From a virus (taxonomy: Duplodnaviria > Caudoviricetes): a stretch of DNA of 63,906 nucleotides. Where the stretch lies: the IMG/VR virus record IMGVR_UViG_3300037325_000356, positions 1 through 63,906 of that record; one strand, 5' to 3'. The notes below the pieces were generated by a model. The model saw nothing but the letters and a program-made list of their open reading frames with translations. It was not told the DNA's origin and did no database searches. Below are positions 1 to 63,906 of this stretch, one piece after another. The translations under genes and the position numbers were made by a program. Every line of letters starts with the position of its first letter. The first letter of the stretch is position 1.

Positions 1-8
1 TTCTAGTT

Positions 9-129
9 GTAGAGTTTGTCGTTTCTACCTTCTTACTATTAGTAAGAGATCTAAACGACAGACACAGCAACTAGAACTCGCTTCTAGTCAGTATTTTACC
101 TGACTCTAGTATTGGGGACTTTGGGCAAG
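9..129 (+). repeat. Terminal direct overlap with 63786-63906; also partial hairpin element copy 1
   Basis: 121 nt are identical to the window end. The overlap lies inside the multicopy element, so circularity is likely but not proven. Confidence 0.85.
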
Positions 130-171
130 AAAAAACCCGCGCGGGGCGGGTTTATTACGGGCGATCGACCG

Positions 172-840
172 TTAAATCTTGAAATCTATAACTTCATAGA
201 AAAATGATTCTATGCAATTCGCTACGGCATCACAAGGTTTCTCACCACGGCTGATCCGCACAGCCGCCGATTCCTGTACCGCACTGATCCGCCGTAAAGC
301 TTTACGCCCAAAACTGTCGCGGGTTAAAGCTACTGGGTTCCCTAGCTCTTCCTTTATCTGCTTTGCTGTCTTTCCAAACAATCCCCTGTTGATAGCGTCA
401 ATAGGTGTCGAATAGTGGAAAAACGAGATCTCCTTACCCGCAGCCTCGCGACTTTGTTTGATAGCTGATGTGAACTCCCAAAACAGCTCCTTAACCGCAA
501 GGCGATCCACTATCCAAGCTTGACGCTCTTCTAGTCCTAACTCGATCCCTAATTGTTCAAAGGCGATTGACCGGATTGAATCCCCAAAACCCGCAGCTAA
601 TATTTTGGCAACTTCTATATTTTGGTTAACCGATGATTCCCATGTGGCGATCGCTAGAAAATCTTCCAGTGAAATTAAAGCAACTTTGGGAGTGCCATCA
701 GTTTTTTTATTGACAATGATTCCGGTAAATTTGCCGATAACTAAATCCTTGCCCAGAAAGGCTTTGAGCGATTTAGAGGCGATTTTTTTCCGATAACTGT
801 CTGCCCTGTAATTGAGAATGACTTCTGGGGACTCATGCAC
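172..840 (-). CDS. Antirepressor-like DNA-binding protein, possibly 5'-truncated
   Basis: C-terminus (FTSAIK...DAINRGLFGKTAKQI) resembles 6008-6724 and 62555-63304. It lacks the usual N-terminal part and has no ATG start. Confidence 0.55.
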   Translation of the reverse strand: MHESPEVILNYRADSYRKKIASKSLKAFLGKDLVIGKFTGIIVNKKTDGTPKVALISLEDFLAIATWESSVNQNIEVAKILAAGFGDSIRSIAFEQLGIELGLEERQAWIVDRLAVKELFWEFTSAIKQSREAAGKEISFFHYSTPIDAINRGLFGKTAKQIKEELGNPVALTRDSFGRKALRRISAVQESAAVRISRGEKPCDAVANCIESFFYEVIDFKI

Positions 841-907
841 CGGAAGTTTACGCTTTGCGGTGCTTTCTATCTAAGAAAAAACCCGCGCGGGGCGGGTTAG
901 GTGCTGT

Positions 908-1630
908 CTATTTGGTGGATGTTGAGTCTATAAGGGCGATCGTCTCATCGTGATTTTTCCCTGACGATCGCAGCATATGATAGCTGTAATAAGTGCGATT
1001 CAATTGCTCCATTAGTGCATAGTCATCTGGGTTGTAATCGTCAATATGTTTTAAAGACAATCCTGCCGCTGTCTTCAATTTGTTAACCTCAGCCCCGTAG
1101 TTGACGGTAATCGAGAGTTTGTCGCCGTCTTCTTTTAGCCAGTCGGTGAACATATCACGAAACTGTTGCCGATGAGTTTGACGCGCGACAATCACACGCT
1201 GGCGGTCTTCTTTCTCACGTTTGATGTTGAAAGCATCCGCCCAAAGCTGATCTATTGCGACACCAATTAGGTCGTCACAGGTATCTGTTGCCGATTCATA
1301 CCCGGCTTTGTCCAACACTCTCAATATGCGCTGGAAGTCGATCAAGTTTACTGCTAAAGTTTTGTTTTTGTTAAATTCGGTCTTACAATCAAAAAAGACT
1401 ACTTGGGGGGTCTTGGAACCCTTAGCTAGTAATCGTTTCAAGGTTTGAGCCGTGTAATTTTGTGTGTCTTGATTCAACCAGTTGATGCCTATTTGGGGAA
1501 CGCCGATCGCGAAACTCCCATCATCTTCTAGCATCAAACCTTCAAACCCTAAATTCCCGATACTGACTGTGGCGATCGTAGCTTTGCGTGTTATAGCCTT
1601 GCCGTTAAAATCGTGTGGTATGATAGCCAT
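908..1630 (-). CDS. Antirepressor-like DNA-binding protein
   Basis: N-terminus RKATIATVSIGNLGFEGLMLEDDGSFAI is paralogous to 6008-6724; it is preceded by the conserved leader. Confidence 0.65.
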   Translation of the reverse strand: MAIIPHDFNGKAITRKATIATVSIGNLGFEGLMLEDDGSFAIGVPQIGINWLNQDTQNYTAQTLKRLLAKGSKTPQVVFFDCKTEFNKNKTLAVNLIDFQRILRVLDKAGYESATDTCDDLIGVAIDQLWADAFNIKREKEDRQRVIVARQTHRQQFRDMFTDWLKEDGDKLSITVNYGAEVNKLKTAAGLSLKHIDDYNPDDYALMEQLNRTYYSYHMLRSSGKNHDETIALIDSTSTK

Positions 1631-1652
1631 AGTTGCCTTGTTTGATAAGGGG

Positions 1653-1740
1653 ACTCAATGCACCGGAAATTCAAGTTTCGCGGTGCTTTTTCTATTGTAG
1701 CATAATGGCAAAGGTTTGCACTAAAATGCGGTGACGATCG
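1653..1740 (-). promoter_or_regulatory. Conserved promoter plus hairpin leader (also 831-868 partial, 6748-6830, 63327-63405)
   Basis: Minus strand reads ATGCTACAAT (extended -10) then GCACCGCGAAAC...TTCCGGTGC; near-identical upstream of four related genes. Confidence 0.7.
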
Positions 1741-1885
1741 CGCCCTGAGACTCCATTTTGTAGGAGCCTTGCACGGTTGTGAAACCCGCTCCCAGTATAT
1801 CTTCTAAGCCTTTTGGGAGCCTTTTCGACCGGGTGGTAGATTCGTTCAATCCGATGCTTTCTGCAAGCCCTGCACCTGAGAGAGA
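1735..1885 (-). pseudogene. Silent variant segment of the 62555-63304 gene family
   Basis: Translates LSGAGLAESIGLNESTTRSKRLPKGLEDILGAGFTTVQGSYKMES; no start codon. Confidence 0.8.
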
Positions 1886-1889
1886 ATTG

Positions 1890-2375
1890 TTAAGGACTTG
1901 TTAAGTTTGTGACAAAAAAGCTAGGGGCGGGCGGCGTAATAGGTGACATCAGAATCGTATCAATACCCGGTAAAGTGTCATCGTCTGGGAAGTCGAAAGC
2001 ATAGGGAGAAATAGAGGCTTTATATTCAATTTTTGCCAGCCATCGAGTATCCTGTACCATTAACTGCCATTCCATATTTGTTAATACGCCCGCGGCATAA
2101 TCAGGTAGGAATAAATGCAACAATCCCCACACACGCTCGACAACAGGGAAACAAGCCGTAGCAGTCTTAACCCTACTCGGTAATAGTACGTTTACTTCTA
2201 TTGAGACTGAGTTAATATTGCCGCCATTTATGAACACTACGACATCACCCGCAGTCTCTTGTTTCATTCTTTCTGTGTCATCGGGTAAACCTCGCACCAA
2301 CACGCCGCCCGGTTGAAGCAACTCTCGCACTGGTTGCAGTTTGTTTAAAATACTCAACTCTATTTCTTTCAGCAT
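1890..2375 (-). CDS. Putative tail completion/terminator protein (Gp37-like)
   Basis: Size and the MLKEIELSILNKL N-terminus resemble Mu Gp37-type proteins; tentative. Confidence 0.4.
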   Translation of the reverse strand: MLKEIELSILNKLQPVRELLQPGGVLVRGLPDDTERMKQETAGDVVVFINGGNINSVSIEVNVLLPSRVKTATACFPVVERVWGLLHLFLPDYAAGVLTNMEWQLMVQDTRWLAKIEYKASISPYAFDFPDDDTLPGIDTILMSPITPPAPSFFVTNLTSP

Positions 2376-2547
2376 ATTTTTAAAAGATTGTCTGACTTGA
2401 TTGTAGTGGCTAGCCTGTCTCAAAGCAGCATTATTTGAGGTATTAAAGCCCTGCTATACTCTGTTCTTTGGGTTTTCCCGTACAGCACCTTCAGACGGCT
2501 TTAAAACCCCATAGAGTTCCTTCCGATCGCCGGGCACGTCATTCTTC

Positions 2548-2693
2548 AGAAGCGAGGTTAGAAGTCCTTCACACTTACTGTAGAGTCTGTCGTTTGAATA
2601 GTCTTACTATTAGTAAGAGATCCAAACGACAGACACATCAGGTAGGACTCGCTTCTATTCTACCTTTTACCTGACTCAATACATGAGTCAGGT
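2548..2693 (+). repeat. Hairpin element copy 2 with tail
   Basis: AGAAGCGAG...GTCTGTCGTTT...CTTACTATTAGTAAG...AAACGACAGAC...CTCGCTTCT, then CCTGACTC-AATACAT-GAGTCAGG. Confidence 0.95.
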
Positions 2694-2761
2694 TTTGGTA
2701 AAATTGAAGGGAAAAAGTGCCACCCGCCCGGTAGGTTCCAGCCGCCCGATCGGGAGCATCG

Positions 2762-3085
2762 AGCGTTCAGACAACCGTTCAGCCGTGTTCAGCCGTGAAC
2801 GCATCTGAACGGTTACAGGGAGGGGCGTTCAGGCGTTCAGACGAGCGTTCAGAAAATTTAATGAGAGGCTTTTAGAGGCGTTCAGACACTCTGAACGACT
2901 GAATAATCGAACACCGTGCGATCGGTTCTAACTGGCACAGTGCGCGACGTTCAGACGTTCAGACAAGAGTTCAGCCGTGTTCAGCCGTGAACGCATCTAA
3001 ACGGTACAGTGCGCGAGGTTCAGGCGTTCAGACAAGCGTTCAGACTAGCGTTCAATACTCTGAACGCCTGAATAATCGAATTCAA
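2762..3085 (+). repeat. GCGTTCAG/CTGAACG array A
   Basis: Dense CGTTCAG units at about 7-13 nt spacing; homologous to arrays B-D. Confidence 0.9.
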
Positions 3086-3136
3086 CCCACCCGATCGGTT
3101 CGATACGCACACCCTTTGTGTCAATGGTTTGTATTC

Positions 3137-3285
3137 AGAAGCGAGGTTAGAAGTCCTCACCGTTACTGTAGAGTCTGTATTTTAATTTGTCTTACTATTA
3201 GTAAGAGATCCAAACGACAAGCACAGCAGGTAGAACTCGCTTCTAGTCTCCCTTTTACCTGACTCAATACATGAGTCAGGTTTTG
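3137..3285 (+). repeat. Hairpin element copy 3
   Basis: Same nested palindrome and tail. Confidence 0.95.
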
Positions 3286-3359
3286 GTAAAATCGAAGGGA
3301 AAAAGTGCCACCCGCCCGGTAAGTTAATCTTTGAGAATACCGTTTAAACCAGGAAATAA

Positions 3360-3758
3360 ATGTTTGAGAATGCAGAGACAGCATTAGCCACGGCTAAACG
3401 CTGGGGAAATATTACAGATCCGGCGTTCGATCCTGACTTAATATTGCTCCTAGCCGCATCAAAAGCTATCGAAAGTTTCCGCCCTTTTGCGGTGGCGGCG
3501 TTCTGGATTGCAACAGGTGCTACCACTACCAGAGGTTTACTTTATGAGGCGACAGGTGAAGCTAAATTTTTAAAACCGGAAGAGTTAGATCAACTAATTC
3601 TGCGGCTGTTAGCGCTCCAAGAGGGATTTGATTCTAACTTAACAGGCATTCCCGGTGGGTGGGATCTAACAGGATTGAAAGCGACATTGTGCAAAGGCTG
3701 CACGTCTGAAGAATCGATCAATCCTATCCCTTTTAGTTATGGGTTGCTGACTATTTAA
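3360..3758 (+). CDS. Hypothetical protein, possible head-tail adaptor
   Basis: Clean 132-aa ORF followed by a terminator; function guessed from size and helical character. Confidence 0.45.
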   Translation: MFENAETALATAKRWGNITDPAFDPDLILLLAASKAIESFRPFAVAAFWIATGATTTRGLLYEATGEAKFLKPEELDQLILRLLALQEGFDSNLTGIPGGWDLTGLKATLCKGCTSEESINPIPFSYGLLTI

Positions 3759-3766
3759 TTCCACAC

Positions 3767-3795
3767 AAAACCCGCTAATTTTTATTAGCGGGTTC
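3767..3795. terminator. Bidirectional intrinsic terminator
   Basis: AACCCGCTAAT...ATTAGCGGGTT between convergent genes. Related A-tract/CCCG...CGGG hairpins recur near 130, 875, 5960, 9595, 12886, 15680, 21454, 22507, 25975, 26800, 28456, 35415, 45305, 60705 and 62510. Confidence 0.8.
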
Positions 3796-3813
3796 TGTGT
3801 TTCAGATCTTCGA

Positions 3814-4176
3814 TCAATACCCTACAAAATAGGCATCATCTTCTGGATCTATGTCGTCATCATCATCATCAAATAGATCGTCATCATCACCAAATAGATC
3901 GTCATCATCACCAAATAGATCGTCAGTTTCTGCTAAAAGATCGTCATCATCACCAAGTAAGTCGTCATCATCTTCAAGTAATTCGTCATCATCTTCAAGT
4001 AATTCGTCATCATCTTCAAGTAAGTCGTCATCGGACTCGGACTCGTCACCAAAAAGATCGTCGTCATTGTCATTAAATAAAGATTGCAATTCTTCTTGTT
4101 CTTGCACTTCATCCAGAACCCATAAAGCATAACTGTTTTTATCCGCAGTTTTTTCGATCTTGCTATTTTTAGGCAT
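3814..4176 (-). CDS. Extremely acidic heptad-repeat protein (DDDDLFG/EDDDELL)
   Basis: GA-rich leader and ATG start; 21-bp tandem repeats at about 3850-4070. Confidence 0.7.
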   Translation of the reverse strand: MPKNSKIEKTADKNSYALWVLDEVQEQEELQSLFNDNDDDLFGDESESDDDLLEDDDELLEDDDELLEDDDDLLGDDDDLLAETDDLFGDDDDLFGDDDDLFDDDDDDIDPEDDAYFVGY

Positions 4177-4222
4177 TGTCTTTCTCTCTCTCTCTCTGTT
4201 TTTTTACCGGTACTTGATTGTC

Positions 4223-4555
4223 TCAGCTATTAATCAGCAGCGATCTAATTTGCTGACAAACCCAGATATAAACTTCCACATTGCACCACATCGCAAAGTC
4301 GATCGCTACATCTTTATTTCCCCAAATCCCCCGCTCTTCTGGGGTTCCATGCCGTACCACTTCCATTACAGGATCACCCGTCACAGTTGAAAGCACAAAT
4401 AGGGAATCGCACTTGTCTTTGAGTCTTGGATAACTGTCTGCTTTTTTACCTACCGCTTCTGCTAAATCCGACAAGCTCACCCACAAATCACCATCTCGGT
4501 TATCAAATCGAATCGCATTCGTACCATTAAGTTTTAAAAACGTTAAATCAGACAT
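4223..4555 (-). CDS. KilA-N domain protein
   Basis: WVSLSDLA...GIWGNKDVAIDFAMWCN; TTGACA promoter at 4613-4618. Confidence 0.8.
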   Translation of the reverse strand: MSDLTFLKLNGTNAIRFDNRDGDLWVSLSDLAEAVGKKADSYPRLKDKCDSLFVLSTVTGDPVMEVVRHGTPEERGIWGNKDVAIDFAMWCNVEVYIWVCQQIRSLLINS

Positions 4556-4680
4556 TTTTTGCTCTCTCTCTTGTTTTCCTGTTTCTTTAAGCTATCACAC
4601 CGCAATAGTTGATGTCAATGGTTTGTGCAAGTTAATTTTAAGAAACCCTACACGGCTGGCAATGTATAGGTTTCAGAAAT

Positions 4681-5502
4681 CTAACCAACTACAGAAGACA
4701 ACAGGATAATGTCATCAGGTAGGACTTGCGGTGCTGTTGCCCAATCGGTTGAGGCAATAATGAGATTAGAAGCGGGTAATGTCAGATTAGCTTCATAGAC
4801 ACCGCTAACAGCTTGCAAGGCTCCTATTATCTGCTTAACGACAACATCTTTTCCCATACTTGCTCCGACGCTCTGAATGTACGTGTTAAGTGCCGCAGCG
4901 CACCGTTCTTTGATCGTGTTTATATCAGCCGTTGAATAAGTAGTAATTGTTGCGGCTATCTGAAAATTGATAATTGTGGGAGCTTCTACAGTAAAAACTA
5001 CCAATGTTGGCTTCACTTTGGGATCTGTCAATGCTGCTAGAACTGTTGCTATCAAACCAGCGGACGGTAAACCAGTCTTAGTTATAAATTTCACCGAGAC
5101 GGACGGTGCTACTGTCAAAATAACAGCAACATCGGTAATACTTGGATCAACTCGTTTTACTATTGTTTCAATTTGCTCTTTAGTGCCCGCTGTTGTAAAG
5201 GCTGATGGAGCACTCATTACTCGCAGTCTATAATCATCGTCTGTCTCATTTAACCGTCGGGAAAGACCAAATAACACGCCGATTTCGTCTAGTCTTTCCC
5301 CTAGCGCAAAGTTGATCAATCCGCCTTCAGCCGATCGCTGGATTGATCCGTTTTGCAATCCTGACAGAAATGCTATAACCTCTAACATTATATTTTCTGG
5401 GGTTCCCACAGCGGCGGGTTCATTCCCCAAGTCTTCCCACTTCTGGAATGCTGCTGTCCGTAGTGATGCTGCCGTCTGTCCTGTTAAATTTGGTGCTACC
5501 AT
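4681..5502 (-). CDS. Baseplate J/gp47 family protein
   Basis: ALGERLDEIG...RRLNETDDDYRLR...FTTAGT motif typical of P2 gpJ. Confidence 0.9.
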   Translation of the reverse strand: MVAPNLTGQTAASLRTAAFQKWEDLGNEPAAVGTPENIMLEVIAFLSGLQNGSIQRSAEGGLINFALGERLDEIGVLFGLSRRLNETDDDYRLRVMSAPSAFTTAGTKEQIETIVKRVDPSITDVAVILTVAPSVSVKFITKTGLPSAGLIATVLAALTDPKVKPTLVVFTVEAPTIINFQIAATITTYSTADINTIKERCAAALNTYIQSVGASMGKDVVVKQIIGALQAVSGVYEANLTLPASNLIIASTDWATAPQVLPDDIILLSSVVG

Positions 5503-5661
5503 CTGTTCTCTTCTGACTTTGTTGCCTCTTATCATAGCCTTAAGGCCACATCGCAACCTCAAAACGTAGGTTTTCCCCGACAGCACCTTCAGACGGCTTT
5601 AACCGGGAAAATGAGTCTTAATCTCTCACCGATCGCCCCGCCCGGTGCACCGTCAATTTTT

Positions 5662-5810
5662 AGAAGCGAGTTCACAATTCCTTCACCTTTACTGTAGAGT
5701 CTGTCGTTTAAGTTGTCTTACTATTAGTAAGAGATCCAAACGACAAGCCCATCAGGTAGCACTCGCCTCTAGTCTCCCTTTTACCTGACTCAATACATGA
5801 GTCAGGTTTT
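5662..5810 (+). repeat. Hairpin element copy 4
   Basis: Same nested palindrome and tail. Confidence 0.95.
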
Positions 5811-5824
5811 GGTAAAATCGAAGG

Positions 5825-5952
5825 CGTGATCGCTCTGAGACTGACGGCAAGAGAGAAAAGTTGGTAGACCTTGACAAGCTTTTTCCACGATCCATTTATG
5901 TGCATAGCGTGATTGTAATGAAGAAGCTAGCCCGATCGCCCGTTGGGAGCCC
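5825..5952 (+). repeat. Linker repeat L2 (second copy 21079-21207)
   Basis: About 128 bp, near-identical, and both copies follow an element. Confidence 0.9.
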
Positions 5953-6007
5953 AAAAAAGAAACCCGCGCGGGGCGGGTTCATTGCGGGCGATCGGGGCGG
6001 GTAGAAA

Positions 6008-6724
6008 TTAAGAGTAAAAGTCGATCGCGTCAGTGACTGCTAACAGCGGTTCCAGCCCTCTGTCTATCAACCTCACGGCGTGACCTTCAATTCTGTCTAT
6101 CAACACCAAAGATGCGGCACTATGGGTACTTCTCAGTTCATTTCTGTCGCACGATCGCTCTGCACAAAGTTTGGCTGCTGTTTTCCCGAATAGCGATCGG
6201 TTGATTTTGTCTGAGCAATTCGAGTACACGAACTTTCGGTAATTCTCCGAGACTTCATTTTGCTTGCCCAAATATTCCTTTATTGCGTCGGTCAAAGTGC
6301 GACGGGTAATTTTCCCGGCTAGTCGGGCGGTTAGATATTCTTGCCGATTGTGCTTGTCAAATTCAATCCCAAATGCGTCTGAGAATAACTGGGTGAGTGC
6401 TAGTCCGACTAATGCAAGGTTTAACTCAAGAGCTTTTTTGTTTCCCCTTGAGGACAAAACTACAATGACTTTCTCAAACTCCAAAAGTGTAACACAGTTG
6501 ACAGCCTTTGGGTTCAATGTAGTACGCGCTTTGGATAACTGGAAATCCTCACCCAGTATAGCTTTGATGTCTCTTGATGCGTGAACTTTGGATAACTGGA
6601 ATATACTACAAATCTGTGAAACTGCTACCGCATATTCCCCATTATCCTCAAACCTGAGACCTTCTATTTCCAAAGTTCCCATTTTGACGATCGCGATCGT
6701 AGCTTTGCGTGTTAGAATACTCAT
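6008..6724 (-). CDS. Antirepressor-like DNA-binding protein
   Basis: N-terminus is like 908-1630; the C-terminal ~105 aa are nearly identical to 62555-63304. Confidence 0.7.
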   Translation of the reverse strand: MSILTRKATIAIVKMGTLEIEGLRFEDNGEYAVAVSQICSIFQLSKVHASRDIKAILGEDFQLSKARTTLNPKAVNCVTLLEFEKVIVVLSSRGNKKALELNLALVGLALTQLFSDAFGIEFDKHNRQEYLTARLAGKITRRTLTDAIKEYLGKQNEVSENYRKFVYSNCSDKINRSLFGKTAAKLCAERSCDRNELRSTHSAASLVLIDRIEGHAVRLIDRGLEPLLAVTDAIDFYS

Positions 6725-6827
6725 TAGTTGACCTGCTTTTTAGGTTTACTCATGCACCGGAAATTCGAGTTTCGCGGTGCTTTTCTATTGTAGCATAATA
6801 TCAAAGGTTTGCACTAAAATGCGGTGA

Positions 6828-7320
6828 CGCTCAAACTCCACAAGTGTAACACAGTTGACAGCCTTTGGGTGCAATGTAGTACGCGCTTTGAGGAATTGGA
6901 AACCCGCTCCTAGTATAGCCTTGAGGTCTCTTGATGCGTTCTTTATGAGGAACGAGAATATACTACAAATCTGTGAAACTGCTATCGCATAGTTCTGCCT
7001 TGTACCTTTATTGCGATCGGTTGTCACTCGACATAACTGAAAACCCGCACCCAATATACCTTTCAGCCATTTTGGTGCCCTAATTGGTATAACTGAAAAC
7101 AGCGTCGCGACTTGCTGTTGTGCCCTTCTACCGCTTCTCTGTTTGTCTTGTCTTGATTAAGCCAGAATCCTCTGCCAGTATAACTTTGATGTCTCTTTTG
7201 ACTTGATTAGTGATTAAGCCAAAAAGGCTAGCGACTTGCTGTTGTGCGATCGCATATTCCCCATTGTCATCAAATCGGAGACCTTCAAACTCAAAACTCC
7301 CGATACTGACTGTGATGCGT
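6828..7320 (-). pseudogene. Tandem array of three silent variant segments of the 6008-6724 N-domain
   Basis: Translations: AIAQQQVASLFGLITNQVKRDIKVILAEDSGLIKTR / AQQQVATLFSVIPIRAPKWLKGILGAGFQLCRVTT / AIAVSQICSIFSFLIKNASRDLKAILGAGFQFLKARTTLHPKAVNCVTLVEFE. Confidence 0.85.
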
Positions 7321-7375
7321 TTCTCGACAAAAAAAATCCCCCCAAAGTTGGAGAGATAGCCGAATATTAAATCGA

Positions 7376-7606
7376 TTAGTCGCTTAATAGTTTGGTCGTT
7401 TGGTCGTTTGGTCGTTTGTTCACCAGTGCTAACTGTTCGCCTTTGCTTAATTCCTCAAATTGCACAACTATGGGCTTGTATGTATCCGCGCTGGTAATTT
7501 CTACTTCCCCGTCGCTAAACCAGCGATAAACCGTTTCTGTGTTGCCTAGCAGAAAGGTGGAATATCGAGATAAAAGTTTAGGAGATTCTTTCGTTTGACT
7601 TTGCAT
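7376..7606 (-). CDS. Hypothetical protein
   Basis: Co-oriented small ORF in an operon-like run. Confidence 0.5.
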   Translation of the reverse strand: MQSQTKESPKLLSRYSTFLLGNTETVYRWFSDGEVEITSADTYKPIVVQFEELSKGEQLALVNKRPNDQTTKLLSD

Positions 7607-7611
7607 TTCAA

Positions 7612-7917
7612 TCAATCCTCTAAACTTAAAAAAGTGGCTATTGATGGTTTTGGTTCCGGTTGTGAATAGGTAGACCAATTCCAACCTGGAGGCGTACCGG
7701 GATCTGGATGGTTAGGATCGTCTGAATCGGTGACATCAAAACTGATCAAAAATGTCGGATGTCCTCTCTCGTTTTCGCCTAACTCCGACAGCAACTGTCC
7801 ATCGGTGGTGAATGGCAAAATGTCCTTTTCAGCAAACCCGTAACCAGAGTTAGGCTCTGTTTGTGTTAGGATCAGTAGAACACGCCCCGTCTCGTTTTTC
7901 GTTGTGTTTGGATTCAT
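7612..7917 (-). CDS. Hypothetical protein
   Basis: Co-oriented small ORF. Confidence 0.55.
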   Translation of the reverse strand: MNPNTTKNETGRVLLILTQTEPNSGYGFAEKDILPFTTDGQLLSELGENERGHPTFLISFDVTDSDDPNHPDPGTPPGWNWSTYSQPEPKPSIATFLSLED

Positions 7918-7987
7918 TGTTTTTTCTAGTTTCAGATACATTTTACCCGTTGAAGGAAAGGGGAATAGATCCCCTTTCTACTATCGA

Positions 7988-9067
7988 TTAGAAGGGCATA
8001 TCGGTAAAATCAGCCTCTAACTTTGCAGGCGCTTCTACCGCAAGTTCGGGTGAAGGAGAGCCACTACCACTAATAGCTCGTTGTGGAGGTACAGCAGCCG
8101 ATCGCAAGGTTTCAGGCCGTCTATGCTCATCAATCATTTGGATTGAGGCTTTGACGGTGAAATGCGAATTATATGGTCGGATATCGCCTATCAATAATAT
8201 CAACCGCCGACCTTTAAAGACAGAACCAAGCTTGTTAAAACAGTTGGTCAAATCTTTGTTGGTCGTATAACTCCCCTCCATGTCAACACCGTTAGCGTCT
8301 TGCAGCCATAGCTCCCAATTCGGGGGGAATTTGGCATTCTCAGGTTGTTTAATCTTGGCATAATCGCGAACATACCAGAAGCTATTCTCTCCCAATATGT
8401 GCAGTTTCTTTCGATTGTTTGTGGAGCCTAGCACCTGCAAAAGTAAATCAGAAACCGCTTGAACACCTGCCTTTTCTTGCGGTGTAGCTCCGACAGTTTC
8501 GAGTAAATGCTCGATCAATTCCTTGCTGACTGTGATGTTGTCATCACCTAAAATCTCTGCGATAACCTCGCGACGTTTTTTGATCAGTGGAACTTCGTAT
8601 ATGACCTTGACAGCAGGATTGTTTGGAGTGAACGCGATAGAGACAGAGACAGAGGTACTCTCATCTGAATTCTGATAAATCTTCTCGATCAACCGTCCGG
8701 TAATGTTTCCTACTTTGAAAGTTTTAGCGACAACATTAAATTCGAGTTCGTATTTGTTATCACCGCTTACAAGCCATAACGACTTATCGCCTCCCATGAT
8801 TCCCGGTGCATAAACTGCCGTAACCATATCCCCTTGGACTTTCACCCTGAGCAATGAAGTCTCATCTACTTTTCCGTCATCGCCAGCAGCCTCTAGTAAG
8901 AAGCTGTAAAGATCCGCTCCCTCGTTAATATCCCCCAAACAGAGAGCGTCTGCATGGACTGGATGCCAACCGTCCGCCGGGTACTGTCGAATCGTACACG
9001 AGGGAAACATTGAACCTGCAAATACAATTGTCTTAGTAGGAATGAAGCCATTGCCTTTGATTGCCAT
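7988..9067 (-). CDS. Putative ssDNA-binding or annealing protein
   Basis: Ends in a flexible linker plus EADFTDMPF, like the SSB acidic DxPF tail; TTGACA promoter near 9178. Confidence 0.5.
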   Translation of the reverse strand: MAIKGNGFIPTKTIVFAGSMFPSCTIRQYPADGWHPVHADALCLGDINEGADLYSFLLEAAGDDGKVDETSLLRVKVQGDMVTAVYAPGIMGGDKSLWLVSGDNKYELEFNVVAKTFKVGNITGRLIEKIYQNSDESTSVSVSIAFTPNNPAVKVIYEVPLIKKRREVIAEILGDDNITVSKELIEHLLETVGATPQEKAGVQAVSDLLLQVLGSTNNRKKLHILGENSFWYVRDYAKIKQPENAKFPPNWELWLQDANGVDMEGSYTTNKDLTNCFNKLGSVFKGRRLILLIGDIRPYNSHFTVKASIQMIDEHRRPETLRSAAVPPQRAISGSGSPSPELAVEAPAKLEADFTDMPF

Positions 9068-9329
9068 GATATGTCCTGTTCTTTTCTTCTGGGTGATCTG
9101 TTTTTTCTTGCTGGTTTTGCAGTGCTCATCAAATGGGTTTTTTGTGTCTTTCTCAACCATGTATACATACTAACTGATGTCAACCCTATCTGTCAAGGGT
9201 TTCTATAAAGTATTTTTGAAAAAGGCTGGAAGTGCTGCGGGGTATAGATGTGGGTAACAAATTGGGTGCCAGGCGATCGCTATCGGAGTATAGAGATGCC
9301 TATCGCCGGGCCCGATCGGTCAAGACAGA

Positions 9330-9439
9330 CTCATCTAGCATTATTTTAGAGCTTGGTTAACTGCCTATTAACTGTCTGGCAGTCAAACATTTTTACTACA
9401 ATCGTACTATGCACATAGCTAGAACCTAGCAAAAATGCT
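9330..9439 (+). repeat. Linker repeat L1 (also 60450-60549; partial 29796-29863 and 63685-63753)
   Basis: TGTCTGGCAGTCAAACATTTT...CCTAGCAAAAATGCT always abuts the left end of an element. Confidence 0.9.
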
Positions 9440-9580
9440 AGAAGCGAGTTCACAATTCCTTCACCTTTACTGTAGAGTCTGTCGTTTAAGTTGTCTTACT
9501 ATTAGTAAGAGATCCGAACGACAGACACATCAATTAGAACTCGCTTCTAGCATACCTTTTACCTGACTCTAGTATTGAGG
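9440..9580 (+). repeat. Hairpin element copy 5
   Basis: Same nested palindrome. Confidence 0.95.
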
Positions 9581-9641
9581 ACTTTTGCCAAGAAAAAACC
9601 CGGCGATCGGGAGATCGTCGGGTTGTTTTAGGCAGGTGTGT

Positions 9642-9866
9642 CTAGTCAAAAAAGAAAAAGGATTTGACCGTCTTTTCTAATTCTGGGGTGCGATCGTACA
9701 CATTGACTTGATCGTGCCCGTGTTGAGCTGTCCCCAAAGGTTCGTGATGTTGGTGAAACCGCTCTACCCATTTGCCTAGTTTGGACTCTTCACCGGGCTT
9801 TAAGGAATACCCCAAATCCTGTGCTAAAACGGCTGGGAAGACTGCTGTCGCTGCTGTTAAGGTCAT
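9642..9866 (-). CDS. Stand-alone C-terminal domain of the 12937-13638 family
   Basis: AVLAQDLGYSLKPGEESKLGKWV...QVNVYDRTPEL is shared; its 5' leader and MTLT start match the KilA-N gene 21504-22283. Confidence 0.7.
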   Translation of the reverse strand: MTLTAATAVFPAVLAQDLGYSLKPGEESKLGKWVERFHQHHEPLGTAQHGHDQVNVYDRTPELEKTVKSFFFFD

Positions 9867-9943
9867 CTTTTTCTCTCTCGTTACTGTTCTCTTTAAAAGA
9901 TAGCACACCCAAACACTTTATGTCAATACTTTTTTAATTCTTC

Positions 9944-10085
9944 AGAAGCGAGGTTAGAATTCCTCACCGTTACGGTAGAGTCTGTCGTTTTTACCTTCTT
10001 ACTATTAGTAAGAGATCCGAACGACAAACTCATCAATTGGAACTCGCTTCTAGTCAGCATTATACCTAACTCTAGTATTGTGGAC
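9944..10085 (+). repeat. Hairpin element copy 6
   Basis: Same nested palindrome. Confidence 0.95.
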
Positions 10086-10147
10086 TTTTGGCAAGAAAAA
10101 ACCCGGCGATCGCATCACTTTTGAAACCGTTTGTTTTAGGCAGGTGC

Positions 10148-10243
10148 TACCAAGTCCGCAGCCTCAAACCTATGCCGTGTAATGTTTTGACCTAATTTTG
10201 CCGAATGCAAAGTCCGCACATCGAATGATGCTATACGCCGCCC
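10148..10243 (-). pseudogene. Silent variant segment of 12937-13638
   Basis: SIIRCADF/SAKLGQNITRHRFEAADLV (1-nt frameshift) aligns with SIIDGGDFKSVKLAQTYTEHGLECGDLV. Confidence 0.7.
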
Positions 10244-10319
10244 GTTTCCATAGAAACCATTGACATCTGTCAGGCGGTGAGTTAAAATAGCAGAAAGCGA
10301 GAAAGAGAGAGGAAAAGGG

Positions 10320-10718
10320 ATGAGTTATGAAAACGGTGCGGATAAATATTCAAAACCGGGGAATGTGTACGTCTTTGTCAATTTGAAGCGATGGAAAATA
10401 AAGATCGGATTAACGGGGCGAAAAGTGGAGAGAAGATTAGAAGAAATACAGCAAGACTACGGCAGACAGGTTATGTCTGTGTTCGTCTGTGAGACTTCTA
10501 ATATGTGGAAATTGGAGCAGACGGCACATCGGAAGTTTCGCAAGTACAAATCGCCAGAACCTAAAAACCTGACAGGACAGTCTGAATGGTTCGCACTTTC
10601 ACCGTGTTTAATAATTAAAGTGATTTGTTTCCTGTTTCTTCAGAATAAACGGCTAGAGATTGGCTATCGAATTGAGAAGAGTTGGTGCTTTAAGCTGCTA
10701 AATATGCTAAAAAGATAG
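10320..10718 (+). CDS. T5orf172/GIY-YIG-like domain protein
   Basis: GNVYVF...KIKIGLT...VERRLEEIQ...LEQTAHRKF...SEWF. Confidence 0.85.
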   Translation: MSYENGADKYSKPGNVYVFVNLKRWKIKIGLTGRKVERRLEEIQQDYGRQVMSVFVCETSNMWKLEQTAHRKFRKYKSPEPKNLTGQSEWFALSPCLIIKVICFLFLQNKRLEIGYRIEKSWCFKLLNMLKR

Positions 10719-10774
10719 AGATAAGATCGGGCGTTGAAATACCCGATCTTTTTTGTGTAGCACGGACAAAAACA

Positions 10775-12178
10775 ATGGGATTATTAGCAAAATATAGAAA
10801 CAGGGTTGAATTAGAAAATAGTGGGGAATTGTTGAAATTGCAACCGAAACAACAGGAAGTGTTCAACAGTAAGGTAGACATAGCGATATCAGGAGGAGCG
10901 GCGGGCGGGGGCAAATCGGCATTAGCGGCCGCGATTGCAGCAGATCAATCAAAAATAATAAATGAAAAATACCGCTGTGTAATATTTAGACGAACTCATG
11001 CACAGGCAAGAAACCCTGGGGGGATGGTAGACGAAACAAAGCGCTGGTATCCGACATTAAACGGGCGGCTAAATGAAAGTAGATTAGAATGGGTGTTTCC
11101 GTCGGGTGCTAAAGTAACTCTATCGCATCTACAGCATGAGAAAGACCGCCTAAACTGGCAAGGGACGGCACTATGCACGATAATTTGGGATGAGTTAACA
11201 CATTTTACAGAGACTCAATTTTGGTATCTAATGAGTCGGGCCCGATCAATCAGCGGCATCCGTCCTATAATTCGTGCAACTTGTAACCCTGATGCTGACA
11301 GTTGGGTTGCAAATTTAATCAATTGGTGGATAGGTGACGACGGCTACCCAAATCCCGATCGCGCGGGTGTGTCGAGATGGTTTGTTAGGAAAGGTCTTGA
11401 TACAATTTGGAGAGATACCAGGGAAGAGTTGCTAGAAATATTTCCTAGTAGTGATCCTAAATCACTCGCTTTTTATCCTTCAAAACTAGAGGATAATCAA
11501 GCATTAATGACAGCCGATCCTAACTACAAAGGAATGTTAGAATCACTTTCTGATCCGGTAGAAGTTGCCAGACTATTAGACGGCAACTGGAAAATCCGAT
11601 CAAGTGAATCAAGACTGTTCAAACAGAGCGCGATTTTTGCTTGTGCTGTTGGGAATTGGCAAGATCCAAAATTAAATCATAATTACTTAATCGGAGTCGA
11701 TCCTAACTTTGGAGGTTCCGACTTTTTCGTGTTTCAAGTTTGGGATCTGACTCGAACTCCCTATCAATTGGTTTACGAATTTAGAGAGCAAAAACAATCA
11801 ATTTTAAGCTCGATCGCAGCGCTAGGAAATACTATCGATCGCTATCAGCCATTTATTGTCTCAGTTGAAAAGAACGGGGGCGGACAGACAATATTAGAGA
11901 CGATAGCGGCTCAATACCCTGGTACTAGAATGGAAGCCGTCAACACTTCCCACATATCAAAAAAAATCAACACCGATCGGATTGCGATCGCTGTTGAAAG
12001 TTTAATTGTTGTTTACCCGGCTGACTGGGTTGGTATAAATGAGATGTTAGATTTCTCTAAAATTGCAAGAGAAGCTGTAACCGGAAATGATGACTGTATT
12101 ATGGCGTGGGCGGTCGCTTTTGCCTTCCTAGACGAGGCTCTAGAGAATGGCATCATCTCCCCTACTTTGCTATTTTAA
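10775..12178 (+). CDS. terL: Terminase large subunit
   Basis: PKQQEV, Walker A GGAAGGGKS, Walker B IIWDELTHF, RATCNP, nuclease motifs IGVDP and NDDCIMA. Confidence 0.95.
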   Translation: MGLLAKYRNRVELENSGELLKLQPKQQEVFNSKVDIAISGGAAGGGKSALAAAIAADQSKIINEKYRCVIFRRTHAQARNPGGMVDETKRWYPTLNGRLNESRLEWVFPSGAKVTLSHLQHEKDRLNWQGTALCTIIWDELTHFTETQFWYLMSRARSISGIRPIIRATCNPDADSWVANLINWWIGDDGYPNPDRAGVSRWFVRKGLDTIWRDTREELLEIFPSSDPKSLAFYPSKLEDNQALMTADPNYKGMLESLSDPVEVARLLDGNWKIRSSESRLFKQSAIFACAVGNWQDPKLNHNYLIGVDPNFGGSDFFVFQVWDLTRTPYQLVYEFREQKQSILSSIAALGNTIDRYQPFIVSVEKNGGGQTILETIAAQYPGTRMEAVNTSHISKKINTDRIAIAVESLIVVYPADWVGINEMLDFSKIAREAVTGNDDCIMAWAVAFAFLDEALENGIISPTLLF

Positions 12179-12183
12179 GGTTT

Positions 12184-12384
12184 CTAAATATTTCCCCATG
12201 TTTTCCTGAGAATGATATTTGCGATCGTTGTCTTTGAAACACCAAATCGGACTTGAATAGCTGCCCTTGATACCCCATTGTCGGCTAAGCGTCGGATTTC
12301 TAAGACTTCGAGACTTGTCAACTTTGACATCGGGTGTTTATCGCCGCTGTTGTCTCTTGTTCGATAATTGTTAACGCTGTCCAT
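12184..12384 (-). CDS. Small HTH protein, like HNH-associated C-terminal domains
   Basis: GDKHPMSKLT..EVLEIRRL...FGVSKTTIANIILRKTW. Confidence 0.65.
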   Translation of the reverse strand: MDSVNNYRTRDNSGDKHPMSKLTSLEVLEIRRLADNGVSRAAIQVRFGVSKTTIANIILRKTWGNI

Positions 12385-12622
12385 TTGCTCTGTATTCCCT
12401 TATTTTTTCCTTGTAAGCTTTGATCGCCTCTTCTTCTGTTGCGTAGTTTATACCGAATAGAAACGTGTCAGAAATTTCGTCGTAATTCACAACCTCCCAA
12501 TTTTTGCCATCTATGAAACGCAAAAGGATGTTGGTGTTTCCCCGCCCCGTAGGAACTAAAGTTGATCGCAGGATCTCATCTTTTAGAAACGATTTTTGAA
12601 GTGCTGACAACTGATTGCTCAT
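12371..12622 (-). CDS. Hypothetical protein
   Basis: GAGAGA leader; TTGACA promoter near 12676. Confidence 0.6.
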   Translation of the reverse strand: MSNQLSALQKSFLKDEILRSTLVPTGRGNTNILLRFIDGKNWEVVNYDEISDTFLFGINYATEEEAIKAYKEKIREYRANGQR

Positions 12623-12734
12623 TTTGGTCTCTCTCTTTTTTCTCTTGTTCGATCGTAACACATGGTAATACTTTATGTCAACCCTTCCCAAAGCTATTAA
12701 AAATTGAAAGACCGCCCGCCCGATCGGTCAAGAC

Positions 12735-12875
12735 AGAAGCGAGGTATCAAGTCATCACCTTTACTGTTGTGTCTGTCGTTTCTACCTTCTTACTATTAGT
12801 AAGAGATCCAAACGACAGACACAGCAACTAGAACCCGCCTCTATCCTCCCTTTTACCCGGCTCATGTATTGTGGA
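12735..12875 (+). repeat. Hairpin element copy 7
   Basis: Same nested palindrome. Confidence 0.95.
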
Positions 12876-12936
12876 CTTTGGGCAAGAAAAAACCCGGCGA
12901 TCGGGCGATCGTCGGGTTGTTTCGGCTAGATTGTGT

Positions 12937-13638
12937 CTAGTCGAAAAAGGCTTTGACTGTCGCCTGTAATTCTGGAGTGCGATCGTACACATTGACTTGA
13001 TAGCGACCGTGTTGAGCTTGCCCTAAAGGTTCGTGATACCTCCTTACCCATTTGCCTAGTTTGGACTCTTCACCGGGCTTTAAGGAATACCCCAAATCTC
13101 GCGCTAAAACGGCTGCTAAAACGGGGTTAGCAGCGCTACCGGGTAAAGCGCTGTTTGCTCCCAATTCCTCTGCTAAACGCTGCTCAAACGCTGCTTTGAT
13201 TATTGGGTTGGTAATACTCGGCAATAGTTTTGTAGCGTCTACCAATACCTCAAACGATGTCGGCAACTGTCGGGACTGTTCTGGTGCGGGTGCGGGTGCG
13301 GTTAGTTGGCTAATAACGTGCTTTACCCCGATCGCCCCAAACGTCCGAGCCAACTGCTTAGCCATCGGTGCGGCTGCTTTAGACTCGTATGCAAAGTATT
13401 CGATCGCTAGCCAAACCGCTTGGGGATTAAAGCCATTCTCTACCAAGTCTCCACACTCAAGTCCATGCTCAGTATAGGTTTGGGCTAGTTTTACCGACTT
13501 AAAGTCTCCACCATCGATAATAGAGTTGTGGTGAACGCTACAGCAGCGCGCAACACCACGGATGCTCAAATTCCCATTGGGCATTGCCTGATCACGAATG
13601 AAACTCAAAAAGTCTTGTTCAGATTTGATAATGTTCAT
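12937..13638 (-). CDS. Antirepressor-like DNA-binding protein
   Basis: HTH-like LSIRGVARCCSVHHNSII and IEYFAYES; own promoter and terminator. Confidence 0.7.
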   Translation of the reverse strand: MNIIKSEQDFLSFIRDQAMPNGNLSIRGVARCCSVHHNSIIDGGDFKSVKLAQTYTEHGLECGDLVENGFNPQAVWLAIEYFAYESKAAAPMAKQLARTFGAIGVKHVISQLTAPAPAPEQSRQLPTSFEVLVDATKLLPSITNPIIKAAFEQRLAEELGANSALPGSAANPVLAAVLARDLGYSLKPGEESKLGKWVRRYHEPLGQAQHGRYQVNVYDRTPELQATVKAFFD

Positions 13639-13730
13639 GACGGTTCTCTCTCGCTAATTTTCCGATCCGGCGATCGCACGTTAGTCTTATTTTAGCATAC
13701 GCAAACACTTTATGTCAATGGTCTTTATCC

Positions 13731-13870
13731 AGAAGCGAGGTATCAAGTCATCACCTTTACTGTTGTGTCTGTAGTTTAAGTTGTCTTACTATTAGTAAGA
13801 GATCCAAACGACAAACACAGCAACTAGAACCCGCTTCTACTCTACCTTTTACCCAACTCAAGTATTGGGG
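13731..13870 (+). repeat. Hairpin element copy 8
   Basis: Same nested palindrome. Confidence 0.95.
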
Positions 13871-13878
13871 GATTTCTG

Positions 13879-14202
13879 CTAAAGCGTGGTGTCAAAAACT
13901 TGGGGTAAAGTCTCAAAAATATATTTAATGTTGAGTGAGACTTGCCGCCCGCTGGTATTGGGTAGCGCGGCGACAGAGACAGCAATCAGTTCAACTCTAG
14001 TCTCAAATGTACGAATTGCTAGACTCATCTCTCTTTCTATCTCGCTGGCTGTTATTTGGTTGCTGTAAACAGCCTCTAGTCCGTACTCTGGCATATAGGG
14101 GATCTCTCCCTTTCGTGTTCGTGCCAATATATACAGAGATTGCTGCACGTCGGTTATTGACTGTCTCGCTAGCCGTCCGCCCGGCACTGATAAATAAAAC
14201 AT
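13879..14202 (-). CDS. Baseplate wedge gpW/gp25 family protein
   Basis: DVQQSLYILARTRKGEIPYMPEYG...AIRTFETRV. Confidence 0.9.
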   Translation of the reverse strand: MFYLSVPGGRLARQSITDVQQSLYILARTRKGEIPYMPEYGLEAVYSNQITASEIEREMSLAIRTFETRVELIAVSVAALPNTSGRQVSLNIKYIFETLPQVFDTTL

Positions 14203-14388
14203 TTTGAGATATTCCTGTAAAGGGTTGACATCTAGTGTAGTATGTGATAAGATTAAAAAAGCCAGAAAGCCGTGTATAGCTTTCTGACTATAACAAACTC
14301 AAAAGAAAAGAGAGAGAGAGTTTGCTATTTCAAATGTAGCAGTTCAATTGCTCAACAGTTGCCAACATCCATAAACGAGAGAGAGACC

Positions 14389-14910
14389 ATGAAAACTACC
14401 CTAAAGCGCGATCTCAAAGCACTCCAAAACGCTCTGATCTATACTAAGGAAGCGATCGCGCGTTTGCTGGGAGTCACAGTTAAAAGCATTACTCGGACTA
14501 TGGTTTGGTGGTCGGGTTTCTGGATTCTGATTAAAGGCAGAAGCCCCCGCCTCTACAAAAAATCTTTGTTTGATAAGCACTTCGCGAATTTCCGCAAGCA
14601 GGCAGCGACCAACTACACAGTCTCGAAAACAGACAGCAGCACTTATAAAGTGACTCCGATCGCGCAAGAACCCCCTGCTGAATACACAAAATCTTACCTG
14701 GTTTTGAGCGCCGCGCCTAAAGGTTTACTCAGATACACTTGTGGCTGTACGGATTTTAAAAGGTTGTCTGAGGCATTCAGAGCACCCGCCTGCAAGCATA
14801 TCTATGCAGTGCTAGCTACGCAAGGATTCGGGTCGCTTAAGGAGGCGATCGACAGCAATAAAGCCATCGACACCGCCGCACTCGAAGCTAAACTTGCGAT
14901 CGGGCTGTAG
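14389..14910 (+). CDS. SWIM zinc-finger protein
   Basis: YTCGCTDF...ACKHIYAV. Confidence 0.85.
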   Translation: MKTTLKRDLKALQNALIYTKEAIARLLGVTVKSITRTMVWWSGFWILIKGRSPRLYKKSLFDKHFANFRKQAATNYTVSKTDSSTYKVTPIAQEPPAEYTKSYLVLSAAPKGLLRYTCGCTDFKRLSEAFRAPACKHIYAVLATQGFGSLKEAIDSNKAIDTAALEAKLAIGL

Positions 14911-14914
14911 CACG

Positions 14915-15340
14915 TCGATTATTCAGGCGTTCAGAGTATTGAACGCTCGGCTGAACGCTCGGCTGAACGCCTGAACCTTGCACACTGTACCGTTTAGATG
15001 CGTTCACGGTTGAGACTGTCTGAACGGTCGGCTGAACGCCTGAACCTCGCGCACTGTACCCATTAGAGGCGATCGCACTGTGTTCGATTATTCAGGCGTT
15101 CAGAGTGTCTGAACGCTCGGCTGAACGCCTGAACCTTGCACACTGTACCGTTTAGATGCGTTCACGGTTGAGACTGTCTGAACTCTACCGTGAACGCCTG
15201 AACCTCGCGCACTGTACAGGTTTGAGACGATAATTGTTCACACCTTATTTTTTCCGTTCAGAGTGTCTGAACGCCTCTAATTAAATTTTCTGAACGCTCG
15301 GCTGAACGCTCGGCTGAACGCCTGAACCTCGCGCACTGTA
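14915..15340 (-). repeat. GCGTTCAG array B (inverted), followed by a half element at 15359-15400
   Basis: Many CTGAACG units and an internal duplication of about 155 bp. Confidence 0.9.
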
Positions 15341-15636
15341 ACCGTTCGGTTGAGTTCACGGTTGAGTTCACGGTTGAGTCTGTCTGAACGCTCGGCTGAC
15401 CCATTTTTCGGGTTAAGGTGGAGAGGAAATTGAAACCTCGCTTCTGTCTTGACCGATCGGGCGGACGGGCCATTCTAATCGACAAAGCCAAAAACAAAAA
15501 ACCGGGTAAAATGTCATTTTCTACCCGGTTTTTTATGTTTTGGGCATGACAACTCTTTGTATTCTGAATCCAGACAGAGACAGAGACGCGGCGATCGGAT
15601 GCTGTTAAAACTTCCATATTTTCAACAAATAGGTAC

Positions 15637-15670
15637 AGATAAAAATAGTAAACGTTTACTATTTTTATCT
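15637..15670. other. Perfect 34-bp palindrome
   Basis: AGATAAAAATAGTAAAC|GTTTACTATTTTTATCT; degenerate copy at about 37783-37830. Confidence 0.9.
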
Positions 15671-15725
15671 CACATTAAAAACCCGCTAGATTTGGGCATC
15701 TAGCGGGTTGTGTCACGGTTCCAGT

Positions 15726-17423
15726 CTAGAACCCTAACCAGTCGGCTGTTTCCGTCGCATCACCTGCTAACTCGTTAAATTCTCGGTTTGCCTTCACATA
15801 CTCGCTAGAACCCCCTTTTTTGCAACCCCATAGCTCGAAAATCGTGTCCCCTTTATTTCTTGTCCTCAAAGACTCTCGAATTGCTGAAACCATCTCGTCT
15901 TTCGTCAAGTGTTTAAGACCATAAACGACCTCTAACTGGCTGAACTCAGGGCCCTGCAATGGTTCGCTTCTGTCGTTAGTTGGTGAAGGTTGAACACGTC
16001 CGCTGCCCCTTTTTGGGCTTTGGGTTTTGGTATCTGCTGCCCAATAGTCCTCTAATTCGACTTCGGGTTCGGGTAAGTCAGCCATCAAAAGACTTAAAGA
16101 CGGGTCGCTGTTGCCGGGTTCGTTACTCTCGGTATCGGGTTGATATTTGACAGCAAAAGCATTTTTTCTTACCATACCCGGCAACTTGCAGCGTAACTGA
16201 TATGCGGGTTCTGCCTCACCTGATATCGGGTTTTGTTGACCGATAATTTCTATTTCTAGCATTGCCGTCTTGATTAAAGTTGCAATCCCTGCTGACTTCT
16301 TGCCTCCCAATCCTGTGATAGTGTTAGTGTGACCGCAGATAGTAGCGTAACATTTGACTTTCCTGATGTCGGTCAAACATTGTAACAAGAAATCGGCAGC
16401 CCCGTCACACCGTGAACCCCACATGGTGAACTCGTCACAGATAATAGAGAACGGTTCAAAAACCGGGTTATCTTCCTCAGCAACTCGTTTGTAACGGCGG
16501 GTTACTTCTTGACAAAATGCAATCAACCGCAGATCAATTTCTGCATAGTTAAAGCCTTTTCCATACACCGTGCAACCTTTCCAACTACCGAGAGAATAGT
16601 GAGGATCTAAAACTTCTACTCTGTGCTTTGCGTTCAGTTTTCCCTCTGCTATCTTTTTCACAAAGGTAGTTTTACCGCTACCAGGTGCTCCAAAAACTAA
16701 CGCGACAGGGAATGCAGTTAGAGGCGGTAGAATGTAATCCGTCCCGACGATCGGGCTAGATTTTTCTTTGTCAGATTCGACTATCTGCTTACTTTTTTTG
16801 CTTTCGGTAACTTTTGTGCTTGGATCAGTTTGATCGTCTAGTGTACCGGGATCACCATACGGCAAGGCATACTGGAAGCGTGTAGCGTCTGGCGTGTAAC
16901 CGATCGCCTGATGAAAATCGTAATTTATCTGTGCCGCTTCCAAATTGTTCTCCATCTCTAGCCGATCGTGCTGCCGTGAGAGAGCAGCCATTGACTCCAT
17001 CTCATCCGATGCTTTACGCTGTTTTTTAGCCGTAATGTGTGCTGTAGTTTGAATATCTCCTACAAACTTCTGCCATTTTAAATCTTTACCTGCTACGTGC
17101 CATAAGCCACCGAAAGCGATAGCACCCGCTAACCAACCAAAACCACGCAAAGCACCGCTACTACCTTCTGCTTTGACAATTTCCGCCCCCTTTGGTACTA
17201 TCCAATATGGCTGCGTTCTTTCTCCTAATGAAGTCTTAAACGTAATCATCGGATCTAGTTTTAGGTCAGCCGATCCTAATGCTATCCCTAATCCTCCTAT
17301 TACTGCCAACACACCCATAATTAGACGCGGCGATATATTAGGCGAACCCGGTAGATGTACCCGTCTGGCTTCATTCTCGATCGAATCATAGAGAGTCTGA
17401 GCAGTTTTAGTATTGTTCGTCAT
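15726..17423 (-). CDS. Membrane-anchored P-loop ATPase (FtsK/HerA/coupling-protein-like)
   Basis: Two hydrophobic N-terminal segments, Walker A GAPGSGKT, VLDPH, Walker B ICDEF. Confidence 0.75.
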   Translation of the reverse strand: MTNNTKTAQTLYDSIENEARRVHLPGSPNISPRLIMGVLAVIGGLGIALGSADLKLDPMITFKTSLGERTQPYWIVPKGAEIVKAEGSSGALRGFGWLAGAIAFGGLWHVAGKDLKWQKFVGDIQTTAHITAKKQRKASDEMESMAALSRQHDRLEMENNLEAAQINYDFHQAIGYTPDATRFQYALPYGDPGTLDDQTDPSTKVTESKKSKQIVESDKEKSSPIVGTDYILPPLTAFPVALVFGAPGSGKTTFVKKIAEGKLNAKHRVEVLDPHYSLGSWKGCTVYGKGFNYAEIDLRLIAFCQEVTRRYKRVAEEDNPVFEPFSIICDEFTMWGSRCDGAADFLLQCLTDIRKVKCYATICGHTNTITGLGGKKSAGIATLIKTAMLEIEIIGQQNPISGEAEPAYQLRCKLPGMVRKNAFAVKYQPDTESNEPGNSDPSLSLLMADLPEPEVELEDYWAADTKTQSPKRGSGRVQPSPTNDRSEPLQGPEFSQLEVVYGLKHLTKDEMVSAIRESLRTRNKGDTIFELWGCKKGGSSEYVKANREFNELAGDATETADWLGF

Positions 17424-17940
17424 TATCGTTCGCTCCTTCTGTTGATGCACTATTCGCGCTTTGTTTGATGATTCCAAAAATGCAACCAACGATTAACAGC
17501 AAAGCACCTACCATAATGGGGATGCCATACAGCGTTATAAAATCGTTAACGGCTAACCCTACGGCTAAAATACTATCCCATTCCGCCCCTATTTGACCGA
17601 GGGATACAGCCGTTAATATCTTCTGATATCGCTCTCGTTTTGTGTCGGTATTTTCAAAGATAGATCCCTTTACTAATACCAAAAAAGTGATCGCTTTAAC
17701 AAACATTCCTCCAAAACTGAAAATAGGCAAAACTCGACAGATAAACACTACCCCCCCCGTTGTCGCCATCCAAAAACCGAATTTAGCCACGCTTTGCATT
17801 GCTTCAGCAAATTCGATCCGCCCTTGATTAATTAACACAATGTCGGTTAATTCGTTTGCCTCTCGGTTTGCTTGGTATTGTTGCCTGTCTGATTCTTCCT
17901 GATATGCCTCAAAATTGTGTGCGAGTGCTAGACTGTCCAT
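17407..17940 (-). CDS. Multi-pass membrane protein
   Basis: Several hydrophobic segments; overlaps the ATPase start. Confidence 0.7.
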   Translation of the reverse strand: MDSLALAHNFEAYQEESDRQQYQANREANELTDIVLINQGRIEFAEAMQSVAKFGFWMATTGGVVFICRVLPIFSFGGMFVKAITFLVLVKGSIFENTDTKRERYQKILTAVSLGQIGAEWDSILAVGLAVNDFITLYGIPIMVGALLLIVGCIFGIIKQSANSASTEGANDNDEQY

Positions 17941-17998
17941 GTTTTCTCTCTCTCTCTAACGGTTTACCTTTACATTTTCTAAGAAATAGTCACGCAGG

Positions 17999-18703
17999 CT
18001 AGAATCGGAATGCTTGATTAACTTTCTGCCAGAAACCGCCACTAGATACGGCTGTATTTCCCCCGCTTAAAAGATTTCCCCCGCTATTAGCTGTTTCGCC
18101 TTTTAGTGCGGCTCTGAATTGTGCTGCTTCTATTTGGTTTTGCCTTGATGCGGCGATCGAATTTCTGCTTTGTTGGCTGGCGAGTTGCTGTTTTTGTGCA
18201 TACGCTTGAGTTATTGCCGCCTCGGACAGACCGTGTTTGTAATTTTGGAATGCGATCGCTTTTTGTGATTTACTGCTAGCTAGAGTATGATCTAATCGGC
18301 TTTTGTTCGCAATCTCTAAAAGTGCCAGTTTTTTTCTGTGTTCGATCAGTAAGACTGCGGACTGATATTGTGCTGAACTTTTCTCACCTGTCGCGATTAG
18401 ATTTTCGATAGCAATATCGGTTCTAAATCCGTGTTGTGCAAGCGACAAGCACTCAGCTTCAATCTTTACCAGAAGATCCATAATTTTCTTCTGGTTAGCG
18501 GCATAAGCTTTAGTTCGAGTCAACTGCCGCTGGGCTTCCTTTGCGTTTGCGTATGATGCCGCAACTTCAGATGTTGAAACGCCGCCCGCATTTTTAAGCC
18601 CTAACCCTAGATTCTTTTCTACCCGCCCCGTGTTAGGACTTTTAGCCATAACACGCGATTCATAAGCTAACCGACCTGCTGATTGACCTGCTGATTGTAT
18701 CAT
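17999..18703 (-). CDS. Ala/Gln-rich coiled-coil protein
   Basis: Long ORF with a GA-rich leader, in the ATPase operon. Confidence 0.7.
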   Translation of the reverse strand: MIQSAGQSAGRLAYESRVMAKSPNTGRVEKNLGLGLKNAGGVSTSEVAASYANAKEAQRQLTRTKAYAANQKKIMDLLVKIEAECLSLAQHGFRTDIAIENLIATGEKSSAQYQSAVLLIEHRKKLALLEIANKSRLDHTLASSKSQKAIAFQNYKHGLSEAAITQAYAQKQQLASQQSRNSIAASRQNQIEAAQFRAALKGETANSGGNLLSGGNTAVSSGGFWQKVNQAFRF

Positions 18704-18941
18704 CGTTTTCTCTCTCTCTAAACAACTGTGGGATTACACGAAACGTGAACTTAGCCAATCATGGGAGATGCTGCTAGAAAAATATAATGTTCACAACTTC
18801 TGTGCTGTGACAATATAGCTAGCAATTGTTTTTTCGCCTTCTGCACCGTCTGAATAATTAATCGCATATCATCCCTTTTGTTCTGTTTACTTTCAATTCT
18901 TTCGAGTAACACTATCGCCCTTTCTAATAGGGCGACCTGTG

Positions 18942-19412
18942 TCAGTGTGAGACTTTGTTGAAATCGAAAGTCAGAAAATCTTCTAACTTTTTTTTAAGCT
19001 CGTCAGCCTCTGTTTCATCCTGCAAAAATCCTAAGTCTCCCAATACTGCCAGCGGATCATAATTTGCAGCATTGTGTTCAAGACTTGCGACAATATCCTC
19101 TAACCGTGCTATTTGTGCCGCTGTCCGCTTGTCAGCATAACCCGCAAGTTGCGCGCCAGATTCAATCGCTGCTAGATTTTGTCCTGTCTGATAACCTCTG
19201 GCAGCCGTCAGTCTTTGCTCTGTTTCGTTTAGCTGTTGGAGCGTTTTAAAAGCTGTTGCCTTTTGTTGGTTCTCCAGATCATGCCCTTCGGTTTTCGCCA
19301 ATGCCTCGGTTTTTTTGCCTCGTGGTTTTCTTTCTTTTTTCGGGGCGGCGTTTACCGCATCCCCTTCATTTTCACTCTCAGACGCTGATCCTAATGCGGC
19401 TCTAGCATTCAT
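18942..19412 (-). CDS. Hypothetical helical protein
   Basis: ORF in the same operon. Confidence 0.65.
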   Translation of the reverse strand: MNARAALGSASESENEGDAVNAAPKKERKPRGKKTEALAKTEGHDLENQQKATAFKTLQQLNETEQRLTAARGYQTGQNLAAIESGAQLAGYADKRTAAQIARLEDIVASLEHNAANYDPLAVLGDLGFLQDETEADELKKKLEDFLTFDFNKVSH

Positions 19413-19415
19413 AAC

Positions 19416-19922
19416 TTACTCTCTCTCTTGTGTGTGTGTTTCGATACTTTCTGAACTGATTACAGAAGCCTCTAACTGTTTCTGTTTCTCTGAGAAATCC
19501 ACCGTAAATAAAGTGGGGTTAGTCTCGATCAGAGTCTTATTTGGTTGGCAATTTTTTGCTCCTAAAAGCTGCCTAAGTTTCTCTAATTGTCTCTGACAAA
19601 ATTGTTGATATTCCGTTAAATCCGGCCGCTCTTTCCTCCCTTCTCCTTTCCGTGGCAGAAAAGACAAACCAGCAAAATATTGGGGTAATACCGCCGCAAA
19701 ATCATCCTCTCTGTTATAGAGTGTTTGACTTGAAATGTTTAACTCTCTCGCAAGAATTGCACGTTTCCCAAAATCTTTAGGTTTCGGAGTTTCTAAAAGT
19801 AACGGGGATACACCATCACTCTGCAACTCTTCTAAAATTTGTTTCACGGCCTTATTTTTAGCGCTCCTTTCTGATGGTTTTTTGACTTGTTTTTTGGCGT
19901 GTTTCTTGGTTGTCTGTGGCAT
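19416..19922 (-). CDS. Putative HTH DNA-binding protein
   Basis: KRAILARELNISSQTLYNRE. Confidence 0.6.
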   Translation of the reverse strand: MPQTTKKHAKKQVKKPSERSAKNKAVKQILEELQSDGVSPLLLETPKPKDFGKRAILARELNISSQTLYNREDDFAAVLPQYFAGLSFLPRKGEGRKERPDLTEYQQFCQRQLEKLRQLLGAKNCQPNKTLIETNPTLFTVDFSEKQKQLEASVISSESIETHTQERE

Positions 19923-20353
19923 TCTATTAGATTATCTACCTCTATCTGTTTGCTCGAATCGGTTGTAGTCAGTTCCATGATGTTTGTCGCTGTATCTTGC
20001 CATTGTTACTCCAACGAAAAACAATAAGCCGACCAACATTAACGTATCACCTGCTTTGGATAAGAATTTCATGATGCTTTTCTCTCTCTCTTTTGTTTGT
20101 TTTGGTTGAACGCCGACTTATTTATCGGCACCATCCGATCGTGCTGTGCACCTACTTCCTCAATATAGCAACAGGAACGGTTTATGTCAAGGGTTTGGGT
20201 CAAGATATTTTTACAGAGTTTTTAGGGGCTTCACGGCACTTTAAGAGTCAAAACGATAAAAGATACGCATCAAGACAGGAACGTGTTCTAGCGGCTAAAA
20301 TGTGGCCAGTCCTAAAGCGGACTGCATTGCAGAGACACCGCCCTTTAATTTTC

Positions 20354-20492
20354 AGAAGCGAGGTTAGAAGTCCTCACCGTTACTGTTGTGTCTGTCGTTT
20401 CTACCTTCTTACTATTAGTAAGAGATCCGAACGACAGACACATCAATTAGAACTCGCTTCTAGGTTGTGTTTTACCTGACTCTAGTATTCGG
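20354..20492 (+). repeat. Hairpin element copy 9
   Basis: Same nested palindrome. Confidence 0.95.
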
Positions 20493-20567
20493 GAATTTTA
20501 GGCGAGAATTGAAGGGGAAAAGTGCCACCCGTCCGCCCGTCCGCCCAAAGCCGATCGGTTAGGGTTC

Positions 20568-20875
20568 CGTTCAGACAGACTCAACCGTGAACTCATCTGA
20601 ACGGTTACAGGGAGGTGCGTTCAGGCGTTCAGACAATCGTTCAGAAAATTTAATGAGAGGCTTTTAGAGGCGTTCAGACACTCTGAACGTAAAAAATAAG
20701 GAGTAAACGATTATCGCCTCTAACCTGTACAGTGCGCGACGTTCAGACGTTCAGACAACCGTTCAGCCGTATTCAGCCGTGAACTCGTCTAAATGGGTAC
20801 AGTGCGCGAGGTTCAGGCGTTCAGACAAGCGTTCAGACTAGCGTTCAATACTCTGAACGCCTGAATAATCGAACA
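20568..20875 (+). repeat. GCGTTCAG array C
   Basis: Homologous to A; sits alone between element copies 9 and 10. Confidence 0.9.
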
Positions 20876-20913
20876 CCGCCCGATCGCCCGTCCGCCCCGC
20901 CCGGTCAATTTTC

Positions 20914-21058
20914 AGAAGCGAGTTCACAATTCCATCACCACCTTTACTGTAGAGTCTGTAGTTTAAGTTGTCTTACTATTAGTAAGAGATCCAAACGACA
21001 AACTCATCAGCTAGAACTCGCCTCTAGTCAGAACTTTACCTGACTCTAGTATTGAGGA
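20914..21058 (+). repeat. Hairpin element copy 10
   Basis: Same nested palindrome. Confidence 0.95.
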
Positions 21059-21298
21059 ATTTTAGGCGAGAATTGAAGGTGCGATCGCTCTGAGACTAAC
21101 GGCAAGAGAGAAAAGTTGGTAGACCTTGACAAGCTTTTTCCACGATCCATTTATGTGCATAGCGTGATTGTAATGAAGAAGCTAGCCCGATCGCCCGTTG
21201 GGAGCCCGCCCGATCGCCCGATCGGTTCCAACCGTCCGCCCGATCGCCCGATCGGTTCCAACCGTCCGCCCGCCCGATCGCCGCGGGCGTGATTCTTC

Positions 21299-21440
21299 AG
21301 AAGCGAGTTCACAATTCCATCACCACCTTTACTGTAGAGTCTGTGTTTTAATTTGTCTTACTATTAGTAAGAGATCGAAACGACAAACTCATCAGCTAGA
21401 ACTCGCCTCTAGTCAGCACTTTACCTGACTCTAGTATTCG
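21299..21440 (+). repeat. Hairpin element copy 11
   Basis: Same nested palindrome. Confidence 0.95.
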
Positions 21441-21503
21441 TGGATTTTGGCAAGAAAAAACCCGGTGATCGGGAGATCGCCGGGTTGTTTTAGGCTTTGG
21501 GAG

Positions 21504-22283
21504 CTACATCAAATCTCGAACAGTTTCAACCATCGACTCTACCCATTTGGTGTGTTGGTAGCTGGTGTTGTCTTCAAGCCGTCCAGTGGCAATCGTGTTG
21601 GAAGAATACGGTTTGCCCTTCTCTGTTGGCAAATAGGCGGGTTCAGTCTTGCCCTTGCTATGATTCTTTACCTGATACCCGTGGTGCGTCAACAGCGCGT
21701 TAATTACCCGTCCTGAGACTCCTAACCGATCGCCGATCGCCGTGGGAGTTAGCAGTATTTCTGCTATCGGGGTGTTGGCTGCTAGTAGCGAGTGCCCGGC
21801 ATTGACACTTTGCTTTAGTTCGGGATGATATCGTTGGACTTCATTTAGCAACATCCCATCAACTAGCGCGGCTGGTACGCTAGACATCGCCGATCGCAGC
21901 AAGTCTAAATGTGCCGTGGTTAATGCAGGTTGCTCGACTTGCGGGGCGATCGATACCGTCCCTTCAGTCATCAAGGTTTTAATCTGCTGGGACACCCACA
22001 CTCGGAATTTCACATTGCACCACGCCGCGAAGTCGATCGCCACTTCCTCAATTGCCCATGTCCCTTGTTTTTCAGGGATGCCTCCTTGATTTGTTTCCGT
22101 TACGGGGATTCCCGTAACGGAAACAAACTCTTCCAGGAAATCGATTGTACTGCTTAATCGGGTGTAGTCATTTACTTTTTTCCCTGTCGCCTTAGCCATA
22201 TCGGTTAGCGAAACCCAAACCCGATTGCCCCGCATCTCGAACCGAATATTCTTGCCAGCAAAGTCCAAAATTGTTAAGGTCAT
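21504..22283 (-). CDS. KilA-N domain antirepressor-like protein
   Basis: WVSLTDMAKATGK...QGTWAIEEVAIDFAAWC; C-terminal LTPTAIG..LG...YLPTEKG (KilAC-like). Confidence 0.9.
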   Translation of the reverse strand: MTLTILDFAGKNIRFEMRGNRVWVSLTDMAKATGKKVNDYTRLSSTIDFLEEFVSVTGIPVTETNQGGIPEKQGTWAIEEVAIDFAAWCNVKFRVWVSQQIKTLMTEGTVSIAPQVEQPALTTAHLDLLRSAMSSVPAALVDGMLLNEVQRYHPELKQSVNAGHSLLAANTPIAEILLTPTAIGDRLGVSGRVINALLTHHGYQVKNHSKGKTEPAYLPTEKGKPYSSNTIATGRLEDNTSYQHTKWVESMVETVRDLM

Positions 22284-22355
22284 CTTTTTTCTCTCTCTCG
22301 TTACTGTTTTTTCAGTCTACCACACACAAACACTTTATGTTAATGGTTTGTATTC

Positions 22356-22495
22356 AGAAGCGAGGTATCAATTCCTCATCGTTACTGTAGAGTCTGTCGT
22401 TTTTACCTTCTTACTATTAGTAAGAGATCCAAACGACAGACACAGCAACTAGCACCCGCTTCTATCCTCCCTTTTACCTGACTCTAGTATTGAGG
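22356..22495 (+). repeat. Hairpin element copy 12
   Basis: Same nested palindrome. Confidence 0.95.
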
Positions 22496-22543
22496 GATTT
22501 AGGCAAGAAAAAACCCGGCGATCGGGAGATCGTCGGGTGGTTT

Positions 22544-23608
22544 TCAGGTCAAGCAATCGCGGCCCCCGTCGGCTGTCTTTTTCGAGTTGCGGTGTGATTC
22601 TCTCTCGCATCGGATCAATTCCCGACAGATGGCGGCGGCTAGCGGTACAGCAACACCATTTCCAGCAACAAACCCGGTGATTATCTCGTTACCCATCAAG
22701 TAATAATCTGGCGCACCTTGCAAAGCCAAAAGACAGCGGCTTGATAGTTTATAACCTATCGCCTCCCCTAGCGGTTTGTTAAAATCTGATTGCATGACTA
22801 TCACGGGCCGCCATCCCCCCGATCGCAATCCCTCGCAAGCTCTGACTGTCGGAGATTGATCGTTATATTTGTGCACCCCAGGTTTATTGCAATCACTACC
22901 CGCTCCACCAACTAATAATGCAACATCATTAGGAGATATCAAGCCTTTATCTAATGCTTTACGAATTGCTTCTATTTGGTATGGTGCAAGTAGTTTTGTT
23001 TTACAATTGTGCACCCATCTTTCCAGACTCTGATACCATCCAACACGGCTAACAAAATGCCGATCGATATCAAATCGCTGCATTATATCCGGTTCCCGTG
23101 ATGCTATCAAAATAAATCGTTCTCTGTTTTGTGGCACTCCAAACTCTCTCGCGTTTATTGGGCTTGACCATACAGTGTATCTCGCTTTTTTGAGAGCGTC
23201 TAAAATCATCTGGAATGCCTTTGTTTTTTCGTAGGCTGGCACATTTTCTAACACGAAAAACCGAGGGCTCACTCTTTCAAAGGCTCTAACCGTGGCTGCT
23301 GCTAGTTCGCAGTCTAGATATAATGCCTCTGTTTTTGCTCCCTCTGAATTATGCCGCTTTGCACGGCTGCTATTTTTACACGGTGGTGATGCTTGCAACA
23401 TCCAAATATTCGTATAGTCTCCCCATTCATTGTCCGCCAGACTTCGGATGTCTCCATCTAAAATATCACATCCATGATTTAAATGATAAATTTTGGCTTT
23501 TTTGCTGTCTAATTCGATCGCACCCGCTGGAATTAAACCCGCTTGTTTTGCTCCTTCTGTGAACAATCCCCCGCCAGCAAATAGCGTTAATATTTTCCGA
23601 TCTGTCAT
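22544..23608 (-). CDS. DNA cytosine-5 methyltransferase
   Basis: Motifs LFAGGG, SPPC, ENV, QNRER, GNGV. Confidence 0.95.
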   Translation of the reverse strand: MTDRKILTLFAGGGLFTEGAKQAGLIPAGAIELDSKKAKIYHLNHGCDILDGDIRSLADNEWGDYTNIWMLQASPPCKNSSRAKRHNSEGAKTEALYLDCELAAATVRAFERVSPRFFVLENVPAYEKTKAFQMILDALKKARYTVWSSPINAREFGVPQNRERFILIASREPDIMQRFDIDRHFVSRVGWYQSLERWVHNCKTKLLAPYQIEAIRKALDKGLISPNDVALLVGGAGSDCNKPGVHKYNDQSPTVRACEGLRSGGWRPVIVMQSDFNKPLGEAIGYKLSSRCLLALQGAPDYYLMGNEIITGFVAGNGVAVPLAAAICRELIRCERESHRNSKKTADGGRDCLT

Positions 23609-23711
23609 CTCAACCTCTCTCCTTAACTTTTTTCTAGCTTAACACACATAAAGACTTTTCACCTACAACACACCCGTCAATTTGTGTTAAGAATTGACGG
23701 GTTTTTACGGT

Positions 23712-24350
23712 TTATTCTTCTTTGGGTTCGACTTCTTCTTCTTCTTCTTTGGGTTCGACTTCTTCTTCTTCTTCTTCTTCTTCTGCTTTGGGTTCGACTT
23801 TATCGCTACCGGGTATAAACAGCCTTTTTTCAATGTCTGGACAGAACTCGCGATAGATATTTAACCGCAGCGCGATCGCCGATTGAAACAGATTATCAGG
23901 GATGATCAACTGTCCGTCTTCAAATGAAACTAGACCTTGGAAATCGCAATCACTCAGGCAAAAGTAACTGAAAAAGTTATGTTTACGATCAGGAGTGCTA
24001 GAGCCTAACACGAGATTTACTCGAACATTTAGGGAGTCGAGATGGTTCGCAATTAGCACTAGCAAACATTGCTCAACAGTGAAATCCTCAATTTGGAGAC
24101 ACCGCCCCACCTGTAACCAGAAATCAGAAACTTTGTTAAATCCTACTGCAAGGCGGCGGAATTGCTCGTTTGTTGGATCTTGGTTGCCCAAAACTTTTAA
24201 GGCTTCAGGCGGCAAGTGATCGGCAAGTTCAAAGGATTTCATGCAAACACTATTGTTAAAAGCTAGACGCTCTGCAATAGTCCATCGCTTGCTGATGCTT
24301 GCACTTTTGGGCTCTTGTGTTTGGTAGTACGGATTGATTGATCGTGTCAT
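23712..24350 (-). CDS. Hypothetical protein with acidic repeat tail
   Basis: VEPKEEEEE repeats; TTGACA promoter near 24411. Confidence 0.7.
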   Translation of the reverse strand: MTRSINPYYQTQEPKSASISKRWTIAERLAFNNSVCMKSFELADHLPPEALKVLGNQDPTNEQFRRLAVGFNKVSDFWLQVGRCLQIEDFTVEQCLLVLIANHLDSLNVRVNLVLGSSTPDRKHNFFSYFCLSDCDFQGLVSFEDGQLIIPDNLFQSAIALRLNIYREFCPDIEKRLFIPGSDKVEPKAEEEEEEEEVEPKEEEEEVEPKEE

Positions 24351-24437
24351 TTTTTTTTCTTTGGCTAACTTTGCTTGGCTTTGTTTATCCTAACTTACAC
24401 ATACCGTTTATGTCAATGGTATGTGTAGACATTTTTT

Positions 24438-24857
24438 TTAGTCTCCCTTTCTGTACGCTTCCCAAGCTGCCCGACTTTTAGCATACTCAAGTTTATATTT
24501 ACGACCCCATGAACAGTTATCCTCTGTGACTGGAAATTCAATGTCGTTGTGAATGTCTCGCAAATAAAGCCGCTTTGCTGTTACCCGAAAAATCACATAA
24601 TTTTGAGAGAAACTACAAACCGGGTGAGGAAGTCTTTTATTCCATTCACGCTTCTTTGCGAGTTCGATTGTTAGCTTTTTCTGTTTGATAAGCCCTACCT
24701 TTCCAGAATATCCACCTGACAAAGCTCTCTGTCTTTCTCGTGTTGCCTCGATCCGTTCCTGTAAATTGGTTAATTCAGTGAAAGACGCTTTTAATTCAGC
24801 CTCTAACTCTGCTAACTCAGCTTCTAACCGTTTAACCTCTGTCTGTACTTCCGTCAT
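24438..24857 (-). CDS. Hypothetical coiled-coil protein
   Basis: Own TTGACA promoter near 24908. Confidence 0.7.
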   Translation of the reverse strand: MTEVQTEVKRLEAELAELEAELKASFTELTNLQERIEATRERQRALSGGYSGKVGLIKQKKLTIELAKKREWNKRLPHPVCSFSQNYVIFRVTAKRLYLRDIHNDIEFPVTEDNCSWGRKYKLEYAKSRAAWEAYRKGD

Positions 24858-24985
24858 CTTTTTTTTGTCTATTGGTTCTTTACAACCTACCATACATAAA
24901 CTATTTATGTCAATGGGATGTGTAAAATATTTTGAAACAGGCTCTAACCGCCCGGTCGTTTGGACTTTTTTACGACTAAAACCGT

Positions 24986-25126
24986 GAATACTAGAGTCGG
25001 GTAAAAGGTAGACTAGAAGCGAGTTCTAGTTGCTGTGTCTGTCGTTTGGATCTCTTACTAATAGTAAGAAGGTAGAAACGACAGACTCAACAGTAAAGGT
25101 GAAGAGGAAATTGTGAACTCGCTTCT
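24986..25126 (-). repeat. Hairpin element copy 13 (inverted)
   Basis: GGATCTCTTACTAATAGTAAG core. Confidence 0.95.
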
Positions 25127-25196
25127 GTCTTGACTGATCGGGCGGGGCGATCGGGCGATCGGGCGATCGTCCTATCACCGGCGATCGTCCTATCAC

Positions 25197-25300
25197 CGCG
25201 ATCGCATCTTCTATATTCCACCGCAAACCTCCCAATACTGCCATTCTTTGAGGCCTTAAAGCCCTGTTAGTCACAGTTCCCATCAAACGTACCAACACCC
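25197..25300 (-). repeat. Linker repeat L3 (also 26172-26275, 36945-37050, 45127-45222; partial 2426-2465)
   Basis: GATCGCATCT.CTATATTCCACCG...TTTGAGGC.TTAAAGCCCTGTTAGTC...AAACGTACC near element left ends. Confidence 0.85.
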
Positions 25301-25402
25301 GCCAGATAGTCGCCTATAGACGGATACTAATCGATTAGAGGATTGTCTCGGCAAGGCAGACGCCGAACCAGTGACGGTCTTTCTAAAAATACTTTTCAAA
25401 CT

Positions 25403-25436
25403 TTCCGGTAAAAAGGGTTTATGTGTGGTAGTATCA
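25403..25436 (+). promoter_or_regulatory. Repeated non-TTGACA promoter motif (also ~26326, ~27481, ~36862-36895 minus, variant ~30051)
   Basis: TT(T/C)CCGGTAAAAAGGGTTT.TGT.TGGTAG(T/G)(A/C)T upstream of single genes. Confidence 0.65.
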
Positions 25437-25517
25437 AATAAGCGAACACAAAACACTCGCTCAAAACCGGGCGGGGCCTTCACCCGCCCAAACAAACACA
25501 AAACGAGAGAGAAAAAA

Positions 25518-25946
25518 ATGTCTGCAATTCTAGAAGCTAACACCTATTTCACTAAAGGCAGCGGCAATGTCACCCTTTGCGGATCGACTAAGTTTTTCGC
25601 TCAATGTATGGAGGCTAATCGACGTTTGACGTTCCAGAATTGGATCGTGTTGATGTGTGGGAGCTGGGGTCATTCCTATCACAAAGATTCTAACGAGCAA
25701 GATCGAGATTACAGCAGCGTTAAATTGTTGCATTTTCACAAGATGCTAATGAGTGATGTGATCGTAATCGTTAGTGACCAAACAGGATATATAGGCGACA
25801 GCACCAAGAAAGAGATCGCTTTTTGTCAGGAGGAAAAGATCCCGATGTTTCACTTTGACGGTGACGTTTTTAGCGGTTCGCAAAGAATACTAAGATTGCC
25901 GGATCGTTATACCTGCACATCTTTCTTAGATGGAGTTTTAGACTAG
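25518..25946 (+). CDS. Nucleoside deoxyribosyltransferase-like fold protein
   Basis: VTLCGSTKF...HFHKMLMSDVIVIV...GYIGDSTKKEIAF. Confidence 0.55.
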   Translation: MSAILEANTYFTKGSGNVTLCGSTKFFAQCMEANRRLTFQNWIVLMCGSWGHSYHKDSNEQDRDYSSVKLLHFHKMLMSDVIVIVSDQTGYIGDSTKKEIAFCQEEKIPMFHFDGDVFSGSQRILRLPDRYTCTSFLDGVLD

Positions 25947-26013
25947 ATCACCAACCGCCCCGATCGCCCGTAATGAACCCGCCCCGCGCGGGTTTTTTCT
26001 TTCCCAAAAGCCG

Positions 26014-26151
26014 CCAATACATGAGTCAGGTATAATGCTGACTAGAAGCGAGTTCTAGTTGCTGTGTCTGTCGTTTGGATCTCTTACTAATAGTAAGAAG
26101 GTACAAACGACAGACACAACAGTAACGATGAGGAATTGTGAACTCGCTTCT
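26014..26151 (-). repeat. Hairpin element copy 14 (inverted)
   Basis: Same core. Confidence 0.95.
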
Positions 26152-26396
26152 GTCTTGACCGATCGGGCGGGCGATCGCATCTCCTATATTCCACCGGAAC
26201 CATCAGTAGCGCCATTCTTTGAGGCATTAAAGCCCTGTTAGTCACAGTTCCCATCAAACGTACCGACACCCGCCCGATCGCACGGAAAGAGTTCCTTGTC
26301 TTGACCGGAAAAATCTTTTTCAAACTTCCCGGTAAAAAGGGTTTCTGTATGGTAGGATTAGATAGCGAGCAAAAAACAAACGAAAGAGAGAGTAAA

Positions 26397-26783
26397 ATGA
26401 CAATTCAAGCAACAAACGTCAAACCGATCAAAAAGACTGAATTAGCAGATGCTAAATTGCGCCGAAAAGAAATCGAAGCGGCGATCGTAGCAATCGCAGG
26501 TGTATGCGACGGCGCGCACAGTCCAGACGGTATCGGGTTTAACGGCTCCGATACAATGTTTGGGAAGTCGTTAGCCTCTCAAATTTCAAAACAGAACAGA
26601 AAGCTGACATACAAACAGGCTTATATGGCGGTTAAGATGCTGAAGAAATACAGCAAACAAATACTAGCAGCAGGTTGTATCGTTCCGACTGATTCCGATT
26701 TGCAAGCCGCCTACCCTAGCGATTATGCCGGGCTCGTGAAAGCATCTGATCCGGATACTGCGACAATGGAATGCGGCTTTTAA
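26397..26783 (+). CDS. Hypothetical protein (CDGA..DGIGFN motif)
   Basis: Promoter, GA-rich leader and terminator are all present. Confidence 0.7.
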   Translation: MTIQATNVKPIKKTELADAKLRRKEIEAAIVAIAGVCDGAHSPDGIGFNGSDTMFGKSLASQISKQNRKLTYKQAYMAVKMLKKYSKQILAAGCIVPTDSDLQAAYPSDYAGLVKASDPDTATMECGF

Positions 26784-26882
26784 ACCATCTGCAATGCAGA
26801 AAAACCCGGTAATTTTCATTACCGGGTTTTTTATGTGAATTTTAATTATTGTATACTTAAGTTGTATCTTTGTCTAAAAATC

Positions 26883-27407
26883 ATGGAACAAATAATAGAA
26901 GCGATTGGCCGAGCTTTTGAAAGAATTGTAAACACGGTGGACTCTGCCAAAAAGTTATTAGTAGTAGTTACATTGTGTTTTTTAGTGTCTTCTTTCTATC
27001 TTGTTTATAGGCTTAGTAAATCTCAAGAATTAATCGCATCAGTAGTTGAGCCGCGTATTGAATATATAAGCGGCCCGTGTTACTTTCAAAGGATCAGAGG
27101 CAGTTCTAAAGCCGTGGCTATTCAATTTCCACTACCTGACGATTTAGTTAAACTCGGAGTTATACAGAGTGTATCGGCTTTATTAGTCAGGAAAGACCTT
27201 TCACCTACAGAGTTTTCTAACCTCTGCACAAAATTAGTCAGGGAAATTTTAGATCCTAGCGTTAAGTCGCAATTATTGAAACAATCGCCCGACGCTAAGC
27301 AATGGGAGAGGAGACTGCAAGAATTTTACAGAGAATTAGACCACTTGCCATCAACTACTATGTTACCCCCCGTGCTTCAGCCTTTACGATCCCCTTCAAT
27401 ACCTTAG
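26883..27407 (+). CDS. Single-pass membrane protein
   Basis: Hydrophobic LLVVVTLCFLVSSFYLVY. Confidence 0.65.
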   Translation: MEQIIEAIGRAFERIVNTVDSAKKLLVVVTLCFLVSSFYLVYRLSKSQELIASVVEPRIEYISGPCYFQRIRGSSKAVAIQFPLPDDLVKLGVIQSVSALLVRKDLSPTEFSNLCTKLVREILDPSVKSQLLKQSPDAKQWERRLQEFYRELDHLPSTTMLPPVLQPLRSPSIP

Positions 27408-27541
27408 AGATTTCTGACAGTCAGACAGCGGGCGGGTTCCGGCGCGCTGCCTTGACTCTTTCTAAAAATACTTTTAAAACTTCCCGGTAAAAAGGGTTTA
27501 TGTGTGGTAGTATTAAATAGCGAGCAAAAATCAGACTAAAA

Positions 27542-28414
27542 ATGAAAAACGCAAAAATCACTCAAACCTACAGCACCACGCAAAATACAACGACTACAAC
27601 AGTGACAACGACAATCGGCGAAAACGTAATGACAGAAAGCTTTACAGTTGATTCTTGCGAAACATTGTTAGGTTTTCAAGTCAGAACGTTAATTGAAGAT
27701 TGCGTCATCCCCGCAAATATCGGCTCCAAAATGACAGCTACAGCATTGAAAAGAATCTACAAAATCCCTAGTGTAGGTGGTTACAGTGAGGCGGTACGTT
27801 GGATTTTAGCACTGACTGAAGCGGCGAAAACACCCGCTACTAAAGCTAAAGAAGCAGCCAAACTAGCACAACTAGAAGCGGATAGAATCGCAGCCATCCC
27901 TACATCATCACAAACCCGGTTTGGTTTCGATTGCGCGGCCTTGTTCATCCCCGACAATTTAGACGACTACGGCTTTGAAAAAGCTCTCGAACTCTACAAC
28001 TGGATTAAAGATAATAACAATACTCAATATGATGGGATCGCAGCGATGCTAAACGAATATTTCAAATTTACACCCGCTGTTGAAATCGATGTTGAAATCG
28101 CTGTTGTAGTCGATGTTGAAATCGATCGTTCTCCCTTGACAATAGAAGAACAAGCAGCACAAGCCGCGGTCAAAGAATTTTATCAGTCTAACGAGTTGAA
28201 CCGTCAAATTTTGATTAGTGTACTAAAAAGCGATCCGTTGTCTGAAGTCGGATTTTGTAAGCAGATAGGTACTACTAAAGGCACGGCAGCTGCACGAGTC
28301 CGTCATCTTCTCGCCGCGGCTAAAGTACCTAAAGGTCAAACAGAAGTAAATCATCTTAAGCGCTTAACGGGCTATCGAATCTCGACACAGGGCGGCTGGA
28401 AGAAAACAATCTGA
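27542..28414 (+). CDS. Hypothetical protein
   Basis: 290-aa ORF with promoter and terminator. Confidence 0.75.
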   Translation: MKNAKITQTYSTTQNTTTTTVTTTIGENVMTESFTVDSCETLLGFQVRTLIEDCVIPANIGSKMTATALKRIYKIPSVGGYSEAVRWILALTEAAKTPATKAKEAAKLAQLEADRIAAIPTSSQTRFGFDCAALFIPDNLDDYGFEKALELYNWIKDNNNTQYDGIAAMLNEYFKFTPAVEIDVEIAVVVDVEIDRSPLTIEEQAAQAAVKEFYQSNELNRQILISVLKSDPLSEVGFCKQIGTTKGTAAARVRHLLAAAKVPKGQTEVNHLKRLTGYRISTQGGWKKTI

Positions 28415-28491
28415 GAACGATCAGCGCGGGTTCTTCCCCGCTGCCGTCTAACCGTCAACCCGGCAATTCAACAGGAATTGCCGGGTTTTTT

Positions 28492-28758
28492 TTAGAACCA
28501 AAGATCGCCTACTTGTTCGAGAGGACGATCGGCGGCTACTAAATCTCTAAGACTTTTTCGATGATGCTGCCTATGCACGGCCGCGCTTCTACAAACTTCT
28601 AGATTGTCGGGATCGTTGTTTTCTGAATTGCCGTCTATGTGATGTACGACTTCACCCTTGAAAAGTTCTCTACCTAGCTGTTTTGCTGCGATTACGCGGT
28701 GCAAATAAACTTTGTGATATCTTGCACGTTTTCGACCTATACCCGCCTCGCTCTTCAT
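28492..28758 (-). CDS. HNH endonuclease
   Basis: YLHRVIA...EVVHHIDGNSENNDPDNLEV...HRQHH. Confidence 0.9.
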   Translation of the reverse strand: MKSEAGIGRKRARYHKVYLHRVIAAKQLGRELFKGEVVHHIDGNSENNDPDNLEVCRSAAVHRQHHRKSLRDLVAADRPLEQVGDLWF

Positions 28759-28933
28759 TTTTCTTCCCTCTTTTTATTGCCGTCAGGATCAAATTTGATT
28801 GAAGAATCGGCCGTTTCTTCTGTCAAGAAATCGAAACTGTCCTGATCTAGCATATCAGAGACAACTCTTTTGATGTTGTGGAGAATCTGTTTTGTTTTCA
28901 AAATAAAAGGCCTCTCTTTGAAATACTCACCGT

Positions 28934-29112
28934 CCTAAATAGAGCGGCGCGGGTTCTAGGTTTCAATCCCTAATAGGGTTTTAGTTTGATTGCGGCTACC
29001 TTCAACTATTATGATGATAGGCAAGATGGAGTTTCAATCCCTAATAGGGTTTTAGGTTAGGGGCCGCCCTAAATAGAGCGGCGCGGCTTCTGTCATTTCA
29101 ATCCCTAAGAGG
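28934..29112 (-). CRISPR. Cas-less mini CRISPR-like array (one full and two degenerate repeats)
   Basis: 37-nt repeat at 28960-28996 (minus strand GCCGCAATCAAACTAAAACCCTATTAGGGATTGAAAC), 34-nt spacer at 28997-29030, partial repeats at 29031 and 29095. Confidence 0.75.
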
Positions 29113-29599
29113 CTTCTGTACTCAGCATCCAAACGGCTTTTGTACTCAGATCAGAAATGTTTGTTTCATCAGAGGCGGGTAATGAAAGTGCGCTGTTAAT
29201 CACTAGATAGCGGTGCAAAGCTTGCGACTGTTCGAGATTTAGCATATCTGCCAGCACGATCGATTGATACATTGCATGGCTGGCACGGGTAAATTCGATC
29301 GGGATCAATTTGTTATTTCGTTGATATTCAACCCAGCCATCAATCACAGACAGAGTGATTTTTTCAGGTTTGAAGCAATAGTCGGGACGCTGTACAGAGT
29401 CACAAAAATCGGAGAACTCGACAGCTTTTGTGTTTTTGGCGATCGCCCGTTCGTAGTCTTCTGTTGCTTCTTCTAATGCTGCTGTCAAATCTTCTAGTCG
29501 GAGCTTGAAATCTTTGACTGCCCTTGCTGTAGCGCTTACCATCACCGCCGCGGTTGCTTCTAATTCTGTGACTTCTTCTTGGAATTTGACGGTTTTCAT
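29105..29599 (-). CDS. Hypothetical protein directly upstream of the mini-array
   Basis: TTGACA promoter near 29659 and GA-rich leader; the stop codon lies inside the first degenerate repeat. Confidence 0.7.
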   Translation of the reverse strand: MKTVKFQEEVTELEATAAVMVSATARAVKDFKLRLEDLTAALEEATEDYERAIAKNTKAVEFSDFCDSVQRPDYCFKPEKITLSVIDGWVEYQRNNKLIPIEFTRASHAMYQSIVLADMLNLEQSQALHRYLVINSALSLPASDETNISDLSTKAVWMLSTEAS

Positions 29600-29863
29600 T
29601 TTTTGTCTCTCTCTCGTTTTCTTTGACTTCTAAAGACTAGCAGACATCAATAGTATCTGTCAAGGGTTTTGATAAAATACTTTTAAGATTGGCTAGAACG
29701 GCTTAAGGGCAAGGCTTTTAGAAAAAAATCAACCGATAGCAGGACTCATCATTAAGACTTGCCACCTACAGCGCGTGATATTGTGGCAAACGTATTGTCT
29801 GGCAGTCAAACATTTTTACTACAATCGTACTATGCACATAGCTAGAACCTAGCAAAAATGCTT

Positions 29864-30012
29864 AGAAGCGAGGTATCAATTCCTCACCTTTACTGTAGAG
29901 TCTGTCGTTTGTACCTTCTTACTATTAGTAAGAGATCCAAACGACAGACACAACAGGTAGGACTCGCTTCTAGTCTCCCTTTTACCTGACTCAATACATG
30001 AGTCAGGTTTTT
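29864..30012 (+). repeat. Hairpin element copy 15
   Basis: Same nested palindrome and tail. Confidence 0.95.
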
Positions 30013-30137
30013 GGTAAAATCCCGGTGCTCTTGAAAACTATTTTTAGAACTTCCCGGATATAAACCCTTTGCGCGGTAAGCTATATTAAGCGAGACAAAC
30101 ACACTCGCACTAAAAGACAACCCAAAGACAAAACAAG

Positions 30138-30674
30138 ATGAAAATTCAAGAATTAAGAACGATCGCAAAAATTTTAGGGGTCAAGGCAACTGACGGGCGG
30201 CGCGCTGTTTCAATCTATAAAGCTATTAGAGAGTTTCACTCCTCAGTCACAAACGGACGGGAACGCATCGAGAGTGTCAAACTGAAAAGAGCGTATAGAG
30301 CAGCCTCTGCAATGCAGTCAGCAGACAACGGATTTAAAATCATGTTGCAAGAACAAATCCAAATCCTGAAAAAGTTGATGGTTCCAGTGATGTTTGAGGC
30401 GTTCAGGTTTGACACTGCGACTACTTTGGGAGTCATCAAAATTAAAGGCGAGAACGTATTCTTCAGGTGCTATTGTGGTCTTCCCGGCACGCAATTATGT
30501 AGCACTCCAAAATATTGTCAGGTAACTTTTGAAAAAACGTTTTCAGACGGACATTCTAAAGAAGCCGTCAAGACACTAGCGGGTTTTGTAGAATCTGAAT
30601 ATAGCGAAGCCTGGGATGCTTACACTCTGTACAAAACAGGTACAAGAGCGTCAGAGCGGGTATTGGCTCAATAG
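30138..30674 (+). CDS. Hypothetical protein
   Basis: IQELRTIAKILGVK N-terminus is Rho-N/HeH-like. Confidence 0.65.
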   Translation: MKIQELRTIAKILGVKATDGRRAVSIYKAIREFHSSVTNGRERIESVKLKRAYRAASAMQSADNGFKIMLQEQIQILKKLMVPVMFEAFRFDTATTLGVIKIKGENVFFRCYCGLPGTQLCSTPKYCQVTFEKTFSDGHSKEAVKTLAGFVESEYSEAWDAYTLYKTGTRASERVLAQ

Positions 30675-30728
30675 ATAGCAATCCCCGTCTTGAAAGACGG
30701 GGGAAATCCCGGTGCTCTTGAAAACTAT

Positions 30729-32069
30729 TTAAGGGATTTGCTGAGGTATGCCGGGTGCTGTTGTCTCGGTCAAAGTTATCAGACTAATAAACTCGCTGCC
30801 TCTGTAACAATTTCTAGCTTCATCCGGTGAAATAATGCCAGAGTCTATTAAAATCTTTGATCGTTCTGCTGCTTCTTTCTCTATTTGGATCTGCTCCACA
30901 TCGGAGATATAGCTACCAGTTGGAAATACTACCGCTATTTTCAATTTATCGCCTATTACGGGTGCATCCTTTGCGTTCGTGCAAATTTCAAGAATATATT
31001 CTAAATGTGATCGCCATTGTGTCTCCTTGTAGGATTTGACGCGATCTTTCCAGTCGGATTGTGCTATGTGCACAGTATTTACAGAGTTAGACAACCCGCC
31101 GCCCGTCTGATCGTTAAACATACGCCAGCGAGGGATATTAGTAGCAGAAGAAAGAGCATCTTTTAAGCTTTCTAAAATGTCTTTAGCACCGCCCCATGTC
31201 CGACTAATCATCTCGATTTTTTCGTTGTCTAAATCGTGGGCAATACTGCGAGAGATAGATCGATTCATGTCTATACTCAAAAGCCGCGAAAAAAGCCCTT
31301 GAATGCCGCCCTGAGTACCGGAAAAGTTATCAGTTCGTAATGCTTGACCTAAGCCTTTAATACCAATTGTTAGGAAATTATAATCTGCTAACATTGCAGC
31401 GCTGGCGACATTTCCCATTTCCCATCTTGAAAAAGCTGTGAAAATATTTTGCAGCACCGAGTCAGAATTTGGTTCTAATTTACCGTCTTGATCGTAAAGA
31501 GGCACTCCACAAAACCTAAGGATGCGATCAGGATGCCACAAAACGCCGTTTACCTCATAAAGATCCTCTTTTCGTGTTACTTGACGGCTTAAACTGACTC
31601 CTACAAACGCATCGATCCGGTTAAAATCGACAGGTTTATCTGTGTCCTGTCCGTCTGCTATTCCTAGCAATAAATAACAGTCTCCAAAGCGACGTGCTAG
31701 AATAGATGCTCTTTCAAAATAATCCTTTAAATTTCGACAGTCATCATTTATTAATCTGGTAGCTTTCTGGCCTAGACTCATATAAACAAACAAATCTGAA
31801 ACGTCTGCTGTATCACTTGTCAGAAGAAACCAACTTTTAGCCGCTTCGGATGGATAACATTCTACCACGTTATTTAAGAGTCCGTTGTCTCTACATAACG
31901 ATTGACATTCTTCTACAGATAACCTCTCAGTTGGTGCGATCGCTACGCTTGCGGATTTATCGCGGCTGCTCCCCAAACCAGTGTTAGAATTCCTTAAACC
32001 GCCCAAAGCTCGCATAATACCAGCAGAATCAAGTCTCAAGTCGTTTGTTTTTGTGTGATTTCTTGCCAT
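30729..32069 (-). CDS. Portal protein (DUF1073-like)
   Basis: TGLGSSRDK, ARRFGDCYLL, WHPDRIL, TNIP, LIDSGIISPDEAR. Confidence 0.85.
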   Translation of the reverse strand: MARNHTKTNDLRLDSAGIMRALGGLRNSNTGLGSSRDKSASVAIAPTERLSVEECQSLCRDNGLLNNVVECYPSEAAKSWFLLTSDTADVSDLFVYMSLGQKATRLINDDCRNLKDYFERASILARRFGDCYLLLGIADGQDTDKPVDFNRIDAFVGVSLSRQVTRKEDLYEVNGVLWHPDRILRFCGVPLYDQDGKLEPNSDSVLQNIFTAFSRWEMGNVASAAMLADYNFLTIGIKGLGQALRTDNFSGTQGGIQGLFSRLLSIDMNRSISRSIAHDLDNEKIEMISRTWGGAKDILESLKDALSSATNIPRWRMFNDQTGGGLSNSVNTVHIAQSDWKDRVKSYKETQWRSHLEYILEICTNAKDAPVIGDKLKIAVVFPTGSYISDVEQIQIEKEAAERSKILIDSGIISPDEARNCYRGSEFISLITLTETTAPGIPQQIP

Positions 32070-32099
32070 AATTAAATAACCCTTTTATTTATTATTGAT

Positions 32100-32465
32100 G
32101 TGTCTATTATCAAATTTACCAGCAAAATGTCAGGGTTTCCGAGAAAGGGATCATTTAGAGCAACACAGACTGAGATAGCCTCAAAAATCAAAAGCGATCT
32201 GAAGCGGAAATATAAAGATGCCTCGGATTTTAACGGGGCAGCCTGGGTTCCCAAAAAAGGATCAGGACAGTTACTGATTGATACGGGTGAGACTTACGGA
32301 TCGTTAACATCTGCAAGTAACACGGTATCAATTGCAGGCAAAATGATCTACCATCAAGACGGCACGAGCAAGCTCCCCGCCCGCCCTATTATTGGGGTAG
32401 GTAAAGATCAGGAAGATATCGCGATCAAATTAGTAGAAGAAAGAATCAATGAACTGTTTAATTGA
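32100..32465 (+). CDS. Virion morphogenesis protein (P2 gpS/Mu gpG-like)
   Basis: GAAW...LLIDTG...YHQDGTSKLPARPIIG. Confidence 0.85.
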   Translation: MSIIKFTSKMSGFPRKGSFRATQTEIASKIKSDLKRKYKDASDFNGAAWVPKKGSGQLLIDTGETYGSLTSASNTVSIAGKMIYHQDGTSKLPARPIIGVGKDQEDIAIKLVEERINELFN

Positions 32466-32479
32466 AAGAAGCTAAAAAA

Positions 32480-32977
32480 ATGACTAAAAAACGAGCCTAT
32501 TCACAAGGTAGTAAAACGCAAATAAAATCTCTATCGCCTCAAGAAAAAATTGCAATTATCCTACACTCTCCCAAAGCTGAACAAAGGAAATTGATAGAAG
32601 CGCAAGCGAGACAGATCTGGTTGGAGTGTTTGTTTCAAACACACACAGAAACAACGGTAACAACAGAGATAGAAGAGACAGAAGAAAGACAGCAAATTTT
32701 CGGAGGAGGAAACCCAGACGGTGAGATTATAACTAATAGAACTACAAAGAAAGTCACTACCAAAGTGACAACGCCTAAAGTGCCATTGTGGGCCATAAAG
32801 GCTGCGTTTACTCTTGACTGGTCAATGACTGGAAAGTTTAACGAATTGTCAGCAATTGCTGTTTGTGTAGAAGCCGGGTTAATGCCAGAATCTACATTAG
32901 ATTTAGTAGTAGATTATACTACCAATTTTTCTAAAAAAGTATTAGAATCGACTGTAGGAGAGGATAGCCAACCATGA
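32480..32977 (+). CDS. Hypothetical protein, possibly terminase small subunit
   Basis: Thr-rich beta hairpin; function is speculative. Confidence 0.45.
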   Translation: MTKKRAYSQGSKTQIKSLSPQEKIAIILHSPKAEQRKLIEAQARQIWLECLFQTHTETTVTTEIEETEERQQIFGGGNPDGEIITNRTTKKVTTKVTTPKVPLWAIKAAFTLDWSMTGKFNELSAIAVCVEAGLMPESTLDLVVDYTTNFSKKVLESTVGEDSQP

Positions 32978-33441
32978 AGAAATACGTACATAGAAGACAA
33001 TGGGATAATTACTATTACCCGTCAAGTAGTTGCGTTTTAACGTGTTTATCTATGGCGATATCAGAGCCGACTAACACTATAACGCCTGATGATTTATATC
33101 TAGCAGCTAAGCTCAGAAATTGGGATAGATTAGATCCTGAGACTTTAGATAGGTTATCAATAATTTACAGCAAGCGGTACAAGCTTAACAAAGATTTATC
33201 AACAGAACAATTACAGCCGGGCGTTATTCTTTATGGGAACTGGACAGCAGGAGGGCATTGTGTCTTAGTGACAGACACTACGATTTCTGATATAATATAT
33301 AATGATCCGTTAGGATATCGAACAGAAGCGGGTTACGATTACAATCTATTGGGAGAGAGAGTCAATGTTAGCAAACAATCAATCACAGCCTTTGTCGGAA
33401 ATCAAGGGGAAATCTGGGGGCATTTACCGATTTCAAATTGA
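32974..33441 (+). CDS. C39-like cysteine peptidase
   Basis: Q...SSCVLT, GHCVLV, YNDP. Confidence 0.75.
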   Translation: MKKYVHRRQWDNYYYPSSSCVLTCLSMAISEPTNTITPDDLYLAAKLRNWDRLDPETLDRLSIIYSKRYKLNKDLSTEQLQPGVILYGNWTAGGHCVLVTDTTISDIIYNDPLGYRTEAGYDYNLLGERVNVSKQSITAFVGNQGEIWGHLPISN

Positions 33442-33925
33442 TCGTTTTTGGGAGGGGGAATGGGTGAGCCCAAAAACGATGAAGGCAACATCGGATCGGC
33501 GTTTGATCGAACTGTCAACAAGGGAGTATTTAAGTTTAGTTACTTCAGTATCAACAACCGGAAATATTCAGGAAGATATCAAGGCTCATCAGAAAGTTAA
33601 CAGCCTGTTATTAGGTCGGGAATATCCGCATTTTGGGGTAACGGGTGTTAAGACTGTCTATTATCTTTTGTGCTTACGGGGAGAGTATGGTGCGACCTAT
33701 AATGCAGTTAAAACATTAGATGAAATAAAAGGGATTATAGGCGGATCCAAAGATTATAGCACCGCTTCCGATCTGTTTTGGAAAGAGTGCATAGCACGAA
33801 TACTAGAGAAGGATCCGTTTCATCGAAAAAAAATGTATAGTTTTAGTGAAAACGAGCGCGCGATCTGGGTTCGGTTTTATCGAAAATCGGCAGCATCTTG
33901 TAATAAAAAGAGGAAGGTTTGCTAA
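33365..33925 (+). CDS. Hypothetical protein (start uncertain)
   Basis: Fills the operon; its stop overlaps the next ATG. Confidence 0.55.
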   Translation: MLANNQSQPLSEIKGKSGGIYRFQIDRFWEGEWVSPKTMKATSDRRLIELSTREYLSLVTSVSTTGNIQEDIKAHQKVNSLLLGREYPHFGVTGVKTVYYLLCLRGEYGATYNAVKTLDEIKGIIGGSKDYSTASDLFWKECIARILEKDPFHRKKMYSFSENERAIWVRFYRKSAASCNKKRKVC

Positions 33926-34494
33926 TGCCAGATGATAGAATCCCAAACGCATTAAAAGGTGATCCAAGGTTTGAAGACTTCCTAAAAGTTTTTGACTATT
34001 TACGGGGATTATTGCCGGAAGATTTACGGCTTTATGATGTCGAGAATGCACCGGAATCAGCATTGTATGAGTTAGCGGCAACACTAGGAGTATTGGGATT
34101 TAAAGGTTGGTTGTTGGCTTCTAGCACAGACTCAAGACGTGATTTAGTGCGTGCTGCGATCGCATTGCATAAAGCAGCAGGCACACCATGGAGTGTCATC
34201 GAAAGTATACGGGCGGCCGGATACCCTAACAGCACCTTGATAGAAGGTGTTGATCTACCAGGTGGCGGGTTTGACCCGTGGGCGGTCACAATTGAATTAG
34301 ACTCCCTCGCTACGATCGATGTTGCCGCATCCGGTGTACCTGCGACAGTGCGAGAATTGATCGAGCAAATAGCTATCTCGTGGCTTCCGATTTATGCTCG
34401 GTTAGATGCTATCGCAGTGCGGTTAGTTCTAACCCTGAACGGTACACAACTATTAGACGGCTCTACTCTCTTGGATGGATTGCCATCTCCTTGA
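33925..34494 (+). CDS. Tail/baseplate protein I (P2 gpI-like)
   Basis: APESALYELA...RRDLVRAAIALHKAAGTPWSV. Confidence 0.9.
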   Translation: MPDDRIPNALKGDPRFEDFLKVFDYLRGLLPEDLRLYDVENAPESALYELAATLGVLGFKGWLLASSTDSRRDLVRAAIALHKAAGTPWSVIESIRAAGYPNSTLIEGVDLPGGGFDPWAVTIELDSLATIDVAASGVPATVRELIEQIAISWLPIYARLDAIAVRLVLTLNGTQLLDGSTLLDGLPSP

Positions 34495-34590
34495 TTAAAT
34501 ATTGCATTTAAGGCCTCTCAAAACCCGGCAAGACTGTCTCACCGGGTTTTGTGCTTCTTGCCTCGCTGCTGCGATATATTGGGGATGTGC

Positions 34591-34738
34591 AGAAGCGAGG
34601 TATCAATTCCTCACCTTTACTGTTGTGTCTGTCGTTTCTACCTTCTTACTATTAGTAAGAGATCCAAACGACAGACACAACAACTAGAACTCGCTTCTAG
34701 TCTACCTTTTACCTAACTCAATACATGAGTCAGGTTTT
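34591..34738 (+). repeat. Hairpin element copy 16
   Basis: Same nested palindrome and tail. Confidence 0.95.
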
Positions 34739-34830
34739 TGAAGGCGCACCGGGAAGTTGAATTTGAAAAAATAGAGTCTAGCTGTTGTGTTAGGTTAGAG
34801 CCAAACATCAAAAAAATAGGATAAAAAACA

Positions 34831-35403
34831 ATGCCAGTAATTCCGGTTAGTTACTATTATCAAACCGATAATTTATCAGGTCAAGGTTACAGGGAATGTT
34901 CTAGTACCAGTAATGCCGCACTCGCAAACCACCTACTCGGTAATCAATTTGATAGAGATGCGGCGATAAAGGGAATATCGCAGCCAGAACAGATTTATAT
35001 TGAAAGATTACGAAAATATGGCGACACAACAGATCACAACGCGAACACTCGATGTTTACAAAGTTTTGGGATAGAATCTGCATTTTTTACGAACTTAACA
35101 AATGCAGATTATTTTAAGTCGATCGCTAATAATATCCCAATGGTTTTAGGTTTAATATACAAAGGGGGTGGACACATTGTTCTAGGAGTTGGTCACAGTG
35201 AGAACAGAAAAAGTATTATTATAAATGATCCGTTTGGCAGCAGAGACGGCAAAAGCGATAATTGGTTGTCCACTTCTCCAGAATCGGGGAAAGGTGATGT
35301 TTACAGTCTGAATACTTTTAATATGCTGTGGGAGGGGCATCTTGGGCAAGGTTACGGCAGACGTGTCTATTCGGTAAACGGAATTTCTACAAATTTATCA
35401 TAG
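34831..35403 (+). CDS. C39-like peptidase, possible lysin
   Basis: YYYQTDN...RECSSTSNA, YGDTTD, GGGHIV, INDPFG. Confidence 0.8.
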   Translation: MPVIPVSYYYQTDNLSGQGYRECSSTSNAALANHLLGNQFDRDAAIKGISQPEQIYIERLRKYGDTTDHNANTRCLQSFGIESAFFTNLTNADYFKSIANNIPMVLGLIYKGGGHIVLGVGHSENRKSIIINDPFGSRDGKSDNWLSTSPESGKGDVYSLNTFNMLWEGHLGQGYGRRVYSVNGISTNLS

Positions 35404-35478
35404 TTTCCGAAACCAAAAAAAACCGGGTGATTTCCTATCAAGAAATCACCCGGTTTTTTGGCTTTGGTTCCTAATGCT

Positions 35479-36291
35479 TTAAGAGTGTGAGAGTATCAAC
35501 AGTTCCTTAACTTTTGCTCTGTCGCCTCCGATTGATCGATTAGCCATTATCTCTATCTTTTTACACAAAGGATAGCGAGATCGAACTTCTGCTGTATCCA
35601 CTTCTGATACTGCAAATTTGCAACCGGATGACAGTAGAATATATGCCATTCTGTCGGCATCGATCGCACTCCACCGCCCGCCTGCATACTCTTGAAAACC
35701 TTTCCCGTCAATCTTTGAATAGGGCGGATCACAATAGAAGAAAACATTGTCGCGGTCTTTGTATTTTGCTATTGTGTCCGCAAAGTCGCAGCAGTCAAAT
35801 TGAACATTCTCAATTTTTGCTGTTACGGCTTCAATCGTCTTTCTTACCGCATCAACAGTTGGCAATTTATCCCCTATTGGTACATTGTAATTCCCTTTTA
35901 GATTGTAGCGGCACAACCCATTAAAGGAAGTTTTCATCAGATACAGAAACAACCCAGCCATTCTATGTTTATCGTCTGTTAAACTTTGTTTCTGTTCGTT
36001 AAATGTTTGTCTCGCTTTATTGTAATTTTCGATCGAATGAATTATTGCATGAGACTCGTATTGATTAATTAAATCTTCCGGCTCGTCTCGCACCATCTGC
36101 CACAAATTTACTAGATCCGGGTTTACATCGCTTGCCGCCGCCTCGTTTTTGTTGAAATAAAGAAAGCTACCGCCGCCACCTAAAAACGGCTCTACATGAA
36201 AATTTGAGTCGCTAAAGACGTTGTATTGATTGTAGAGTTTAGATAACTCTCCCTTTCCGCCCGCCCATTTTGTCAAACTCAGATTAGCCAT
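35479..36291 (-). CDS. dam: Dam-family N6-adenine methyltransferase
   Basis: KWAGGK, EPFLGGG, FNGLCRYN, DPPY. Confidence 0.93.
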   Translation of the reverse strand: MANLSLTKWAGGKGELSKLYNQYNVFSDSNFHVEPFLGGGGSFLYFNKNEAAASDVNPDLVNLWQMVRDEPEDLINQYESHAIIHSIENYNKARQTFNEQKQSLTDDKHRMAGLFLYLMKTSFNGLCRYNLKGNYNVPIGDKLPTVDAVRKTIEAVTAKIENVQFDCCDFADTIAKYKDRDNVFFYCDPPYSKIDGKGFQEYAGGRWSAIDADRMAYILLSSGCKFAVSEVDTAEVRSRYPLCKKIEIMANRSIGGDRAKVKELLILSHS

Positions 36292-36373
36292 TGTCTGTCT
36301 CTCTCGTTTGTTTACCAGAAAACAAGTGAGACATCAACTACTTGTATAAATAATTGATGTCTCACTCTAAAAT

Positions 36374-36823
36374 CTAATCGTCTAAATAGATGTTGTTATT
36401 GCTGAAAAACTCCTCTAAATCGAAGTCTTCCCAAACACCCGATAACTCTTTTGTGTCTTTATGTGCTACGCTCCAGTGTTCTCCTACATTCCAGTACAAG
36501 CGCGCGGTTGTATTTTTGTTCAGTTCTAATTTAAACTGTTTGGCACATACAGCTTGTGGGAGCGCACCGGGCGGAAACGTGACCCCAATACCTTCTAAAG
36601 CCTCTCGAATTATGAAATACTGATCGACTTGTGGCAGTCTTGAGATAGGATTGCCACTATCTTCTAGCCTCTCAGATTCATCTTCACCGAACACCGTTAA
36701 AACTTCTTTGCGGATTTTGAGGTATTTTTGCAATTCCGCTAAAGCCTGACTCGCTTCTTTACAACTCGGTAACTTTGCGATAACTTTTCTAACTGTCTCG
36801 ACTATCGGTGCTTTCTTCTTCAT
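36374..36823 (-). CDS. Hypothetical protein
   Basis: GA-rich leader and the CCGGTA-type promoter. Confidence 0.7.
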   Translation of the reverse strand: MKKKAPIVETVRKVIAKLPSCKEASQALAELQKYLKIRKEVLTVFGEDESERLEDSGNPISRLPQVDQYFIIREALEGIGVTFPPGALPQAVCAKQFKLELNKNTTARLYWNVGEHWSVAHKDTKELSGVWEDFDLEEFFSNNNIYLDD

Positions 36824-37079
36824 TCTCAGTCTCTCTCTCGTTTGTTTTTGTTTGCTTATTTAAGACTACCATACATAAACCCTTTTTACCGGAAAGTTTT
36901 AAAAGTATTTTTAGACAGATACATTCAACCCGCTCTGACTATCTGGCGGGTGTTGGTACGTTTCCACATAACCGAGACTAACAGGGCTTTAATGCCTCAA
37001 AGAATGGCGCTACTGAGGTTTGCGGTGGAAGATAGGAGATGCGATCGCCCGATCGCCCGATCGCCCGATCGGTCAAGAC

Positions 37080-37228
37080 AGAAGCGAGGTATCAAGTCCT
37101 CATCTTTACTGTTGAGTTTGTCGTTTCTACCTTCTTACTATTAGTAAGAGATCCAAACGACAGACACAGCAACTAGAACCCGCCTCTAATCTACCTTTTA
37201 CCTGACTCAATACATGAGTCAGGTTTTG
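37080..37228 (+). repeat. Hairpin element copy 17
   Basis: Same nested palindrome and tail. Confidence 0.95.
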
Positions 37229-37291
37229 GTAAAATTGAAGGGAAAAAGTGCCACCCGCCCGGTAGGTTCCAGCTGCCCGATCGGGAGCATC

Positions 37292-37705
37292 GAGCGTTCA
37301 GACAGACTCAGCCGTGAACTCAGCCGTGAACGCATCCGAACGGTTACAGTGCGCGAGGTTCAGGCGTTCAGCCGAGCGTTCAGAAAATTTAATGAGAGGC
37401 TTTTTAGAGGCGTTCAGACACTCTGAACGACTGAATAATCGAACACCGTGCGATCGCCTCTCACCTGTACAGTGCGCGAGGTTCAGGCGTTCACGGTAGA
37501 GTTCAGCCGTATTCAGCCGTGAACGCATCTAAACGGTTACAGAGATGGGCGTTCAGGCGTTCAGCCGAGCGTTCAGCCGAGCGTTCAATACTCTGAACGC
37601 CTGAATAATCGAACACAGTGCGATCGGTTCTAACGGGTACAGTGCGCGAGGTTCAGGCGTTCACGGTAGAGTTCAGACACTCTGAACGCCTGAATAATCT
37701 AATTC
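37292..37705 (+). repeat. GCGTTCAG array D
   Basis: Homologous to arrays A-C. Confidence 0.9.
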
Positions 37706-37846
37706 AACCGCCCGATCGGTAGGTTCCAGCAGCCCCGCCGCGGGCGTGATGTTCAGGTCAAAAAACCCGCTAGATGAAGATGGTAAACGTTTACTATTTG
37801 TATCTTTACCTATTTTTTGAGAATATGGAAGTGATAGCCCCGCCCG

Positions 37847-37947
37847 ATTGCCACTTCCTCAATTGCCCATGTGTTCGTTCGTACCTTTAGACTTCTTTTT
37901 CTCGATAATTTGGTTTACGGGAATCCGCGCAGACTCCTCAAGCTTTT
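37847..37947 (-). pseudogene. Silent KilA-N segment
   Basis: KLEESARIPVNQIIEKKKSKGTNE/TWAIEEVAI; GCCACTTCCTCAATTGCCCATGT is identical to about 22038-22060. Confidence 0.7.
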
Positions 37948-38388
37948 TCAGATCCGTGGCTTGTGGTAGAAATCAATCACCACGCCATCTTCTTTAAGAA
38001 ACAGCGCGGTAGTATTTGGATCATTCTGCAAGTTCTCAAAAATTTCTATAGCTTTCCCATAGCAACCAGTTTTAAAATCCGGGAAGTCTGGGTTTGTTAT
38101 AACCGTATAAAAAGATATTTTATTTGTGTCTGGAGTTCGACACCATCTTTTGATCCGGTCTTTTGTTGGGTTTTTTTTGACATCGACATTCCGTTCAATC
38201 CAAGTTGCAGCCGCACGAGTACAACCGTGAACCTTTAAAAGGTATACAGTTCTCCGCTCTAGTTTTTTTAAGTCGTTATTGGTTCTTTCTCTTACTGAAA
38301 AACTCTCCCCAAATGAATGCTCCTGAGTTAGGAAGATCCCCCAAGATATTAATTTACTCTTTGTTTTTCCTAACAGTAAAATTTGCAT
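37948..38388 (-). CDS. Hypothetical protein
   Basis: Coupled to the upstream gene. Confidence 0.6.
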   Translation of the reverse strand: MQILLLGKTKSKLISWGIFLTQEHSFGESFSVRERTNNDLKKLERRTVYLLKVHGCTRAAATWIERNVDVKKNPTKDRIKRWCRTPDTNKISFYTVITNPDFPDFKTGCYGKAIEIFENLQNDPNTTALFLKEDGVVIDFYHKPRI

Positions 38389-38390
38389 AA

Positions 38391-39755
38391 TTAATTACTA
38401 ATCTGGTTATAGCATTTAAAAATTTTGATTCTAGTCTGCCATCCGTTATTAAGATCAAAATTGTGTATTGCACTTTGTATTAAATAGCGATCGCCCGTGC
38501 CGCCACTTGCATCTAGCGGCCATCCCCAACCGCCGCCTGATAATCTAATCGGTAATCCCGATCGACATCTAGCATCACCTTCAGACAGTTGGACTGTACC
38601 CGTCAACCTCTCCCTATTTTTTCGCTGTATCAGTAATTGACCTTTTATTCGTGCCGCTTCATTATTGAAGGGAACGTCTGATAACTCATAATTAAACCAT
38701 CTAGAACCGCCAGCAACACGGTTATCTGTCACGGATAGCCTAATCAGTTGTTTTGTTTTTTCGCGAGGCACACTAGCCGATCCTGATGAGTTGATATTCC
38801 CCGATGATGAACCGGAACCGGAACCCGAACCGGAACCGGACGCGCTGCCGCTAACATTTACACTAAAATTCTTGCCAGGTACCGTTACCTGACAAGATCC
38901 TGATACTGTTTTGCCATCACTTGTCACACCGTTAATAGTGCCATTAACAACACTACTAGAAAAACTAGAATTTCCCCCCAAACTAATATTAGGAATATTT
39001 ACGTTTGTATTGACATTTACTGATGTATTTAGATTTGCATTTCCTGATGAAATAACGGGGACGTTCCAGTTCCCCGGTTGTACGTCAACAAACCAACTTA
39101 AGACAACGCCTTTATAAATCCTATAGTCTTTTATAGTAAAAAACGTGCCATCTTTTTCGATCTGATCCTCTTCTAAGTTGAAGATAGAGGCATAACCTTC
39201 TAGTGTCGAGTATGGCGTTAAAGTTATATTCCTGTCTTCTATCTTTAGGACTAAATCAAATTCTTCAGATACTCTTTCTAAAATTTCTAAATCAGTTTCG
39301 CGACTTTGTTCTATTGAATCTTGATAATTTGGTAACTCTCCCCGGATAGACATTCCGGCTCTAAATGCGATAGCTGATGCAGCATTTGCAGGGCTGCTAT
39401 ATGTTCCCGTTCTTATCGTGGTAAGGCTTGATATATTAGGGATCGATTTGGCTGTTAAAATTACCGCATCCTCTCCCAAATCCATCTCAAAATTATCAAT
39501 CGTATAGGTTGGAGTTTCTGTTGCATAACCGGGTATAGGTTCAACACCGCCCCACGATTGCCCAAAATAAATCTTACATTTGAACCTGTCACCTAAACCT
39601 AACTCAAACAGAGAAGACTGCCATCTTATACGATTCTGCAACTTTATTTCAAATCTTGAAGCCTCCCCTAAAGTATCTTCAAATCGCCATGAAATAACAT
39701 CTTTTGCCATCTCGTCACCTTTGGGGTGATAAAAGATAATCTTAGGAAAGAACAT
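38391..39755 (-). CDS. Baseplate hub / late control protein D (P2 gpD-like)
   Basis: FEDTLGEASRFEIKL, QSRETDLEILER, RYLIQSAIHNF...GWQT. Confidence 0.85.
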   Translation of the reverse strand: MFFPKIIFYHPKGDEMAKDVISWRFEDTLGEASRFEIKLQNRIRWQSSLFELGLGDRFKCKIYFGQSWGGVEPIPGYATETPTYTIDNFEMDLGEDAVILTAKSIPNISSLTTIRTGTYSSPANAASAIAFRAGMSIRGELPNYQDSIEQSRETDLEILERVSEEFDLVLKIEDRNITLTPYSTLEGYASIFNLEEDQIEKDGTFFTIKDYRIYKGVVLSWFVDVQPGNWNVPVISSGNANLNTSVNVNTNVNIPNISLGGNSSFSSSVVNGTINGVTSDGKTVSGSCQVTVPGKNFSVNVSGSASGSGSGSGSGSSSGNINSSGSASVPREKTKQLIRLSVTDNRVAGGSRWFNYELSDVPFNNEAARIKGQLLIQRKNRERLTGTVQLSEGDARCRSGLPIRLSGGGWGWPLDASGGTGDRYLIQSAIHNFDLNNGWQTRIKIFKCYNQISN

Positions 39756-39832
39756 AAATTAATTATCCGAATCGAGGTCAAACAATTGCGTTTGTGTCAG
39801 TTACCAGACAGAGGGAAACGTAGGGGATCGGG

Positions 39833-41332
39833 CTAAACAATGTTAACAACATTTCCGTTGCGCCACAACATCCCAGTAGTTAGTCCGGTCGATGCTGTAG
39901 GAAGGTTTACTAATGTAATATTACTACCACTGATTCTCATAACGGGCGTTGCACTAACCAAGTTATCTGCACCTGGTGTCCCCCCTATATTAGTGCAGAA
40001 TTCGAGAGGTCTACCTCCCTGAGAACCTAAAACAACTCGCAAAGCAGACAAATCAAAGGCAAAAACACCTAAACCAGAGCCACTGCAATGCAAGCTGAAC
40101 ACAGCGTCTTGACCTGCTGTTCCGACACCCGCGCTAGTAGTTCCATTTGTGAAATTTACAGTTTGGTTGCCAAACTGTGTATGGTTTAAAAATATTTTAT
40201 TTCCGGTTATTGTTTGTCCACTTGTCAGGTCTACTATACCCGGATCTGCGCCACTTGCTAGTGATGAATTTTTAACCCGCCGCCACTGATCACCGTCTGA
40301 ATAAGTCAGTTCCCCTGTTGCTGTTCCTGTTGCTAAATCAGTCCTAAAATAAATCGCACCTGGTAGAAAAGTCGCGCCACTAAATGCCGTCGCACCGCTA
40401 CCAGGTCGCACCGTGCCGTTTGTTAAAACATTTCCTGATGCCGTATGTTCTAATACGTTACCCTCGCTTAAATCATCGTTATGATGTCGGATTTGCACAT
40501 TCCCATTGTTGACTACTGTGATGCTTTTGATGCGACTATTTACAGGTGCTAAAGCATTAACTAACCAATATCTAGGGAACCCGCTGCCATCAATACCAGC
40601 TTGTGTATTTGTCGCAAGACCGGGCGACCCGCCTCCCTTAAAACTTACTCCACCCGTGAAAGTTTGAAAAGTATTTAAAGGCAAGTTCTCGATCGGGACT
40701 AAGCTGCCACCATCTAAGGGGGCAACACCGTTAGCAGCCGATCGCGCGCTGGCATCTAATTTTAATGCTAGCCCTGCGGTATAAGTCGATGTCGAAACCG
40801 CGCCCAGACTTGCAAGTGTTGGATAAGCGGGTAGGTTTGCGATCGGCACTAAGCTACCACCATCTAAAGGTGCAACACCGCTAGCAGCCGATCGCGCGCT
40901 GGCATCTAATTTTAGTGCTAAGCCCGCGGTATAAGTCACTGTTGCAACCGCGCCCAAACTTGCGATTGTGGGATATGGCGGCAACTCTGCAACAGATAAT
41001 GCACCTATCAATAATCGAACCGCTACGGGTGACAGCCAGCCAGAACCAGATAATATCTCGTCTTGCTCTGCTCCTGATTGCAAATCTGGCGGCCCTATTA
41101 CCGGCTCAAAAGTGACTGTCTCTGTTGTGTCATTCCAAGGCAATAGATCCGGGATTTTTGCGGCTACGTTTTCAGGAATTTGTAGAAACAAACCCGGCGG
41201 CAAGTATGAGCTAGCAAATAGGGGAAGAGTCAGGTTTAAATTTGATATCTCTTCCCATCTTGTAGAATCGCTTAAAAATTGATAGGCTAACAAATCGAGC
41301 CGATCGCCTTGTTTTGTCTCTACTAAAACCAT
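39833..41332 (-). CDS. Tail protein X (LysM-like) domain fused to a fibre-like region
   Basis: TKQGDRLDLLAYQFL...LPPGLFLQIP...LPW, then duplicated GVAPLDGGSLVPI repeats. Confidence 0.75.
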   Translation of the reverse strand: MVLVETKQGDRLDLLAYQFLSDSTRWEEISNLNLTLPLFASSYLPPGLFLQIPENVAAKIPDLLPWNDTTETVTFEPVIGPPDLQSGAEQDEILSGSGWLSPVAVRLLIGALSVAELPPYPTIASLGAVATVTYTAGLALKLDASARSAASGVAPLDGGSLVPIANLPAYPTLASLGAVSTSTYTAGLALKLDASARSAANGVAPLDGGSLVPIENLPLNTFQTFTGGVSFKGGGSPGLATNTQAGIDGSGFPRYWLVNALAPVNSRIKSITVVNNGNVQIRHHNDDLSEGNVLEHTASGNVLTNGTVRPGSGATAFSGATFLPGAIYFRTDLATGTATGELTYSDGDQWRRVKNSSLASGADPGIVDLTSGQTITGNKIFLNHTQFGNQTVNFTNGTTSAGVGTAGQDAVFSLHCSGSGLGVFAFDLSALRVVLGSQGGRPLEFCTNIGGTPGADNLVSATPVMRISGSNITLVNLPTASTGLTTGMLWRNGNVVNIV

Positions 41333-41335
41333 AAA

Positions 41336-44300
41336 TCAATTCGCTATTATTTCAAGTTTCGTCTCGATCTCAGTCTTACATACATTTTCGACTTCTTCCC
41401 AATTTACAGTCTTCAAACCATCAAAACGTCTAGGAAACGATTCTAGAATCTGAGTTCTCAGAGGATCGTGCAGTGACCCGTAAGTGATCCGTCTGATTTT
41501 TGGTTCGTTCTTTTGCCTTTTCTTGTTCTTTATCATCCGCAAATCACAACCGACTAAAGCCAACATTTTATAAACTGTTAGGATCGGTTCTTTGTAGTTA
41601 AAATCAAACCCCATTATACCCGCCAGTCTGTGTCCATATTCTGCCTTTAGCTTATCCCATCTTTTGCGTATAACCCTGATTTCTGTACCGTTTTCTAGCC
41701 AGTCTCTGTCATCCAAAAACTCAGTTACTCCTAGCTTTTGCAGACAGTCAGTGCGTTCGTGTAATCTCAATCTAAAGTCAGAGGTAAAGTAGCCTGAAAA
41801 TGTCAAAGCCCCGCCCCATTTTAGCCTGTTCATAGCTTTTGCAATTTCTGGGTTAAAGCAGTAATAACGCTGCTCTAAGCCTTGCAGAAAACTCGGATCG
41901 TATAGCAAGGTTTTAGCCAAATCAACCGTCAATAAGACACCCGGCATCCTAGCCATAAAATCGAATTTTCGTAAAGCTAATCCCTGTTCTAAGTTTCGAT
42001 CTTTTCGGCGGTACGATTCAGCCTCAATTGCAGAGATTTCATCAGCATTAACTAGCTTTGTTGCTTCTGCATACTTAACATCAAGAGAGGACAGACTAAA
42101 TTCCTCTTTAATCTGTGAATCACCGTCTGCTGTAACCAAAGTGACATCATCTTTCATCTCTAACAATCTATCTACAAACATTTCTCTATAGTACATCTTT
42201 TCAAAGTTTGTTTTCGCTATTAACGTCCCGATAGTGTCAGTATATAAATCTAATTTCTCGCGTGACTGCCAATAGTTCACGGCTGCGAAAATAGCCTCTT
42301 TTTGAGAATCTGTTGTCACTCCCTCAGTGATTAATTTTAATTGATTCTCGATACATAAACGCATCTCTAATTTTACACTCGCGAGAGTTTCACCGCCAGA
42401 TTCTAGTCGATACTTAGCATCTTGTGTCACAAAGATCGATCGAGGTACGTCTCGATCCCTAACCCTTCCGTACATTTGCAGAGCGCTGTTAATAGTAAGA
42501 GTTCCACACAAAATCAAGAAAACGTGTTGAAAATATTTGCTCGACAAATCTAAGCCACTATCACCGGACGGTGACACAAATAAAATCGTAATTTCTGGGT
42601 GATTTTCTAAGTATTTATCAACATTACTCAGGCATTCAATGCACCAAGGCTCACCCGATGTTTTAGAGTCGATACGGGCGATCGCCAGCGGGTTTATTCC
42701 GGTCTTTAGCATTAGCTCATGCAGACTTTCTAGCTCGTGCTGCGAGTCACTGAAAACTGCGATCGGTTTCACAGCCGCGCTGTTTATAATTTCAGTTCGG
42801 ATCGCGGTTTTATCAGATGGATTTGTTAATGTACCTGTGTACATTTTAACCTGTCTCGGTTTTCCCTCCCAAACATTCTCCATCTTTCGTAGCGTCTTGT
42901 TTTGAGCGAGAGACATCAGAAGTTCAGCACACCAATTTGATAGGTGAGCATCTAGGCAAACAATCATATCTGCCTCTTGTAACATCCCAGCAAAAGTGTT
43001 TAGTCTGTTTCTTCTTCCTCTCGAACAGGTAGAACCTAGCAATATTGACATCAAAACGCTAACGACTTCATCAATTACTAAAATTTTACCTGATGCCATA
43101 GACGCTCTCATATTATGCAGAGAAGCATCACAAAAAGCCACTCTATAGTTAGGATCTAATAAACGCATAAACCCGTCAGACTCAGCACCACGCAAGTGCT
43201 GCAAGTCTGTCACGCCGTCACATTGCTGATGTAGCAGTCCGTTTCTATATCCTAGAAAAATACAACCTCTTTCTTTAAAAATTCCATTCATCCAGTTTGC
43301 TATTAAGAATGATTTTCCTGATCCGGTTCCAGCTTTCAAGAAAAGTATTTCACCTTTTCTCGGAGGGAATAATTCCCATCCGATCGCGTTATCATCTTTA
43401 TTCTTCCAGTCTGTCGCAAGTTTTTCCTGTCTAGTAATTAAATTGCCTGGTTTTGAAATGTCGGGTTCATCCCACAAACAAGAGGTTTTATAGGATGAAT
43501 AAGCCGCATTTTTGAGAAATTCCGGTAAATCTTCAGACGGTATTTTTGCCTCGTTAGGCTCGTTTACTTCTGATACTTCGAGCCGTTTATTCTTATCATA
43601 AATCTTTGCAAACTCTTGTAAAGTCAACCATTCAATAGTAGAAATATTACCGCCTGATACTACCAAATAATCATCAATATCAAAAGAGCCTAATTTAGTC
43701 TCTTGCTCCCACCATCCAAACAGAGGCAAGTATTCGCAATGTCTCACCTGTTCAGATGTCATTAAAACGCCAGATAATACCTCTGGATTATTTACAGCCC
43801 CCGCGTCTGGTAAAATGCAGACAGTTAACGGTTTCAAATCTTTTATAATCTCGTCTAACTCCTTTGTGAATTTGGCAGACATTGCAGTCCCGACAACGAT
43901 TATATTTTTGTTAGACTCCCACATTTTAAGCGCTGTTACAGCACTCTTTACGCCGCCTTCACACAACCAAAGTTCTATTGCTGTTAGGTCACAGTCGGGA
44001 TGTTTTCTCACATATAATGGTAATTCTCCAGTGTGTTGTAATTGACACCCATAACCTCCAACTTTGACAGATGATACCCAAAAATATTTTCCGACTTGTT
44101 CTGCATTGTCCGCTGCAATTTGACCTCCAACAATCTCCCCAAATTGGTTGATAGTGCTAACAAACATTCCACCTAACCATCTCGTTTGATTTGTCGCCGG
44201 ATCATAACCCGCGATATTCTCTGTTAGGTCTAGTCCTTTCTCCCACGTTGTAAACCAACCTAACTCTACAGAAAAATTAATTTGGTCATCTGTTAAACCG

Positions 44301-44695
44301 CGTCTTTTTAGTCTATTTCTATGTGCTTGGCTTAAAGTCGTTTGAGCCAAAATCGTACGATAACCTCGATCTCGGATCTCATTTGTGGGTAGCTGCGCTA
44401 AGCCTGCGAGACGTTCGGCTGCGGCTCTATCCCGTTTCATTTGTGAGATGTCCGATGAGTCTTCAGAGTCGTTATAACCGCGACGCGGCGACACCATAAC
44501 GCCTCTCATCCCTCCTCCTATCTCTTTAATTAAATACCATTCACTATTGAGATCTGCCGCGCTGGTATTCCAACAATAGATCGCGTCAGCATAGATCGGT
44601 TTACATCTTGAGTCTAACTCTCCACATACAGGGCAATTTTCGTGCTTGAAATTCTTAGGATAACTATTGTCAGATTGAATATTATCTGTTATCAT
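41336..44695 (-). CDS. Primase-helicase replication protein (cyanobacterial plasmid Rep-like)
   Basis: Zn finger CPVC...C, TOPRIM CEGGVKS/PDAG/DIDD, helicase GTGSGKS, VIDE, SGLD, QMYGRVR. Confidence 0.85.
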   Translation of the reverse strand: MITDNIQSDNSYPKNFKHENCPVCGELDSRCKPIYADAIYCWNTSAADLNSEWYLIKEIGGGMRGVMVSPRRGYNDSEDSSDISQMKRDRAAAERLAGLAQLPTNEIRDRGYRTILAQTTLSQAHRNRLKRRGLTDDQINFSVELGWFTTWEKGLDLTENIAGYDPATNQTRWLGGMFVSTINQFGEIVGGQIAADNAEQVGKYFWVSSVKVGGYGCQLQHTGELPLYVRKHPDCDLTAIELWLCEGGVKSAVTALKMWESNKNIIVVGTAMSAKFTKELDEIIKDLKPLTVCILPDAGAVNNPEVLSGVLMTSEQVRHCEYLPLFGWWEQETKLGSFDIDDYLVVSGGNISTIEWLTLQEFAKIYDKNKRLEVSEVNEPNEAKIPSEDLPEFLKNAAYSSYKTSCLWDEPDISKPGNLITRQEKLATDWKNKDDNAIGWELFPPRKGEILFLKAGTGSGKSFLIANWMNGIFKERGCIFLGYRNGLLHQQCDGVTDLQHLRGAESDGFMRLLDPNYRVAFCDASLHNMRASMASGKILVIDEVVSVLMSILLGSTCSRGRRNRLNTFAGMLQEADMIVCLDAHLSNWCAELLMSLAQNKTLRKMENVWEGKPRQVKMYTGTLTNPSDKTAIRTEIINSAAVKPIAVFSDSQHELESLHELMLKTGINPLAIARIDSKTSGEPWCIECLSNVDKYLENHPEITILFVSPSGDSGLDLSSKYFQHVFLILCGTLTINSALQMYGRVRDRDVPRSIFVTQDAKYRLESGGETLASVKLEMRLCIENQLKLITEGVTTDSQKEAIFAAVNYWQSREKLDLYTDTIGTLIAKTNFEKMYYREMFVDRLLEMKDDVTLVTADGDSQIKEEFSLSSLDVKYAEATKLVNADEISAIEAESYRRKDRNLEQGLALRKFDFMARMPGVLLTVDLAKTLLYDPSFLQGLEQRYYCFNPEIAKAMNRLKWGGALTFSGYFTSDFRLRLHERTDCLQKLGVTEFLDDRDWLENGTEIRVIRKRWDKLKAEYGHRLAGIMGFDFNYKEPILTVYKMLALVGCDLRMIKNKKRQKNEPKIRRITYGSLHDPLRTQILESFPRRFDGLKTVNWEEVENVCKTEIETKLEIIAN

Positions 44696-44704
44696 GATTT
44701 TACT

Positions 44705-44762
44705 TGGTGAATTTTGGTGATTTTAGGTGATTGGTGAATTTAGGTGAATTTAGGTGAATTTT
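44705..44762. repeat. Iteron-like GGTGA(A)TT repeats x6, mostly 10-bp period
   Basis: GGTGA at 44706, 44716, 44726, 44733, 44743 and 44753, directly upstream of the rep gene. Confidence 0.65.
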
Positions 44763-44960
44763 CCGGTTTTCGAGTTTTTTAAGTCTGATTTGGTTTTTAG
44801 AGAGAACGGCTGAGGTAGCCGACTTGCTTCTCCCTAACTTTACATCCGTTTGACGACGGGTGTATTTTTTTGCTTCTTCCCCAAGATAGCAACACGAACG
44901 GTTTATGTCAATGGTTTTGATGGAGATATTCTAATGAGGTTTCCTGTCATCCTATACAAC

Positions 44961-45107
44961 AAACCTGACTCATGTATTGAGTCAGGTAAAAGGGAGGATA
45001 GAAGCGGGTTCTAGTTGCTGTGTCTGTCGTTCGGATCTCTTACTAATAGTAAGAAGGTAGAAACGACAAACTCTACCGTAACGGTGAGGACTTCTAACCT
45101 CGCTTCT
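44961..45107 (-). repeat. Hairpin element copy 18 (inverted)
   Basis: Same core and tail. Confidence 0.95.
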
Positions 45108-45342
45108 GTCTTGATCGATCGGGTGGGCGATCGCATCTCCTATATTCCACCGAAAACCTCACGAGCGCGGTTATTTGAGGCATTAAAGCCCTGTTAGTCT
45201 CGGTTCTGTAGAAACGTACCACGCCAGCCACCGCCCGATCAATTACGGGAATCCCCGCAGGCTACGGACAGCTCTTTTGAACGCACCGATCGCGCCTAAC
45301 ACTTAACCCGCCCCGCGCGGGTTTTTTCTTGCCCAAAGTCCC

Positions 45343-45480
45343 CAATACTAGAGTCAGGTAAAATACTGACTAGAAGCGAGTTCTAGTTGCTGTGTCTGTC
45401 GTTTAGATCTCTTACTAATAGTAAGACAACTTAAACTACAGACTCTACAGTAAAGGTGAAGGAATTGTGAACTCGCTTCT
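45343..45480 (-). repeat. Hairpin element copy 19 (inverted)
   Basis: Same core. Confidence 0.95.
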
Positions 45481-45504
45481 GAAGAATCACGCCCGCGGCG
45501 ATCG

Positions 45505-46473
45505 CTAAAGGACATCTGAAAATCGAAGGGCAAAAAGTGAGCCGTAGCTTTCATCACCGCCCGCACCTTGAAACGTGCCACCTGTCCATGAAACCGTAGG
45601 GGATGGATCGGTTAGTCTGACTCTTAGCTGGTAGTTGAATATTCCATCAGATTGATAATTTCCAACAGCCATAGCTAAAGTCATCCCAGACCAAAGATTT
45701 GATCGGTTCGGGTTGCCTATAAATCCGACGTGTGAAGAGCCAGAATTCATCCGTCCGCCCACTGATGCGTTCCAAATCTCAGAGGTCGCTAAATCAGCAA
45801 TTAAAGGCTGCCTACCAAAGAAGAAAGTTAGGCCTTTTGCTGGCAGCCTAATCCCATCTAAAACGGTGGCATCATTCCGTAAGTCAAATGTTTCTGTATT
45901 TAGTGGTGAGGGATAATAAGTATTAACAACAAAACCTGGGTTTGAGTTAGCACCCATACCTCTAAACAGCGATCCCCCTACGACTGACACTTCAAACACA
46001 TCAGATCGCGCTCTTGACCAATACTCCCAAACGTTTCCCCGGTAGCCTAAGATCCGCCCGTTAACTTTAGCAAGTTTTCCCAATTGATCTAAACTTGCAT
46101 TGTACGGTTGCGGTGTGTAAGCTGATAAAAACGTTTGAACTGCTGCCTGTCTTGTCTGTACAGCGCTTAAGCCGCTTGTATCAGTCATTAGCGCTAACCG
46201 AGAATCAACACTTATTTTCAGGGTATTAGATCGCGTCATTTGTTCGTTTAACGCTGTGTTTTGTATTTGAGTTTGTGCTATACTCGCTTCTAAAACTCCT
46301 ACAGTTTTCAGATTTGTTAATCTGTTTGTCCTTTGTAGATTCTCTGCCAATTGCCACGTTATCCTGTTCAGTAATGATTGATACCTAGCGTTAAATTCAT
46401 CATTAATCTGTATTGTCTGAACAGATACAGATTCAACTGGGGTCAACTCTTCAATTCCAACAAAAACAGCCAT
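45505..46473 (-). CDS. Fibre-like virion protein (paralogue 1 of 3)
   Basis: N-terminal coiled coil, LDQLGKLAKVNG, beta-rich C-terminus. Confidence 0.55.
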   Translation of the reverse strand: MAVFVGIEELTPVESVSVQTIQINDEFNARYQSLLNRITWQLAENLQRTNRLTNLKTVGVLEASIAQTQIQNTALNEQMTRSNTLKISVDSRLALMTDTSGLSAVQTRQAAVQTFLSAYTPQPYNASLDQLGKLAKVNGRILGYRGNVWEYWSRARSDVFEVSVVGGSLFRGMGANSNPGFVVNTYYPSPLNTETFDLRNDATVLDGIRLPAKGLTFFFGRQPLIADLATSEIWNASVGGRMNSGSSHVGFIGNPNRSNLWSGMTLAMAVGNYQSDGIFNYQLRVRLTDPSPTVSWTGGTFQGAGGDESYGSLFALRFSDVL

Positions 46474-46588
46474 TTCTACCTCTACCTTTTATGCTCTGCA
46501 TTTAAATCTTTAGCCGCCTCACAGATTGATTCGTACCATTCAATCAAAGCCTCTATACTTGTATCTGTTAACCAGAAATCGCTACCTT

Positions 46589-47224
46589 TTAGCCATCTAA
46601 TAGCTTTTGCAATTTCTTTTTTTTGGGTACTCTTGATAGTAATTGCGAGTAATGTCTTACAGAAATATCTAGCACGTAGTAAGGAAGTCTCGCCAGATCG
46701 TAATCTTTCAATTTTACTTCTTCTATACCATGTTCTGAACTCGCGACGGTCACGTTGTTTTCTACTAACGAAAAGATAGTATCAGCCACGTTTTCATAGT
46801 CAGCAGTTCGGAAATTAAAAGCAGGATCGCCACAAGTCAACCTAAACCCATCTTGACAGTCTGGACTTACAATCAAAAAAGTTTTGGTTAACAAACTGCT
46901 GCGATTGTCTAGCGGTTCTATTCTGAGATTGTCTTGACATTTGATAATCTGAAGGAGGGATATTTTGTCAGTTAACGACAATTCCATTGATGCCGCCCGC
47001 GTCAGGATTAAAGGATCGCCATTTTGATCGGTACAATATGTTGATATAAGCCAGTCCGATCCTGCATCCGCAGAAATTTGTGCCGCTTTTTTCTCAAAAG
47101 TTAAACAGTCGGCTGATGTCGCCTCTGTTACTTTTATGGGTATTTCTGCTGCTTCCGATAGATACTCCCATGATTGTGCTATCCATCCGTGAGAATTGCT
47201 AGTCTTTTTGTGTTCTGTTTTCAT
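46589..47224 (-). CDS. Putative tail assembly chaperone with -1 frameshift extension to 46482
   Basis: VTEATSADCL motif; A AAA AAG slippery site at 46616-46622 opens EIAKAIRWLKGSDFWLTDTSIEALIEWYE. Confidence 0.65.
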   Translation of the reverse strand: MKTEHKKTSNSHGWIAQSWEYLSEAAEIPIKVTEATSADCLTFEKKAAQISADAGSDWLISTYCTDQNGDPLILTRAASMELSLTDKISLLQIIKCQDNLRIEPLDNRSSLLTKTFLIVSPDCQDGFRLTCGDPAFNFRTADYENVADTIFSLVENNVTVASSEHGIEEVKLKDYDLARLPYYVLDISVRHYSQLLSRVPKKKKLQKLLDG

Positions 47225-47249
47225 GAGACAATTGTACTCGATTGGTTAG

Positions 47250-47510
47250 TTAAAAATCGTTGTAGGTGCTAGGGAGTAATAGAGCTAAGTCTTGACCGTA
47301 CAAACTCGCTAGTTGGCAACAGTGCGAGACATCGCGGCATCCTGTACGCTCCCATCCGCATAGAGTCGCGGCAGATATTCCTAATTTTAAGGCGGCCGCG
47401 CGTTGTGTGTATTTTGTCGCAGCACGGGAACTTTTTAGAATTAGCGCCTGATTTAGGTAGAAATTCTTTTTTCGTTCAATAGTCAGCCTAAAAGTTAGTT
47501 TCTGTGTCAT
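47250..47510 (-). CDS. XRE-family HTH regulator
   Basis: YTQRAAALKLGISAATLCGWERTG; divergent from the head operon. Confidence 0.85.
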   Translation of the reverse strand: MTQKLTFRLTIERKKNFYLNQALILKSSRAATKYTQRAAALKLGISAATLCGWERTGCRDVSHCCQLASLYGQDLALLLPSTYNDF

Positions 47511-47620
47511 TTTTGTTTTTAATATCTAAACAAGGTTCAGCTATCCCAAATAATAACACTCTAAAACGGTGAGTAACGGACAATCAATATTATTGTAGAT
47601 TTAATGATTCAGTTAAAAAG

Positions 47621-48685
47621 ATGGAATTTAGAGCCGACTCTTTACCCGTGCCTACAAAATTATTTTGGGAGAAAACGACACACGGTTACGTAGCATTTGC
47701 GACGCTAGCCAAAATCGGGCATCCTCTAGAATATTTGAGTGATGACGGGAAAACGAGTACAGAGGTTTTAAATAGTTTTTCAGAGGACTCGATCTCGTCA
47801 ATTAGAGGGATGCCGCTATGCTTAGGGCATCCACAAACCGGAACCTACCAAGGAAACCAAAGCGGTGCAGAAATCGGTCACTTCTTACAAGAAATTATCA
47901 TAACTGACTCTGGGGAGCTATTAGCACCCGTGACGATTACAGATAAACGTGGCATAGATTTAATAGAAGATTGTCTCTTGCGTGGTTTAACGCCTGAAAT
48001 ATCGCCTGCTTATTGGGTAGAATCGGTAGCACTAAGACAAGACGGAAACTTTGAACAGTCACGCGGTAAATATGATCACGCTGCTTTGCTCATGCCTGGT
48101 AACGGGCGGGGCGGTGCTGCAATGTCGCTTCGACTTGATCACACAGATACTCCAAAAAAAATGACAGAACCTATAACAGAACCGTCTCCTCCCACAAATT
48201 CAGTTGCGGAAACTCCCAAAGGATCCGATCCGGAAAGTCAAACAGTTGCAAAACTTCTCTCTCAAATTGAAACTTTGACAGGTGAAAATGTACGTTTAAA
48301 ATCGCAAGTTGACGCAACGGCAACAACTCATCTAAGCCTAGACTCTATTAATTCTCGACTAAATACACTCGCACGAATTGGCAAGATAAACCTAGACTCT
48401 CTTGATTTAGAACAGTCGGCTGCTGACATGCAAAGACAGCATATTTCATCACTCAACCCGGCGATTAATTTAGTAGGGAAAAGTGAGGAATATATTGCCG
48501 GAATGTTTGATACTTTGTGTTCTAATTCAGAAAATCCCACAGTCTCGGAGAATCCGACAGTTGCAAAAGTTCAGCAGCAACTAGCAGGAACTCGCAGCGA
48601 TTCGATCAGCAGTAACACTGATCCGATCGCAGTTGCAAGACAGAAAAGACTAGCACAGATAGAAACCGGGTTTGAGACAAAATAA
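47621..48685 (+). CDS. Prohead protease/scaffold (DUF2213-like)
   Basis: GMPLCLGHP, EISPAY, YDHAALL..GRGG...LRLD. Confidence 0.85.
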   Translation: MEFRADSLPVPTKLFWEKTTHGYVAFATLAKIGHPLEYLSDDGKTSTEVLNSFSEDSISSIRGMPLCLGHPQTGTYQGNQSGAEIGHFLQEIIITDSGELLAPVTITDKRGIDLIEDCLLRGLTPEISPAYWVESVALRQDGNFEQSRGKYDHAALLMPGNGRGGAAMSLRLDHTDTPKKMTEPITEPSPPTNSVAETPKGSDPESQTVAKLLSQIETLTGENVRLKSQVDATATTHLSLDSINSRLNTLARIGKINLDSLDLEQSAADMQRQHISSLNPAINLVGKSEEYIAGMFDTLCSNSENPTVSENPTVAKVQQQLAGTRSDSISSNTDPIAVARQKRLAQIETGFETK

Positions 48686-48769
48686 CCTTCTCTGTAATAG
48701 AGTCATCGTCATCGTCATCATCATCATCATCAATTTACACTCAAGACACCAAAAAAAAGTAAGGGTAAA

Positions 48770-49276
48770 ATGCCACAAACAACAATCAAGTATTTAGCAG
48801 ATTCGGGTTTTGAAGGGATGATTTGCGACACTGTAAACCGGATTATCAGAGGCGCGATCGAAGGATGGGTTTCAGATAGTATTATTCCTTTTGGGCGGGC
48901 GGTGACAATACTGCCTAACGGAAGACTCGCAACAGTGTCAGAAGCGGGTCAAGTTGTAGCAGGAATTGCGTTATCTACCGATTCGTGGGGCTTGCCTAGT
49001 CCAACAGAAAGCGAACCGCCTGCACCTGCTTATCCGGCTAGAACGTCTTTAAATATTCTGACAGTAGGGGATATTTTTATTTGGTGTGAAGAGGCGGTTA
49101 ATGCAGGTGATCAATTGTTGGTTAGAAGTACAGCGGCCGCGAGTCCTAATAATATTTTAGGACGTTTTGCAAAAACTGCGGGGGCGGGTTTAGAAGCTAC
49201 GACAGGTTCGGTGATTATAGCTATAAAAACAACACAGGCCGCCGGGTTAGTGCCAGTGAGAGTTAACACAAAATAA
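48770..49276 (+). CDS. Head decoration/cement protein
   Basis: IPFGRAV, ILTVGDIFIWCEEAVNAGD; lies between the protease and the major capsid gene. Confidence 0.8.
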   Translation: MPQTTIKYLADSGFEGMICDTVNRIIRGAIEGWVSDSIIPFGRAVTILPNGRLATVSEAGQVVAGIALSTDSWGLPSPTESEPPAPAYPARTSLNILTVGDIFIWCEEAVNAGDQLLVRSTAAASPNNILGRFAKTAGAGLEATTGSVIIAIKTTQAAGLVPVRVNTK

Positions 49277-49326
49277 TTCTAACTTGAGAGAACCAAGAGA
49301 AACAACACACAAAACACAATAGAAAA

Positions 49327-50271
49327 ATGACTGACACAATCGTCTTACAGAAATGGCTGAAGGAGCAATTGGTTCAATATGAGCCAAAAATGATAGAAAC
49401 CGTGTATCCCGAATATTGGGGTTTTGAAGGGAAACACCATCCGGCAATCGGCGATCTTCCTCTCGGTTTGTCAGAAATTATTACCTCACGTAAGGATTAT
49501 GTGGGAACCGCTGCAAACTACGGGGGTAAAGCTACCACGATCCCTTTAGCAAACTTTGGAATCGGATCAGAAAAAAGTAAAACAGCAGTGGGTATTCTGG
49601 CGGCGGACTGGTCGGTTTTCGATCTAGCTACTGAAAAAGTGGCGATGGCTAACCCTGGACTTTTACAAACACGCGGGTTAATAAAAGAGTACCGGGCTGC
49701 TATCGAAAGAGGGCTACGTGAATGGATGCACTTAAAAGCAGTTTTTGGGGATATTTCATTAGATATGTCGGGGCTTTTGTCTAGTAAAGAAGTGCCCATT
49801 ATTGCAGAAGCGCAAGCATTAAACGCATTACCCGCCGCCGCTTTATATGACTGGTTTTTAACACGTCTTGCCACGTTTAAAGAGCAAAATATGCTCACAA
49901 CAAACGGTCAAATTAGCGTACTGCTGAATACCCGTCTAGCGCTGGCTTTGTCGCGTCGTTTTACAGATACAGGTGACGGATCGCCTATGCGACTACTAAG
50001 CGGTTTAATCGCTAATATGACGGAAGTTAACGAGCTATCGGGGCCGCTTTTAGAGCGTTTTGGAGTTACAGCACCCGCAGCGAATCTAGACATGATTGTG
50101 TTTTATAACAATCAATCTAATGTTTTAGATCGGCGGTTCTTTCCTATTGAAATAACACCGCCTAACCTATTAGATGATCAGGTATCATTTAGATGTGTTG
50201 GCTATTGTGCAACCTCTGAAGTTCGATTTAAGCAACCCATGCAGGTGCAATATGTCACTTATCCTAGATAG
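49327..50271 (+). CDS. Major capsid protein (DUF2184-like)
   Basis: 314 aa, position in the block, VFGD...MSGLL motif. Confidence 0.85.
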   Translation: MTDTIVLQKWLKEQLVQYEPKMIETVYPEYWGFEGKHHPAIGDLPLGLSEIITSRKDYVGTAANYGGKATTIPLANFGIGSEKSKTAVGILAADWSVFDLATEKVAMANPGLLQTRGLIKEYRAAIERGLREWMHLKAVFGDISLDMSGLLSSKEVPIIAEAQALNALPAAALYDWFLTRLATFKEQNMLTTNGQISVLLNTRLALALSRRFTDTGDGSPMRLLSGLIANMTEVNELSGPLLERFGVTAPAANLDMIVFYNNQSNVLDRRFFPIEITPPNLLDDQVSFRCVGYCATSEVRFKQPMQVQYVTYPR

Positions 50272-50329
50272 ATAAGAACGGGTTACGTCAAAGGTTATCA
50301 TCGTTTCAATAATGTTTAAGAGGTATCTA

Positions 50330-50593
50330 ATGGCTGTTATTACGTATATGGGAGAGAAGGATCAACCGAGGGCGAGAACAGGAGCGCGAGGTTTTACTTT
50401 ACCGACAGGAGCTTTAATGTTAGAGTCGTCTGTCGCAACAGAGGTATCACCGGAAATCTTGAAACAATTAGAGGCAAACCCGATCTTTATCTCTCTCCAA
50501 ACACTAGGAATTGTGACAGTGAAAAGAGAAGGAGGAGAGCCGACAGTCTCCATCTCGGAGAATCAAACAGATGCTAACCTGAAGAAAAAATAA
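50330..50593 (+). CDS. Hypothetical virion-associated protein
   Basis: Position after the major capsid gene. Confidence 0.6.
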   Translation: MAVITYMGEKDQPRARTGARGFTLPTGALMLESSVATEVSPEILKQLEANPIFISLQTLGIVTVKREGGEPTVSISENQTDANLKKK

Positions 50594-50986
50594 ATGGCTA
50601 CTATATGGGGTGATCCGTTCACTGTCTCAACCTTGCTATTACCGATTAAACCTGTATTATTAGACCCGGTGGATGAATGGGGGAACCCGATCGAGTCATT
50701 AGAAATAATGATAATACAGGCAAAATTAAAGGCATCAAAACGATTAAGAAGCGAGGCGGACATATCACTCCCTCTGCAAAGGCAGACGGTTCTATTTGAA
50801 GGTTTTGTCCTTAGTCAAAGTGTAGAATCGGAACTACTCGCAGGAACTAAAGGCACTGGAACTATTAACGGGCTTGTAGGTGAAATAAAACTTTTACCCG
50901 TAGGACAATCCTCTATTGGTTTTCTAACAAATCTGTTAGGAACCAAATTATTAATAGAGTTCAGCCAAACTGTAACAATTCTGTAA
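50594..50986 (+). CDS. Putative head closure protein
   Basis: DEWGNP motif and position. Confidence 0.5.
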   Translation: MATIWGDPFTVSTLLLPIKPVLLDPVDEWGNPIESLEIMIIQAKLKASKRLRSEADISLPLQRQTVLFEGFVLSQSVESELLAGTKGTGTINGLVGEIKLLPVGQSSIGFLTNLLGTKLLIEFSQTVTIL

Positions 50987-51007
50987 CCACATAGTGAGGA
51001 AAAAAAA

Positions 51008-52354
51008 ATGTCATTATTTCACGGGATTAGTGTAGCGACTTTAACGGAAAACCCTAGTATTACAGGTGGGAATGTAACGATCGGATTAGTCGGCACATCT
51101 TTTAAGGGTACGGGTTTAAAACTTTTTGTAAGTCTGGAAGAAGCCAAATTGTTTCTAGGCGATGAGTCGGGAAATAGTACATTGATTCCTGCTTTAACTA
51201 CTATTTTCCGATACGGTGCAGGACGGGTTATCGTTAGCAAAATATTAACAGATAACCCTACAACGTCACCAATTGCTGCAACATCTTTTATGTTTGACAG
51301 CGGCAACAAAATTAGACTACCGAATAAATATGTCTCAACTGTTGTTGTTAGTTCTACAGGTCAAGCTCCTACTGTTTACACTTTGACGACCGATTACACA
51401 GTTAATGGAGACAAAGGAGAGATAACCCGTGTTGTGGCTGGTACTATTCCAATGGGTGCAACAGTCGATGTTTCCTACGAAGTTCTAAACTATGTACCAA
51501 CATTAACAGCGGTTAATGCTGCGATCGCCGCGCTAGCAGATGCTGAAGGGATGCCCAATATTGGGGTTAAACCTAACATTTTAGTAGTACCAAATTATGA
51601 TGCGTTACCCGGTGTTGGAGGGATAATATCAAGTTCAGAGCAATTGTTAGTTATTGCATCTCAATTAAAAGCGAGAGCTTTGATGGATTCCCCGGCGGGT
51701 AGTTCTACCGACACTGTAATAACAAATCGAGACGGATTAACTGGCGTAATGGCTACCAATAATATTAGAGCAATATTGTGTCACCCGCGGCTAATAGCTA
51801 ACGGAAAATCGGAGCCGTTATCGTTAAATTTAGCAGGAATTATTGCCAGAACTGACAAACTACTTGGATATTGGCGATCGCCCGATAATCAGCCTTTAAT
51901 CGGTGTCAGTGGCATAGATCCGAGTCAGCAGATGTCTACATCATTTGTAGGAAGTGCAGACAATCAAGAATTAAACAGACGGGGAATATACACCGTTTGC
52001 TCCGTACCAGGACAGGGATTGTTTGGTTGGGGTTTGTGGAACTCATCATTTCCGGCTAATCCTGAAATAACGCAATATATCCCAATAATTGCTTTACAGG
52101 ATATTCTGCAAGAAAGACTCACTTTAACCGCGCTTCCTTTCTTAGGAAGTGAAAGGGGAGAGAGTACAATCAGTGCTATTAAAGAGCGATTGCTTTTTAT
52201 CCTAAACTCAGAAGAGTCTCTATCACCGGGTAGTGAGGTCTTCTATATACCAGGTAACAGCACACCAACTCTTTTAGCTTATGGCGTGAAGGTTTACCCT
52301 AAACTTCCCATCGAAAATATTGCGTTAACTATGACTTTGACCGTACCTGTGTAA
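51008..52354 (+). CDS. Contractile tail sheath protein
   Basis: FHGISV, IGLVGT, KPNILVVP, LAGIIARTD...YWRSPDN. Confidence 0.93.
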   Translation: MSLFHGISVATLTENPSITGGNVTIGLVGTSFKGTGLKLFVSLEEAKLFLGDESGNSTLIPALTTIFRYGAGRVIVSKILTDNPTTSPIAATSFMFDSGNKIRLPNKYVSTVVVSSTGQAPTVYTLTTDYTVNGDKGEITRVVAGTIPMGATVDVSYEVLNYVPTLTAVNAAIAALADAEGMPNIGVKPNILVVPNYDALPGVGGIISSSEQLLVIASQLKARALMDSPAGSSTDTVITNRDGLTGVMATNNIRAILCHPRLIANGKSEPLSLNLAGIIARTDKLLGYWRSPDNQPLIGVSGIDPSQQMSTSFVGSADNQELNRRGIYTVCSVPGQGLFGWGLWNSSFPANPEITQYIPIIALQDILQERLTLTALPFLGSERGESTISAIKERLLFILNSEESLSPGSEVFYIPGNSTPTLLAYGVKVYPKLPIENIALTMTLTVPV

Positions 52355-52389
52355 TTGAAAATCTAAATCACAAATAGGACTCAAAACAA

Positions 52390-52905
52390 ATGAATTTCTC
52401 TTTTACAAACGGAAGTATTAATCTGATAACACAATCAGGGAAAATCGGATTGCAGGGAGTCTGTAAGGAGTTTAAGTTGCCGACTTTGACTTTTGCGCTA
52501 GATGATGATATGCGATTAGGCTATTTTGGCACGGCTCCCGTTGTTACAGGGATGGAACCGATCGAAGGTTCTATAAAAATTGCAGGATGGTCTGATGACT
52601 GGGTTCGTGAATCTGCTAACTGGAAAGATGGTTTTCAATTTCAAATTATCGGCAGTTTGATCGGATTGCAGAGAGGAGTAAAAACAAACAGCACTCTCTT
52701 AATTGCTGTGAATGCTATTCCTTCCGAGCTTAGTTTAGGTGAACTAAAAGCGGGTGAAAGTATGGAAAGTGAAATTACGTATATGGCACACTATGTTAGT
52801 GTCAGTCGCAACAATGTCTCGCAACTAACAATAGATGTGCAGAACAATATCTATCGTATAGGAGAGAATGATCTGCTAGCACAATTTAGAGAGTCGATCG
52901 CTTAA
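52390..52905 (+). CDS. Tail tube protein (P2 FII-like)
   Basis: EFKLPTL, GELKAGE, IDVQNNIYRIGENDLL. Confidence 0.9.
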   Translation: MNFSFTNGSINLITQSGKIGLQGVCKEFKLPTLTFALDDDMRLGYFGTAPVVTGMEPIEGSIKIAGWSDDWVRESANWKDGFQFQIIGSLIGLQRGVKTNSTLLIAVNAIPSELSLGELKAGESMESEITYMAHYVSVSRNNVSQLTIDVQNNIYRIGENDLLAQFRESIA

Positions 52906-53888
52906 TGACAAACTTAAACCCGGTCGCAATTTGGACAAATAATCCCCGTCAATTACTCCCTACTGAGTATAACTTTGCTTCAAATTTTAACTCTCAAAAT
53001 CAAGACGTTTTAAACCAAAGCCAGTTTGTTAGAAGTCAACTCCAAAATCTCTCGACAATTTTAAATGCGATCGAATCTAAGAATTTAGAGTTATCAGCAC
53101 TGAATGCTGCTATTGTCTCTGTGAATAATCAATTAAGACTGGCAGATTTGACGCTAGAAAATGACGCAATAGCCGCGCGTGTAGATACAACTGCGGCAGG
53201 TTTTGCAACTATATCAGCAGCTAAACTAAATGCAGAAAATGAAACAACAGCAACAGAATTAGCTATAGGGAATATAACACTAGATACCAAAGTACAACGG
53301 TTAAATCCGCTCCTTACAGAACTAGCAGCACTCGGAAAATTTAATGATCGAAACTTGACTGTTTCCGGCGCTAATTCTTACAATTGGGCAACATATTCGG
53401 GGGTGCGGGTAAGACCTCAAATAGCGTTAGTGATGGAAAATCAAAATCAGGGAAGTAATGGCGGTGCTGTAGTCGCTAATACTTGGGGTAAACGAGAACT
53501 AAATACAATTAAATTCCTAAATGTAGCAAACGGGACGCTAAGCAACAACACTTTAACCTTACCCGCGGGTGATTATGTCGCGATCGGTTTTTCGACTTTT
53601 GCTGGCTGTGCCGCATCTAAAACTAAATTACAAAGAGGGCAAACAACGATCGGATTAGGAGCGTCTGGAAATGGTACAACAGACGGCGGAAATGTAGGAA
53701 GAATAACGAACAATCAAGCTCCTATTTATACTGCCTTCAATTTACAGGAAACAAGCGAGATAAGTTTAGACTTTTTGGCCACAAATAACCCGCCTTCTTT
53801 AAATTCGGCTACGCAAGGAAGAGCGGCAGGCATAGACACAGAGAATTATTCACAACTATTTCTGATTGCTGCAACACCATCTGTTTGA
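52905..53888 (+). CDS. Fibre-like virion protein (paralogue 2 of 3)
   Basis: Coiled coil, LTELAALGKFN, GSNGG...WGKRELNT...TLPAGDY. Confidence 0.65.
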   Translation: MTNLNPVAIWTNNPRQLLPTEYNFASNFNSQNQDVLNQSQFVRSQLQNLSTILNAIESKNLELSALNAAIVSVNNQLRLADLTLENDAIAARVDTTAAGFATISAAKLNAENETTATELAIGNITLDTKVQRLNPLLTELAALGKFNDRNLTVSGANSYNWATYSGVRVRPQIALVMENQNQGSNGGAVVANTWGKRELNTIKFLNVANGTLSNNTLTLPAGDYVAIGFSTFAGCAASKTKLQRGQTTIGLGASGNGTTDGGNVGRITNNQAPIYTAFNLQETSEISLDFLATNNPPSLNSATQGRAAGIDTENYSQLFLIAATPSV

Positions 53889-53897
53889 GTATTTAAT

Positions 53898-56800
53898 ATG
53901 CCTGATCTAAAAATTACAGTGACTGTAGATGATTCTGCTGTATCAGCTTTAGAAGGCAGACTAAGAGGGTTGTCTGGTGCTGCTAGTGGTGTTGGTGGTG
54001 TTGGAGGTTCGGCAACATCTCAGACTCAAAAATTCGGTGAAAGTCTGCAAAGTGTAGGCGGCGCTATGTCAACTTTGGGCGGGTTAACATTAGCAGCAAC
54101 TGCACCCGCAATAGCCGGATTTGGAGCGTCGGCAAAAGCCGCAATTGATTATGAATCCGCACTCGCAGATGTTCAGAAAATTTCAGATTTCAAGGCGGGG
54201 ATGGGTAGCGACTTCTCTAATGGTTTACTCGAATTATCGGCAAGTTTAGGGAGTGTTAACCCTAACGATTTGGCCGCTATATCGGCTGGTATGGTAAGAC
54301 CTGGGCAGAGTGCACAAGACCTGTTATTAGCATCTGAAGCCGTATCGAAAATGGGTGTAGCTTTCAATATGAGTGCGGCAGATTCCGGTAAAGCATTAGG
54401 CAAGTTATCCACAGCTTTTAAAGTGCCTGCACGGGATATGAAAACTTTTGTGGGAGGGCTTAACGAATTATCAAACAAGACAGGGATTGCAGGGAAAGAT
54501 TTAGTTAATTTTATGTCGAGTAGTTCTGAATTAGCGGGTAGAATGCCAGCAACCGACGTAGCGGCAATGGGCACGGCCTTAATTAGCGCGGGTATAGCCT
54601 CAGCTAGAAGCGGGCGATCTATCTCGTCTATATCCTCTAAGTTGATGATGGCTAGCAGCTTATCAAATAAAGCTAAAGCCTCTTTTAAAGATATGGGAGT
54701 AAGTGCTAAAGACTTGGAAGCTGATGTCTCAAAGCGCGGCGCACCGGCTATTGTTGACTTTTTAGAAAAAATCAACAAAATACCGACAGCCGCCAAAAAA
54801 ACCGAGGCATTGAATAACATTTTTGGTGCTGACTTTGCACGAACGGCTGGGGTATTAGCTAATAATTTGGGACAGGTTAGAAGCAACTTGAAAGCAGTTT
54901 CAGATCAGAAAGCGGTAGCCTCGTCAGTTGATAGAGAATATGCAGTCAGGCAAGCAACAACAGCTAACCAATTAAAAACATTTGGTGCAACAGCACAAAG
55001 AGTCGGGATCGCAGTAGGATCGGGGCTTTTGCCTGCTATTAATGACGTGGGAAAGGCGGTTCTGCCGATGGCTAATGAGTTTGCAAAATTTGCTACCGCT
55101 AACCCAGGTATTGTAAAAAATGCTGTAGCGTTTACTGGGGTTGCAGCGGCGGGCGGTTTGGCTTTAAGCGTCGCGGGTAGTCTCGCAACCTCGATCGGCG
55201 CGATCGCCACCGCAGCACCTATTATCGGAGGCGCGGTTGCAGGCATCGGAGGGGCGGTAGTAGGGGCGGGCGGCGCGGTAGTAGGTGCTGGCGTGGCAAT
55301 GGGCACCGCTTTGGTTGGTATCGGATCGGCCGCTGTGAGTGTTGGAGGCGCGGTAGTAGGTGCTGGCGTTTCGATGGGAACCGCTGTTGTTGGAGCGGCA
55401 ACAGGAGCCGCCACACTAGCAGGCAGTTTATTATCAATTCCAGCCGTCGGTTTGGCCGCAGCAACAGTCGCAGGTTTAGGCTTAGGTGTCGCCATCCACA
55501 AAGCGATTAACCCAGCAACCGATCTAAATACTATTATTCCTGATATAGGCTTAGGTGCTAAGCAATCGTGGCAAGATGTCAGCACTGCCGGATCTCAACT
55601 TTGGAGCGATTTAAAACTCGGAGGCAAACAAACATTAACAGATTTAGGAAGCGGTTTCACTTCAGTTAAAGATACTGTTGGATCGGCTTTTACAGGTGTT
55701 ACCGAGTCCGTCGGCTCTGCTTTTACAGGTGCTTTAACAAACGTGACCGGGTTTGTTACTTCGATCGGTACAAGTTTCTCGACTGTCGGAACTACTATCA
55801 GCACAGCTTTTTCTACAGTCGGAACCTCTATTAGCACAGCGTTTACAGGCGCTTTAACAAACGTGACCGGGTTTGTTACTTCGATCGGTACAAGTTTCTC
55901 GACTGTCGGAACTACTATCAGCACAGCCTTTTCTACAGTCGGAACCTCTATTAGCACAATCTTTACAGGATTAGGTTCAACTATTACCGGGTTTGTTACT
56001 TTGATCGGTACAAGTTTCTCGACTGTCGGAACTACTATCACTACAGCCTTTTCTACAGTCGGAACCTCTATTAGCACAATCTTTACAGGATTAGGTTCAA
56101 CTATTACCGGGTTTGTTACTTCGATCGGTACAAGTTTCTCGACTGTCGGAACTACTATCACTACAGCCTTTTCTACAGTCGGAACCTCTATTAGCACAAT
56201 CTTTACAGGATTAGGTTCAACTATTACCGGGTTTGTTACTTCGATCGGTACAAGTTTCTCGACTGTCGGAACTACTATCACTACGGCCTTTTCTACAGTC
56301 GGAACCTCTATTAGCACAATCTTTACAGGATTAGGTTCAACTATTACCGCTTTTGTTACTTCCGTTAGCACTGCATTTTCTACAATCGGAACCTCGATCA
56401 GCACGGCAATGAGTGCCGCAATGACTAGCGTACAATCTGCGGTTTCAGGGATGCAAACAGCCATATCGACTATGGCTTCCAGTATTCAAACAGCTTTTTC
56501 TACAATGGGTACAGCCATCAGTACCGCGATGTCCGGTGCTTTGACTGCCATACAGGCATCTATTACCAGTATTCAAAGCGCGATCTCTGCAATGGCAACC
56601 TCTATGCAGGCTAGCTTTGCTGCTGCGGGTGCGGCCATGCAATCAGGAATGACGGCGGCTGTTGCTGGCGTTCAAGCTGCTTTGACTGGGTTATCTTCAG
56701 CCGCTAGTGCTGCCGGATCAGCTTTAGCGGCCGCTGCAAATTCTGCCGTCGGAGCGTGGCAAGCTTTAGCAGGTGCTATTGGTGCAGCCGTTTCTGCTGC

Positions 56801-57125
56801 ACAGAGCGCCGCTACTGCTGTTGCTGGGGCGGCTAGTAGTGCTGCTAGTGCAGTTGCTGGTATTGCAGGCGGCGGTGCCAAGGGTGTGTCTAGCGGTGCT
56901 AAAGGCTTAGACGCTTCTCCTTCTCCGTTCCCTCGCTATACCGCACCCGGTGGCCTCGGAGGCGGTGCAACTAATATCAATTTCTCACCACAAATCGGAG
57001 TGAATGGCGTTTCCTCTTTCAATGCGAGGGATTTTATCCGCGAATTGCGATCGCATGAATCCGAATTTGCAAACTACCTTAGTAGTCTCACTAACAGACA
57101 AAATCGCTTTAAATATTCCGATTGA
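53898..57125 (+). CDS. Tape measure protein (TP901-like)
   Basis: AAIDYESALADVQK, Ala/Gly-rich, 11/18-residue aromatic periodicity. Confidence 0.95.
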   Translation: MPDLKITVTVDDSAVSALEGRLRGLSGAASGVGGVGGSATSQTQKFGESLQSVGGAMSTLGGLTLAATAPAIAGFGASAKAAIDYESALADVQKISDFKAGMGSDFSNGLLELSASLGSVNPNDLAAISAGMVRPGQSAQDLLLASEAVSKMGVAFNMSAADSGKALGKLSTAFKVPARDMKTFVGGLNELSNKTGIAGKDLVNFMSSSSELAGRMPATDVAAMGTALISAGIASARSGRSISSISSKLMMASSLSNKAKASFKDMGVSAKDLEADVSKRGAPAIVDFLEKINKIPTAAKKTEALNNIFGADFARTAGVLANNLGQVRSNLKAVSDQKAVASSVDREYAVRQATTANQLKTFGATAQRVGIAVGSGLLPAINDVGKAVLPMANEFAKFATANPGIVKNAVAFTGVAAAGGLALSVAGSLATSIGAIATAAPIIGGAVAGIGGAVVGAGGAVVGAGVAMGTALVGIGSAAVSVGGAVVGAGVSMGTAVVGAATGAATLAGSLLSIPAVGLAAATVAGLGLGVAIHKAINPATDLNTIIPDIGLGAKQSWQDVSTAGSQLWSDLKLGGKQTLTDLGSGFTSVKDTVGSAFTGVTESVGSAFTGALTNVTGFVTSIGTSFSTVGTTISTAFSTVGTSISTAFTGALTNVTGFVTSIGTSFSTVGTTISTAFSTVGTSISTIFTGLGSTITGFVTLIGTSFSTVGTTITTAFSTVGTSISTIFTGLGSTITGFVTSIGTSFSTVGTTITTAFSTVGTSISTIFTGLGSTITGFVTSIGTSFSTVGTTITTAFSTVGTSISTIFTGLGSTITAFVTSVSTAFSTIGTSISTAMSAAMTSVQSAVSGMQTAISTMASSIQTAFSTMGTAISTAMSGALTAIQASITSIQSAISAMATSMQASFAAAGAAMQSGMTAAVAGVQAALTGLSSAASAAGSALAAAANSAVGAWQALAGAIGAAVSAAQSAATAVAGAASSAASAVAGIAGGGAKGVSSGAKGLDASPSPFPRYTAPGGLGGGATNINFSPQIGVNGVSSFNARDFIRELRSHESEFANYLSSLTNRQNRFKYSD
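55720..56400 (+). repeat. 120-bp (40-aa) tandem repeat, about 5.5 copies, in the tape measure gene
   Basis: Near-identical sequence every 120 nt. Confidence 0.95.
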
Positions 57126-57130
57126 ATCCA

Positions 57131-57268
57131 CCAATACATGAGTCGGGTAAAAGGTAGATTAGAAGCGAGTCCTACCTGTAGAGGCTGTCGTTTGGATCTC
57201 TTACTAATAGTAAGAAGGTAAAAACGACAGACTCTACAGTAACGGTGAGGACTTCTAACCTCGCTTCT
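57131..57268 (-). repeat. Hairpin element copy 20 (inverted)
   Basis: Begins about 6 nt after the tape measure stop codon. Confidence 0.95.
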
Positions 57269-57745
57269 GAATACCTGAGAAAGCGTTACCTGAAAACTGG
57301 GCGGACAGTACACCCTATAACTCAAATGTCTTCTGAGATGTGTTCAATTTGACGATTAAGAACCTTTAGACTCGTTTCGATGGCAATATACGTTTGCCAC
57401 GATATCACGCGCTGTAGGTAGCAGAGATTAGGGCTTGACAGAAAGACAATCAAGAGAGATGATAAGTATGAAGGAAAAGACAACAGGACACCCGCCTAGG
57501 GATTGAAAAACTGCAAACAATAAACCCTGTTGTTTTTTCTTTCTCTTAAATTTAGTCCTTGACAAATTGACCACAGAGAGAGAGAATACAAAAGCCTGCA
57601 TTCCACTAATGCGTTGGCTAGCGATTGATACGGGGATAACTTCTGACACTTACCCGGATCGCTCTATTTCGTACCTCCTTCAAACAGAAAACCATCTAAT
57701 TCTTGCGGAATTAGATGGTTTTTTATCTGGATTGAACCGGACAAA

Positions 57746-57777
57746 AAAGCCATTATGGGAATTCCCATAATGGCTTT
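57746..57777. other. Perfect 32-bp palindrome (terminator or operator)
   Basis: AAAGCCATTATGGGAA|TTCCCATAATGGCTTT. Confidence 0.8.
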
Positions 57778-57801
57778 CAAGGTTAATCCCAGTATTGGGA
57801 A

Positions 57802-58581
57802 TTATCGATTATCAAAATAATTACAGATCGCTGTGTCTAACTCTTCAGTTACCCTGTAGACACCAATCAATCTTTGCGTACCATTGCACAAGCGCGACTC
57901 ATTTTTTCTTGCGTCTGTTCGGGAGATCGGGATAGCCATGCTGACTGCCTTCCCTAGTTCCGGTCGGTACTCTGTTACCATCGAGATCGGATAACCCAAC
58001 TGTTCGGCACGTTCGGCCACACCACACCAAACCTCGCTATCTTCAGCTTTAAGCGCGGGTTGACCGACTCCGAGCATATCCATTGAAAAGTCTTGTAGAT
58101 GCTGCTTAAATCGCGGGTTATTGATGTCTATTTCTAGCCTGTCCAATATTTTGAAAAGTTCCACTAAACGAATATCAGCAGGTGGAAGTTGTAGCGGTTT
58201 TGGTTCTGGCGGCGCGATCGGCTGTTCGACTTCATATTTCCCCGTCTTGCGGATACTGGGGATAACTTCTGCATGAATCCATCGGTTTAATGCTTTTCCT
58301 AGCTCAGTGCGAGAGCGCGAAACAAACATTGTCAGGGCGGGTTCTGACAGGATTAGCATATTTTGATCCCGCTCGATAGTGTCGGAGATGAGTTTGTTAG
58401 TAAAAAAGTCATCTCCCAAATCCTCCCGTATCATAGCTTCTACCGCCGTGACTGTTGTACTAGACCCGATCGCCTGCAATATATCTTTAGCCACAAACCA
58501 GGGTTCGCCATTGATCGTAACAATTCGGACTTGATTGCTTTCAAACTCAAACTCAAACTCAAACTTTGCTAGAAGAGACAT
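57802..58581 (-). CDS. BRO-N domain antirepressor-like protein
   Basis: VRIVTINGEPWFVAKDI...LSEPAL...WIHAEVIPSIRKTGKY. Confidence 0.92.
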   Translation of the reverse strand: MSLLAKFEFEFEFESNQVRIVTINGEPWFVAKDILQAIGSSTTVTAVEAMIREDLGDDFFTNKLISDTIERDQNMLILSEPALTMFVSRSRTELGKALNRWIHAEVIPSIRKTGKYEVEQPIAPPEPKPLQLPPADIRLVELFKILDRLEIDINNPRFKQHLQDFSMDMLGVGQPALKAEDSEVWCGVAERAEQLGYPISMVTEYRPELGKAVSMAIPISRTDARKNESRLCNGTQRLIGVYRVTEELDTAICNYFDNR

Positions 58582-58660
58582 AACTTACCTTGGGTGATGT
58601 TTTTAGAGGGGATAGGTTCGGCATGAATTAATGGGCGGTAAAGACCGCCCGATGTGTGCT

Positions 58661-59137
58661 TTAAATTAATCCTTTTGCTGTTGCCATTGCGATCGCCTGA
58701 GTGTGCAGACTTGAATCGAGAGAACCTTTCAAAATAGCGAGTCTATTTTTTTGGGGGATTTTTTGCAGTTGTTTCAGTTTTGCAACAATAGACGGATCGA
58801 CGTTATCTTCTGCAATAACCGGCGCGAGTTTGACGGGTTGTTGTTCGTCTTTGAAATGTCTCCGAACTTGCGATGGGAGATAGCAACAAAGCTCACCCGG
58901 CTGGAACTCTACTATCAACTCGCACCAACCGCCTATTCGCCAGTTGTGAGAGAAGAAATAGCCGATCTGGTTATCATGTTTACTGTCTGAGTTATCTATG
59001 ATAACCAGATCGCCCTGTTTGAACTTTTCCCAATCTTGCGTCAGATGTGAGGACACCATACGCTCTAAATGTGTGCACCGCCTTTGTAAATTATCGATCG
59101 TGTCTCTTTGGTTTCTTTCAACTTCAGATTCTGGCAT
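58661..59137 (-). CDS. Hypothetical protein
   Basis: Coupled downstream of the clamp gene; KOW-like FKQGDLVII. Confidence 0.65.
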   Translation of the reverse strand: MPESEVERNQRDTIDNLQRRCTHLERMVSSHLTQDWEKFKQGDLVIIDNSDSKHDNQIGYFFSHNWRIGGWCELIVEFQPGELCCYLPSQVRRHFKDEQQPVKLAPVIAEDNVDPSIVAKLKQLQKIPQKNRLAILKGSLDSSLHTQAIAMATAKGLI

Positions 59138-59141
59138 TGTT

Positions 59142-60302
59142 TTATTCTTGGATAGAGACGACTGCTATTATGTTGATCAACTCACCATGTAATGTTTGGC
59201 TAACGATTTTTACCATCGCCGGATTAAATAACAAATCACAAGTCTCCGCGGTTAGTATACTAACAGCAACCAGAGTGTAATCGAGATTTAACCTGACTGT
59301 ATAACCATCTGTTAGCGCGTCTTTCTTAAATCCCACTTCTTCTGTGAACAAGTCGGACTCATGCTCGATCAATATTTTCTCGGTGTCTTTCTCGAAAGTG
59401 AATTTGATAGTATTACTAACTACCAGCTTATTACTAGGGAGGAGGACTTTTGCTCGTTTGAGTGCTAACATCAGTGCTTTAGGTTCCACCGTGTAGGGAT
59501 TACTAAACGGCAGCGTTAACAGTCGCTCTATAGGCGGATAATTTGACCCGTCATTGAGACGAACTGCAAAAGAAGTATCTTCATGTGCACAGTGAAAGAC
59601 TGCTATAGAATCAGTGAAGTAGATAGCGATTTTCCCCGAAACTTTCAAGAGTTTACAAAGTGATAATACTTTTTGACCCGGTATTAAAACAGAGTAATTC
59701 TTCTCTGGCAGAATTGGGTAAACAACATTAACTGCTTGCCAGCGACTCGATCGCCTGGTATCCGTCCCCATTGTTGTTAGAGTTCGTTCTTCAACATTAA
59801 AGTTGATTTTTGCCGAACAATAACTTTGATTCTCAGCACTCAGAGACGGGTAAACGTTCAGCAATCCCTCACGCAAAACCTCACCTTCTAATTCGATACA
59901 GGTTGACGTTTGAGCGCCGCTCAAAATGTCTTCTGTTAGTGGGTAAAATCCTCTGGCATCTTCTGCACACGGTGATTTCCACTTCGATCGCCCTTGTTTT
60001 ATCAACAATTGCCCTTTATTTGGTGACACCAAATCAATTTCTGATTCTTTGTCTAGTCTTTCGACAATTTGCAAAAACTGAGGAGAAATAACCATCACTC
60101 CATCTGGCAAACTCTCTCCCCAATCTCGATCGCATAGAACTGTCTCGCTCGTTCCGTCAAAACTCGTCAGGGTTACGGTTCCTCCTGTCTTTGATAATTT
60201 AAATCCAGTTAACAGGATTTCTTCTGTAGACCCGCCCTTTGCTCGCTTTTGGCTCATCTTTAGAGCCTCAACGTCCGCTTTTATCTTTTTTACTGCTATC
60301 AT
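59142..60302 (-). CDS. dnaN: DNA polymerase III beta-clamp-like protein
   Basis: 386 aa; LTSFDG, MGTDTRRS, VLIPG, YPPIERLL, LNLDY. Confidence 0.8.
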   Translation of the reverse strand: MIAVKKIKADVEALKMSQKRAKGGSTEEILLTGFKLSKTGGTVTLTSFDGTSETVLCDRDWGESLPDGVMVISPQFLQIVERLDKESEIDLVSPNKGQLLIKQGRSKWKSPCAEDARGFYPLTEDILSGAQTSTCIELEGEVLREGLLNVYPSLSAENQSYCSAKINFNVEERTLTTMGTDTRRSSRWQAVNVVYPILPEKNYSVLIPGQKVLSLCKLLKVSGKIAIYFTDSIAVFHCAHEDTSFAVRLNDGSNYPPIERLLTLPFSNPYTVEPKALMLALKRAKVLLPSNKLVVSNTIKFTFEKDTEKILIEHESDLFTEEVGFKKDALTDGYTVRLNLDYTLVAVSILTAETCDLLFNPAMVKIVSQTLHGELINIIAVVSIQE

Positions 60303-60549
60303 TCACCACCTTTCTTTTTTGCTTCTTTAAGCTATCACGCGACAAAGGTTTATGTCAAGGGTTTCGGTAAAATATTTTTAAAACAGGCTCTAACCTTGAC
60401 CCCATATAGAACTGAGTTAGGAGTGAATGGCCCGATCGGTCAAGACAGACTCATCTAGCATTATTTTAGAGCTTGGTTAACTGTCTGGCAGTCAAACATT
60501 TTTACTACAATCGTACTATGCACATAGCTAGAACCTAGCAAAAATGCTT

Positions 60550-60690
60550 AGAAGCGAGTTCACAATTCCATCACCTTTACTGTTGTGTCTGTCGTTTCTA
60601 CCTTCTTACTATTAGTAAGAGATCCAAACGACAGACACAGCAGCTAGAACTCGCTTCTAATCTAACTTTTACCTGACTCTAGTATTGAGG
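60550..60690 (+). repeat. Hairpin element copy 21
   Basis: Same nested palindrome. Confidence 0.95.
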
Positions 60691-60722
60691 GATTTTGGCA
60701 AGAAAAAACCCGCGCGGGGCGG

Positions 60723-61655
60723 CTAGATTCTGAGAACAGCGATCGCGCCGTAAACTTCGGGTTCACCTGCAATATTAGCGGGTGCTCCTAGCGTGTTTAA
60801 AGCTATTGGGTTTGTGGCTTCAACCATTGTCTCGATCGAGAAACTATTCGCGCTTGAAAGCGTAAACGCCGCCTCAAAATAAGAGAAGCCGTTGAAATCG
60901 TCACCTGACAAGGTGGAAGCGACGTTAGAGCCTTTGTAGATGGTATTTGTAGTTCTATTTACAAATTGAGACTTGAACCGTCCACAGACTGCACAACTGA
61001 TATATCCCCAAACAACGTAAGAGCCCGGTTGTAGCGTGACTCTGCCGTTAGAAAGTCCGATCGAACTGGTACTCTTTACTGTCGTTGTGAAACCTCTTTC
61101 TACCCAAATAGAGGGAGCCGCAGATCCGCCACCTGTACCTGTCGCTGCTTGTATTTGATAGCAAGCTGTCGCCATCCTGTCAGATCCGCTCGGTGAATTG
61201 CTCCAACCAAAAGCCCCATTACTTGTAACTTCTATGACTTTACCCTGTTGCTTTCCTAATGTTACCAACTCCGCAAGCCTAGGGGAAAATTCTAGAACCG
61301 AAACGCCCACTACATACTGATCCGACTCAATCTTTAGGTTTGTTGCGTTAGTTGATAGCGCAGGATATTCTGTCAATCTGATCGGTATTAATTCCTCTAT
61401 TGTTGTTAGTTTCTCTCGTGATTGTTGATTCTGAGTGAAAGTGTTTGTCTGTAAAGTTCTTAATGATTGAAGGCTTGTTAGATAGGCTGTCGCTGCTGTT
61501 ATCTGTACGTTCAAAGCTGCTAAATGTGCAGAGGCCTCTGTAGTTGCATTTTCGATTACTGTCTTGTTTGCGAGATTTAAAGCAGACAGCTCGTTAACTA
61601 TCTGATTGAAATTAGCAGCAAGGTTTGTATCTGTTCTTTCTAACTGGTTAACCAT
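60723..61655 (-). CDS. Fibre-like virion protein (paralogue 3 of 3)
   Basis: LAELVTLGKQQG, GTGGG...WVERGFTT...TLQPGSY, EVYG. Confidence 0.65.
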   Translation of the reverse strand: MVNQLERTDTNLAANFNQIVNELSALNLANKTVIENATTEASAHLAALNVQITAATAYLTSLQSLRTLQTNTFTQNQQSREKLTTIEELIPIRLTEYPALSTNATNLKIESDQYVVGVSVLEFSPRLAELVTLGKQQGKVIEVTSNGAFGWSNSPSGSDRMATACYQIQAATGTGGGSAAPSIWVERGFTTTVKSTSSIGLSNGRVTLQPGSYVVWGYISCAVCGRFKSQFVNRTTNTIYKGSNVASTLSGDDFNGFSYFEAAFTLSSANSFSIETMVEATNPIALNTLGAPANIAGEPEVYGAIAVLRI

Positions 61656-61660
61656 TCTTT

Positions 61661-62023
61661 TTACCTGACTTTTTGTGAAGCGTCTTCTATTAAGTTAACA
61701 TCTATTACCATCCGAGTGATAATTCCGTTTAATTCCTTGCTGTATACTGCATCTATTTTTGCGATGCCGAAAATACCTTCTAGATCGGTTCCCGGTTGCC
61801 CAAAACCAAAACCACGAGCCGTCCCTAAGTCCGCAGCGTCACGCCACAATTTAACCCGCTGTCTTGAATTTGCACCGTTAAAATTCAACCGCAATTTTGC
61901 CGCCCGCGCTTTTCTTCCCAAAAACTGAGAAGACCTAAACCCGGTGATTATATTGTACTCGTCTGCAAATTCGCATGATATTAATTCTTGGTCATGAATT
62001 GTTATCGTTCCAAAAAATGCCAT
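61661..62023 (-). CDS. Tail tube initiator (P2 gpU-like)
   Basis: QFLG...LRLNF...GIFGI...IDVNLIE. Confidence 0.6.
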   Translation of the reverse strand: MAFFGTITIHDQELISCEFADEYNIITGFRSSQFLGRKARAAKLRLNFNGANSRQRVKLWRDAADLGTARGFGFGQPGTDLEGIFGIAKIDAVYSKELNGIITRMVIDVNLIEDASQKVR

Positions 62024-62092
62024 TGACAAATCCTCAATTGTATGTAAAGCTTTTATGTACACAGACAAAACCAAGAGACAATAGTTGACATA

Positions 62093-62500
62093 ATGATGTG
62101 TAGTCAATGCCATCTCAACCCAAGACCCGCCGCGACTGTCTCCACTTGCAATCATACACGTTTTGATTCTTGGTGCGATGAATGCTTTGTTACTCGAAAG
62201 CTAACCGATATTTTCCCACAATGTACCAAAGAGGATATCGACAATTTAGAGAGTATTCAAAAAGACAGAAAGCAGAAAAGATTCGACAAGGTGCAGATCA
62301 CCGAGTTGACATCAAAGCTAGCAAAACTTAGACGCGAAAAGACAGGCGGTTTCGATTATACCTACGGTGCTAAGGCAGAGACTGAATCTGATTTACTTGA
62401 CGAACTCGATAAACTCTCAAAACGTACAAAAAGACAAGCCTCTGACACTGAATTGCATCGGCAACAACTCGAAAGTATCTATGATTATCTAGACGATTAA
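62093..62500 (+). CDS. Hypothetical zinc-finger protein
   Basis: CSQC...CNH...CDEC; followed by a terminator. Confidence 0.6.
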   Translation: MMCSQCHLNPRPAATVSTCNHTRFDSWCDECFVTRKLTDIFPQCTKEDIDNLESIQKDRKQKRFDKVQITELTSKLAKLRREKTGGFDYTYGAKAETESDLLDELDKLSKRTKRQASDTELHRQQLESIYDYLDD

Positions 62501-62554
62501 ACTACAACAAAAAACCCGTCAAATCTTAGACGGGTTTTTTGTATCTGTTCGCAA

Positions 62555-63304
62555 TCAAGAGTAAAAGGCGATCGCGTCAGTGACAGCTATTTGCGGTTCC
62601 AGCCCTCTGTCTATCAACCTCACTGCGTGACCTTCAATTCTGTCTATCAACACCAAAGATGCGGCACTATGGGTACTTCTCAGTTCATCTCTGTCGCACG
62701 ATCGCTCTGCACAAAGTTTGGAGGCTGTTTTCCCGAATAGCGATCGGTTGATTTTGTCTGAGCAATTCGAGTACACGAACTTTCGGTAATTCTCCGAGAC
62801 CTCGTTAGTCTCCAAATATTCCTTTATTGCGTCTGTCAAAGTGCGACGGGTAATTTTCCCGGCTAGTCGGGCATTAGTCTTAGCCTCTGCCGCGCCCTGT
62901 TCATAAATCCGACCAAACCGATCGTCAATAATGATATCTAAAGTTGTGGCAATTAATGCCGTGACGATCGCGCCTGCAAGAATATTGTTCTGTTTGTCAT
63001 GGTATCGGTAATAGATGGCTGCGCTTGTGGTATCCCACAGGTTGAGCTTTGACTTACCGCCTGACTCCATTTTGTACTGCCCTTGCAACGTTGTGAAACC
63101 CGCTCCCAGCATAGCTTTGAGGTCTTCAGACAGCCGATTTTGCAACGTTGTGGAACGGTTCAATCCGATACTTTCTGCAAGCCCTGCACCTGAGAGATAA
63201 TTGATAAATTTCCCGGTAGTTGAAGAGATTTGATTAGCCGTGTAAGCGTCGATCGCGATCGAGCCGATGTAGATTTCTGTCTTGAAAACTGTTAGAATTG
63301 TCAT
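62555..63304 (-). CDS. Antirepressor-like DNA-binding protein
   Basis: NYLSGAGLAESIG N-domain; C-domain shared with 6008-6724. Confidence 0.7.
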   Translation of the reverse strand: MTILTVFKTEIYIGSIAIDAYTANQISSTTGKFINYLSGAGLAESIGLNRSTTLQNRLSEDLKAMLGAGFTTLQGQYKMESGGKSKLNLWDTTSAAIYYRYHDKQNNILAGAIVTALIATTLDIIIDDRFGRIYEQGAAEAKTNARLAGKITRRTLTDAIKEYLETNEVSENYRKFVYSNCSDKINRSLFGKTASKLCAERSCDRDELRSTHSAASLVLIDRIEGHAVRLIDRGLEPQIAVTDAIAFYS

Positions 63305-63417
63305 CAGTTCGCCTGCTTTATAGGTTGACTCATGCACCGGAAATTCAAGTTTCGCGGTGTTTTTTTATTGTAGCATAATAGCAAAGGTTTGCACTAAAAT
63401 GCGTTAAGGAAGTGTTG

Positions 63418-63689
63418 AGCTTGTGGTATCCCACAGGTTGAGCTTTGACCATGAGTTTTGAGTGTTTTTGTACTGCCCTTGTAACGTGGTAAAACCCGCT
63501 CCCAGCATAGCTTTGAGGTCTTCAGACAGCCGATTTTGTAACGTGGTATTTCTGTGTAATCCGATACTTTCTGCAAGCCCCGCACCTGAGAGATAGTTGA
63601 TAAATTTGCCTGTCGCGGGGTCAATCTCATTAGCCGTGTAACCGTCAACTGTTACCGCGCCGATCGCAAATTCTGTCTTGAAAACTGTC
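63418..63689 (-). pseudogene. Silent variant N-domain of 62555-63304
   Basis: TVFKTEFAIGAVTVDGYTANEID...KLNLWDTTS; lacks the native start and lies upstream of the promoter. Confidence 0.85.
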
Positions 63690-63753
63690 TGGCAGTCAAA
63701 CATTTTAACTACAATCGTACTATGCACATAGCTAGAACCTAGCAAAAATGCTT

Positions 63754-63906
63754 AGAAGCGAGTTCACAATTCCCTCACCGTTACGGTAGAGTTTGTCGTT
63801 TCTACCTTCTTACTATTAGTAAGAGATCTAAACGACAGACACAGCAACTAGAACTCGCTTCTAGTCAGTATTTTACCTGACTCTAGTATTGGGGACTTTG
63901 GGCAAG
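63754..63906 (+). repeat. Hairpin element copy 22 (same as copy 1 if circular)
   Basis: Same nested palindrome. Confidence 0.95.

Follow-up and report, generated by a model that had tools for sequence, protein, structure and literature searches.

The closest described counterparts of the hairpin repeat reported here are the promoter-early stem-loop (PeSL) cassettes of T4-type phages (Arbiol et al. 2010, PMC2839356; Comeau et al. 2014, PMC4122927). In the sections of these papers drawn on here, PeSLs are short promoter-plus-terminator motifs whose stem-loop overlaps or abuts the promoter boxes; they occur in dozens of dispersed intergenic copies, cluster around genes that vary or lack an assigned function, seldom occur in core operons, and act as exchange points between otherwise unrelated sequences in close relatives. 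The repeat found in the 63,906-nucleotide stretch of phage DNA analysed here (the window) resembles PeSLs in dispersal, company, exchange and the pairing of a stem-loop with transcription signals, but its conserved unit, a three-tier palindrome of 108-112 bp around an unvarying 7-3-7 centre, lies between separate terminator and promoter modules, and its phage is not T4-type. A second relative is the 17-bp dyad repeat of Cluster O mycobacteriophages, present in more than 30 copies per genome and of unknown function (Cresawn et al. 2015, PMC4351075; PMC6439249), which shares with the window element an invariant, genome-wide 7-bp inverted repeat with a 3-bp spacer. Within the account of the former paper, the authors predicted binding of a dimeric protein, placed one third of copies in coding regions without orientation bias, and saw no part for the repeat in the observed rearrangements (PMC4351075). 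In contrast to that repeat of only 17 bp, the 17-mer of the window forms the tip of a much larger palindrome that lies at gene borders and bears signs of exchange.

Bacterial chromosomes carry REPINs, in which two inverted REP sequences, each palindromic and tagged, form a long hairpin (PMC3116915, PMC3337134). The parts of the REP/REPIN literature used here describe high-copy extragenic palindromic repeats with hairpins of about 100 nt at gene ends, like those of the window, that depend on a single-copy RAYT gene (PMC3116915, PMC3337134, PMC3733652). The window element, unlike REPINs, resides in a virus genome in which no RAYT was found, and its arms are not palindromic REPs. It also recalls a further system in being an imperfect palindrome that bounds single-gene cassettes. 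Such palindromes are the attC sites of integrons, which conserve structure rather than sequence; the window element differs from them in its conserved sequence and in having no integrase, end boxes or single crossover point.

The window, a genome from salt-lake metagenomes, contains 21 distinct full copies of the repeat (16 on the + strand, 5 on the - strand) and one truncated relic (Table 1). Each copy is a three-tier imperfect palindrome followed by a 21-nt tail, and the hairpin, measured from AGAAGCGAG to CYCGCYTCT, spans 108-112 bp in 21/21 full copies, the size given by an earlier sequence-only reading. That reading had counted 22 copies, 17 in one orientation and 5 inverted. The core TCTTACTATTAGTAAGA does match 22 times without mismatch in its own orientation (17 on +, 5 on -; 0.02 in shuffles), but window positions 9-129 are identical to 63786-63906, so the matches at 31 and 63808 represent a single element and the total is therefore 21. 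The contig is circular or terminally redundant, and its first 8 bases look like a fold-back artefact. As had also been noted, the centre is invariant (a 17-mer with 7-3-7 palindromic geometry, unchanged in 22/22 matches) and the tail TTTTACCTGACTC is present at every copy with 0-2 mismatches; pairwise identity among copies is 77.5-96.2%, with a mean of 86%. While the size and stems of the proposed unit stand, its extent is larger than the hairpin, with common terminator modules on the tail side and common promoter/leader-like modules on the head side. The repeat was rightly called essentially intergenic: ORFs overlapping copies are all short (60-128 aa), and are read as chance frames because of their length and differing frames between copies alone.

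Table 1. Copies of the hairpin repeat in the window; + is the orientation of the sequence-only reading, and gene strands are given in brackets
Copy	Coordinates	Strand	Context
e63808	63754..63883 = 1..106 (cut by contig start)	+	element at both contig ends; 122-nt identical run in common with e45410
e2602	2548..2677 (hairpin 2548-2656 plus tail)	+	type A terminator hairpin next; CGTTCAG array beyond, 2764-3066
e3190	3137..3265	+	type A on tail side; tail faces start of 3360-3758 (+)
e5716	5662..5791	+	between 6008-6724 (-) and baseplate J-like gene 4681-5586 (-)
e9494	9440..9569	+	head-side insert of ~105-113 bp, between GGTCAAGAC-AGA and AGA-AGCGAG
e9997	9944..10072	+	promoter-like TTGACA-18-TATCTT (9926..9897, -) 17 nt past head, before 9642-9908 (-)
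e12788	12735..12863	+	type B terminator on tail side; promoter-like site 12681..12652 (-) past head
e13784	13731..13859	+	40 nt after stop of gp25-like gene 13879-14202 (-); TTGACA-18-TAAAAT (13718..13689, -) past head
relic	about 15410..15445	-	truncated, head only: AGAAGCGAG plus about 26 nt of left arm, running into CGTTCAG array
e20407	20354..20482	+	then CGTTCAG array 20568-20859
e20971	20914..21046	+	112-bp hairpin
e21356	21299..21431	+	112-bp hairpin; 93 nt from stop of KilA-N gene 21504-22283 (-)
e22409	22356..22484	+	between C5 methylase gene 22544-23608 (-) and KilA-N gene; TTAACA-18-TAGACT (22343..22314, -) past head
e25053	24994..25126	-	112-bp hairpin; head faces start of 25371-25946 (+)
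e26082	26023..26151	-	between stop of 25371-25946 (+), followed by terminator 25975-25995, and start of 26301-26783 (+)
e29917	29864..29992	+	type A tail
e34644	34591..34719	+	inverted relative to flanking + genes; adjoins 3' end of Tail_P2_I-like gene 33919-34494
e37133	37080..37208	+	type A tail; then CGTTCAG arrays 37295-37688
e45038	44979..45107	-	inverted relative to flanking - genes
e45410	45351..45480	-	inverted; 24 nt from stop of 45505-46473 (-)
e57199	57140..57268	-	hairpin 35 nt after tape-measure gene stop (57125)
e60604	60550..60679	+	same ~105-bp head-side insert as e9494

The repeat is a non-coding boundary element at transcription-unit borders, and it has a preferred polarity. 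The orientation first assigned to it turned out to be antisense to most flanking genes; in the reverse complement, the stop or terminator of one gene lies on the tail side and the promoter or start of the next on the head side. Read in this direction, a co-directional gene start lies downstream in 17/21 copies (one-sided binomial p about 0.004) and a co-directional stop upstream in 14/21, while three of the 21 are fully inverted and one more lies between convergent genes. Sigma-70-like sites (TTGACA or TTAACA, 18-nt spacer, TAnnnT) were seen 12-53 nt past the head in only 4/21 copies (e9997, e12788, e13784, e22409); in the remaining copies the gene start is 8-430 nt away, with other modules between. 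GC-rich terminators with T-runs separate the upstream stop from the tail at e9494, e12788, e22409 and e26082. Type A denotes the hairpin CCTGACTC-AATACAT-GAGTCAGG with TTTT after it; it terminates one way only, in the orientation of the sequence-only reading, and directly follows 7/21 copies, and the GC-rich type B terminators are two-way. The long virion operons lack the element: the stretches 37.2-45.0 kb and 45.5-57.1 kb, which hold the tail-fibre/replication and capsid-to-tape-measure operons, contain none of the copies.

The three nested stems that had been proposed are borne out by pairing, with 96.9% of 546 pair cells forming standard pairs compared to 40-51% when partners were slid by 1-3 columns. 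The hairpin has a mean folding z-score of about -6.4 to -6.7 on either strand. Across its 26 pairs no compensatory base change was found and covariation did not exceed that of shuffles, so the evidence for structure goes no further than a palindrome. Sequence blocks are exchanged among the copies, in agreement with the suggestion that alleles are mixed combinatorially by recombination. The PHI statistic was 0.662, versus 0.953 (sd 0.028) in permuted data, and none of 2000 permutations was as low (p<0.0005); 1304/1891 informative site pairs were incompatible, and 113/210 copy pairs had identical runs of at least 31 nt. Head-side flank classes represented by two or more copies, with flank rows classed by eye, were each found together with both tail types. 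Incompatible sites occur throughout the element and allele blocks, by inspection of the alignment rows, stay linked across the centre, which fits homologous exchange rather than a single crossover point.

Searches returned no known family for the element. Rfam gave no match at gathering score across the whole window, in line with the earlier reading of a structured family of no recognised kind, and a permissive scan of 20300-22600 (four copies) gave one chance match outside the elements. No match was found in phage, plasmid, viral, genome or metagenome collections, and exact and degenerate patterns run against 185,579 species genomes yielded nothing real, the single match, in a coding region, being due to chance. 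Nor was a recombinase, transposase, integrase or reverse transcriptase found among 69 window ORFs (Pfam) or 30 (PHROGs); for a recombinase, this had been observed from the letters.

Two metagenome contigs of a related phage, L004 and L005, whose portal is 58% identical to that of the window phage, carry hairpins that match model R1 at 19-45 bits, all on the portal-sense strand (one copy in L004; four in L005, two of them cut by contig ends). These hairpins keep the outer stem, the inner stem and a 3'-arm block (ACAGTAA.GGTGA.GGA); the apex differs, the invariant centre of the window phage is lacking, and the tail is also not conserved. L004 and L005 are 99-100% identical per 100-bp window over 2,842 bp, with one mismatch in total, and identity then falls abruptly to about 25%, with the break inside an element. 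Three element-adjacent genes of these contigs have homologues (21504-22283, 3360-3758 and 34831-35403) that adjoin copies elsewhere in the window, and the homologue of a fourth (26835-27407) is one gene away from a copy. This homology break and these relocated, element-flanked genes speak for the recombination at the element that had been predicted. A chimeric assembly at a repeat could account for the junction: coverage is 2-4x per contig names, and L005a and L005b have about 40 identical bases across it. The cassette order given for the window depends on the original assembly, and Logan contigs from four runs break inside elements, none among the pieces listed bridging one. L005:1-74 is the positional counterpart of e34644, in like orientation downstream of the Tail_P2_I-like gene, and yet each resembles the other copies of its own genome; that positional counterparts carry their own phage's version indicates concerted evolution of copies within each phage.

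Could the repeat instead be a selfish non-autonomous element, REPIN-like or resembling IS200/IS605-derived hairpins, whose single-stranded hairpin is copied by a transposase acting in trans from the host or a co-infecting element, gene borders being merely tolerated insertion sites? High copy number, a hairpin, both orientations, extragenic position and a size near that of REPINs would all agree with this, as would the lack of target duplications (0/21 copies at k of 2 or more), with which Y1-type transposition is compatible. A related contig moreover carries IS200/IS605-family cargo (HEARO RNA, 162 bits; RRXRR/IscB N-terminus, E 3.6e-45), and the separate ~105-113 bp insert, which has short inverted ends and sits exactly at the head of e9494 and e60604, means that small mobile DNA exists in the phage genome. 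We nevertheless regard this origin as rather unlikely. No Y1 transposase, RAYT or any other transposase was found among the 69 ORFs (Pfam), the outer arms are not palindromic REPs, the copies are mosaic and on average too divergent for a recent burst, their flanks are themselves shared modules, and one position and orientation is kept between phages with such diverged portals; the species genomes likewise held nothing real. A folded attC-like site, broken and resealed at a single fixed position by an unrecognised phage or host recombinase, would explain the attC-sized imperfect palindrome, the single-gene cassettes that it bounds (9642-9908, 12937-13638, 21504-22283, 25371-25946) and the homology break inside the element. 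This analogy of the earlier reading fared poorly and such a site is highly improbable, with no integrase among the 69 (Pfam) and 30 (PHROGs) ORFs, the conserved end boxes absent from the alignment ends (by inspection against the attC consensus), sequence kept as it is not in attC sites, and blocks linked across the centre with incompatibilities spread along the element.

Two further explanations place the function in RNA, as the earlier reading had in part proposed. RNase III sites lie between phage T7 genes and REP hairpins in bacterial operons, and the gene-sense strand of the repeat might similarly form a long 3' or intercistronic hairpin in cis that serves as a block to exonucleases, an RNase III cleavage site or an attenuator of read-through. 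Copies tend to be oriented with transcription, and hairpins begin 10 nt after the portal stop in L004/L005 and 35-40 nt after the tape-measure and gp25-like stops; since no terminator was seen in these stretches (by inspection, and at the gp25-like gene also by terminator scan), these hairpins must be transcribed. On the gene-sense strand 10 G-U cells bring pairing of the outer helix to 100%, cells that on the opposite strand would be C-A mismatches, and the gene-sense strand folds more stably in 19/21 copies. Base-composition correction, however, leaves no strand preference (z-scores -6.36 and -6.68), wobble cells in the outer and inner stems number 16 versus 9, compensatory changes are absent, in most window copies gene-sense transcription would meet a strong terminator before the hairpin, stem sequences and not pairings alone are kept between lineages, and four copies are inverted or convergent, making a cis-acting RNA unlikely. 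A small RNA gene in each copy, running in the opposite direction and ending at the terminator after the tail, would make use of the type A and type B terminators and of a weak promoter-like TTCACA-18-TAGAGT (9/12) inside the left arm of e9494. We consider it improbable: the putative -35 and -10 fall within polymorphic blocks, the -10 reading TAGAGT, TTGTGT or TTGAGT so that the key A is missing from roughly half of the copies, and the unconserved tail in L004/L005, the lack of an Rfam family match and the lack of covariation also oppose it.

To our minds there is about an even chance that the repeat is a lineage-specific boundary element that offers a portable stretch of homology at which cassettes are shuffled, in the manner of PeSLs, with its centre as a putative operator. 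It would be specific to one lineage of cyanophage-like myoviruses, whose roughly 20 dispersed copies would provide the patches at which general or phage-encoded homologous recombination could swap, move and invert gene cassettes. The PeSL cassettes of T4-type phages would be the model for such exchange, and the analogy drawn by the earlier reading fits how the element would work. The invariant 7-3-7 centre is probably an operator for a dimeric phage DNA-binding protein, which would confer a common regulatory or insulating role at boundaries; because the L004/L005 hairpins lack this centre, the operator applies to the window phage. Gene exchange between related phages appears to take place at copies of the element.

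The 22-copy nested palindrome proposed in the sequence-only reading is a real feature and a new family. Its core 17-mer was found 22 times (17 on the + strand and 5 on the - strand) against 0.02 expected, and every core match was accompanied by the tail. Because the contig ends overlap, these represent 21 distinct full copies; a relic retaining only the head, the side that faces the next gene's promoter or start, is present on the - strand, at about 15410-15445. The hairpin spans 108-112 bp in 21/21 copies, and the three stems described from the sequence (26 pairs) were borne out, with 96.9% of 546 cells pairing compared to 40-51% with slid partners. No two-sided (compensatory) change was detected in the 26 stem pairs, and covariation was no higher than in shuffles. 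Pairwise identity among the copies was 77.5-96.2% (mean 86%). The suggested combinatorial mixing of alleles also held: 1304/1891 informative site pairs were incompatible, and the PHI recombination test returned 0.662 compared to a permuted value of 0.953 (sd 0.028; 0/2000 permutations as low). Identical runs of at least 31 nt were present in 113/210 copy pairs. The copies exchange blocks among themselves. A protein-coding reading was rejected by inspection, the invariant core containing a stop in one of three frames and indels of 1-4 nt shifting the frame from copy to copy. Rfam gave 0 matches at gathering threshold over the window and, at E up to 1 on 20300-22600 (four copies), a single chance miRNA match outside the elements.

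The window comprises the entire IMG/VR virus record (63,906 bases, completeness rating 96%). In addition to the genes listed in the table, it encodes a tail tube, baseplate J, gp25-like and P2-I-like proteins, major capsid and cement proteins, a replication protein of 1119 aa, a sliding clamp and several regulator-like proteins of the KilA-N, Bro-N, T5orf172 and phrog_2657 types. The terminase, portal, sheath, tape measure, tail tube and baseplate genes indicate a contractile-tailed phage. The octamer GCGATCGC, which we take to be the HIP1 palindrome, occurs 29 times compared to 0.54 in shuffles, and CGATCG occurs 158 times; the HIP1 excess presumably points to a cyanobacterial host. Nine DNA runs of salt-lake or outdoor metagenomic origin contain parts of the window, and no RNA run was among the listed matches. 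The contig ends share 121 identical bases (9-129 and 63786-63906), suggesting that the record, although labelled linear, probably represents a circular molecule or one with terminal redundancy, its unit being ~63,777 bp long. The first 8 bases resemble a fold-back of the other arm of the element.

Coordinates of features in the window and in two related metagenome contigs (L004 and L005)
Feature	Position	Strand or remark
Large terminase, T4-type fold	10775-12178	
Portal	30729-32069	
Tail sheath	51008-52354	
Tape measure	53898-57125	
Dam-type DNA methylase	35479-36291	
C5 DNA methylase	22544-23608	
Small HNH_3 endonuclease gene	28492-28758	
Promoter-like sites	9926-9897, 12681-12652, 13718-13689, 22343-22314	- strand
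Insert with short inverted ends (TAGCATT...AATGCT)	9328-9439, 60442-60549	at heads of two elements
CGTTCAG/CTGAACG-type heptamer arrays	2764-3066, 14928-15390, 20568-20859, 37295-37688	non-coding, 17-24 motifs each
Paralogue with phrog_2657 'transcriptional regulator' C-terminal domain	172-840	adjoins a copy
Paralogue with same domain	6008-6724	237 nt from a copy
Paralogue with same domain	62555-63337	one gene from a copy
L004 hairpin	2737-2883	portal-sense
L005 hairpins	1-74 (cut), 3928-4068, 4975-5111, 6428-6556 (cut)	portal-sense

The element is a boundary element that is polar, specific to one phage lineage and sited where transcription units meet. On the gene-sense strand, the reverse complement of the strand on which the palindrome was originally read, a co-directional gene start lies downstream of 17/21 copies and a co-directional stop lies upstream of 14/21. 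Three copies (34644, 45038 and 45410) are fully inverted, and copy 57199, which comes after the tape-measure gene, has convergent genes on its two sides. The density is about one element per 3 kb, with no copies inside two long operons (37.2-45.0 kb and 45.5-57.1 kb), and many of the flanking genes have no family match.

The repeated unit extends beyond the hairpin. A T-run directly after the long hairpin is absent on both sides, and separate terminator-like hairpins adjoin it. On the tail side, toward the gene stop or terminator, the 13-mer pairs as an arm of a small hairpin (CCTGACTC-AATACAT-GAGTCAGG, then TTTT), whose complete form (type A) follows 7 copies. In the remaining copies (type B) the second arm has decayed, the loop is flipped (TAGTATT, ATGTATT or AAGTATT) and a GC-rich two-way terminator is found 30-40 nt further on. 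The loop occurs either as AATACAT or as the reverse-complementary ATGTATT/TAGTATT (e.g. 2670 vs 12856), as if the whole small hairpin had been inverted in some copies. Each heptamer array lies ~85 nt past the tail side of either a full copy or the relic, and the arrays have the appearance of iterons that a DNA-binding protein would recognise. The three proteins sharing the phrog_2657 domain are candidate element binders, as are the KilA-N (4223-4555 and 21504-22283), Bro-N (57802-58581) and T5orf172 (10320-10718) proteins.

Several flank modules recur on the head side. One contains TTGACA or TTAACA separated by 18 nt from a TAnnnT box, directed away from the element; the strong promoter-like sites that lie 12-53 nt past the head in 4/21 copies are borne by this type of flank, outside the conserved hairpin. 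Another contains many HIP1 copies followed by CTCCTATATTCC. In a third, found at two copies, an insert of ~105-113 bp sits exactly between GGTCAAGAC-AGA and AGA-AGCGAG, while the junction without insert, GGTCAAGACAGAAGCGAG, is present at 12727 and 37072; the insert may be a second small mobile element targeting the head. In our classing of the rows, head-side flank classes that occur more than once each pair with both tail types. A purine-rich leader (ACGAGAGAGAG) precedes the start codons of several small genes.

Portal relatives in public protein data share 56-76% identity and are encoded on contigs of up to 36 kb. Scanning with a portal alignment gave no match in viral contigs and two ENA contigs at 58% identity among metagenome contigs, L004 (4,207 bp) and L005 (6,556 bp), while a terminase search recovered only three distant loci, in which the element search model R1 detected no copy. 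Five hairpins homologous to the element occur in L004 and L005, each in the same sense as the portal gene; the + strand of these contigs is equivalent to the window's gene-sense strand. Both the outer stem (AGAcGCGAG/CTCGCTTCT) and the inner stem (TTTGTCGTTT/AACGACAAA) are kept, as is ACAGTAA.GGTGA.GGA, a block on the 3' arm, whereas the apex differs from that of the window and is only weakly palindromic. The presence of homologous hairpins in relatives indicates that the family is old in the phage lineage rather than a recent host insertion. The cut hairpin at the start of L005 (1-74) lies at the 3' end of a homologue of window 33919-34494 and is inverted like the window copy e34644; each of these two resembles the remaining copies of its own genome, indicating concerted evolution. 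At 3609-4205, L004 also has a HEARO (omega) RNA (162 bits, E 2.7e-35) with an RRXRR/IscB N-terminus (E 3.6e-45) immediately behind it, the protein being cut by the contig end; this unit is absent from the window.

Searches elsewhere were empty or returned chance matches. This was the outcome for blastn with one copy against 50,697 phage records, and likewise with a relative's copy, for blastn against 72,556 plasmids, and for exact 21-mer core matches across viral, genome and metagenome contigs. With degenerate patterns in viral contigs, one gave none and another gave 9 loci (0/9 recognised by R1); in genome contigs such a pattern found 1 locus, within a coding region. The collection scans require exact matches, such that diverged host copies could escape them.

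Comparison of L004 with L005 captured an apparent exchange at the element. The two contigs share 99-100% identity per 100-bp window across 2,842 bp and then about 25%, with the break inside the element, just past the 3' arm of the inner stem. Past the break, L004 continues with a homologue of window 3360-3758 and L005 with a homologue of the C-terminal part of window 21504-22283, followed farther along by homologues of 34831-35403 and 26835-27407. Three of these genes (3360-3758, 21504-22283 and 34831-35403) adjoin elements elsewhere in the window, and 26835-27407 lies one gene from a copy. The break comes from a single contig pair with low coverage according to the contig names, and it is possibly an assembly chimera, because two L005 copies share about 40 identical bases across the junction. 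Logan contigs from four runs break inside window elements, none bridging them, with many joints or loose ends at elements (e.g. 9439 to 22356); these contigs fit several copies and were left out of the evidence on rearrangement. The cassette order in the window likewise rests on assembly, and the relation between a half-element and its adjacent gene is independent of that order. Taken together, a recombination role for the element has partial support.

The hairpin may work at the DNA level or at the RNA level. In favour of RNA, the outer helix is 100% paired on the gene-sense strand via G-U cells, and the hairpin comes after a stop codon, with no terminator visible between, in both L004 and L005 and at two genes of the window. 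Against RNA, a strong terminator lies ahead of the hairpin in most window copies, the stems lack compensatory change, and composition-matched z-scores were equal for both strands. Assigning the gene-sense strand as the strand of action from raw folding energy was rejected, as the advantage disappears with composition-matched shuffles.

Among known systems the element works like the PeSL cassettes without being one of them, the relocation of element-adjacent genes and the break inside the element matching the shuffling pattern described in PMC2839356 and PMC4122927. As with PeSL, the element is concentrated in variable regions beside genes of no known function and absent from the two long operons, and the exchange point between close relatives falls inside the motif (one pair, L004/L005, with a chimera possible). 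PeSL small circles arise by exchange between nearby motifs. The two differ in architecture: what is conserved here is a long palindrome of three tiers, with terminator and promoter modules standing apart from it on either side, and the phage does not belong to the T4 type as PeSL phages do. The PeSL repeated motif includes a sigma-70-like early promoter; strong promoter-like sites here accompany 4/21 copies, in a flank module. The PeSL stem-loop terminates or attenuates upstream transcription; the hairpin here is present in 21/21 copies, has no adjoining T-run on either side and is accompanied by separate terminator-like hairpins.

The proposed analogy with integron attC sites was not sustained, as no IntI-type tyrosine integrase was identified (69 ORFs by Pfam, 30 by PHROGs). 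attC sites have conserved inverse core boxes at both ends; by inspection of two alignments of the copies (A1 and A4) such boxes are absent, the look-alikes falling in polymorphic blocks and off consensus. In contrast to attC, the element conserves sequence. A match to a host MITE with target duplications had been named as one finding that would overturn the reading; 0/21 copies have a direct repeat of at least 2 nt at either candidate boundary, so the element is not a MITE. Pfam scans of the window ORFs revealed no RAYT or Y1 transposase family. REPINs consist of two inverted REPs, each an imperfect palindrome, whereas neither outer arm (AGAAGCGAG or CTCGCTTCT) is palindromic by itself; with no RAYT and no palindromic arms, the element is by definition not a REPIN. 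A hidden recombinase was considered in the orphans 45505-46473 and 60723-61655, which each adjoin an element and are not clearly paralogous, and was rejected, as the ESM Atlas likens both proteins to tail-fibre or C1q-like trimers (feature scores about 0.9 and TM about 0.5, serving as leads only). It seems to us rather unlikely that a dedicated, unrecognised enzyme acts on the hairpin (a single-strand hairpin transposase or structure-specific recombinase, encoded by an orphan gene or the host), such that an integron- or REPIN-like system actively moves virion, host-range and regulator cassettes within the genome and between co-infecting relatives.

We favour a model in which dispersed copies with long identical runs would serve as substrates for homologous recombination, moving cassettes. 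The invariant 7-3-7 centre would be a putative operator bound by a dimeric protein, as has been predicted for the 17-bp repeat of Cluster O mycobacteriophages (PMC4351075). Being large and strongly structured, with an invariant operator-like centre, the element is a tractable handle for finding its reader protein, for testing the insulation of neighbouring transcription units and for following recombination by long-read sequencing of natural phage populations. If this reading holds, the genomes of this cyanobacterial virus lineage would be assembled from gene cassettes that share a single standard connector, which occurs about once per 3 kb and is far denser than bacterial REP elements. This would explain the apparently scrambled order of the virion genes, and would give tail-fibre-like, regulator and orphan genes a concrete way of passing between phages in salt-lake mats.

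Follow-up and report, generated by a model that had tools for sequence, protein, structure and literature searches.

The genome of this cyanophage raises the question of why short direct repeats, lying within the codons of paralogous genes, differ from allele to allele while the two copies of each allele remain alike. The whole 63.9-kb phage record (63,906 nt, hereafter the window) was analysed, and 10 of the 10 motif pairs of the original prediction were found at their + strand coordinates.

The repeat pairs of the window

The ten pairs occupied one homologous position of two related gene families, and each of them, in paralogous genes or gene fragments, flanked the codons of the motif S-R-D-L-K-A-x-L-G (Table 1). 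The feature is a composite element embedded in the codons of a predicted winged-helix DNA-binding domain, and it consists of a core (N) with a direct repeat of 8-17 nt on either side (X1 and X2), the two copies being 56 or 57 nt apart.

Table 1. Repeat-bearing genes and fragments of the window, with the parts of the element in gene 6008-6724.
Feature	Position	Strand	Description
Family-1 gene, shortened N-terminus	172..840	-	9-nt pair 734/790 (56 nt); S-Y-R in one copy, V-I-G in the other
Full-length family-1 gene	908..1630	-	Decayed pair, 6 nt at 1410/1466 (56 nt)
N-terminal fragment, T-T-x-Q subtype	1742..1888	-	Pair decayed
Full-length family-1 gene, 238 aa	6008..6724	-	ORF; N-terminal winged-helix domain (predicted) and helical C-terminal domain
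Repeat copy X2 of gene 6008-6724	6529..6544	-	Same 16 nt as X1, placed 57 nt downstream of it; residues 61-65
Core N of gene 6008-6724	6545..6585	-	Codons of the predicted recognition helix (H49-57); synonymous sites conserved family-wide
Repeat copy X1 of gene 6008-6724	6586..6601	-	16 nt encoding F-Q-L-S-K, residues 42-46; loop before the predicted recognition helix
N-terminal gene fragment C, upstream of 6008-6724	6827..6994	-	7-nt pair 6889/6946 (57 nt)
Gene fragment B	7030..7125	-	12-nt pair 7033/7089 (56 nt)
Gene fragment A	7140..7313	-	11-nt pair 7154/7211 (57 nt)
Short relic of family-2 repeat segment	10148..10243	-	9-nt pair 10152/10210 (58 nt); weak tblastn match (E 0.36)
Full-length family-2 gene, 233 aa	12937..13638	-	10-nt pair 13445/13502 (57 nt); G-G-D-F and C-G-D-L
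Full-length family-1 gene, 260 aa	62555..63337	-	13-nt pair 63083/63140 (57 nt); T-T-L-Q encoded twice
N-terminal fragment upstream of 62555-63337	63401..63688 (also given 63404-63745)	-	13-nt pair 63479/63536

Judged from the window alone, the excess of repeats at 56-58 nt is modest. Exact repeats of at least 9 nt averaged 1.32 per offset (sd 1.86; offsets 15-300), with 3, 5 and 4 of them at offsets 56, 57 and 58, respectively; eight of these 12 were predicted pairs and four were unrelated (at 21215, 20568, 37501 and 44379). In addition, GTCTTG and TGAGGAA, which make up two of the predicted pairs, occur 31 and 7 times in the window and are too short to count alone. The pattern was nevertheless accepted as real because every pair occupies the same place in paralogous genes or fragments. 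A relative of gene 908-1630 (L014_2282, 90% identity over 212 columns) kept 14 of the 15 nt of the pair.

Spacing and make-up of the repeats in homologous genes

For family 1, 96 places were reduced to 82 unique ones, and 78 non-redundant segments from 62 DNA sources remained after four spurious hits had been dropped. The longest exact self-match (offsets 30-90) fell at offset 56 for 25 of the 78 segments and at offset 57 for 32. The excess of repeat identity that was sought among homologues at this spacing was present: self-matches of at least 10 nt numbered 13 at offset 56 and 16 at offset 57, with none at the remaining 59 offsets. In family 2 the peak was at 57 in 17 of the 19 segments and at 56 in one, and the two families together comprised 97 gene segments. 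The observation is thus confirmed as real, and it is stronger than could be seen in the original prediction.

The identical stretch varied among segments from 6 to 17 nt. In each repeat, 2-9 variable nt were enclosed by semi-conserved flanks (TTC ... C-AAA), and the variable codon was nearly always NNC.

Predicted fold of the repeat-bearing proteins

The protein encoded by gene 6008-6724 gave no Pfam hit, while its C-terminal half matched phrog_2657. Its AF2 model (pLDDT 84.3) suggested a two-domain layout like that of DdrC of Deinococcus radiodurans (PDB 7qvb, 8u0g, 8u1j), with a winged-helix N-terminal and a helical C-terminal domain. The match was marginal by Foldseek (E 1.4e-3, probability 0.99-1.0), by VIA (Z 8.8 over the whole protein, 8.0 when the N-terminal domain was compared by itself) and by the hmmsearch profile of the C-terminal domain (E 1.2e-3), and the protein differed from DdrC in its sequence (only 14-17% identity) and in a large whole-chain rmsd (14.8 A). 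DdrC genes are not known to carry such repeats. The comparison with APSES proteins gave values under the secure level of the tool both for Mbp1 (Z 4.9; 89 aligned, rmsd 3.9) and for the N-terminus of Swi6 (Z 4.3), and the N-terminal domain of CpGV Orf22 gave a Z of 7.5.

The N-terminal fold class of the repeat-bearing proteins is probably common to the KilA-N/APSES and Bro-N domains of phages and large DNA viruses, and both groups form multi-copy, shuffled gene families. Moreover, some relatives with the same C-terminal domain have a KilA-N (3 of 57) or a Bro-N domain (5 of 79) in place of this one. Membership of the Pfam families KilA-N (PF04383) or Bro-N (PF02498) was rejected, none of 10 proteins or fragments matching any Pfam family at E <= 0.01. 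The description of these genes as antirepressor-like stands at the level of the fold only; the Pfam models of both domains miss them. The canonical KilA-N gene of the phage (21504-22283, 56.3 bits) and its canonical Bro-N gene (57802-58581, 44.6 bits) contained no repeat of at least 7 nt at offsets 30-90.

Within the DdrC/APSES-like winged-helix domain, the core of about 33-44 nt encodes the predicted recognition helix and the repeats encode the loops at both of its ends. The silent sites of the core showed a conservation excess of 0.29 versus 0.041 (p 4e-5). A conserved core between variable direct repeats is also the layout expected if a small mobile insert had duplicated its target. We consider this origin the least credible of those discussed here, given that no empty site was seen (0 of 93 proteins measured lack the 19-aa unit), that no helix of the fold is more conserved than the one encoded in the core, that the length of the identical stretch is not constant and that removal of the unit breaks the frame in genes of the 56 class.

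Nucleotide-level identity and reading frame

Where the two copies encoded the same amino acid, the same codon was used in 131 of 154 codon pairs versus 62.9 expected (z 11.7); at control offsets, same-codon pairs were 2402 versus 2460 expected. The four Ala codons present in family 2 (GCT, GCG, GCA and GCC) were each mirrored in the partner copy. In addition, nine intact full-length ORFs carried repeats of 10-16 nt at 56 nt, which are read in two frames. The expectation that the 56-nt pairs are out of frame was thus borne out, also in intact genes of other phages. Since identity is kept at silent sites and in different frames, the link between the copies acts on DNA or RNA and not on protein. 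The nucleic-acid level of the constraint, as originally proposed, is supported by the same-codon excess, by the nine out-of-frame ORFs and by mirrored changes inside a clade of the 56 register, which are described below.

It could be argued that the two loops need the same peptide, the identity of the DNA being a side effect. Many proteins of the 57 class indeed repeat a tetrapeptide across the helix (QFDK/QFDK, QFLK/QFLK, TTLQ/TTLQ), and family 2 shows GxyF/AxyL. However, the 56 class already contradicts this reading, as the nine intact genes have unlike peptides in their out-of-frame repeats and the mirrored changes go on within that register. Synonymous positions also co-vary, and like-charged pairs (D/D, E/E) would have no obvious structural need. 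A constraint on the protein is consequently very improbable, and amino-acid repeats, on which the original prediction might have foundered, were checked and do not explain all of the covariation.

Co-change of the copies and the case for copying

The copies were predicted to change together even where the DNA between them is alike, and this was observed for 62555-63337 and 63404-63745, in which the 44-nt spacer is identical and three differences of the repeats are mirrored, two of them synonymous. In the L-V-P-P-N / Q-S-H-Q clade (56 register), AGT, AAT or AAA is found in both copies while the two peptides differ. Among 47 segments outside the 56 register, the first variable codon was the same in both copies in 26, with states 2-3 nt apart; the states CAG, ACA, GGC, ACC and TCG, separated by those distances, occur as identical blocks in both copies. 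The identity of a copy to its own partner was 8.79/12, versus 7.53/12 to the nearest relative (the partner was the better match in 49 segments, equal in 9 and the poorer in 20; p 1.6e-5). Pair identity goes beyond shared ancestry.

Changes in a single copy were also recorded. In five recently diverged pairs, three differences were mirrored, seven were in X1 alone and one was in X2 alone, and one mismatch between X1 and X2 was kept in four close relatives (L016, L018, L049, L052). Homogenisation is therefore not fast, because single-copy differences outnumber the mirrored ones and a mismatch persists in four relatives. As regards the register, the sisters L039 (56) and L055 (57) are separated by +1 and -1 indels around X1.

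We give a probability of about 0.5 to the best reading of these data, in which homology drives copying from one site to the other by short-tract conversion or template switching. The repeats would evolve in concert, one copy being repeatedly overwritten by the other in a DNA process. In the initial step one repeat would slip and pair with the complementary strand of its partner, and a short template switch during replication or a short-tract gene conversion would follow. Converted alleles would survive because almost any sequence is tolerated in both loops. Compensated +1/-1 indels in the first loop would shift the register from 57 to 56 with the gene unbroken, and the conserved core might promote the copying, for example by binding a protein or by serving as a hinge for recombination. 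The block-wise identity of states several nucleotides apart is an observation and favours copying over point mutation, as do, for copying in general, the independence of the repeats from gene integrity and the recombination-prone neighbourhood, both described below; the mechanism of copying and the rate at which it acts are inferred. Known events of template switching or slippage are rare for such short repeats. Copying might consequently fail to outrun mutation, particularly in family 2, whose matches extend over only about 8-13 nt. Also against copying, no deletion or duplication joint of 56 or 57 nt was found among the 15 joints listed of 36 from four metagenome runs, a count made on contigs, which drop rare variants. 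It had been suggested that a templated mechanism diversifies these positions. Templating fits best, given the multi-nucleotide states present as identical blocks, but its effect would be to homogenise the copies and not to diversify them. In addition, the conservation of silent sites in the core and the NNC form of the variable codon indicate that the nucleic acid is under selection, something for which neutral copying does not account.

Possible selection on the repeats as binding sites

The main rival of copying is that the repeats, with or without the core, are a selected pair of cis-acting sites for a sequence-specific factor, most economically the winged-helix product of the gene itself, whose operator- or iteron-like site would be kept in the gene. 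Recombination could then not part the protein module from its site, and paralogues would differ in their repeats in order to stay orthogonal. We regard this as rather doubtful, although the repeats are site-like in their semi-conserved flanks and variable centre, the core is conserved at synonymous positions, frame independence suits a DNA site, the protein is a predicted DNA binder and each paralogue and fragment in the window carries its own repeat. Against it, no further copy of any repeat was found elsewhere in the phage, and repeat copies within 600 nt of 35 genes were not in excess (31 versus 27.8 +/- 10 expected). The scan of one host-type genome for the motifs (G362, 4.2 Mb) was likewise unproductive, the 13-mer having its own two exact copies and no more. 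It must also be considered that variation lies in the repeats and not in the conserved recognition helix, which would place specificity elsewhere, that two alleles with the same repeat peptide (T-T-L-Q) differ in their repeats and that 56-57 bp correspond to about 5.4 helical turns, a spacing that would not favour cooperative binding on the same face. Furthermore, long repeats were shown to be equally frequent in dead fragments and in intact genes: 19 of the 51 full genes had a repeat of at least 10 nt, as had 10 of the 27 fragments or edge cases. In a relic of about 95 nt (L030_1318), the core had decayed while a 15-nt pair was perfect.

Beyond both readings, we tentatively consider it possible that repeat, core and repeat form a functional nucleic-acid element of an undescribed kind, covarying for identity and not for complementarity as RNA helices do, embedded in the frame of the recognition helix yet independent of that frame, and widespread in Nostocales phages and chromosomes. 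Such an element would be, for example, a self-addressed pair of sites that keeps a DNA-binding allele attached to the gene encoding it, or a core with a bound protein and with flanking repeats that direct a programmed switch of template. Covariation is the main detector of functional RNA structure, where it reports complementarity; here it reports the identity of two direct repeats, inside the codons of 97 gene segments and both in frame and out of frame. A structured RNA was rejected, RNAalifold predicting no pairs in 46 sequences of 135 nt and reverse-complement partners not being enriched (11 versus 18.1 +/- 5.2 expected). If selection is acting, the codons of a DNA-binding domain would here contain a cis-element of a new kind, bearing on how phage regulatory modules hold protein and site together through rampant mosaic recombination. 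Under either explanation, the silent-site conservation of the helix codons is a second layer of information, which would be missed by gene callers and dN/dS analyses.

Comparison with known systems

In lambdoid phages (lambda O / ori), phage-type-specific direct repeats, or iterons, are located in the very gene whose DNA-binding product recognises them, and protein and site travel together. The cyanophage element differs in having two copies only, which flank the recognition helix and do not lie in a linker, in its several paralogues per phage, in its degraded fragments that keep the repeats and in that binding is here a candidate function only. Diversity-generating retroelements combine a reverse transcriptase with template and variable repeats, at least about 100 nt long, whose differences fall at adenines. 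Such an element was rejected, as no reverse transcriptase was found among 34 ORFs or fragments of the window that were scanned, and the repeats are 6-17 nt long and identical, with differences that are not adenine-specific.

As outlined in the cited reports, one arm of short inverted repeats in yeast coding genes is copied onto its nearby partner by template switching (PMC8604942), and templated mutation clusters in human genomes are attributed to template switching during replication (PMC5453318). The cyanophage repeats resemble what is described there in that a short repeat arm would be copied onto a nearby partner, changes are clustered and the arms are kept alike. They differ from these cases, as far as the reports describe them, in being direct and not inverted, in their fixed place in a protein fold across two families and 97 segments and in adjoining a core with conserved silent sites. 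The part of the literature consulted offered no account of concerted evolution of a two-copy direct repeat within a gene. If copying is the correct explanation, these genes would be a natural and easily sequenced reporter of how very short repeats undergo conversion or template switching over short tracts, a process that is hard to measure and is usually inferred from mutation clusters alone.

Recombination in the neighbourhood of the element

Identity of the repeats might also be kept because it lets the 56/57-nt unit be lost or duplicated often, at the level of DNA, transcript or ribosome, as a selected switch that would turn the DNA-binding domain off or yield an isoform lacking the helix. 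A homology-dependent jump requires identity whatever the sequence, and deleted and duplicated forms of the 57 class remain in frame; in a natural protein (P0034), a 19-aa unit is present twice and is bounded by three repeat copies. Nevertheless, a switch of this kind is unlikely. In all 14 of the 56-class genes tested, the deleted or duplicated forms stop after 6-23 codons, so that there is no common product, and the units of P0034 have diverged from each other, which makes their duplication old and not part of a fast switch. The unit was present in all homologues; the spacing was 39-41 aa for 24 of the 25 proteins of family 1 and 45-48 aa for 65 of the 68 of family 2, and the other rows (one and three, respectively) were pattern mis-hits and not shorter forms.

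In translational bypass, as in T4 gene 60, the take-off codon is matched by a landing codon on the far side of an untranslated gap, and the gap starts with a stop codon. It was rejected for this locus, where the spacer is an open and conserved coding segment for a predicted helix, translated unlike a bypassed gap, and where a jump in the 56 class would leave the frame.

The neighbourhood was shown to be prone to recombination. Alleles are mosaics of 10-20-nt patches, P0034 carries its 19-aa unit in duplicate, and tandem modules of 132 nt were found in another segment (L032). The element was spanned by 18 of 23 isolated fragments, several of which stop 0-4 aa past X2, and in one population contig fragment A is joined to the gene.

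Repeat pairs in two gene families

All ten repeat pairs that the original prediction had placed in the window were found at their coordinates, two of the motifs (6 and 7 nt) being common words in this DNA. Every pair lies at one homologous position in two related gene families, all on the minus strand, and it is this shared place that makes the pairs convincing. In the window by itself the excess is modest: 12 exact repeats of at least 9 nt were counted at offsets 56-58, where the mean for one offset is 1.3, and 4 of these 12 are unrelated. The layout of each member consists of a first copy (X1), about 44 nt, and a second copy (X2), set around the codons of a conserved motif which in family 1 reads S-R-D-L-K-A-x-L-G. 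The matched peptides on either side of this motif are QLSK/QLSK, QFDK/QFDK, QFLK/QFLK, STRQ/STRQ and TTLQ/TTLQ in family 1, while those of family 2 take the form GxyF/AxyL, where xy is GD, GA, AD, SH, GG, AE, VD, GE, GN or GS. The coordinates of the members are provided in the table below.

Features of the window discussed in the text
Feature	Coordinates	Strand	Detail
Family 1, full gene	172-840	-	
Family 1, full gene	908-1630	-	
Family 1, full gene	6008-6724	-	
Family 1, full gene	62555-63337	-	
Family 1, N-terminal fragment	1742-1888	-	upstream of full genes
Family 1, N-terminal fragment	6827-6994	-	upstream of full genes
Family 1, N-terminal fragment	about 7030-7125	-	upstream of full genes
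Family 1, N-terminal fragment	7140-7313	-	upstream of full genes
Family 1, N-terminal fragment	63401-63688	-	upstream of full genes
Family 2, gene	12937-13638	-	
Family 2, C-terminal fragment	9654-9857		
Family 2, short relic	near 10148-10243		weak
Conserved silent sites of putative recognition-helix codons	6545-6585 and homologous codons in 46 genes		AGA GAC nTC AAA GCy TTA CTG GGT
C5-cytosine DNA methyltransferase	one of 22544-23608 / 35479-36291, listed in that order		
D12-class N6-adenine DNA methyltransferase	second of 22544-23608 / 35479-36291, listed in that order		

Protein searches returned 57 relatives of the family-1 gene 6008-6724 and 79 of the family-2 gene 12937-13638, with "hypothetical protein" as the source name wherever one was given. 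The DNA of relatives was fetched from 19 viral, 2 genomic and 40 metagenomic loci. Family-1 N-terminal domains were mapped at 96 places in these loci and the window, 82 of them unique, and 78 segments were kept, four spurious matches (L025_2187, L041_307, L060_874 and L007_3570) having been left out. The family-2 set of 19 segments includes 14 chromosomal cyanobacterial relatives. Among cultured phages, the N-terminal domain was found in no isolate at E <= 1e-5; the C-terminal half alone matched nine records from Nodularia phages, with KilA-N domain protein or transcriptional regulator as the annotation. One relative (L032:716-1117) carries three tandem modules of 132 nt (44 aa) in a single open frame that lies upstream of a full gene; every module has its own repeat pair (TTAQ/TTAQ, TTVQ/TTMQ and TTIH/TTIQ).

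No such repeat is present in the window's canonical KilA-N and Bro-N genes. The KilA-N protein encoded at 21504-22283 contains G-I-P twice, 10 residues apart (TGIPVTETNQGGIPE), and its gene shows no nucleotide repeat of at least 7 nt at offsets 30-90.

Repeat identity at offsets 56 and 57

The excess of repeat identity that had been expected among homologues at this spacing was borne out. The mean nucleotide match over 12 nt in the 78 family-1 segments peaked at offset 57 (0.59) and reached 0.53 at 56, with no other offset in the range 45-69 above 0.40. Within offsets 30-90, 25 segments had their longest exact self-match at 56 and 32 had it at 57, and exact runs of at least 10 nt occurred solely at these two offsets (13 at 56, 16 at 57 and 0 at the 59 others). 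Family 2 peaked at 57 in 17 of 19 segments, with one at 56 and one at 31. Furthermore, the two copies of a gene resemble each other (8.79/12 nt) more than either resembles the partner copy of the nearest relative (7.53/12), the gene's own pair winning 49 comparisons, tying 9 and losing 20 (p 1.6e-5). Chance was discarded on the basis of the offset scan and of this own-versus-relative comparison.

Nucleic acid or peptide

The proposal that the constraint acts on the nucleic acid held on three counts, namely an excess of identical codons, repeats that are out of frame within intact genes, and mirrored changes within the 56-nt register. Of 154 codon pairs that specify one residue in both copies, 131 share the codon as well, compared with an expectation of 62.9 (z 11.7), while control pairs at other in-frame offsets showed no excess (2402 same-codon pairs vs 2460 expected). 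In the T-T-x-Q subtype, both Thr codons co-vary at their silent third positions, and the Ala codon of family 2 is GCT, GCG, GCA or GCC, alike in both copies. Nine full-length open genes carry a repeat of 10-16 nt at 56 nt, so that one DNA word is read in two frames, for instance as L-V-P-P-N and Q-S-H-Q-T in segment L025 and as F-S-S-T-Q and F-R-P-H-K in L023. The copies also change together, as had been predicted: in a clade with a common 56 register, AGT, AAT and AAA alternate and CCCAC becomes CCCC in both copies, and one of the mirrored changes replaces V by I in one copy but leaves the residue of the other unaltered.

A cause at the protein level would make the repeats a by-product of repeated amino acids. 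The in-frame 57 class, a 19-aa unit, has its two copies in the same reading frame, whereas the 56 class reads the same DNA in two frames and synonymous codons match, which leaves this explanation very improbable; an amino-acid repeat as the cause was rejected on the same evidence.

The sister genes L039 and L055 differ by +1 and -1 indels about 10 nt apart, which move the DNA of X1 by one base and alter the loop peptide. These compensated indels show how the register moves. On the whole-protein tree the 56 and 57 labels were scattered, with 15 and 14 changes, like shuffles; this tree is unfit for counting register shifts, since the C-terminal domain dominates it and the N-terminal domains have been shuffled.

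Protein fold and domain shuffling

The AlphaFold model of 6008-6724 (pLDDT 84.3) consists of three strands, a helix (35-41), a loop, a second helix (49-57), a loop, two strands and further helices. X1 encodes residues 42-46 and X2 residues 61-65; therefore, the repeats correspond to the loops that precede and follow the second helix. As modelled, the fold appears to resemble that of DdrC of Deinococcus by Foldseek (probability 0.99-1.0, E 1.4e-3), VIA (Z 8.8 over the full protein, 8.0 over its N-terminal domain) and profile comparison (E 1.2e-3). There is a weaker likeness to viral and APSES winged-helix domains (Z 7.5 for CpGV Orf22, 6.2 for Dachshund and 4.9 for Mbp1). By analogy with such folds, helix 49-57 may be the recognition helix.

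No family name came out of the Pfam, NCBIfam and PADLOC-independent checks; the C-terminal half alone matched phrog_2657, "transcriptional regulator". Relatives with the same C-terminal half have KilA-N or Bro-N domains at the N-terminus instead, and the whole-protein tree does not track the N-domain type; consequently, the domains have been shuffled.

Silent sites of the spacer

Across a set of 46 non-redundant full genes, the conserved helix residues had a same-codon excess of 0.29 (8 columns) against 0.041 elsewhere in the gene (70 columns), with p 4e-5. The codon of K54 is AAA without exception (38 of 38 genes); for D52, 22 of 23 use GAC, and for L56, 25 of 30 use TTA. Third positions of the spacer are fixed even at variable residues, and NNC is nearly always the form of the repeat's most variable codon. 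Such conservation speaks for selection of some kind on the DNA or RNA here and against copying alone. An RNA fold does not account for it, given that the consensus structure had 0 pairs, and that reading was rejected. An internal promoter in the core, with TATACT as the -10 box, was likewise rejected from scans of two genes: no sigma-70-like site was found in the core of 6008-6724 (0 vs 1.6 expected), and one 9/12 promoter-like match overlaps X2 of 62555-63337, in a region with 3 sites vs 1.9 expected. Most family members have TTACTG at that place.

Origin of the repeat identity

Identity between the copies is needed whatever their sequence, and this points to a base-pairing process. Copying is favoured because each repeat has a single co-varying partner, namely the strand complementary to the other copy. 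We consider that one repeat is copied onto the other through slipped pairing, with a probability of about 0.5. One copy would pair with the complementary strand of the other, and copying would then proceed by short template switching or short-tract conversion.

Several observations support this reading. In 26 of 47 cases both copies have the same codon block, among states that differ by 2-3 nt, and the usual state of X1 (Ser TCG) is at times found in X2, just as that of X2 (Gln CAG) is at times found in X1. Long repeats are present in 10 of 27 dead fragments vs 19 of 51 intact genes, and a relic of about 95 nt has a decayed core and a perfect 15-nt pair. The surroundings are rich in recombination products, which we count as support for copying: patch mosaics among alleles, a duplicated unit in one protein, tandem modules, and isolated fragments of which 18 of 23 span the element, several ending just after X2. 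Against it, copying between repeats this short is a rare event, and homogenisation is clearly incomplete. The comparison of recent pairs comprised 5 pairs, too few for rates.

In a contig of metagenome run X5, which we count among these recombination products, position 7250 is joined to 6629 through 21 shared nt, by which the strands of the fragment at 7140-7313 are fused to the helix region of 6008-6724 and the two intervening fragments are gone. A second contig joins 7152 to 6191.

No third copy or inverted partner was detected for eight repeats at 0-2 mismatches in the window beyond chance-level 9-10-mers, nor was there any excess within 600 nt of 35 genes. For the host scan that had been suggested, a 4.2-Mb host-type genome had the pair's own two exact copies only, and 5 one-mismatch matches vs 6 for the reversed control. 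A further partner was discarded on these three scans. That the repeats are a selected pair of cis-sites, with putative binding, is judged to be rather unlikely.

A slippage switch, in which a 56-nt jump gives an alternative product, is improbable, as no common product was found and the frames close after 6-23 codons. In four metagenome runs of the 10 found, none of the 15 joints listed skips 56-57 nt at the repeat, which speaks neither for nor against slippage given that contigs drop rare variants; 21 further joints and 361 single-letter differences were also counted. Target-site duplication by a mobile insert is scarcely credible, as relatives offered no empty site, and it was rejected. A diversity-generating retroelement was set aside too, there being no reverse transcriptase among the scanned ORFs (about half of those of the window).

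For short inverted repeats in coding genes, homogenisation by template switching is already in print (PMC8604942), in contrast to the two-copy direct repeat described here. The titles and opening lines of abstracts in the literature gave nothing on a co-varying two-copy direct repeat inside a gene at a fixed fold position. Repeat-core-repeat as a new kind of cis-element is a tentative idea with a reasonable chance of being right. The finding is genuine and widespread, and it is sufficiently unexplained to merit bench work.

The virus record and other repeats

The window is a whole IMG/VR virus record with an estimated completeness of 96%. It encodes the terminase large subunit, portal, baseplate, tail sheath, capsid-like, KilA-N, Bro-N and sliding-clamp proteins, and the genes studied have relatives in Anabaena azotica and Nostoc contigs and in Nodularia phages. 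On this basis, we take the record to be that of a tailed phage of filamentous cyanobacteria; the phage is present in salt-lake samples. In a circular or permuted record, the two terminal gene clusters would be neighbours. GCGATCGC is present in 29 copies, and this GCGATCGC-rich genome is that of a phage with two DNA methyltransferases, C5-cytosine and D12-class N6-adenine.

Other repeats were also observed. A stretch of approximately 63 nt recurs at 9370-9432, 29793-29855, 60479-60541 and 63683-63745 with 95-100% identity; it forms 21 residues at the start of ORF 63404-63745 and looks like a dispersed element upstream of genes. Non-coding arrays of GCGTTCAG/CTGAACG-like units of 8-12 nt lie at 2777-3054, 14940-15379, 20528-20897 and 37306-37587, and include a 158-nt unit in 2.1 copies at 14951-15274. 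A 120-nt tandem repeat at 55746-56362 (5.1 copies, 95% match) falls within a 1075-aa ORF (53898-57125) which comes after the sheath and tube region and may encode a tape-measure-like protein. Finally, a 21-nt tandem repeat at 3860-4032 (8.2 copies) lies within the overlapping ORFs 3814-4176 (-) and 3851-4132 (+).

Follow-up and report, generated by a model that had tools for sequence, protein, structure and literature searches.

Virion genes dispersed among palindromic intergenic repeats in the complete genome of an uncultured contractile-tailed phage

Introduction

The tail and baseplate genes of P2, Mu and the R-type pyocins are contiguous. Palindromic sequences between gene units are known from integrons, where attC sites are imperfect palindromes of about 60-140 nt that separate gene cassettes and mostly share one orientation.

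Repeats between phage genes have been described in several groups. The PeSL (promoter-early stem-loop) cassettes of T4-like phages are small terminator/promoter composites repeated between ORFs, and in the accounts of Arbiol et al. (2010, PMC2839356) and Comeau et al. (2014, PMC4122927) indels and swaps between close relatives end in the repeats, with homologous recombination between copies proposed. The PeSLs described there lie in hyperplastic regions where non-essential genes abound and which are flanked by conserved blocks of core genes (PMC2839356; PMC4122927). The Campylobacter group II phages CP21 and CP220 are reported to consist of repeat-separated modules, four large ones in 180 kb, and their repeat regions are long (Jackel et al. 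2015, PMC4546147). The Nostoc/Anabaena phages A-1 and N-1 and their relatives, which are cyanobacterial myoviruses of 65-68 kb, carry tens of asymmetric intergenic motifs, and a region of ~30 kb is inverted between repeats in this group, giving two isomers (PMC4916379; bioRxiv 10.64898/2026.02.14.705889).

Results

The window, i.e. the whole stretch of 63,906 nt that was analysed, is the entire record IMGVR_UViG_3300037325_000356 and the whole genome. CheckV completeness was 96%, and the final 121 nt were found to be identical to positions 9-129, an overlap of the contig ends. The genome is complete, closes circularly at about 63.8 kb and belongs to an uncultured contractile-tailed phage. It encodes a replication protein of the CyRepA1 family (41336-44695, -; NCBIfam NF042913, 224.5 bits, cut-off 200) with 127 plasmid matches, and the organisms among the matches listed were cyanobacteria. 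A salt-lake cyanobacterium is the probable host. A-1 and N-1 records were not among the matches listed when TerL, sheath and portal were used in tblastn, and tblastn of the major capsid protein (MCP) gave no match at all. About 40 of the 75 ORFs (tally by eye) were without a family match in the Pfam and PHROGs scans. Selfish-DNA-type proteins (T5orf172, HNH, KilA-N and Bro-N; Pfam/PHROGs) are also encoded.

The virion genes are dispersed over at least seven separate blocks on both strands. This scatter had been reported in the initial annotation and is real, as HMM or profile matches were found at the positions it had given for J (4.7 kb, -), terL (10.8 kb, +), W (13.9 kb, -), the portal (30.7 kb, -), an S-like gene (32.1 kb, +) and I (33.9 kb, +). 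The J-like baseplate (Tri1) gene (4681-5586, -; Pfam Baseplate_J, E 4.7e-20; phrog_6, E 4e-31), the product of which also matched R2-pyocin PA0618 in the PDB (chain 6u5b_m, E 9.7e-7), has only non-virion neighbours. The TerL gene (10775-12178, +; Terminase_6N/6C; phrog_979, E 4e-92) lies directly 3' of a gene for a T5orf172 (GIY-YIG-like) endonuclease (10320-10718, +; Pfam T5orf172, E 2.6e-11; PHROG endonuclease families), and a W/gp25-like baseplate wedge gene is at 13879-14202 (-; GPW_gp25, E 5e-9; phrog_261/43). The portal gene (30729-32069, -; Phage_portal_3, E 5.6e-30; phrog_146, E 5e-54) is divergent from a block made up of a Neck1/tail-completion (S-like) gene (32100-32465, +; phrog_26, E 9.4e-9), three ORFs of unknown function (32462-33925, +; tblastn 37-53% identity, in the order seen in contig L006 of a relative) and an I-like baseplate (Tri2) gene (33919-34494, +; Tail_P2_I, E 1e-11; phrog_48, E 9e-16). 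The genome includes a single conventional co-linear module, which is intact (47621-57125, +) and runs from the protease through cement, MCP, two small ORFs, sheath, tube and a 327-aa ORF to the tape measure (DUF2213/phrog_530, Phage_cement, phrog_264, phrog_23, Phage_tube and PhageMin_Tail/phrog_28).

Further calls of the initial annotation fared unevenly. D and X had been placed at 38-41 kb (-), and a gpD-like baseplate hub gene is indeed present (38391-39755, -; phrog_52, E 1.4e-21), a profile of nine homologues (A4) matching R2-pyocin chain 6u5h_C (E 3.4e-6). The C-terminal half of the hub is rich in Gly, Ser and Val and contains consensus repeats; the quality of its AF2 model was too low for use. 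The X assignment is more tentative: a 499-aa tail protein (39833-41332, -; phrog_46 baseplate hub, E 1.4e-5), the gene for which starts 4 nt from the CyRepA1 stop, may include an N-terminal X-like (LysM) domain, which a Phage_tail_X match (E 0.0047) faintly suggests. A 146-aa ORF of unknown function (37948-38388, -) adjoins the hub gene on its downstream side; it had no Pfam, PHROG or NCBIfam match and three short homologues only, and was rejected as a candidate for X or V because its sequence is unlike either. A tail chaperone gene proposed at 46.6 kb (46589-47224, -) had no match in Pfam, PHROGs or NCBIfam and was not retained. For the proposed U gene at 61.7 kb (61661-62155, -) no Pfam match and no PDB sequence match were found, but 13 of 30 matches by ESM features were in Phage_P2_GpU clusters (score 0.93, recognition slightly below threshold) and Foldseek rows to tail terminator/cap proteins had E of at least 0.02 with a query model of pLDDT 50, so this could possibly be a gpU/tail-terminator-like gene. 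The absence of a recognisable gpV spike was confirmed, as a six-frame search of the genome with PF04717 gave no match at E<=10, and neither a tail fibre nor a small terminase was recognised among the ORFs using Pfam and PHROGs.

An imperfect palindrome of 108-112 nt was found in 21 intergenic copies, which were aligned. A 21-nt apical segment is identical in all copies (22 genome matches to this 21-mer vs none in any of 100 shuffles), and the element has terminal inverted repeats of 9-12 nt (AGAAGCGAG / CTCGCTTCT). The fold predicted from the alignment includes 23 conserved pairs; no compensatory changes in these pairs were found within the genome, and wobble positions favoured neither strand, hence giving no pointer to action of the palindrome as DNA or as RNA. 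Cores on the plus strand are located at 2548-2656, 3137-3244, 5662-5770 (76 nt upstream of the J start), 9440-9548, 9944-10051 and 12735-12842 (the left and right edges of the TerL block), 13731-13838 (41 nt past the W stop), 20354-20461, 20914-21025, 21299-21410, 22356-22463, 29864-29971 (left edge of the portal block), 34591-34698 (97 nt past the I stop), 37080-37187, 60550-60658 and 63754-63862, the last running on into positions 9-129 through the contig-end overlap. Cores on the minus strand are at 25015-25126, 26044-26151, 45000-45107, 45372-45480 (an exact inverted match to the terminal copy over 99 nt or more) and 57161-57268, which begins 36 nt past the tape-measure stop, where an element had been noticed initially. 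Elements abut the 3' ends of the tape-measure, W and I genes and the 5' end of J. The endolysin gene lies beyond the copy at 34591-34698, on the I side of the block.

An element is present at 17 of 70 junctions, ~11 of them between co-directional genes (counted by eye). Edges of virion blocks are not enriched (4/14 vs 17/70 of all junctions), which argues against a simple element-driven shuffling. The nearest gene on the 5' side of the element reads away from it in 17 of the 21 copies, though in three of these that gene is more than 700 nt off with other copies between; the copies starting at 34591, 45000, 45372 and 57161 break the rule. Promoters and terminators were scored as consensus matches, with 45 promoter-like sites (29.4 in shuffles) and 32 terminator-like hairpins (20.2 in shuffles). 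Of the five best promoter-like sites on the minus strand in 1-20 kb, three are within ~55 nt of an element (13718-13689, an 11/12 match; 12681-12652; 9926-9897), and minus-strand terminator-like hairpins are on the opposite side of four copies (153-133, 5980-5960, 9617-9604 and 12906-12892). Arrays of iteron-like CGTTCAG sites were also found at 2764-3066 (+, 13 sites), 14928-15390 (-, 14 sites, mostly inverted; inverted repeat I1), 20568-20859 (+, 13 sites) and 37295-37688 (+, 10 sites).

Two contigs of relatives, L005 and L006 (ENA), encode a portal 58% identical to that of the window. Both keep the block of portal, Neck1, three ORFs and I (37-65% amino acid identity), indicating that gene order has been stable for a long time, at least in part, and carry a diverged form of the element at all junctions seen; TerL is in neither. 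L005 and L006 are 99.65% identical across 2,876 nt, and colinearity is lost inside an element, with different genes beyond, though this breakpoint could be an assembly switch between copies, as both are low-coverage short-read contigs. In the window the endolysin gene flanks the block on the I side, but its homologue in L006 flanks it on the portal side. None of 13 portal-bearing contigs equals in size the longest contig of the 14 closest clusters of TerL homologues (at least 46% identity). In S-CBS4, a distant cultured relative by portal, TerL adjoins the portal. Mosaicism among the element copies of the window is heavy: the four-gamete test is failed by 217 of 351 informative site pairs (Rm at least 11).

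Discussion

The best explanation, given about an even chance of being right, is that this complete phage genome consists of self-contained transcription units shuffled by recombination between the repeats. Consensus scans and orientation suggest ~17 short units, most of them parted by a composite intergenic cassette that would comprise, on the gene-sense strand, a terminator-like hairpin, the 108-112-nt imperfect palindrome and a sigma-70-like promoter into the next gene. With start and stop signals of their own for each unit, the virion genes need not share one late operon. Homologous recombination among the 21 copies would have excised, re-inserted and inverted units, direct copies leading to deletion or circle formation followed by re-insertion and inverted copies to inversions. 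An ancestral chain of tape measure, X-D, W, J and I would thereby have been broken and TerL parted from the portal, part of the order being already fixed in the clade. This role for recombination draws on one breakpoint between relatives, the mosaic copies and the paths that the repeats permit. Element-driven shuffling, as initially proposed, is partly supported: it fits the copies at block ends, the diverged copies at the block junctions of L005 and L006, the L005/L006 break and the mosaicism, but not the unenriched edges of virion blocks or an order that is partly old. The element probably lets gene blocks be swapped.

It is possible, if rather doubtful, that the order is simply an old and stable one of the lineage and that the element is purely regulatory (operator, stoperator, insulator or terminator-promoter), with no gene moving. 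The portal/Neck1/I block and the portal without adjoining TerL, both common to the relatives, are accommodated by this, as are the unenriched block edges and the bias toward the downstream gene, which is expected of a regulatory site; in addition, the 43 and 21 intergenic motifs of Nostoc phages A-1 and N-1, respectively, were taken as promoters or stoperators (PMC4916379). However, L005 and L006 are near-identical up to a point within the element and differ from exactly there on, the endolysin cassette is on the other side in L006, and the copies are strongly mosaic, all of which speak against this reading.

Misassembly, with wrong paths taken through the 21 repeats and a conventional real order, is unlikely as the cause of the scatter. 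Exact repeats of at least 55 nt occur in 48 stretches and of at least 99 nt in seven, the contig begins and ends inside a repeat with a near-identical inverted copy at 45.3 kb, and the orientation of the repeats permits a path from J through an element to W. No independent contig bridges an element, the Logan k=31 contigs of four of the nine listed runs stopping at every copy in 1-20,000. However, the longest exact element repeat is at most 144 nt and at k=127 the sole remaining repeat is a tandem repeat inside the tape-measure gene, so that every element is within the reach of 150-nt reads or of read pairs. The copies are also directional, with TerL and the genes from Neck1 to I in sense and J, W, portal and the head-tail module in antisense, hence no re-ordering consistent with the repeats brings I onto the same strand as W and J, and a W-J-I operon is not restorable. 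As the X-D genes are separated from the nearest repeat by CyRepA1, the tape measure and X are likewise not joinable. TerL, J and W have only non-virion neighbours within their repeat-free blocks, which single Logan contigs confirm; the TerL block (9997-12742) was recovered as one contig in run X1 (one record) and as two abutting records in run X2. Depth in X1 was flat (about 33) in repeat-free bins, again arguing against an artefact, and the portal neighbourhood without TerL is also present in independent ENA contigs.

It is similarly improbable that a selfish MITE-like or homing-type element, spread by an enzyme and of no service to the phage, invaded intergenic sites of an already rearranged genome. 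Terminal inverted repeats, 21 copies and an invariant 21-nt apical segment would suit such an element, as would the T5orf172, HNH, KilA-N and Bro-N proteins, which are characteristic of selfish DNA in phages. However, no target-site duplications were visible by eye at the ends of the cores in the alignment of the 21 copies, and no transposase or recombinase was detected (PF00589 and PF01797, no six-frame matches; none in ORF scans using Pfam and PHROGs). The 21-mer is absent from the genomes of 185,579 species, IMG/VR and the metagenome set, and the diverged form at matching positions in relatives suggests inheritance and not recent invasion. The initial proposal of a missing or separate segment, with some of the virion genes (the spike, perhaps others) on it, would account for gpV, tail fibre and small terminase all being unrecognised but is very improbable given the 121-nt end overlap and the CheckV value. 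Unrecognised virion genes are also expected when ~40 of 75 ORFs lack a family match, and a spike might, speculatively, be fused into the C-terminal half of the hub.

The genome shares with P2, Mu and the R-type pyocins homologues of W (gp25), J (PA0618-like), I, a D-like hub, an X-like LysM domain (tentative), sheath, tube and tape measure. Unlike in those systems, J (4.7 kb), W (13.9 kb) and I (33.9 kb) are far apart and on two strands, the X-D genes come after a replication gene, and no gpV was found. The motifs described for A-1 and N-1 have an 11-bp conserved region (PMC4916379), whereas the palindromes here are of 110 nt, and the two isomers are a feature described for that group. Relative to CP21 and CP220 as described, this genome is small at 64 kb, and both its ~17 units and its 21 palindromic repeats are short. 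Like attC sites, the elements are imperfect palindromes between gene units and mostly in one orientation, but no tyrosine recombinase was found in the present genome (PF00589, six frames), the element is strongly conserved in sequence and not in structure alone, and the units have promoter-like sites of their own. Repeated composites of terminator-like and promoter-like sequences between genes, here putative and predicted from sequence, are shared with the PeSLs. Unlike the PeSLs as described, the repeat here holds a palindrome of 108-112 nt, invariant over the 21 nt of its tip, and copies also border the core virion genes TerL, J, W, I and tape measure.

Virion genes are dispersed on both strands

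The 75 ORFs of at least 80 aa were scanned against Pfam and PHROGs, with selected ORFs examined further, and the recognised virion and packaging genes were found in at least seven blocks across ~57 kb on both strands. The dispersal described in the initial annotation is therefore confirmed, and the J, TerL, W, portal, S-like, I and D-like genes were matched by Pfam, PHROG or profile searches where it had placed them. The J-like gene (4681–5586, minus strand) matched Baseplate_J (E 4.7e-20) and R2-pyocin PA0618 (E 9.7e-7), the W/gp25 wedge gene (13879–14202, minus strand) matched GPW_gp25 above the cut-off (E 5e-9), and the I-like gene (33919–34494, plus strand) matched Tail_P2_I (E 1e-11). Genes for the terminase large subunit (TerL; 10775–12178, plus strand), the portal (30729–32069, minus strand) and an S-like Neck1/tail-completion protein (32100–32465, plus strand) were identified by the Pfam/PHROG scan. 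A co-linear module on the plus strand (47621–57125) encodes a protease, a cement protein, the major capsid protein, two small ORFs, sheath, tube, a 327-aa ORF and the tape measure. Hence W, J, I and D-like members of the P2/Mu/R-pyocin tail gene set are present, but their contiguity and co-orientation are absent.

D and X had been proposed at 38–41 kb. The D-like hub gene (38391–39755, minus strand) matched phrog_52 (E 1.4e-21), and a profile of nine homologues matched the R2-pyocin baseplate chain 6u5h_C (E 3.4e-6), despite the lack of a match to Pfam Phage_GPD in six frames of the window; the AF2 model of the hub from a 9-sequence alignment was poor (pLDDT 46.6). Only a weak X-like LysM domain was seen, at the N-terminus of the 39833–41332 product (minus strand), and ORF 37948–38388 (146 aa) belongs to no family, having three short homologues and nothing from ESM Atlas. 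The proposed chaperone gene (46589–47224) found no match in three libraries, and the chaperone position in the co-linear module is occupied by the 327-aa ORF. The candidate U gene (61661–62155) showed a weak ESM-feature likeness to Phage_P2_GpU clusters, with recognition just below threshold, but no Pfam or PDB sequence match; its AF2 model had a pLDDT of 50.1 and no Foldseek match at E ≤0.001, with rows at E ≥0.02 to tail terminator/cap proteins.

As in the initial annotation, no spike (gpV) gene was recognised: a PF04717 search of six frames of the window gave no matches at E ≤10, and no PHROG spike family was found among the 75 ORFs. As ~40 of the 75 ORFs had no family match in a tally from the Pfam and PHROG scans, the spike and fibres are probably encoded among these ORFs or fused to the hub.

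The tape-measure gene includes ~7 tandem 120-nt repeats (55626–56465; 74–98% identical to the reference copy), the sole exact repeats of >127 nt in the genome. A 21-nt tandem repeat at 3836–4045 encodes an acidic Asp/Glu-rich stretch in ORF 3814–4176, and is one 21-nt unit shorter in one run. Upstream of TerL, at a distance of 57 nt, is a T5orf172 (GIY-YIG-like) endonuclease gene (10320–10718); a free-standing gene for an HNH endonuclease is located at 28492–28758.

Genome completeness, host and occurrence

The window is the whole IMG/VR virus record (63,906 bases), with a CheckV completeness of 96%. Its final 121 bases are identical to positions 9–129, indicating that the contig closes on itself within one repeat copy to give a genome of ~63.8 kb. 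Neither an Rfam family nor a tRNA was found in the window.

The octamer GCGATCGC, the cyanobacterial HIP1 signature, occurs 29 times in the window (0.5 expected). A 1,119-aa protein (41336–44695, minus strand) was identified as a CyRepA1-family replication protein (224.5 bits, cut-off 200), and its plasmid matches (n = 127) are listed under cyanobacterial genera. Together, these sequence features point to a cyanobacterial host. The CyRepA1-family plasmid replication gene is directly upstream of the tail genes and, with several antirepressor-like genes, iteron-like arrays and no integrase, this genome might be that of a phage-plasmid. CGATCG occurs 158 times in the window (11 expected), and Dam-type (35479–36291) and Dcm-type (22544–23608) methyltransferases are phage-encoded. 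KilA-N and Bro-N proteins are also among the gene products.

Part of the genome was found in nine public runs among those listed, five of which hold at least half of the sampled words, and the label salt lake metagenome applies to all but one of the nine. No close cultured phage was found, the best identities being 36% for TerL, 26% for the portal and ≤30% for the sheath, with no match for the major capsid protein. The nearest cultured match of TerL is from an archaeal Methanoculleus virus (36%), and most listed TerL homologues of <56% identity align over the N-terminal ATPase half only (48–73% of the query covered).

A palindromic element is present in 21 copies

The invariant 21-mer of the intergenic element occurs 22 times, compared with none in 100 shuffles; given the end overlap, this represents 21 copies, of which 16 point one way and 5 the opposite way. 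All are imperfect palindromes of 108–112 nt that comprise an apical hairpin, an inner stem and an outer stem (AGAAGCGAG / CTCGCTTCT). When the 21 copies were aligned, no position differed in the 5′ arm of these terminal inverted repeats, and two positions differed in the 3′ arm. The 23 predicted pairs are conserved across copies, with no compensatory change within the genome. As the same stem position is T·G in some copies and C·A in others, the wobble pairs favour neither strand as the one on which the palindrome acts, nor action as RNA over action as DNA. The copies are strongly mosaic, with 217 of 351 informative site pairs failing the four-gamete test (Rm ≥11).

Copies were found in 17 of 70 gene junctions, mostly between co-directional genes, and border TerL, J, W, I and the tape-measure gene. 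For 17 of the 21 copies (exceptions 34591, 45000, 45372 and 57161, named by start coordinate), the nearest gene on the 5′ side of the element points away. Of 20 scorable copies, 12 have a GTCAA-type box at a distance of 8–22 nt from the core; on the opposite strand this is a TTGAC –35 box. When 1–20 kb were scanned for consensus sites, three of the five top-scoring promoter-like sites on the minus strand were within ~55 nt of copies, and minus-strand terminator-like hairpins were on the opposite side of four copies. This placement predicts a gene-sense unit of terminator-like hairpin, palindrome and promoter-like site. The exact 21-mer was not found in the IMG/VR, genome and metagenome collections, a blastn search of the phage collection with the element and its flanks gave no match, and the element belongs to no Rfam family.

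Other repeated features were also seen. Four arrays (2764–3066, 13 sites; 14928–15390, 14 sites; 20568–20859, 13 sites; 37295–37688, 10 sites), one of them inverted, hold 50 of the 54 genomic CGTTCAG sites; they are themselves 220-nt dispersed repeats and look like iterons or operator arrays. Three paralogous proteins (172–840, 6008–6724 and 62555–63337) have a common C-terminal domain (phrog_2657, 'transcriptional regulator'), and each gene adjoins an element copy. Fragments of such paralogues are located at 6785–7054 and 63404–63745, and two public runs (X3 and X4) include deletion variants of 622 and 265 nt within 6644–7267.

Gene order in relatives

Portal homologues in public assemblies share 56–76% identity with that of the window. 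In the metagenome set, a search with the portal alignment detected two ENA contigs, both short; it gave no match in IMG/VR or in the genomes of 185,579 species. Single-protein scans of IMG/VR with the portal and sheath revealed no closer relatives, and the TerL scan found only three short, distant contigs. Longer contigs of relatives in public assemblies are 36, 43.6 and 34.7 kb, and homologues of the portal and D-like hub were found on the same contigs of 35,986, 19,306 and 17,690 bp.

Two ENA metagenome contigs, L005 (4.2 kb) and L006 (6.6 kb), encode a portal 58% identical to that of the window. In both, as in the window, the portal is divergent from a block of Neck1, three ORFs and I, indicating that this odd arrangement was inherited. 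TerL is absent from both contigs. As softer evidence, 13 portal-bearing contigs had no size match with the longest contigs of TerL-homologue clusters (the 14 closest, ≥46% identity). In S-CBS4, a distant cultured relative, TerL adjoins the portal and the head genes follow at a distance of 5 kb.

Beyond the portal all three genomes differ. The window has a 178-aa ORF, L005 a homologue of the window gene at 3360–3758, and L006 a KilA-N-related gene followed by an endolysin gene and a homologue of 26835–27407. A diverged palindrome is present at each post-portal junction of L005 and L006, in which the 5′ end and inner stem are kept, the apical hairpin is different, and the outer stem is longer and still pairs. 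Over 2,876 nt, L005 and L006 share 99.65% identity, and from within the element onwards they are unrelated, though this is one case in low-coverage contigs.

Origin of the gene order

Virion genes of tailed phages are normally together, and annotation tools and classification rely on synteny. The most economical reading of the dispersal is repeat-mediated modular shuffling extended to core virion genes. Each unit of the genome would be self-contained and bring its own start and stop signals, which would relax the need for a single late operon, and homologous recombination between the dispersed repeats would move or flip units. Element-driven shuffling, as proposed in the initial annotation, is partly supported, by the divergence of L005 and L006 inside an element and by the mosaic copies. 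However, elements occur at virion-block edges (4 of 14) no more often than at junctions overall (17 of 70), and the gene order is old in part (portal/Neck1/three ORFs/I). A purely regulatory element in a genome of old and stable gene order thus remains a serious rival.

It is unlikely that the scatter is an assembly artefact. Contigs (k = 31) of the public runs end at every element in the 20-kb stretch compared, and the listed 'joints' in them, with sides of 20–73 nt within repeats, decide no join either way; they arise where a copy from outside that stretch maps as two fragments. The tape-measure tandem repeat is the only one left at k = 127, and exact element repeats are ≤144 nt, so that 150-nt reads or read pairs span each copy. 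The repeat is directional, with the TerL and Neck1 to I genes in sense and J, W, portal and the head-tail module in antisense, hence no orientation-respecting path puts I on the strand of W and J. The CyRepA1 gene separates X-D from the nearest repeat, and in the repeat-free blocks of TerL, J and W all neighbouring genes are non-virion, each block being a single error-free contig in public run X1. A path of J, element and W is an allowed alternative; in the contig four small units, one with TerL, lie between, and the J–W separation looks like the insertion of repeat-bounded units into an ancestral W–J junction. Inversion of the 45-kb arc between near-identical inverted copies was considered from coordinates, and does not restore a conventional order. 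The missing or separate segment suggested in the initial annotation is not needed, given the overlapping ends, the CheckV estimate and the ORFs without family matches that can account for the spike.

A far more speculative idea, and an improbable one, is that an unknown or multi-copy phage DNA-binding protein provides a dedicated recombination system that recognises hairpins and acts at the palindrome, making the genome an integron-like array of exchangeable self-expressed cassettes. Were this so, a population could reshuffle its whole genome, essential virion genes included, and recognition would depend on the 21-nt tip, which is invariant in 21 of 21 copies whereas the stems are mosaic.

A small myovirus with terminase, portal and three baseplate genes in separate self-contained units indicates that phages can escape the clustering constraint. 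Provided that the order is right, this genome offers a natural system for asking what keeps late operons together, and the repeat-mediated modular shuffling known from T4-like accessory regions would reach core structural genes. Synteny-based annotation and binning will mis-handle the clade, and the repeats will fragment short-read assemblies.

Comparison with known systems

Terminal inverted repeats are common to the element and MITEs. However, target-site duplication was not found, as no matching bases flank the core on inspection of the 21-copy alignment, nor was a transposase (including Y1 transposase), an integrase or an autonomous relative detected in the genome, and the 21-mer is absent from the three collections. 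The IntI tyrosine recombinase of integron cassette arrays was likewise not found here (PF00589, no matches; the control was positive in 14 of 14 genomes).

PeSL cassettes of T4-like phages are the closest precedent (PMC2839356, PMC4122927), and Campylobacter phages CP21 and CP220, with modules separated by repeats, another (PMC4546147). The sigma-70-like promoter and stem-loop terminator of PeSLs may have counterparts in the strong promoter-like and terminator-like sites that consensus scans predict beside several copies, and differences between relatives that end in repeats were also seen here, in the single case of L005 and L006. PeSLs are described in those reports as confined to hyperplastic regions of non-essential genes, whereas here TerL, J, W, I and the tape-measure gene have copies at their borders. 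Excised mini-circles are a further PeSL trait. Relative to what is described for both precedents, this genome is distinguished by the involvement of core virion genes and by the form of its repeat, which is palindromic and long and has an invariant tip.

Follow-up and report, generated by a model that had tools for sequence, protein, structure and literature searches.

The window analyzed here spans all 63,906 bases of an IMG/VR virus record whose completeness is put at 96%, and at 6008-7684 it holds an intact gene with three partial copies of its N-terminal segment lined up in front of it. The record is most likely a cyanophage, since the HIP1 octamer GCGATCGC, whose excess is a hallmark of cyanobacteria, occurs 29 times against 0.74 expected, and cellular relatives of the intact gene, found only in Anabaena azotica and a Nostoc sp., suggest a host of the Nostocales type. 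Its gene content includes a large terminase, a DNA polymerase III beta-like protein, a baseplate J protein and a KilA-N protein. Public runs holding the stretch carry the label salt-lake metagenome. GenBank phages searched with 5900-7700 gave no match, and syntenic relatives sought through the neighboring gene 7988-9160 appeared neither in viral contigs nor in three related virus records. Below, P00xx numbers denote related proteins, L0xx numbers related loci, and X1-X4 four public runs seen through their Logan contigs.

Along the minus strand, in the 5' to 3' direction, the locus runs from an upstream gene through the fragment array into the live gene. The upstream gene (7376-7684) ends at an intrinsic-terminator-like hairpin with a T-run (7336-7357) that directly abuts fragment C (7131-7322). 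C covers residues ~6-72 of a C-type allele, has neither start nor promoter, and closes with a stop. Seven filler bases (7124-7130) separate it from fragment B (6992-7123), a start-less piece of residues ~35-77 of a B-type allele. Fragment A (6830-6991) follows, also start-less, corresponding to gene residues 31-84 and setting an A-type core between flanks nearly identical to those of the live gene. A promoter/leader module (6725-6829), with a TGn-extended -10, a leader hairpin and the start region, leads into the live gene (6008-6724, 238 aa), and a terminator-like hairpin (5960-5980) lies on its 3' side. All three fragments are in the live gene's orientation. The initial annotation had described three tandem, start-less alternative copies of one helical segment upstream of the promoter, and all three are present, from 7322 to 6830.

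Each fragment is an open piece of a recognizable allele. A is 86% identical to the live gene over 162 nt (tblastn E 3.6e-21), and its translation is 87% identical to P0003 and 85% to P0013, the product of the L009 gene. B has its best match in P0005 (93% over 43-44 aa, E 7.9e-22) and has only ~31 nt of homology in common with the live gene. C matches the live gene at tblastn E 3.3e-14 and is 78% identical in amino acids to P0021/P0028; its 5' 66 nt (7310-7245) are 77% identical to gene positions 6688-6623 (repeat D3). Compared with their live relatives, all three are free of internal stops and frameshifts. No in-frame ATG, GTG or TTG gives an ORF covering A, B or C, with the exception of a TTG inside B (ORF 6785-7054). 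B and A lie in one common open frame of about 122-123 codons, with C in another; a search with the B+A frame (~122 codons) returned six protein matches, none crossing the B/A junction. Because the fragments sit between a terminator and a promoter and have no starts, they are probably silent.

The junctions have overlaps of 0-2 nt, whether between C and B (7124-7130), B and A (6992/6991) or A and the promoter (6830/6829). Shared microhomologies had been proposed to join the pieces. Both motifs exist: the live gene, C and the beginning of A contain a 12-mer, and C and the beginning of B contain a 17-mer. They mark where the fragments begin in homologous sequence, however, and are not overlaps at the junctions. 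The 5' end of B falls inside the HIP1 site position of the full B-type allele, and a 7-of-8 HIP1 match lies at the fragment-promoter junction of the paralog locus at 908. HIP1 sites reportedly promote excision, according to work from the 1990s. HIP1-like strings are very common in the record, so their occurrence at fragment junctions is uninformative and proves nothing; the part of the literature on HIP1, cyanophage and recombination that our search reached holds nothing on HIP1-linked fragment arrays. A search for reverse transcriptase gave 0 matches to PF00078 at E<=1, in agreement with the initial annotation. A diversity-generating retroelement was rejected on that ground and for the differences between A and the gene, which are of many base kinds and not adenine-specific.

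The promoter/leader module recurs across the family. A TGn-extended -10 (minus strand 6795-6787) is conserved upstream of family genes in 12 aligned regions, and the 5' leader hairpin (6780-6754) has nine pairs, three of them with compensatory changes among nine sequences. It is this conservation that suggests a promoter for the live gene; a strict sigma-70 consensus scan of both strands over 5800-7800 returned 0 sites. Three paralog modules in the record (the 6754-6795 region, 1631-1735 and 63338-63400) are nearly identical over ~85 nt, and the -10 and leader hairpin with compensatory changes also stand upstream of family genes in many other records. An Rfam scan of 5600-7800 found no RNA family at E<=1. 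By eye, -35/-10-like strings inside the fragments resembled antisense promoters; the scan gave 0 sites on either strand and the candidate was dropped.

The live gene product is a predicted DNA-binding protein that resembles DdrC. Its AlphaFold model, built on 32 homologues (pLDDT 88.7), has a winged-HTH/Dachshund-like N-domain (residues ~5-92) and a helical C-domain. Foldseek with this model against the PDB returned nothing at E<=0.001; the likeness of the model to DdrC came from an exhaustive VIA structure search, and the family profile matches the DdrC C-domain in sequence (E 9e-7, query 122-230). The predicted protein therefore shows the features by which we call it DdrC-like: a Dachshund-like winged-HTH N-terminal domain, a helical C-terminal domain and detectable sequence similarity. 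The C-domain also matches phrog_2657 and the PADLOC candidate PDC-S22. No Pfam family matches the live protein, including PF02498, PF03374, PF04383 and related models, and the earlier description of an antirepressor-like protein, which finds no Pfam antirepressor, Bro-N or KilA-N match, gives way to a DdrC-like one.

The cited excerpts describe DdrC as a DNA-binding dimer that traps DNA breaks in pairs (PMC9303277, PMC11347143), with the homodimer binding the break pairs (PMC11347143) and, according to its authors, no identifiable homologues outside Deinococcus (PMC9303277, PMC11347143). The present family extends a protein described as Deinococcus-specific to phages and Nostocales. Compared with DdrC of Deinococcus radiodurans, it is a phage and cyanobacterial family with several copies per genome and a hypervariable N-terminal domain, known from sequence and model. 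Two relatives are short forms, P0013 (L009 3946-4401) and P0021, of 151 and 139 aa, in which the N-domain is joined directly to the last ~65 residues. Similar internal deletions in two different alleles may reflect recurrent deletion or a genuine short architecture.

Variation in the segment falls on two loops. In the model the segment consists of a strand (31-34), a helix (35-42), a loop, a second helix (49-57), another loop and a hairpin (64-68/75-79), that is, an HTH and wing. The initial annotation had suggested that structure prediction might place the recognition helix here. In the model the segment is indeed an HTH with its wing, but the second HTH helix is conserved family-wide and it is the loops on either side, at residues ~43-46 and 62-65, that vary. 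In the live gene a direct repeat of 16 nt stands at either end of the variable core (6529-6601), on both sides of the conserved helix. Its two identical copies, 6529-6544 and 6586-6601, lie 57 nt apart and encode two co-varying patches.

The two patches are often identical to each other: QLS/QLS in the live gene, FL/FL in A, GLI/GLI in C, and FD/FD, FP/FP, FV/FV or TR/TR in other alleles. Co-varying patch sites occur in A, B and C and in loci L007, L009, L010, L022, L026, L028 and L029. Across 13 alleles with available DNA, the patches contain 46 identical residue pairs; codon usage predicts that 18.6 of these would also match in codon, and 37 do. This count is post hoc, comes from the 13 of 26 rows whose best internal repeat lies at a 19-residue offset at the HTH site, leaves out 13 rows whose best repeat is elsewhere or trivial, and treats rows that are not independent. 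Each fragment also keeps a short direct-repeat pair 56-57 nt apart, and in B-type alleles a shared 11-nt string recurs 56 nt apart in different reading frames. Contact between two surface loops, recognition of a symmetric target or a nucleotide-level feature may lie behind these patterns. A co-varying patch pair around an HTH helix is an unusual feature of the gene.

Comparison of fragment A with the live gene points to a segmental exchange. In a codon alignment that needed no gaps (a local alignment had placed some), the two differ at 3/93 positions in the flanks and at 20/69 in the core (Fisher p 4e-6): flanks of 36 nt and 57 nt, 97% identical to the gene, surround a core that is 29% diverged. 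The near-identical flanks noted earlier for the proximal cassette are thus confirmed. A differs evenly from the L009 gene, at 12/93 flank and 9/69 core bases, and the live gene differs from L009 at 11/93 and 20/69. Given near-identical flanks, a diverged core and an even distance between A and L009, the live gene appears to be an A-lineage allele with a replaced core, fragment A having kept the old one. The live core is in no resident fragment: against A it shows 20/69 differences, with B and C it has only short runs in common, and the record holds no further copy. It resembles the core of P0002; P0002 and P0003 are the closest relatives. The A/gene mosaic is therefore best read as segmental recombination whose donor was not a resident fragment.

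The allele types held by the fragments are live in other genomes. An A-type core is live in the L009 gene (P0013), in P0003, which is 84% identical overall to the live gene, and in P0058; the B type is live in P0005, the second of two tandem genes in L010, and in contigs of X2 and X4; the C type is live in P0021/P0028, and an X2 contig joining C sequence to the gene (6478 to 7148) counts toward it as well. The thought that relatives might carry the A, B and C segments in full-length genes is borne out for all three. Aligned relatives show the whole family to be a fine-scale mosaic. More distant viral loci (L021-L044) mostly hold single clean genes, with a few, such as L043, holding extra partial copies.

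Public samples contain the array, its full-length counterparts and a deletion form. We viewed populations through contigs of X1-X4 over 5600-8000, a view that drops rare variants. X1, possibly the source sample, covers 6299-6902 and 6890-7419 with 0 differences; its two array contigs have depths of 29.6-35.9 against 32.7 for neighboring genes, and at contig level, with rare variants dropped, it shows no variant in 6470-6630. In X2, contig 13 is identical to B at 132/132 bases and continues through the HIP1 site into the 5' end of a full gene. The 5' end and leader of this full B-type gene differ from the record's at 17-18 of 118 bases, and X4 contig 25 (depth 257) carries the same gene with five differences to fragment B. 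An X2 contig also joins C (to 7148) with the gene from 6478. The record's own backbone with a resident cassette copied into the expression site was not seen in the contigs of X1-X4.

Contig 19 of X3 runs from 6644 directly into 7267, with no differences on one side of the joint and 3 on the other. This form has a 622-bp deletion that takes away the promoter, A, B and the 3' portion of C, and the bridging contig is the only X3 cover over 6977-7219. The deletion arose by in-register recombination at D3, where the gene and C are 77% identical near their 5' ends. Judged on the record's sequence, the fused frame has no upstream ATG, GTG or TTG and would be a dead gene unless one of the three differences creates a start. 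An analogous pair of forms exists among relatives: the gene in L010/L011 is preceded by a relic start, by a fragment and by a second leader, and L016 is without those 268 nt, the absence falling precisely between two copies of the gene start.

Similar debris lies at other family loci. In the record, the paralog 62555-63337 has a partial type-II N-domain (63410-63688, minus strand; residues ~5-97) immediately 5' of its promoter module, and this piece is mosaic relative to the paralog itself (D15: 83% over 223 nt). Gene 908-1630 has an N-domain of a different type from the start-less type-II piece (1742-1888, minus strand; residues ~33-83) that directly adjoins its promoter module on the 5' side. 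Two paralogs in the record are 95% identical over 254 nt at their 3' ends (D11). Fragments also occur in L007, L010/L011 and L016, several of them type II beside a type-I gene, as with the type-II-like piece upstream of the type-I gene in L007. In L016, residues 1-84 of one allele are followed by residues 40-92 of a second and by a full gene, and C-terminal scraps of ~20 aa lie downstream of genes in L010, L011, L016 and L019. Hand decoding of the P0059 and P0060 ORFs showed a partial tandem duplication of ~residues 34-85 with the second copy out of frame; in P0060 that copy belongs to the same allele as the first. Fragment 5' ends fall near residues 31-40 in ~6 of 10 junctions and 3' ends at 72-100, a post hoc count tabulated by hand in which detection needs the conserved core. 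In L007 (4348-6405) the type-I gene is itself split after residue ~110 by a 409-aa ORF, TnpB/OrfB-like by eye, and its C-terminal part resumes at 5983.

The record carries other repeats as well. A dispersed intergenic element of ~150 nt is present in at least 20 copies in both orientations. Its strongly conserved core looks like nested helices, in which the distant ends are complementary, a further complementary pair lies inside them and a hairpin occupies the center, and many copies are followed by a terminator-like hairpin. Copies lie at 8-156, 2511-2727, 3099-3315, 5625-5841, 9403-9619, 9906-10122, 12697-12913, 13693-13909, 20316-20532, 20880-21096, 21265-21481, 22318-22534, 29826-30042, 34553-34769, 37042-37258, 60513-60729 and 63717-63899, with inverted copies near 24966-25127, 25987-26176, 44955-45132, 45305-45504 and 57104-57283. 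The copy at 5625-5860 has no Rfam match at E<=1, and metagenome contig depth is very high over 5681-5761. Copies of this element flank a module, 5841-9403, that contains the fragment array. Two further repeats are coding: a 120-nt unit that recurs six times in tandem (55626-56465), its copies up to 98% identical, inside a 1075-codon ORF (53898-57125), and a 21-nt tandem repeat at 3836-4045 that encodes a highly acidic D/E/L-rich 120-aa ORF (3814-4176, minus strand).

We favor, with confidence somewhat better than even, a reading of the array as young and unstable scars, left when members of a diversifying multi-copy family recombined unequally or illegitimately, and serving at most as a passive reservoir of alleles. 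That confidence includes an uncertain split between serial events and a single repair event with several switches. Related co-infecting phages or paralogs would recombine unequally or illegitimately, or switch templates. Each event would add a new promoter and gene unit, or an allele segment, after the preceding copy, of which a truncated N-domain would remain, and further junctions would strip starts and promoters from the pieces. The homology that remains would let fragments recombine with the live gene; the deletion in X3 is one such outcome, and the A/gene mosaic suggests core swaps as another. Turnover may be driven by diversifying selection on the two co-varying surface patches that flank the second HTH helix.

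Several observations fit the scar reading. The fragments are young: B is identical at 132/132 bases to a full gene in X2 and the flanks of A are 3/93 from the live gene. The array is unstable: X3 carries the deletion form, and in another lineage the analogous 268 nt are present or absent between relatives. Live counterparts of every fragment type, debris at other family loci, the fine-scale mosaicism of the family and the rarity of extra copies at more distant loci fit it as well. Fragments could recombine with the live gene because stretches of homology are retained. The same reading explains the mismatched types, the 3' scraps, the flankless B and C and the foreign live core. Three points weigh against it: the anatomy resembles classical silent-cassette loci, with the same variable segment in all three fragments; the clustering of boundaries hints at a preferred unit or hotspot, not random breaks; and the A/gene mosaic is exactly what segmental conversion of an expression site would leave. 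The frames of the fragments are intact, with no sign of neutral decay, and youth would account for this equally well.

One rival builds on the proposal of the initial annotation, donor cassettes for gene conversion: in a selected silent reservoir, segmental conversion from the fragments into the live gene, or into paralogs in trans, would re-assort the two specificity patches. Silent tandem partial copies adjoin an expression site, the 36-nt and 57-nt flanks of A enclose a diverged core, the cassette types stand in full genes of relatives, a like arrangement lies at a second paralog (63410-63688), and fragment boundaries cluster. Exchange with the live gene, as seen in the A mosaic and the 622-bp deletion, is among the parts of the proposal that hold. 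The donor role fares less well: the live core equals no resident fragment, B and C have no usable flanks, and no isogenic converted allele appears, X1 being invariant over 6470-6630 in contigs from which rare alleles drop out. Mismatched-type fragments and 3' scraps lie at other loci, X3 has lost the array and yields a product with no visible start, and a non-exhaustive search near the locus identified no recombination-promoting element or dedicated recombinase. We regard a selected reservoir as unlikely.

A single complex event is quite unlikely too, as an origin for the whole array. On this view, replication would have repaired a break in the N-domain region while switching template several times between the alleles of co-infecting phages. 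Such an event would suit the four illegitimate junctions, which lie within 500 bp, share one orientation and each re-enter the same segment, as well as the junction overlaps of 0-2 nt and the identity of B to a co-circulating allele. The fragments nonetheless seem to differ in age: A is ~3% off the gene flanks, C is 78% identical to known alleles and B is identical to one. P0058, judged on the protein alone, also appears to be an A-type N-domain with its own start that is truncated near the same residue, suggesting that the junction of A with the promoter is older than that of B with A.

We give little credence to a non-coding function, in which the fragments would be decoy or operator sites for family proteins or templates for antisense RNA against rival alleles. 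The direct-repeat pair kept 56-57 nt apart in each fragment, in different frames in B, and the excess of identical patch codons (37/46) would agree with it. Against it, 5800-7800 holds 0 promoter-like sites on either strand, Rfam gives no match, the X3 form dispenses with the array, and protein-level co-variation from identical starting codons can explain the repeat identity. That the array is an assembly artefact of a hypervariable region is hardly credible: metagenome assemblies can join alleles at shared k-mers, and many short variant contigs map to the array, but two overlapping independent X1 contigs reproduce it at the depth of neighboring genes, its junctions are offset and not in register as shared k-mer joins would be, and similar arrays occur in unrelated assemblies.

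On the scar reading, the locus makes recombination intermediates visible. Phage mosaicism is usually inferred from finished genomes; here one locus and four public samples hold partial copies of three alleles, a deletion form and full genes of the silent types. The locus therefore allows the rate and junction types of the exchange of a phage specificity determinant to be measured in nature, and allows one to ask whether such debris is waste or a usable store of alleles.

In its layout the array resembles the Neisseria pilS/pilE and Borrelia vls/vlsE systems, in which promoter-less, start-less tandem partial copies of a variable segment accompany an expressed gene whose alleles are mosaic. Here too, promoter-less and start-less copies of a variable segment lie beside a single expression site, and alleles are mosaic. 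Unlike pilS and vls, the array has only three copies, two of them without flanking homology: A differs from the expression site at 3/93 flank bases, whereas B shares ~31 nt and C a 77%-identical 5' block. The expressed variable region is not built from resident cassette segments, no isogenic switching is seen in contigs, and simple recombination can remove the array. The setting is a virus, and comparable debris lies at other loci and at 3' ends. It is doubtful, though conceivable, that the phage keeps a silent allele library beside and among its DdrC-like gene copies, from which short-tract recombination re-assorts the two patches. If so, it would be the first pilS/vls-style variation system in a phage, working through general recombination functions with no reverse transcriptase or invertase, and the boundaries at ~residues 31-40 and 72-100 would mark its cassette unit; titles and opening lines of abstracts on silent cassettes and gene conversion in bacteriophage name no phage cassette system.

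Two other comparisons concern modular exchange. Iyer et al. in 2002 reportedly described domain shuffling in viral KilA-N, Bro-N and APSES-type DNA-binding proteins, including multi-copy bro genes. In the excerpt we cite, phage homing-endonuclease families likewise have shuffled DNA-binding domains (PMC8263062). The present family is similar in being viral and multi-copy with a winged-helix-like N-domain that is swapped (type I, type II and KilA-N versions), and differs in having no Pfam match and in being shuffled at the scale of tens of bases, which leaves tandem arrays of fragments. In polymorphic toxin genes (Rhs, CDI), successive recombinational replacement leaves orphan or displaced modules beside the live gene. 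The displaced pieces here are N-terminal DNA-binding segments lying upstream, with no toxin and no immunity genes. As with Rhs and CDI orphans, however, each partial copy beside the live gene matches alleles that are live in other genomes, and could recombine back.
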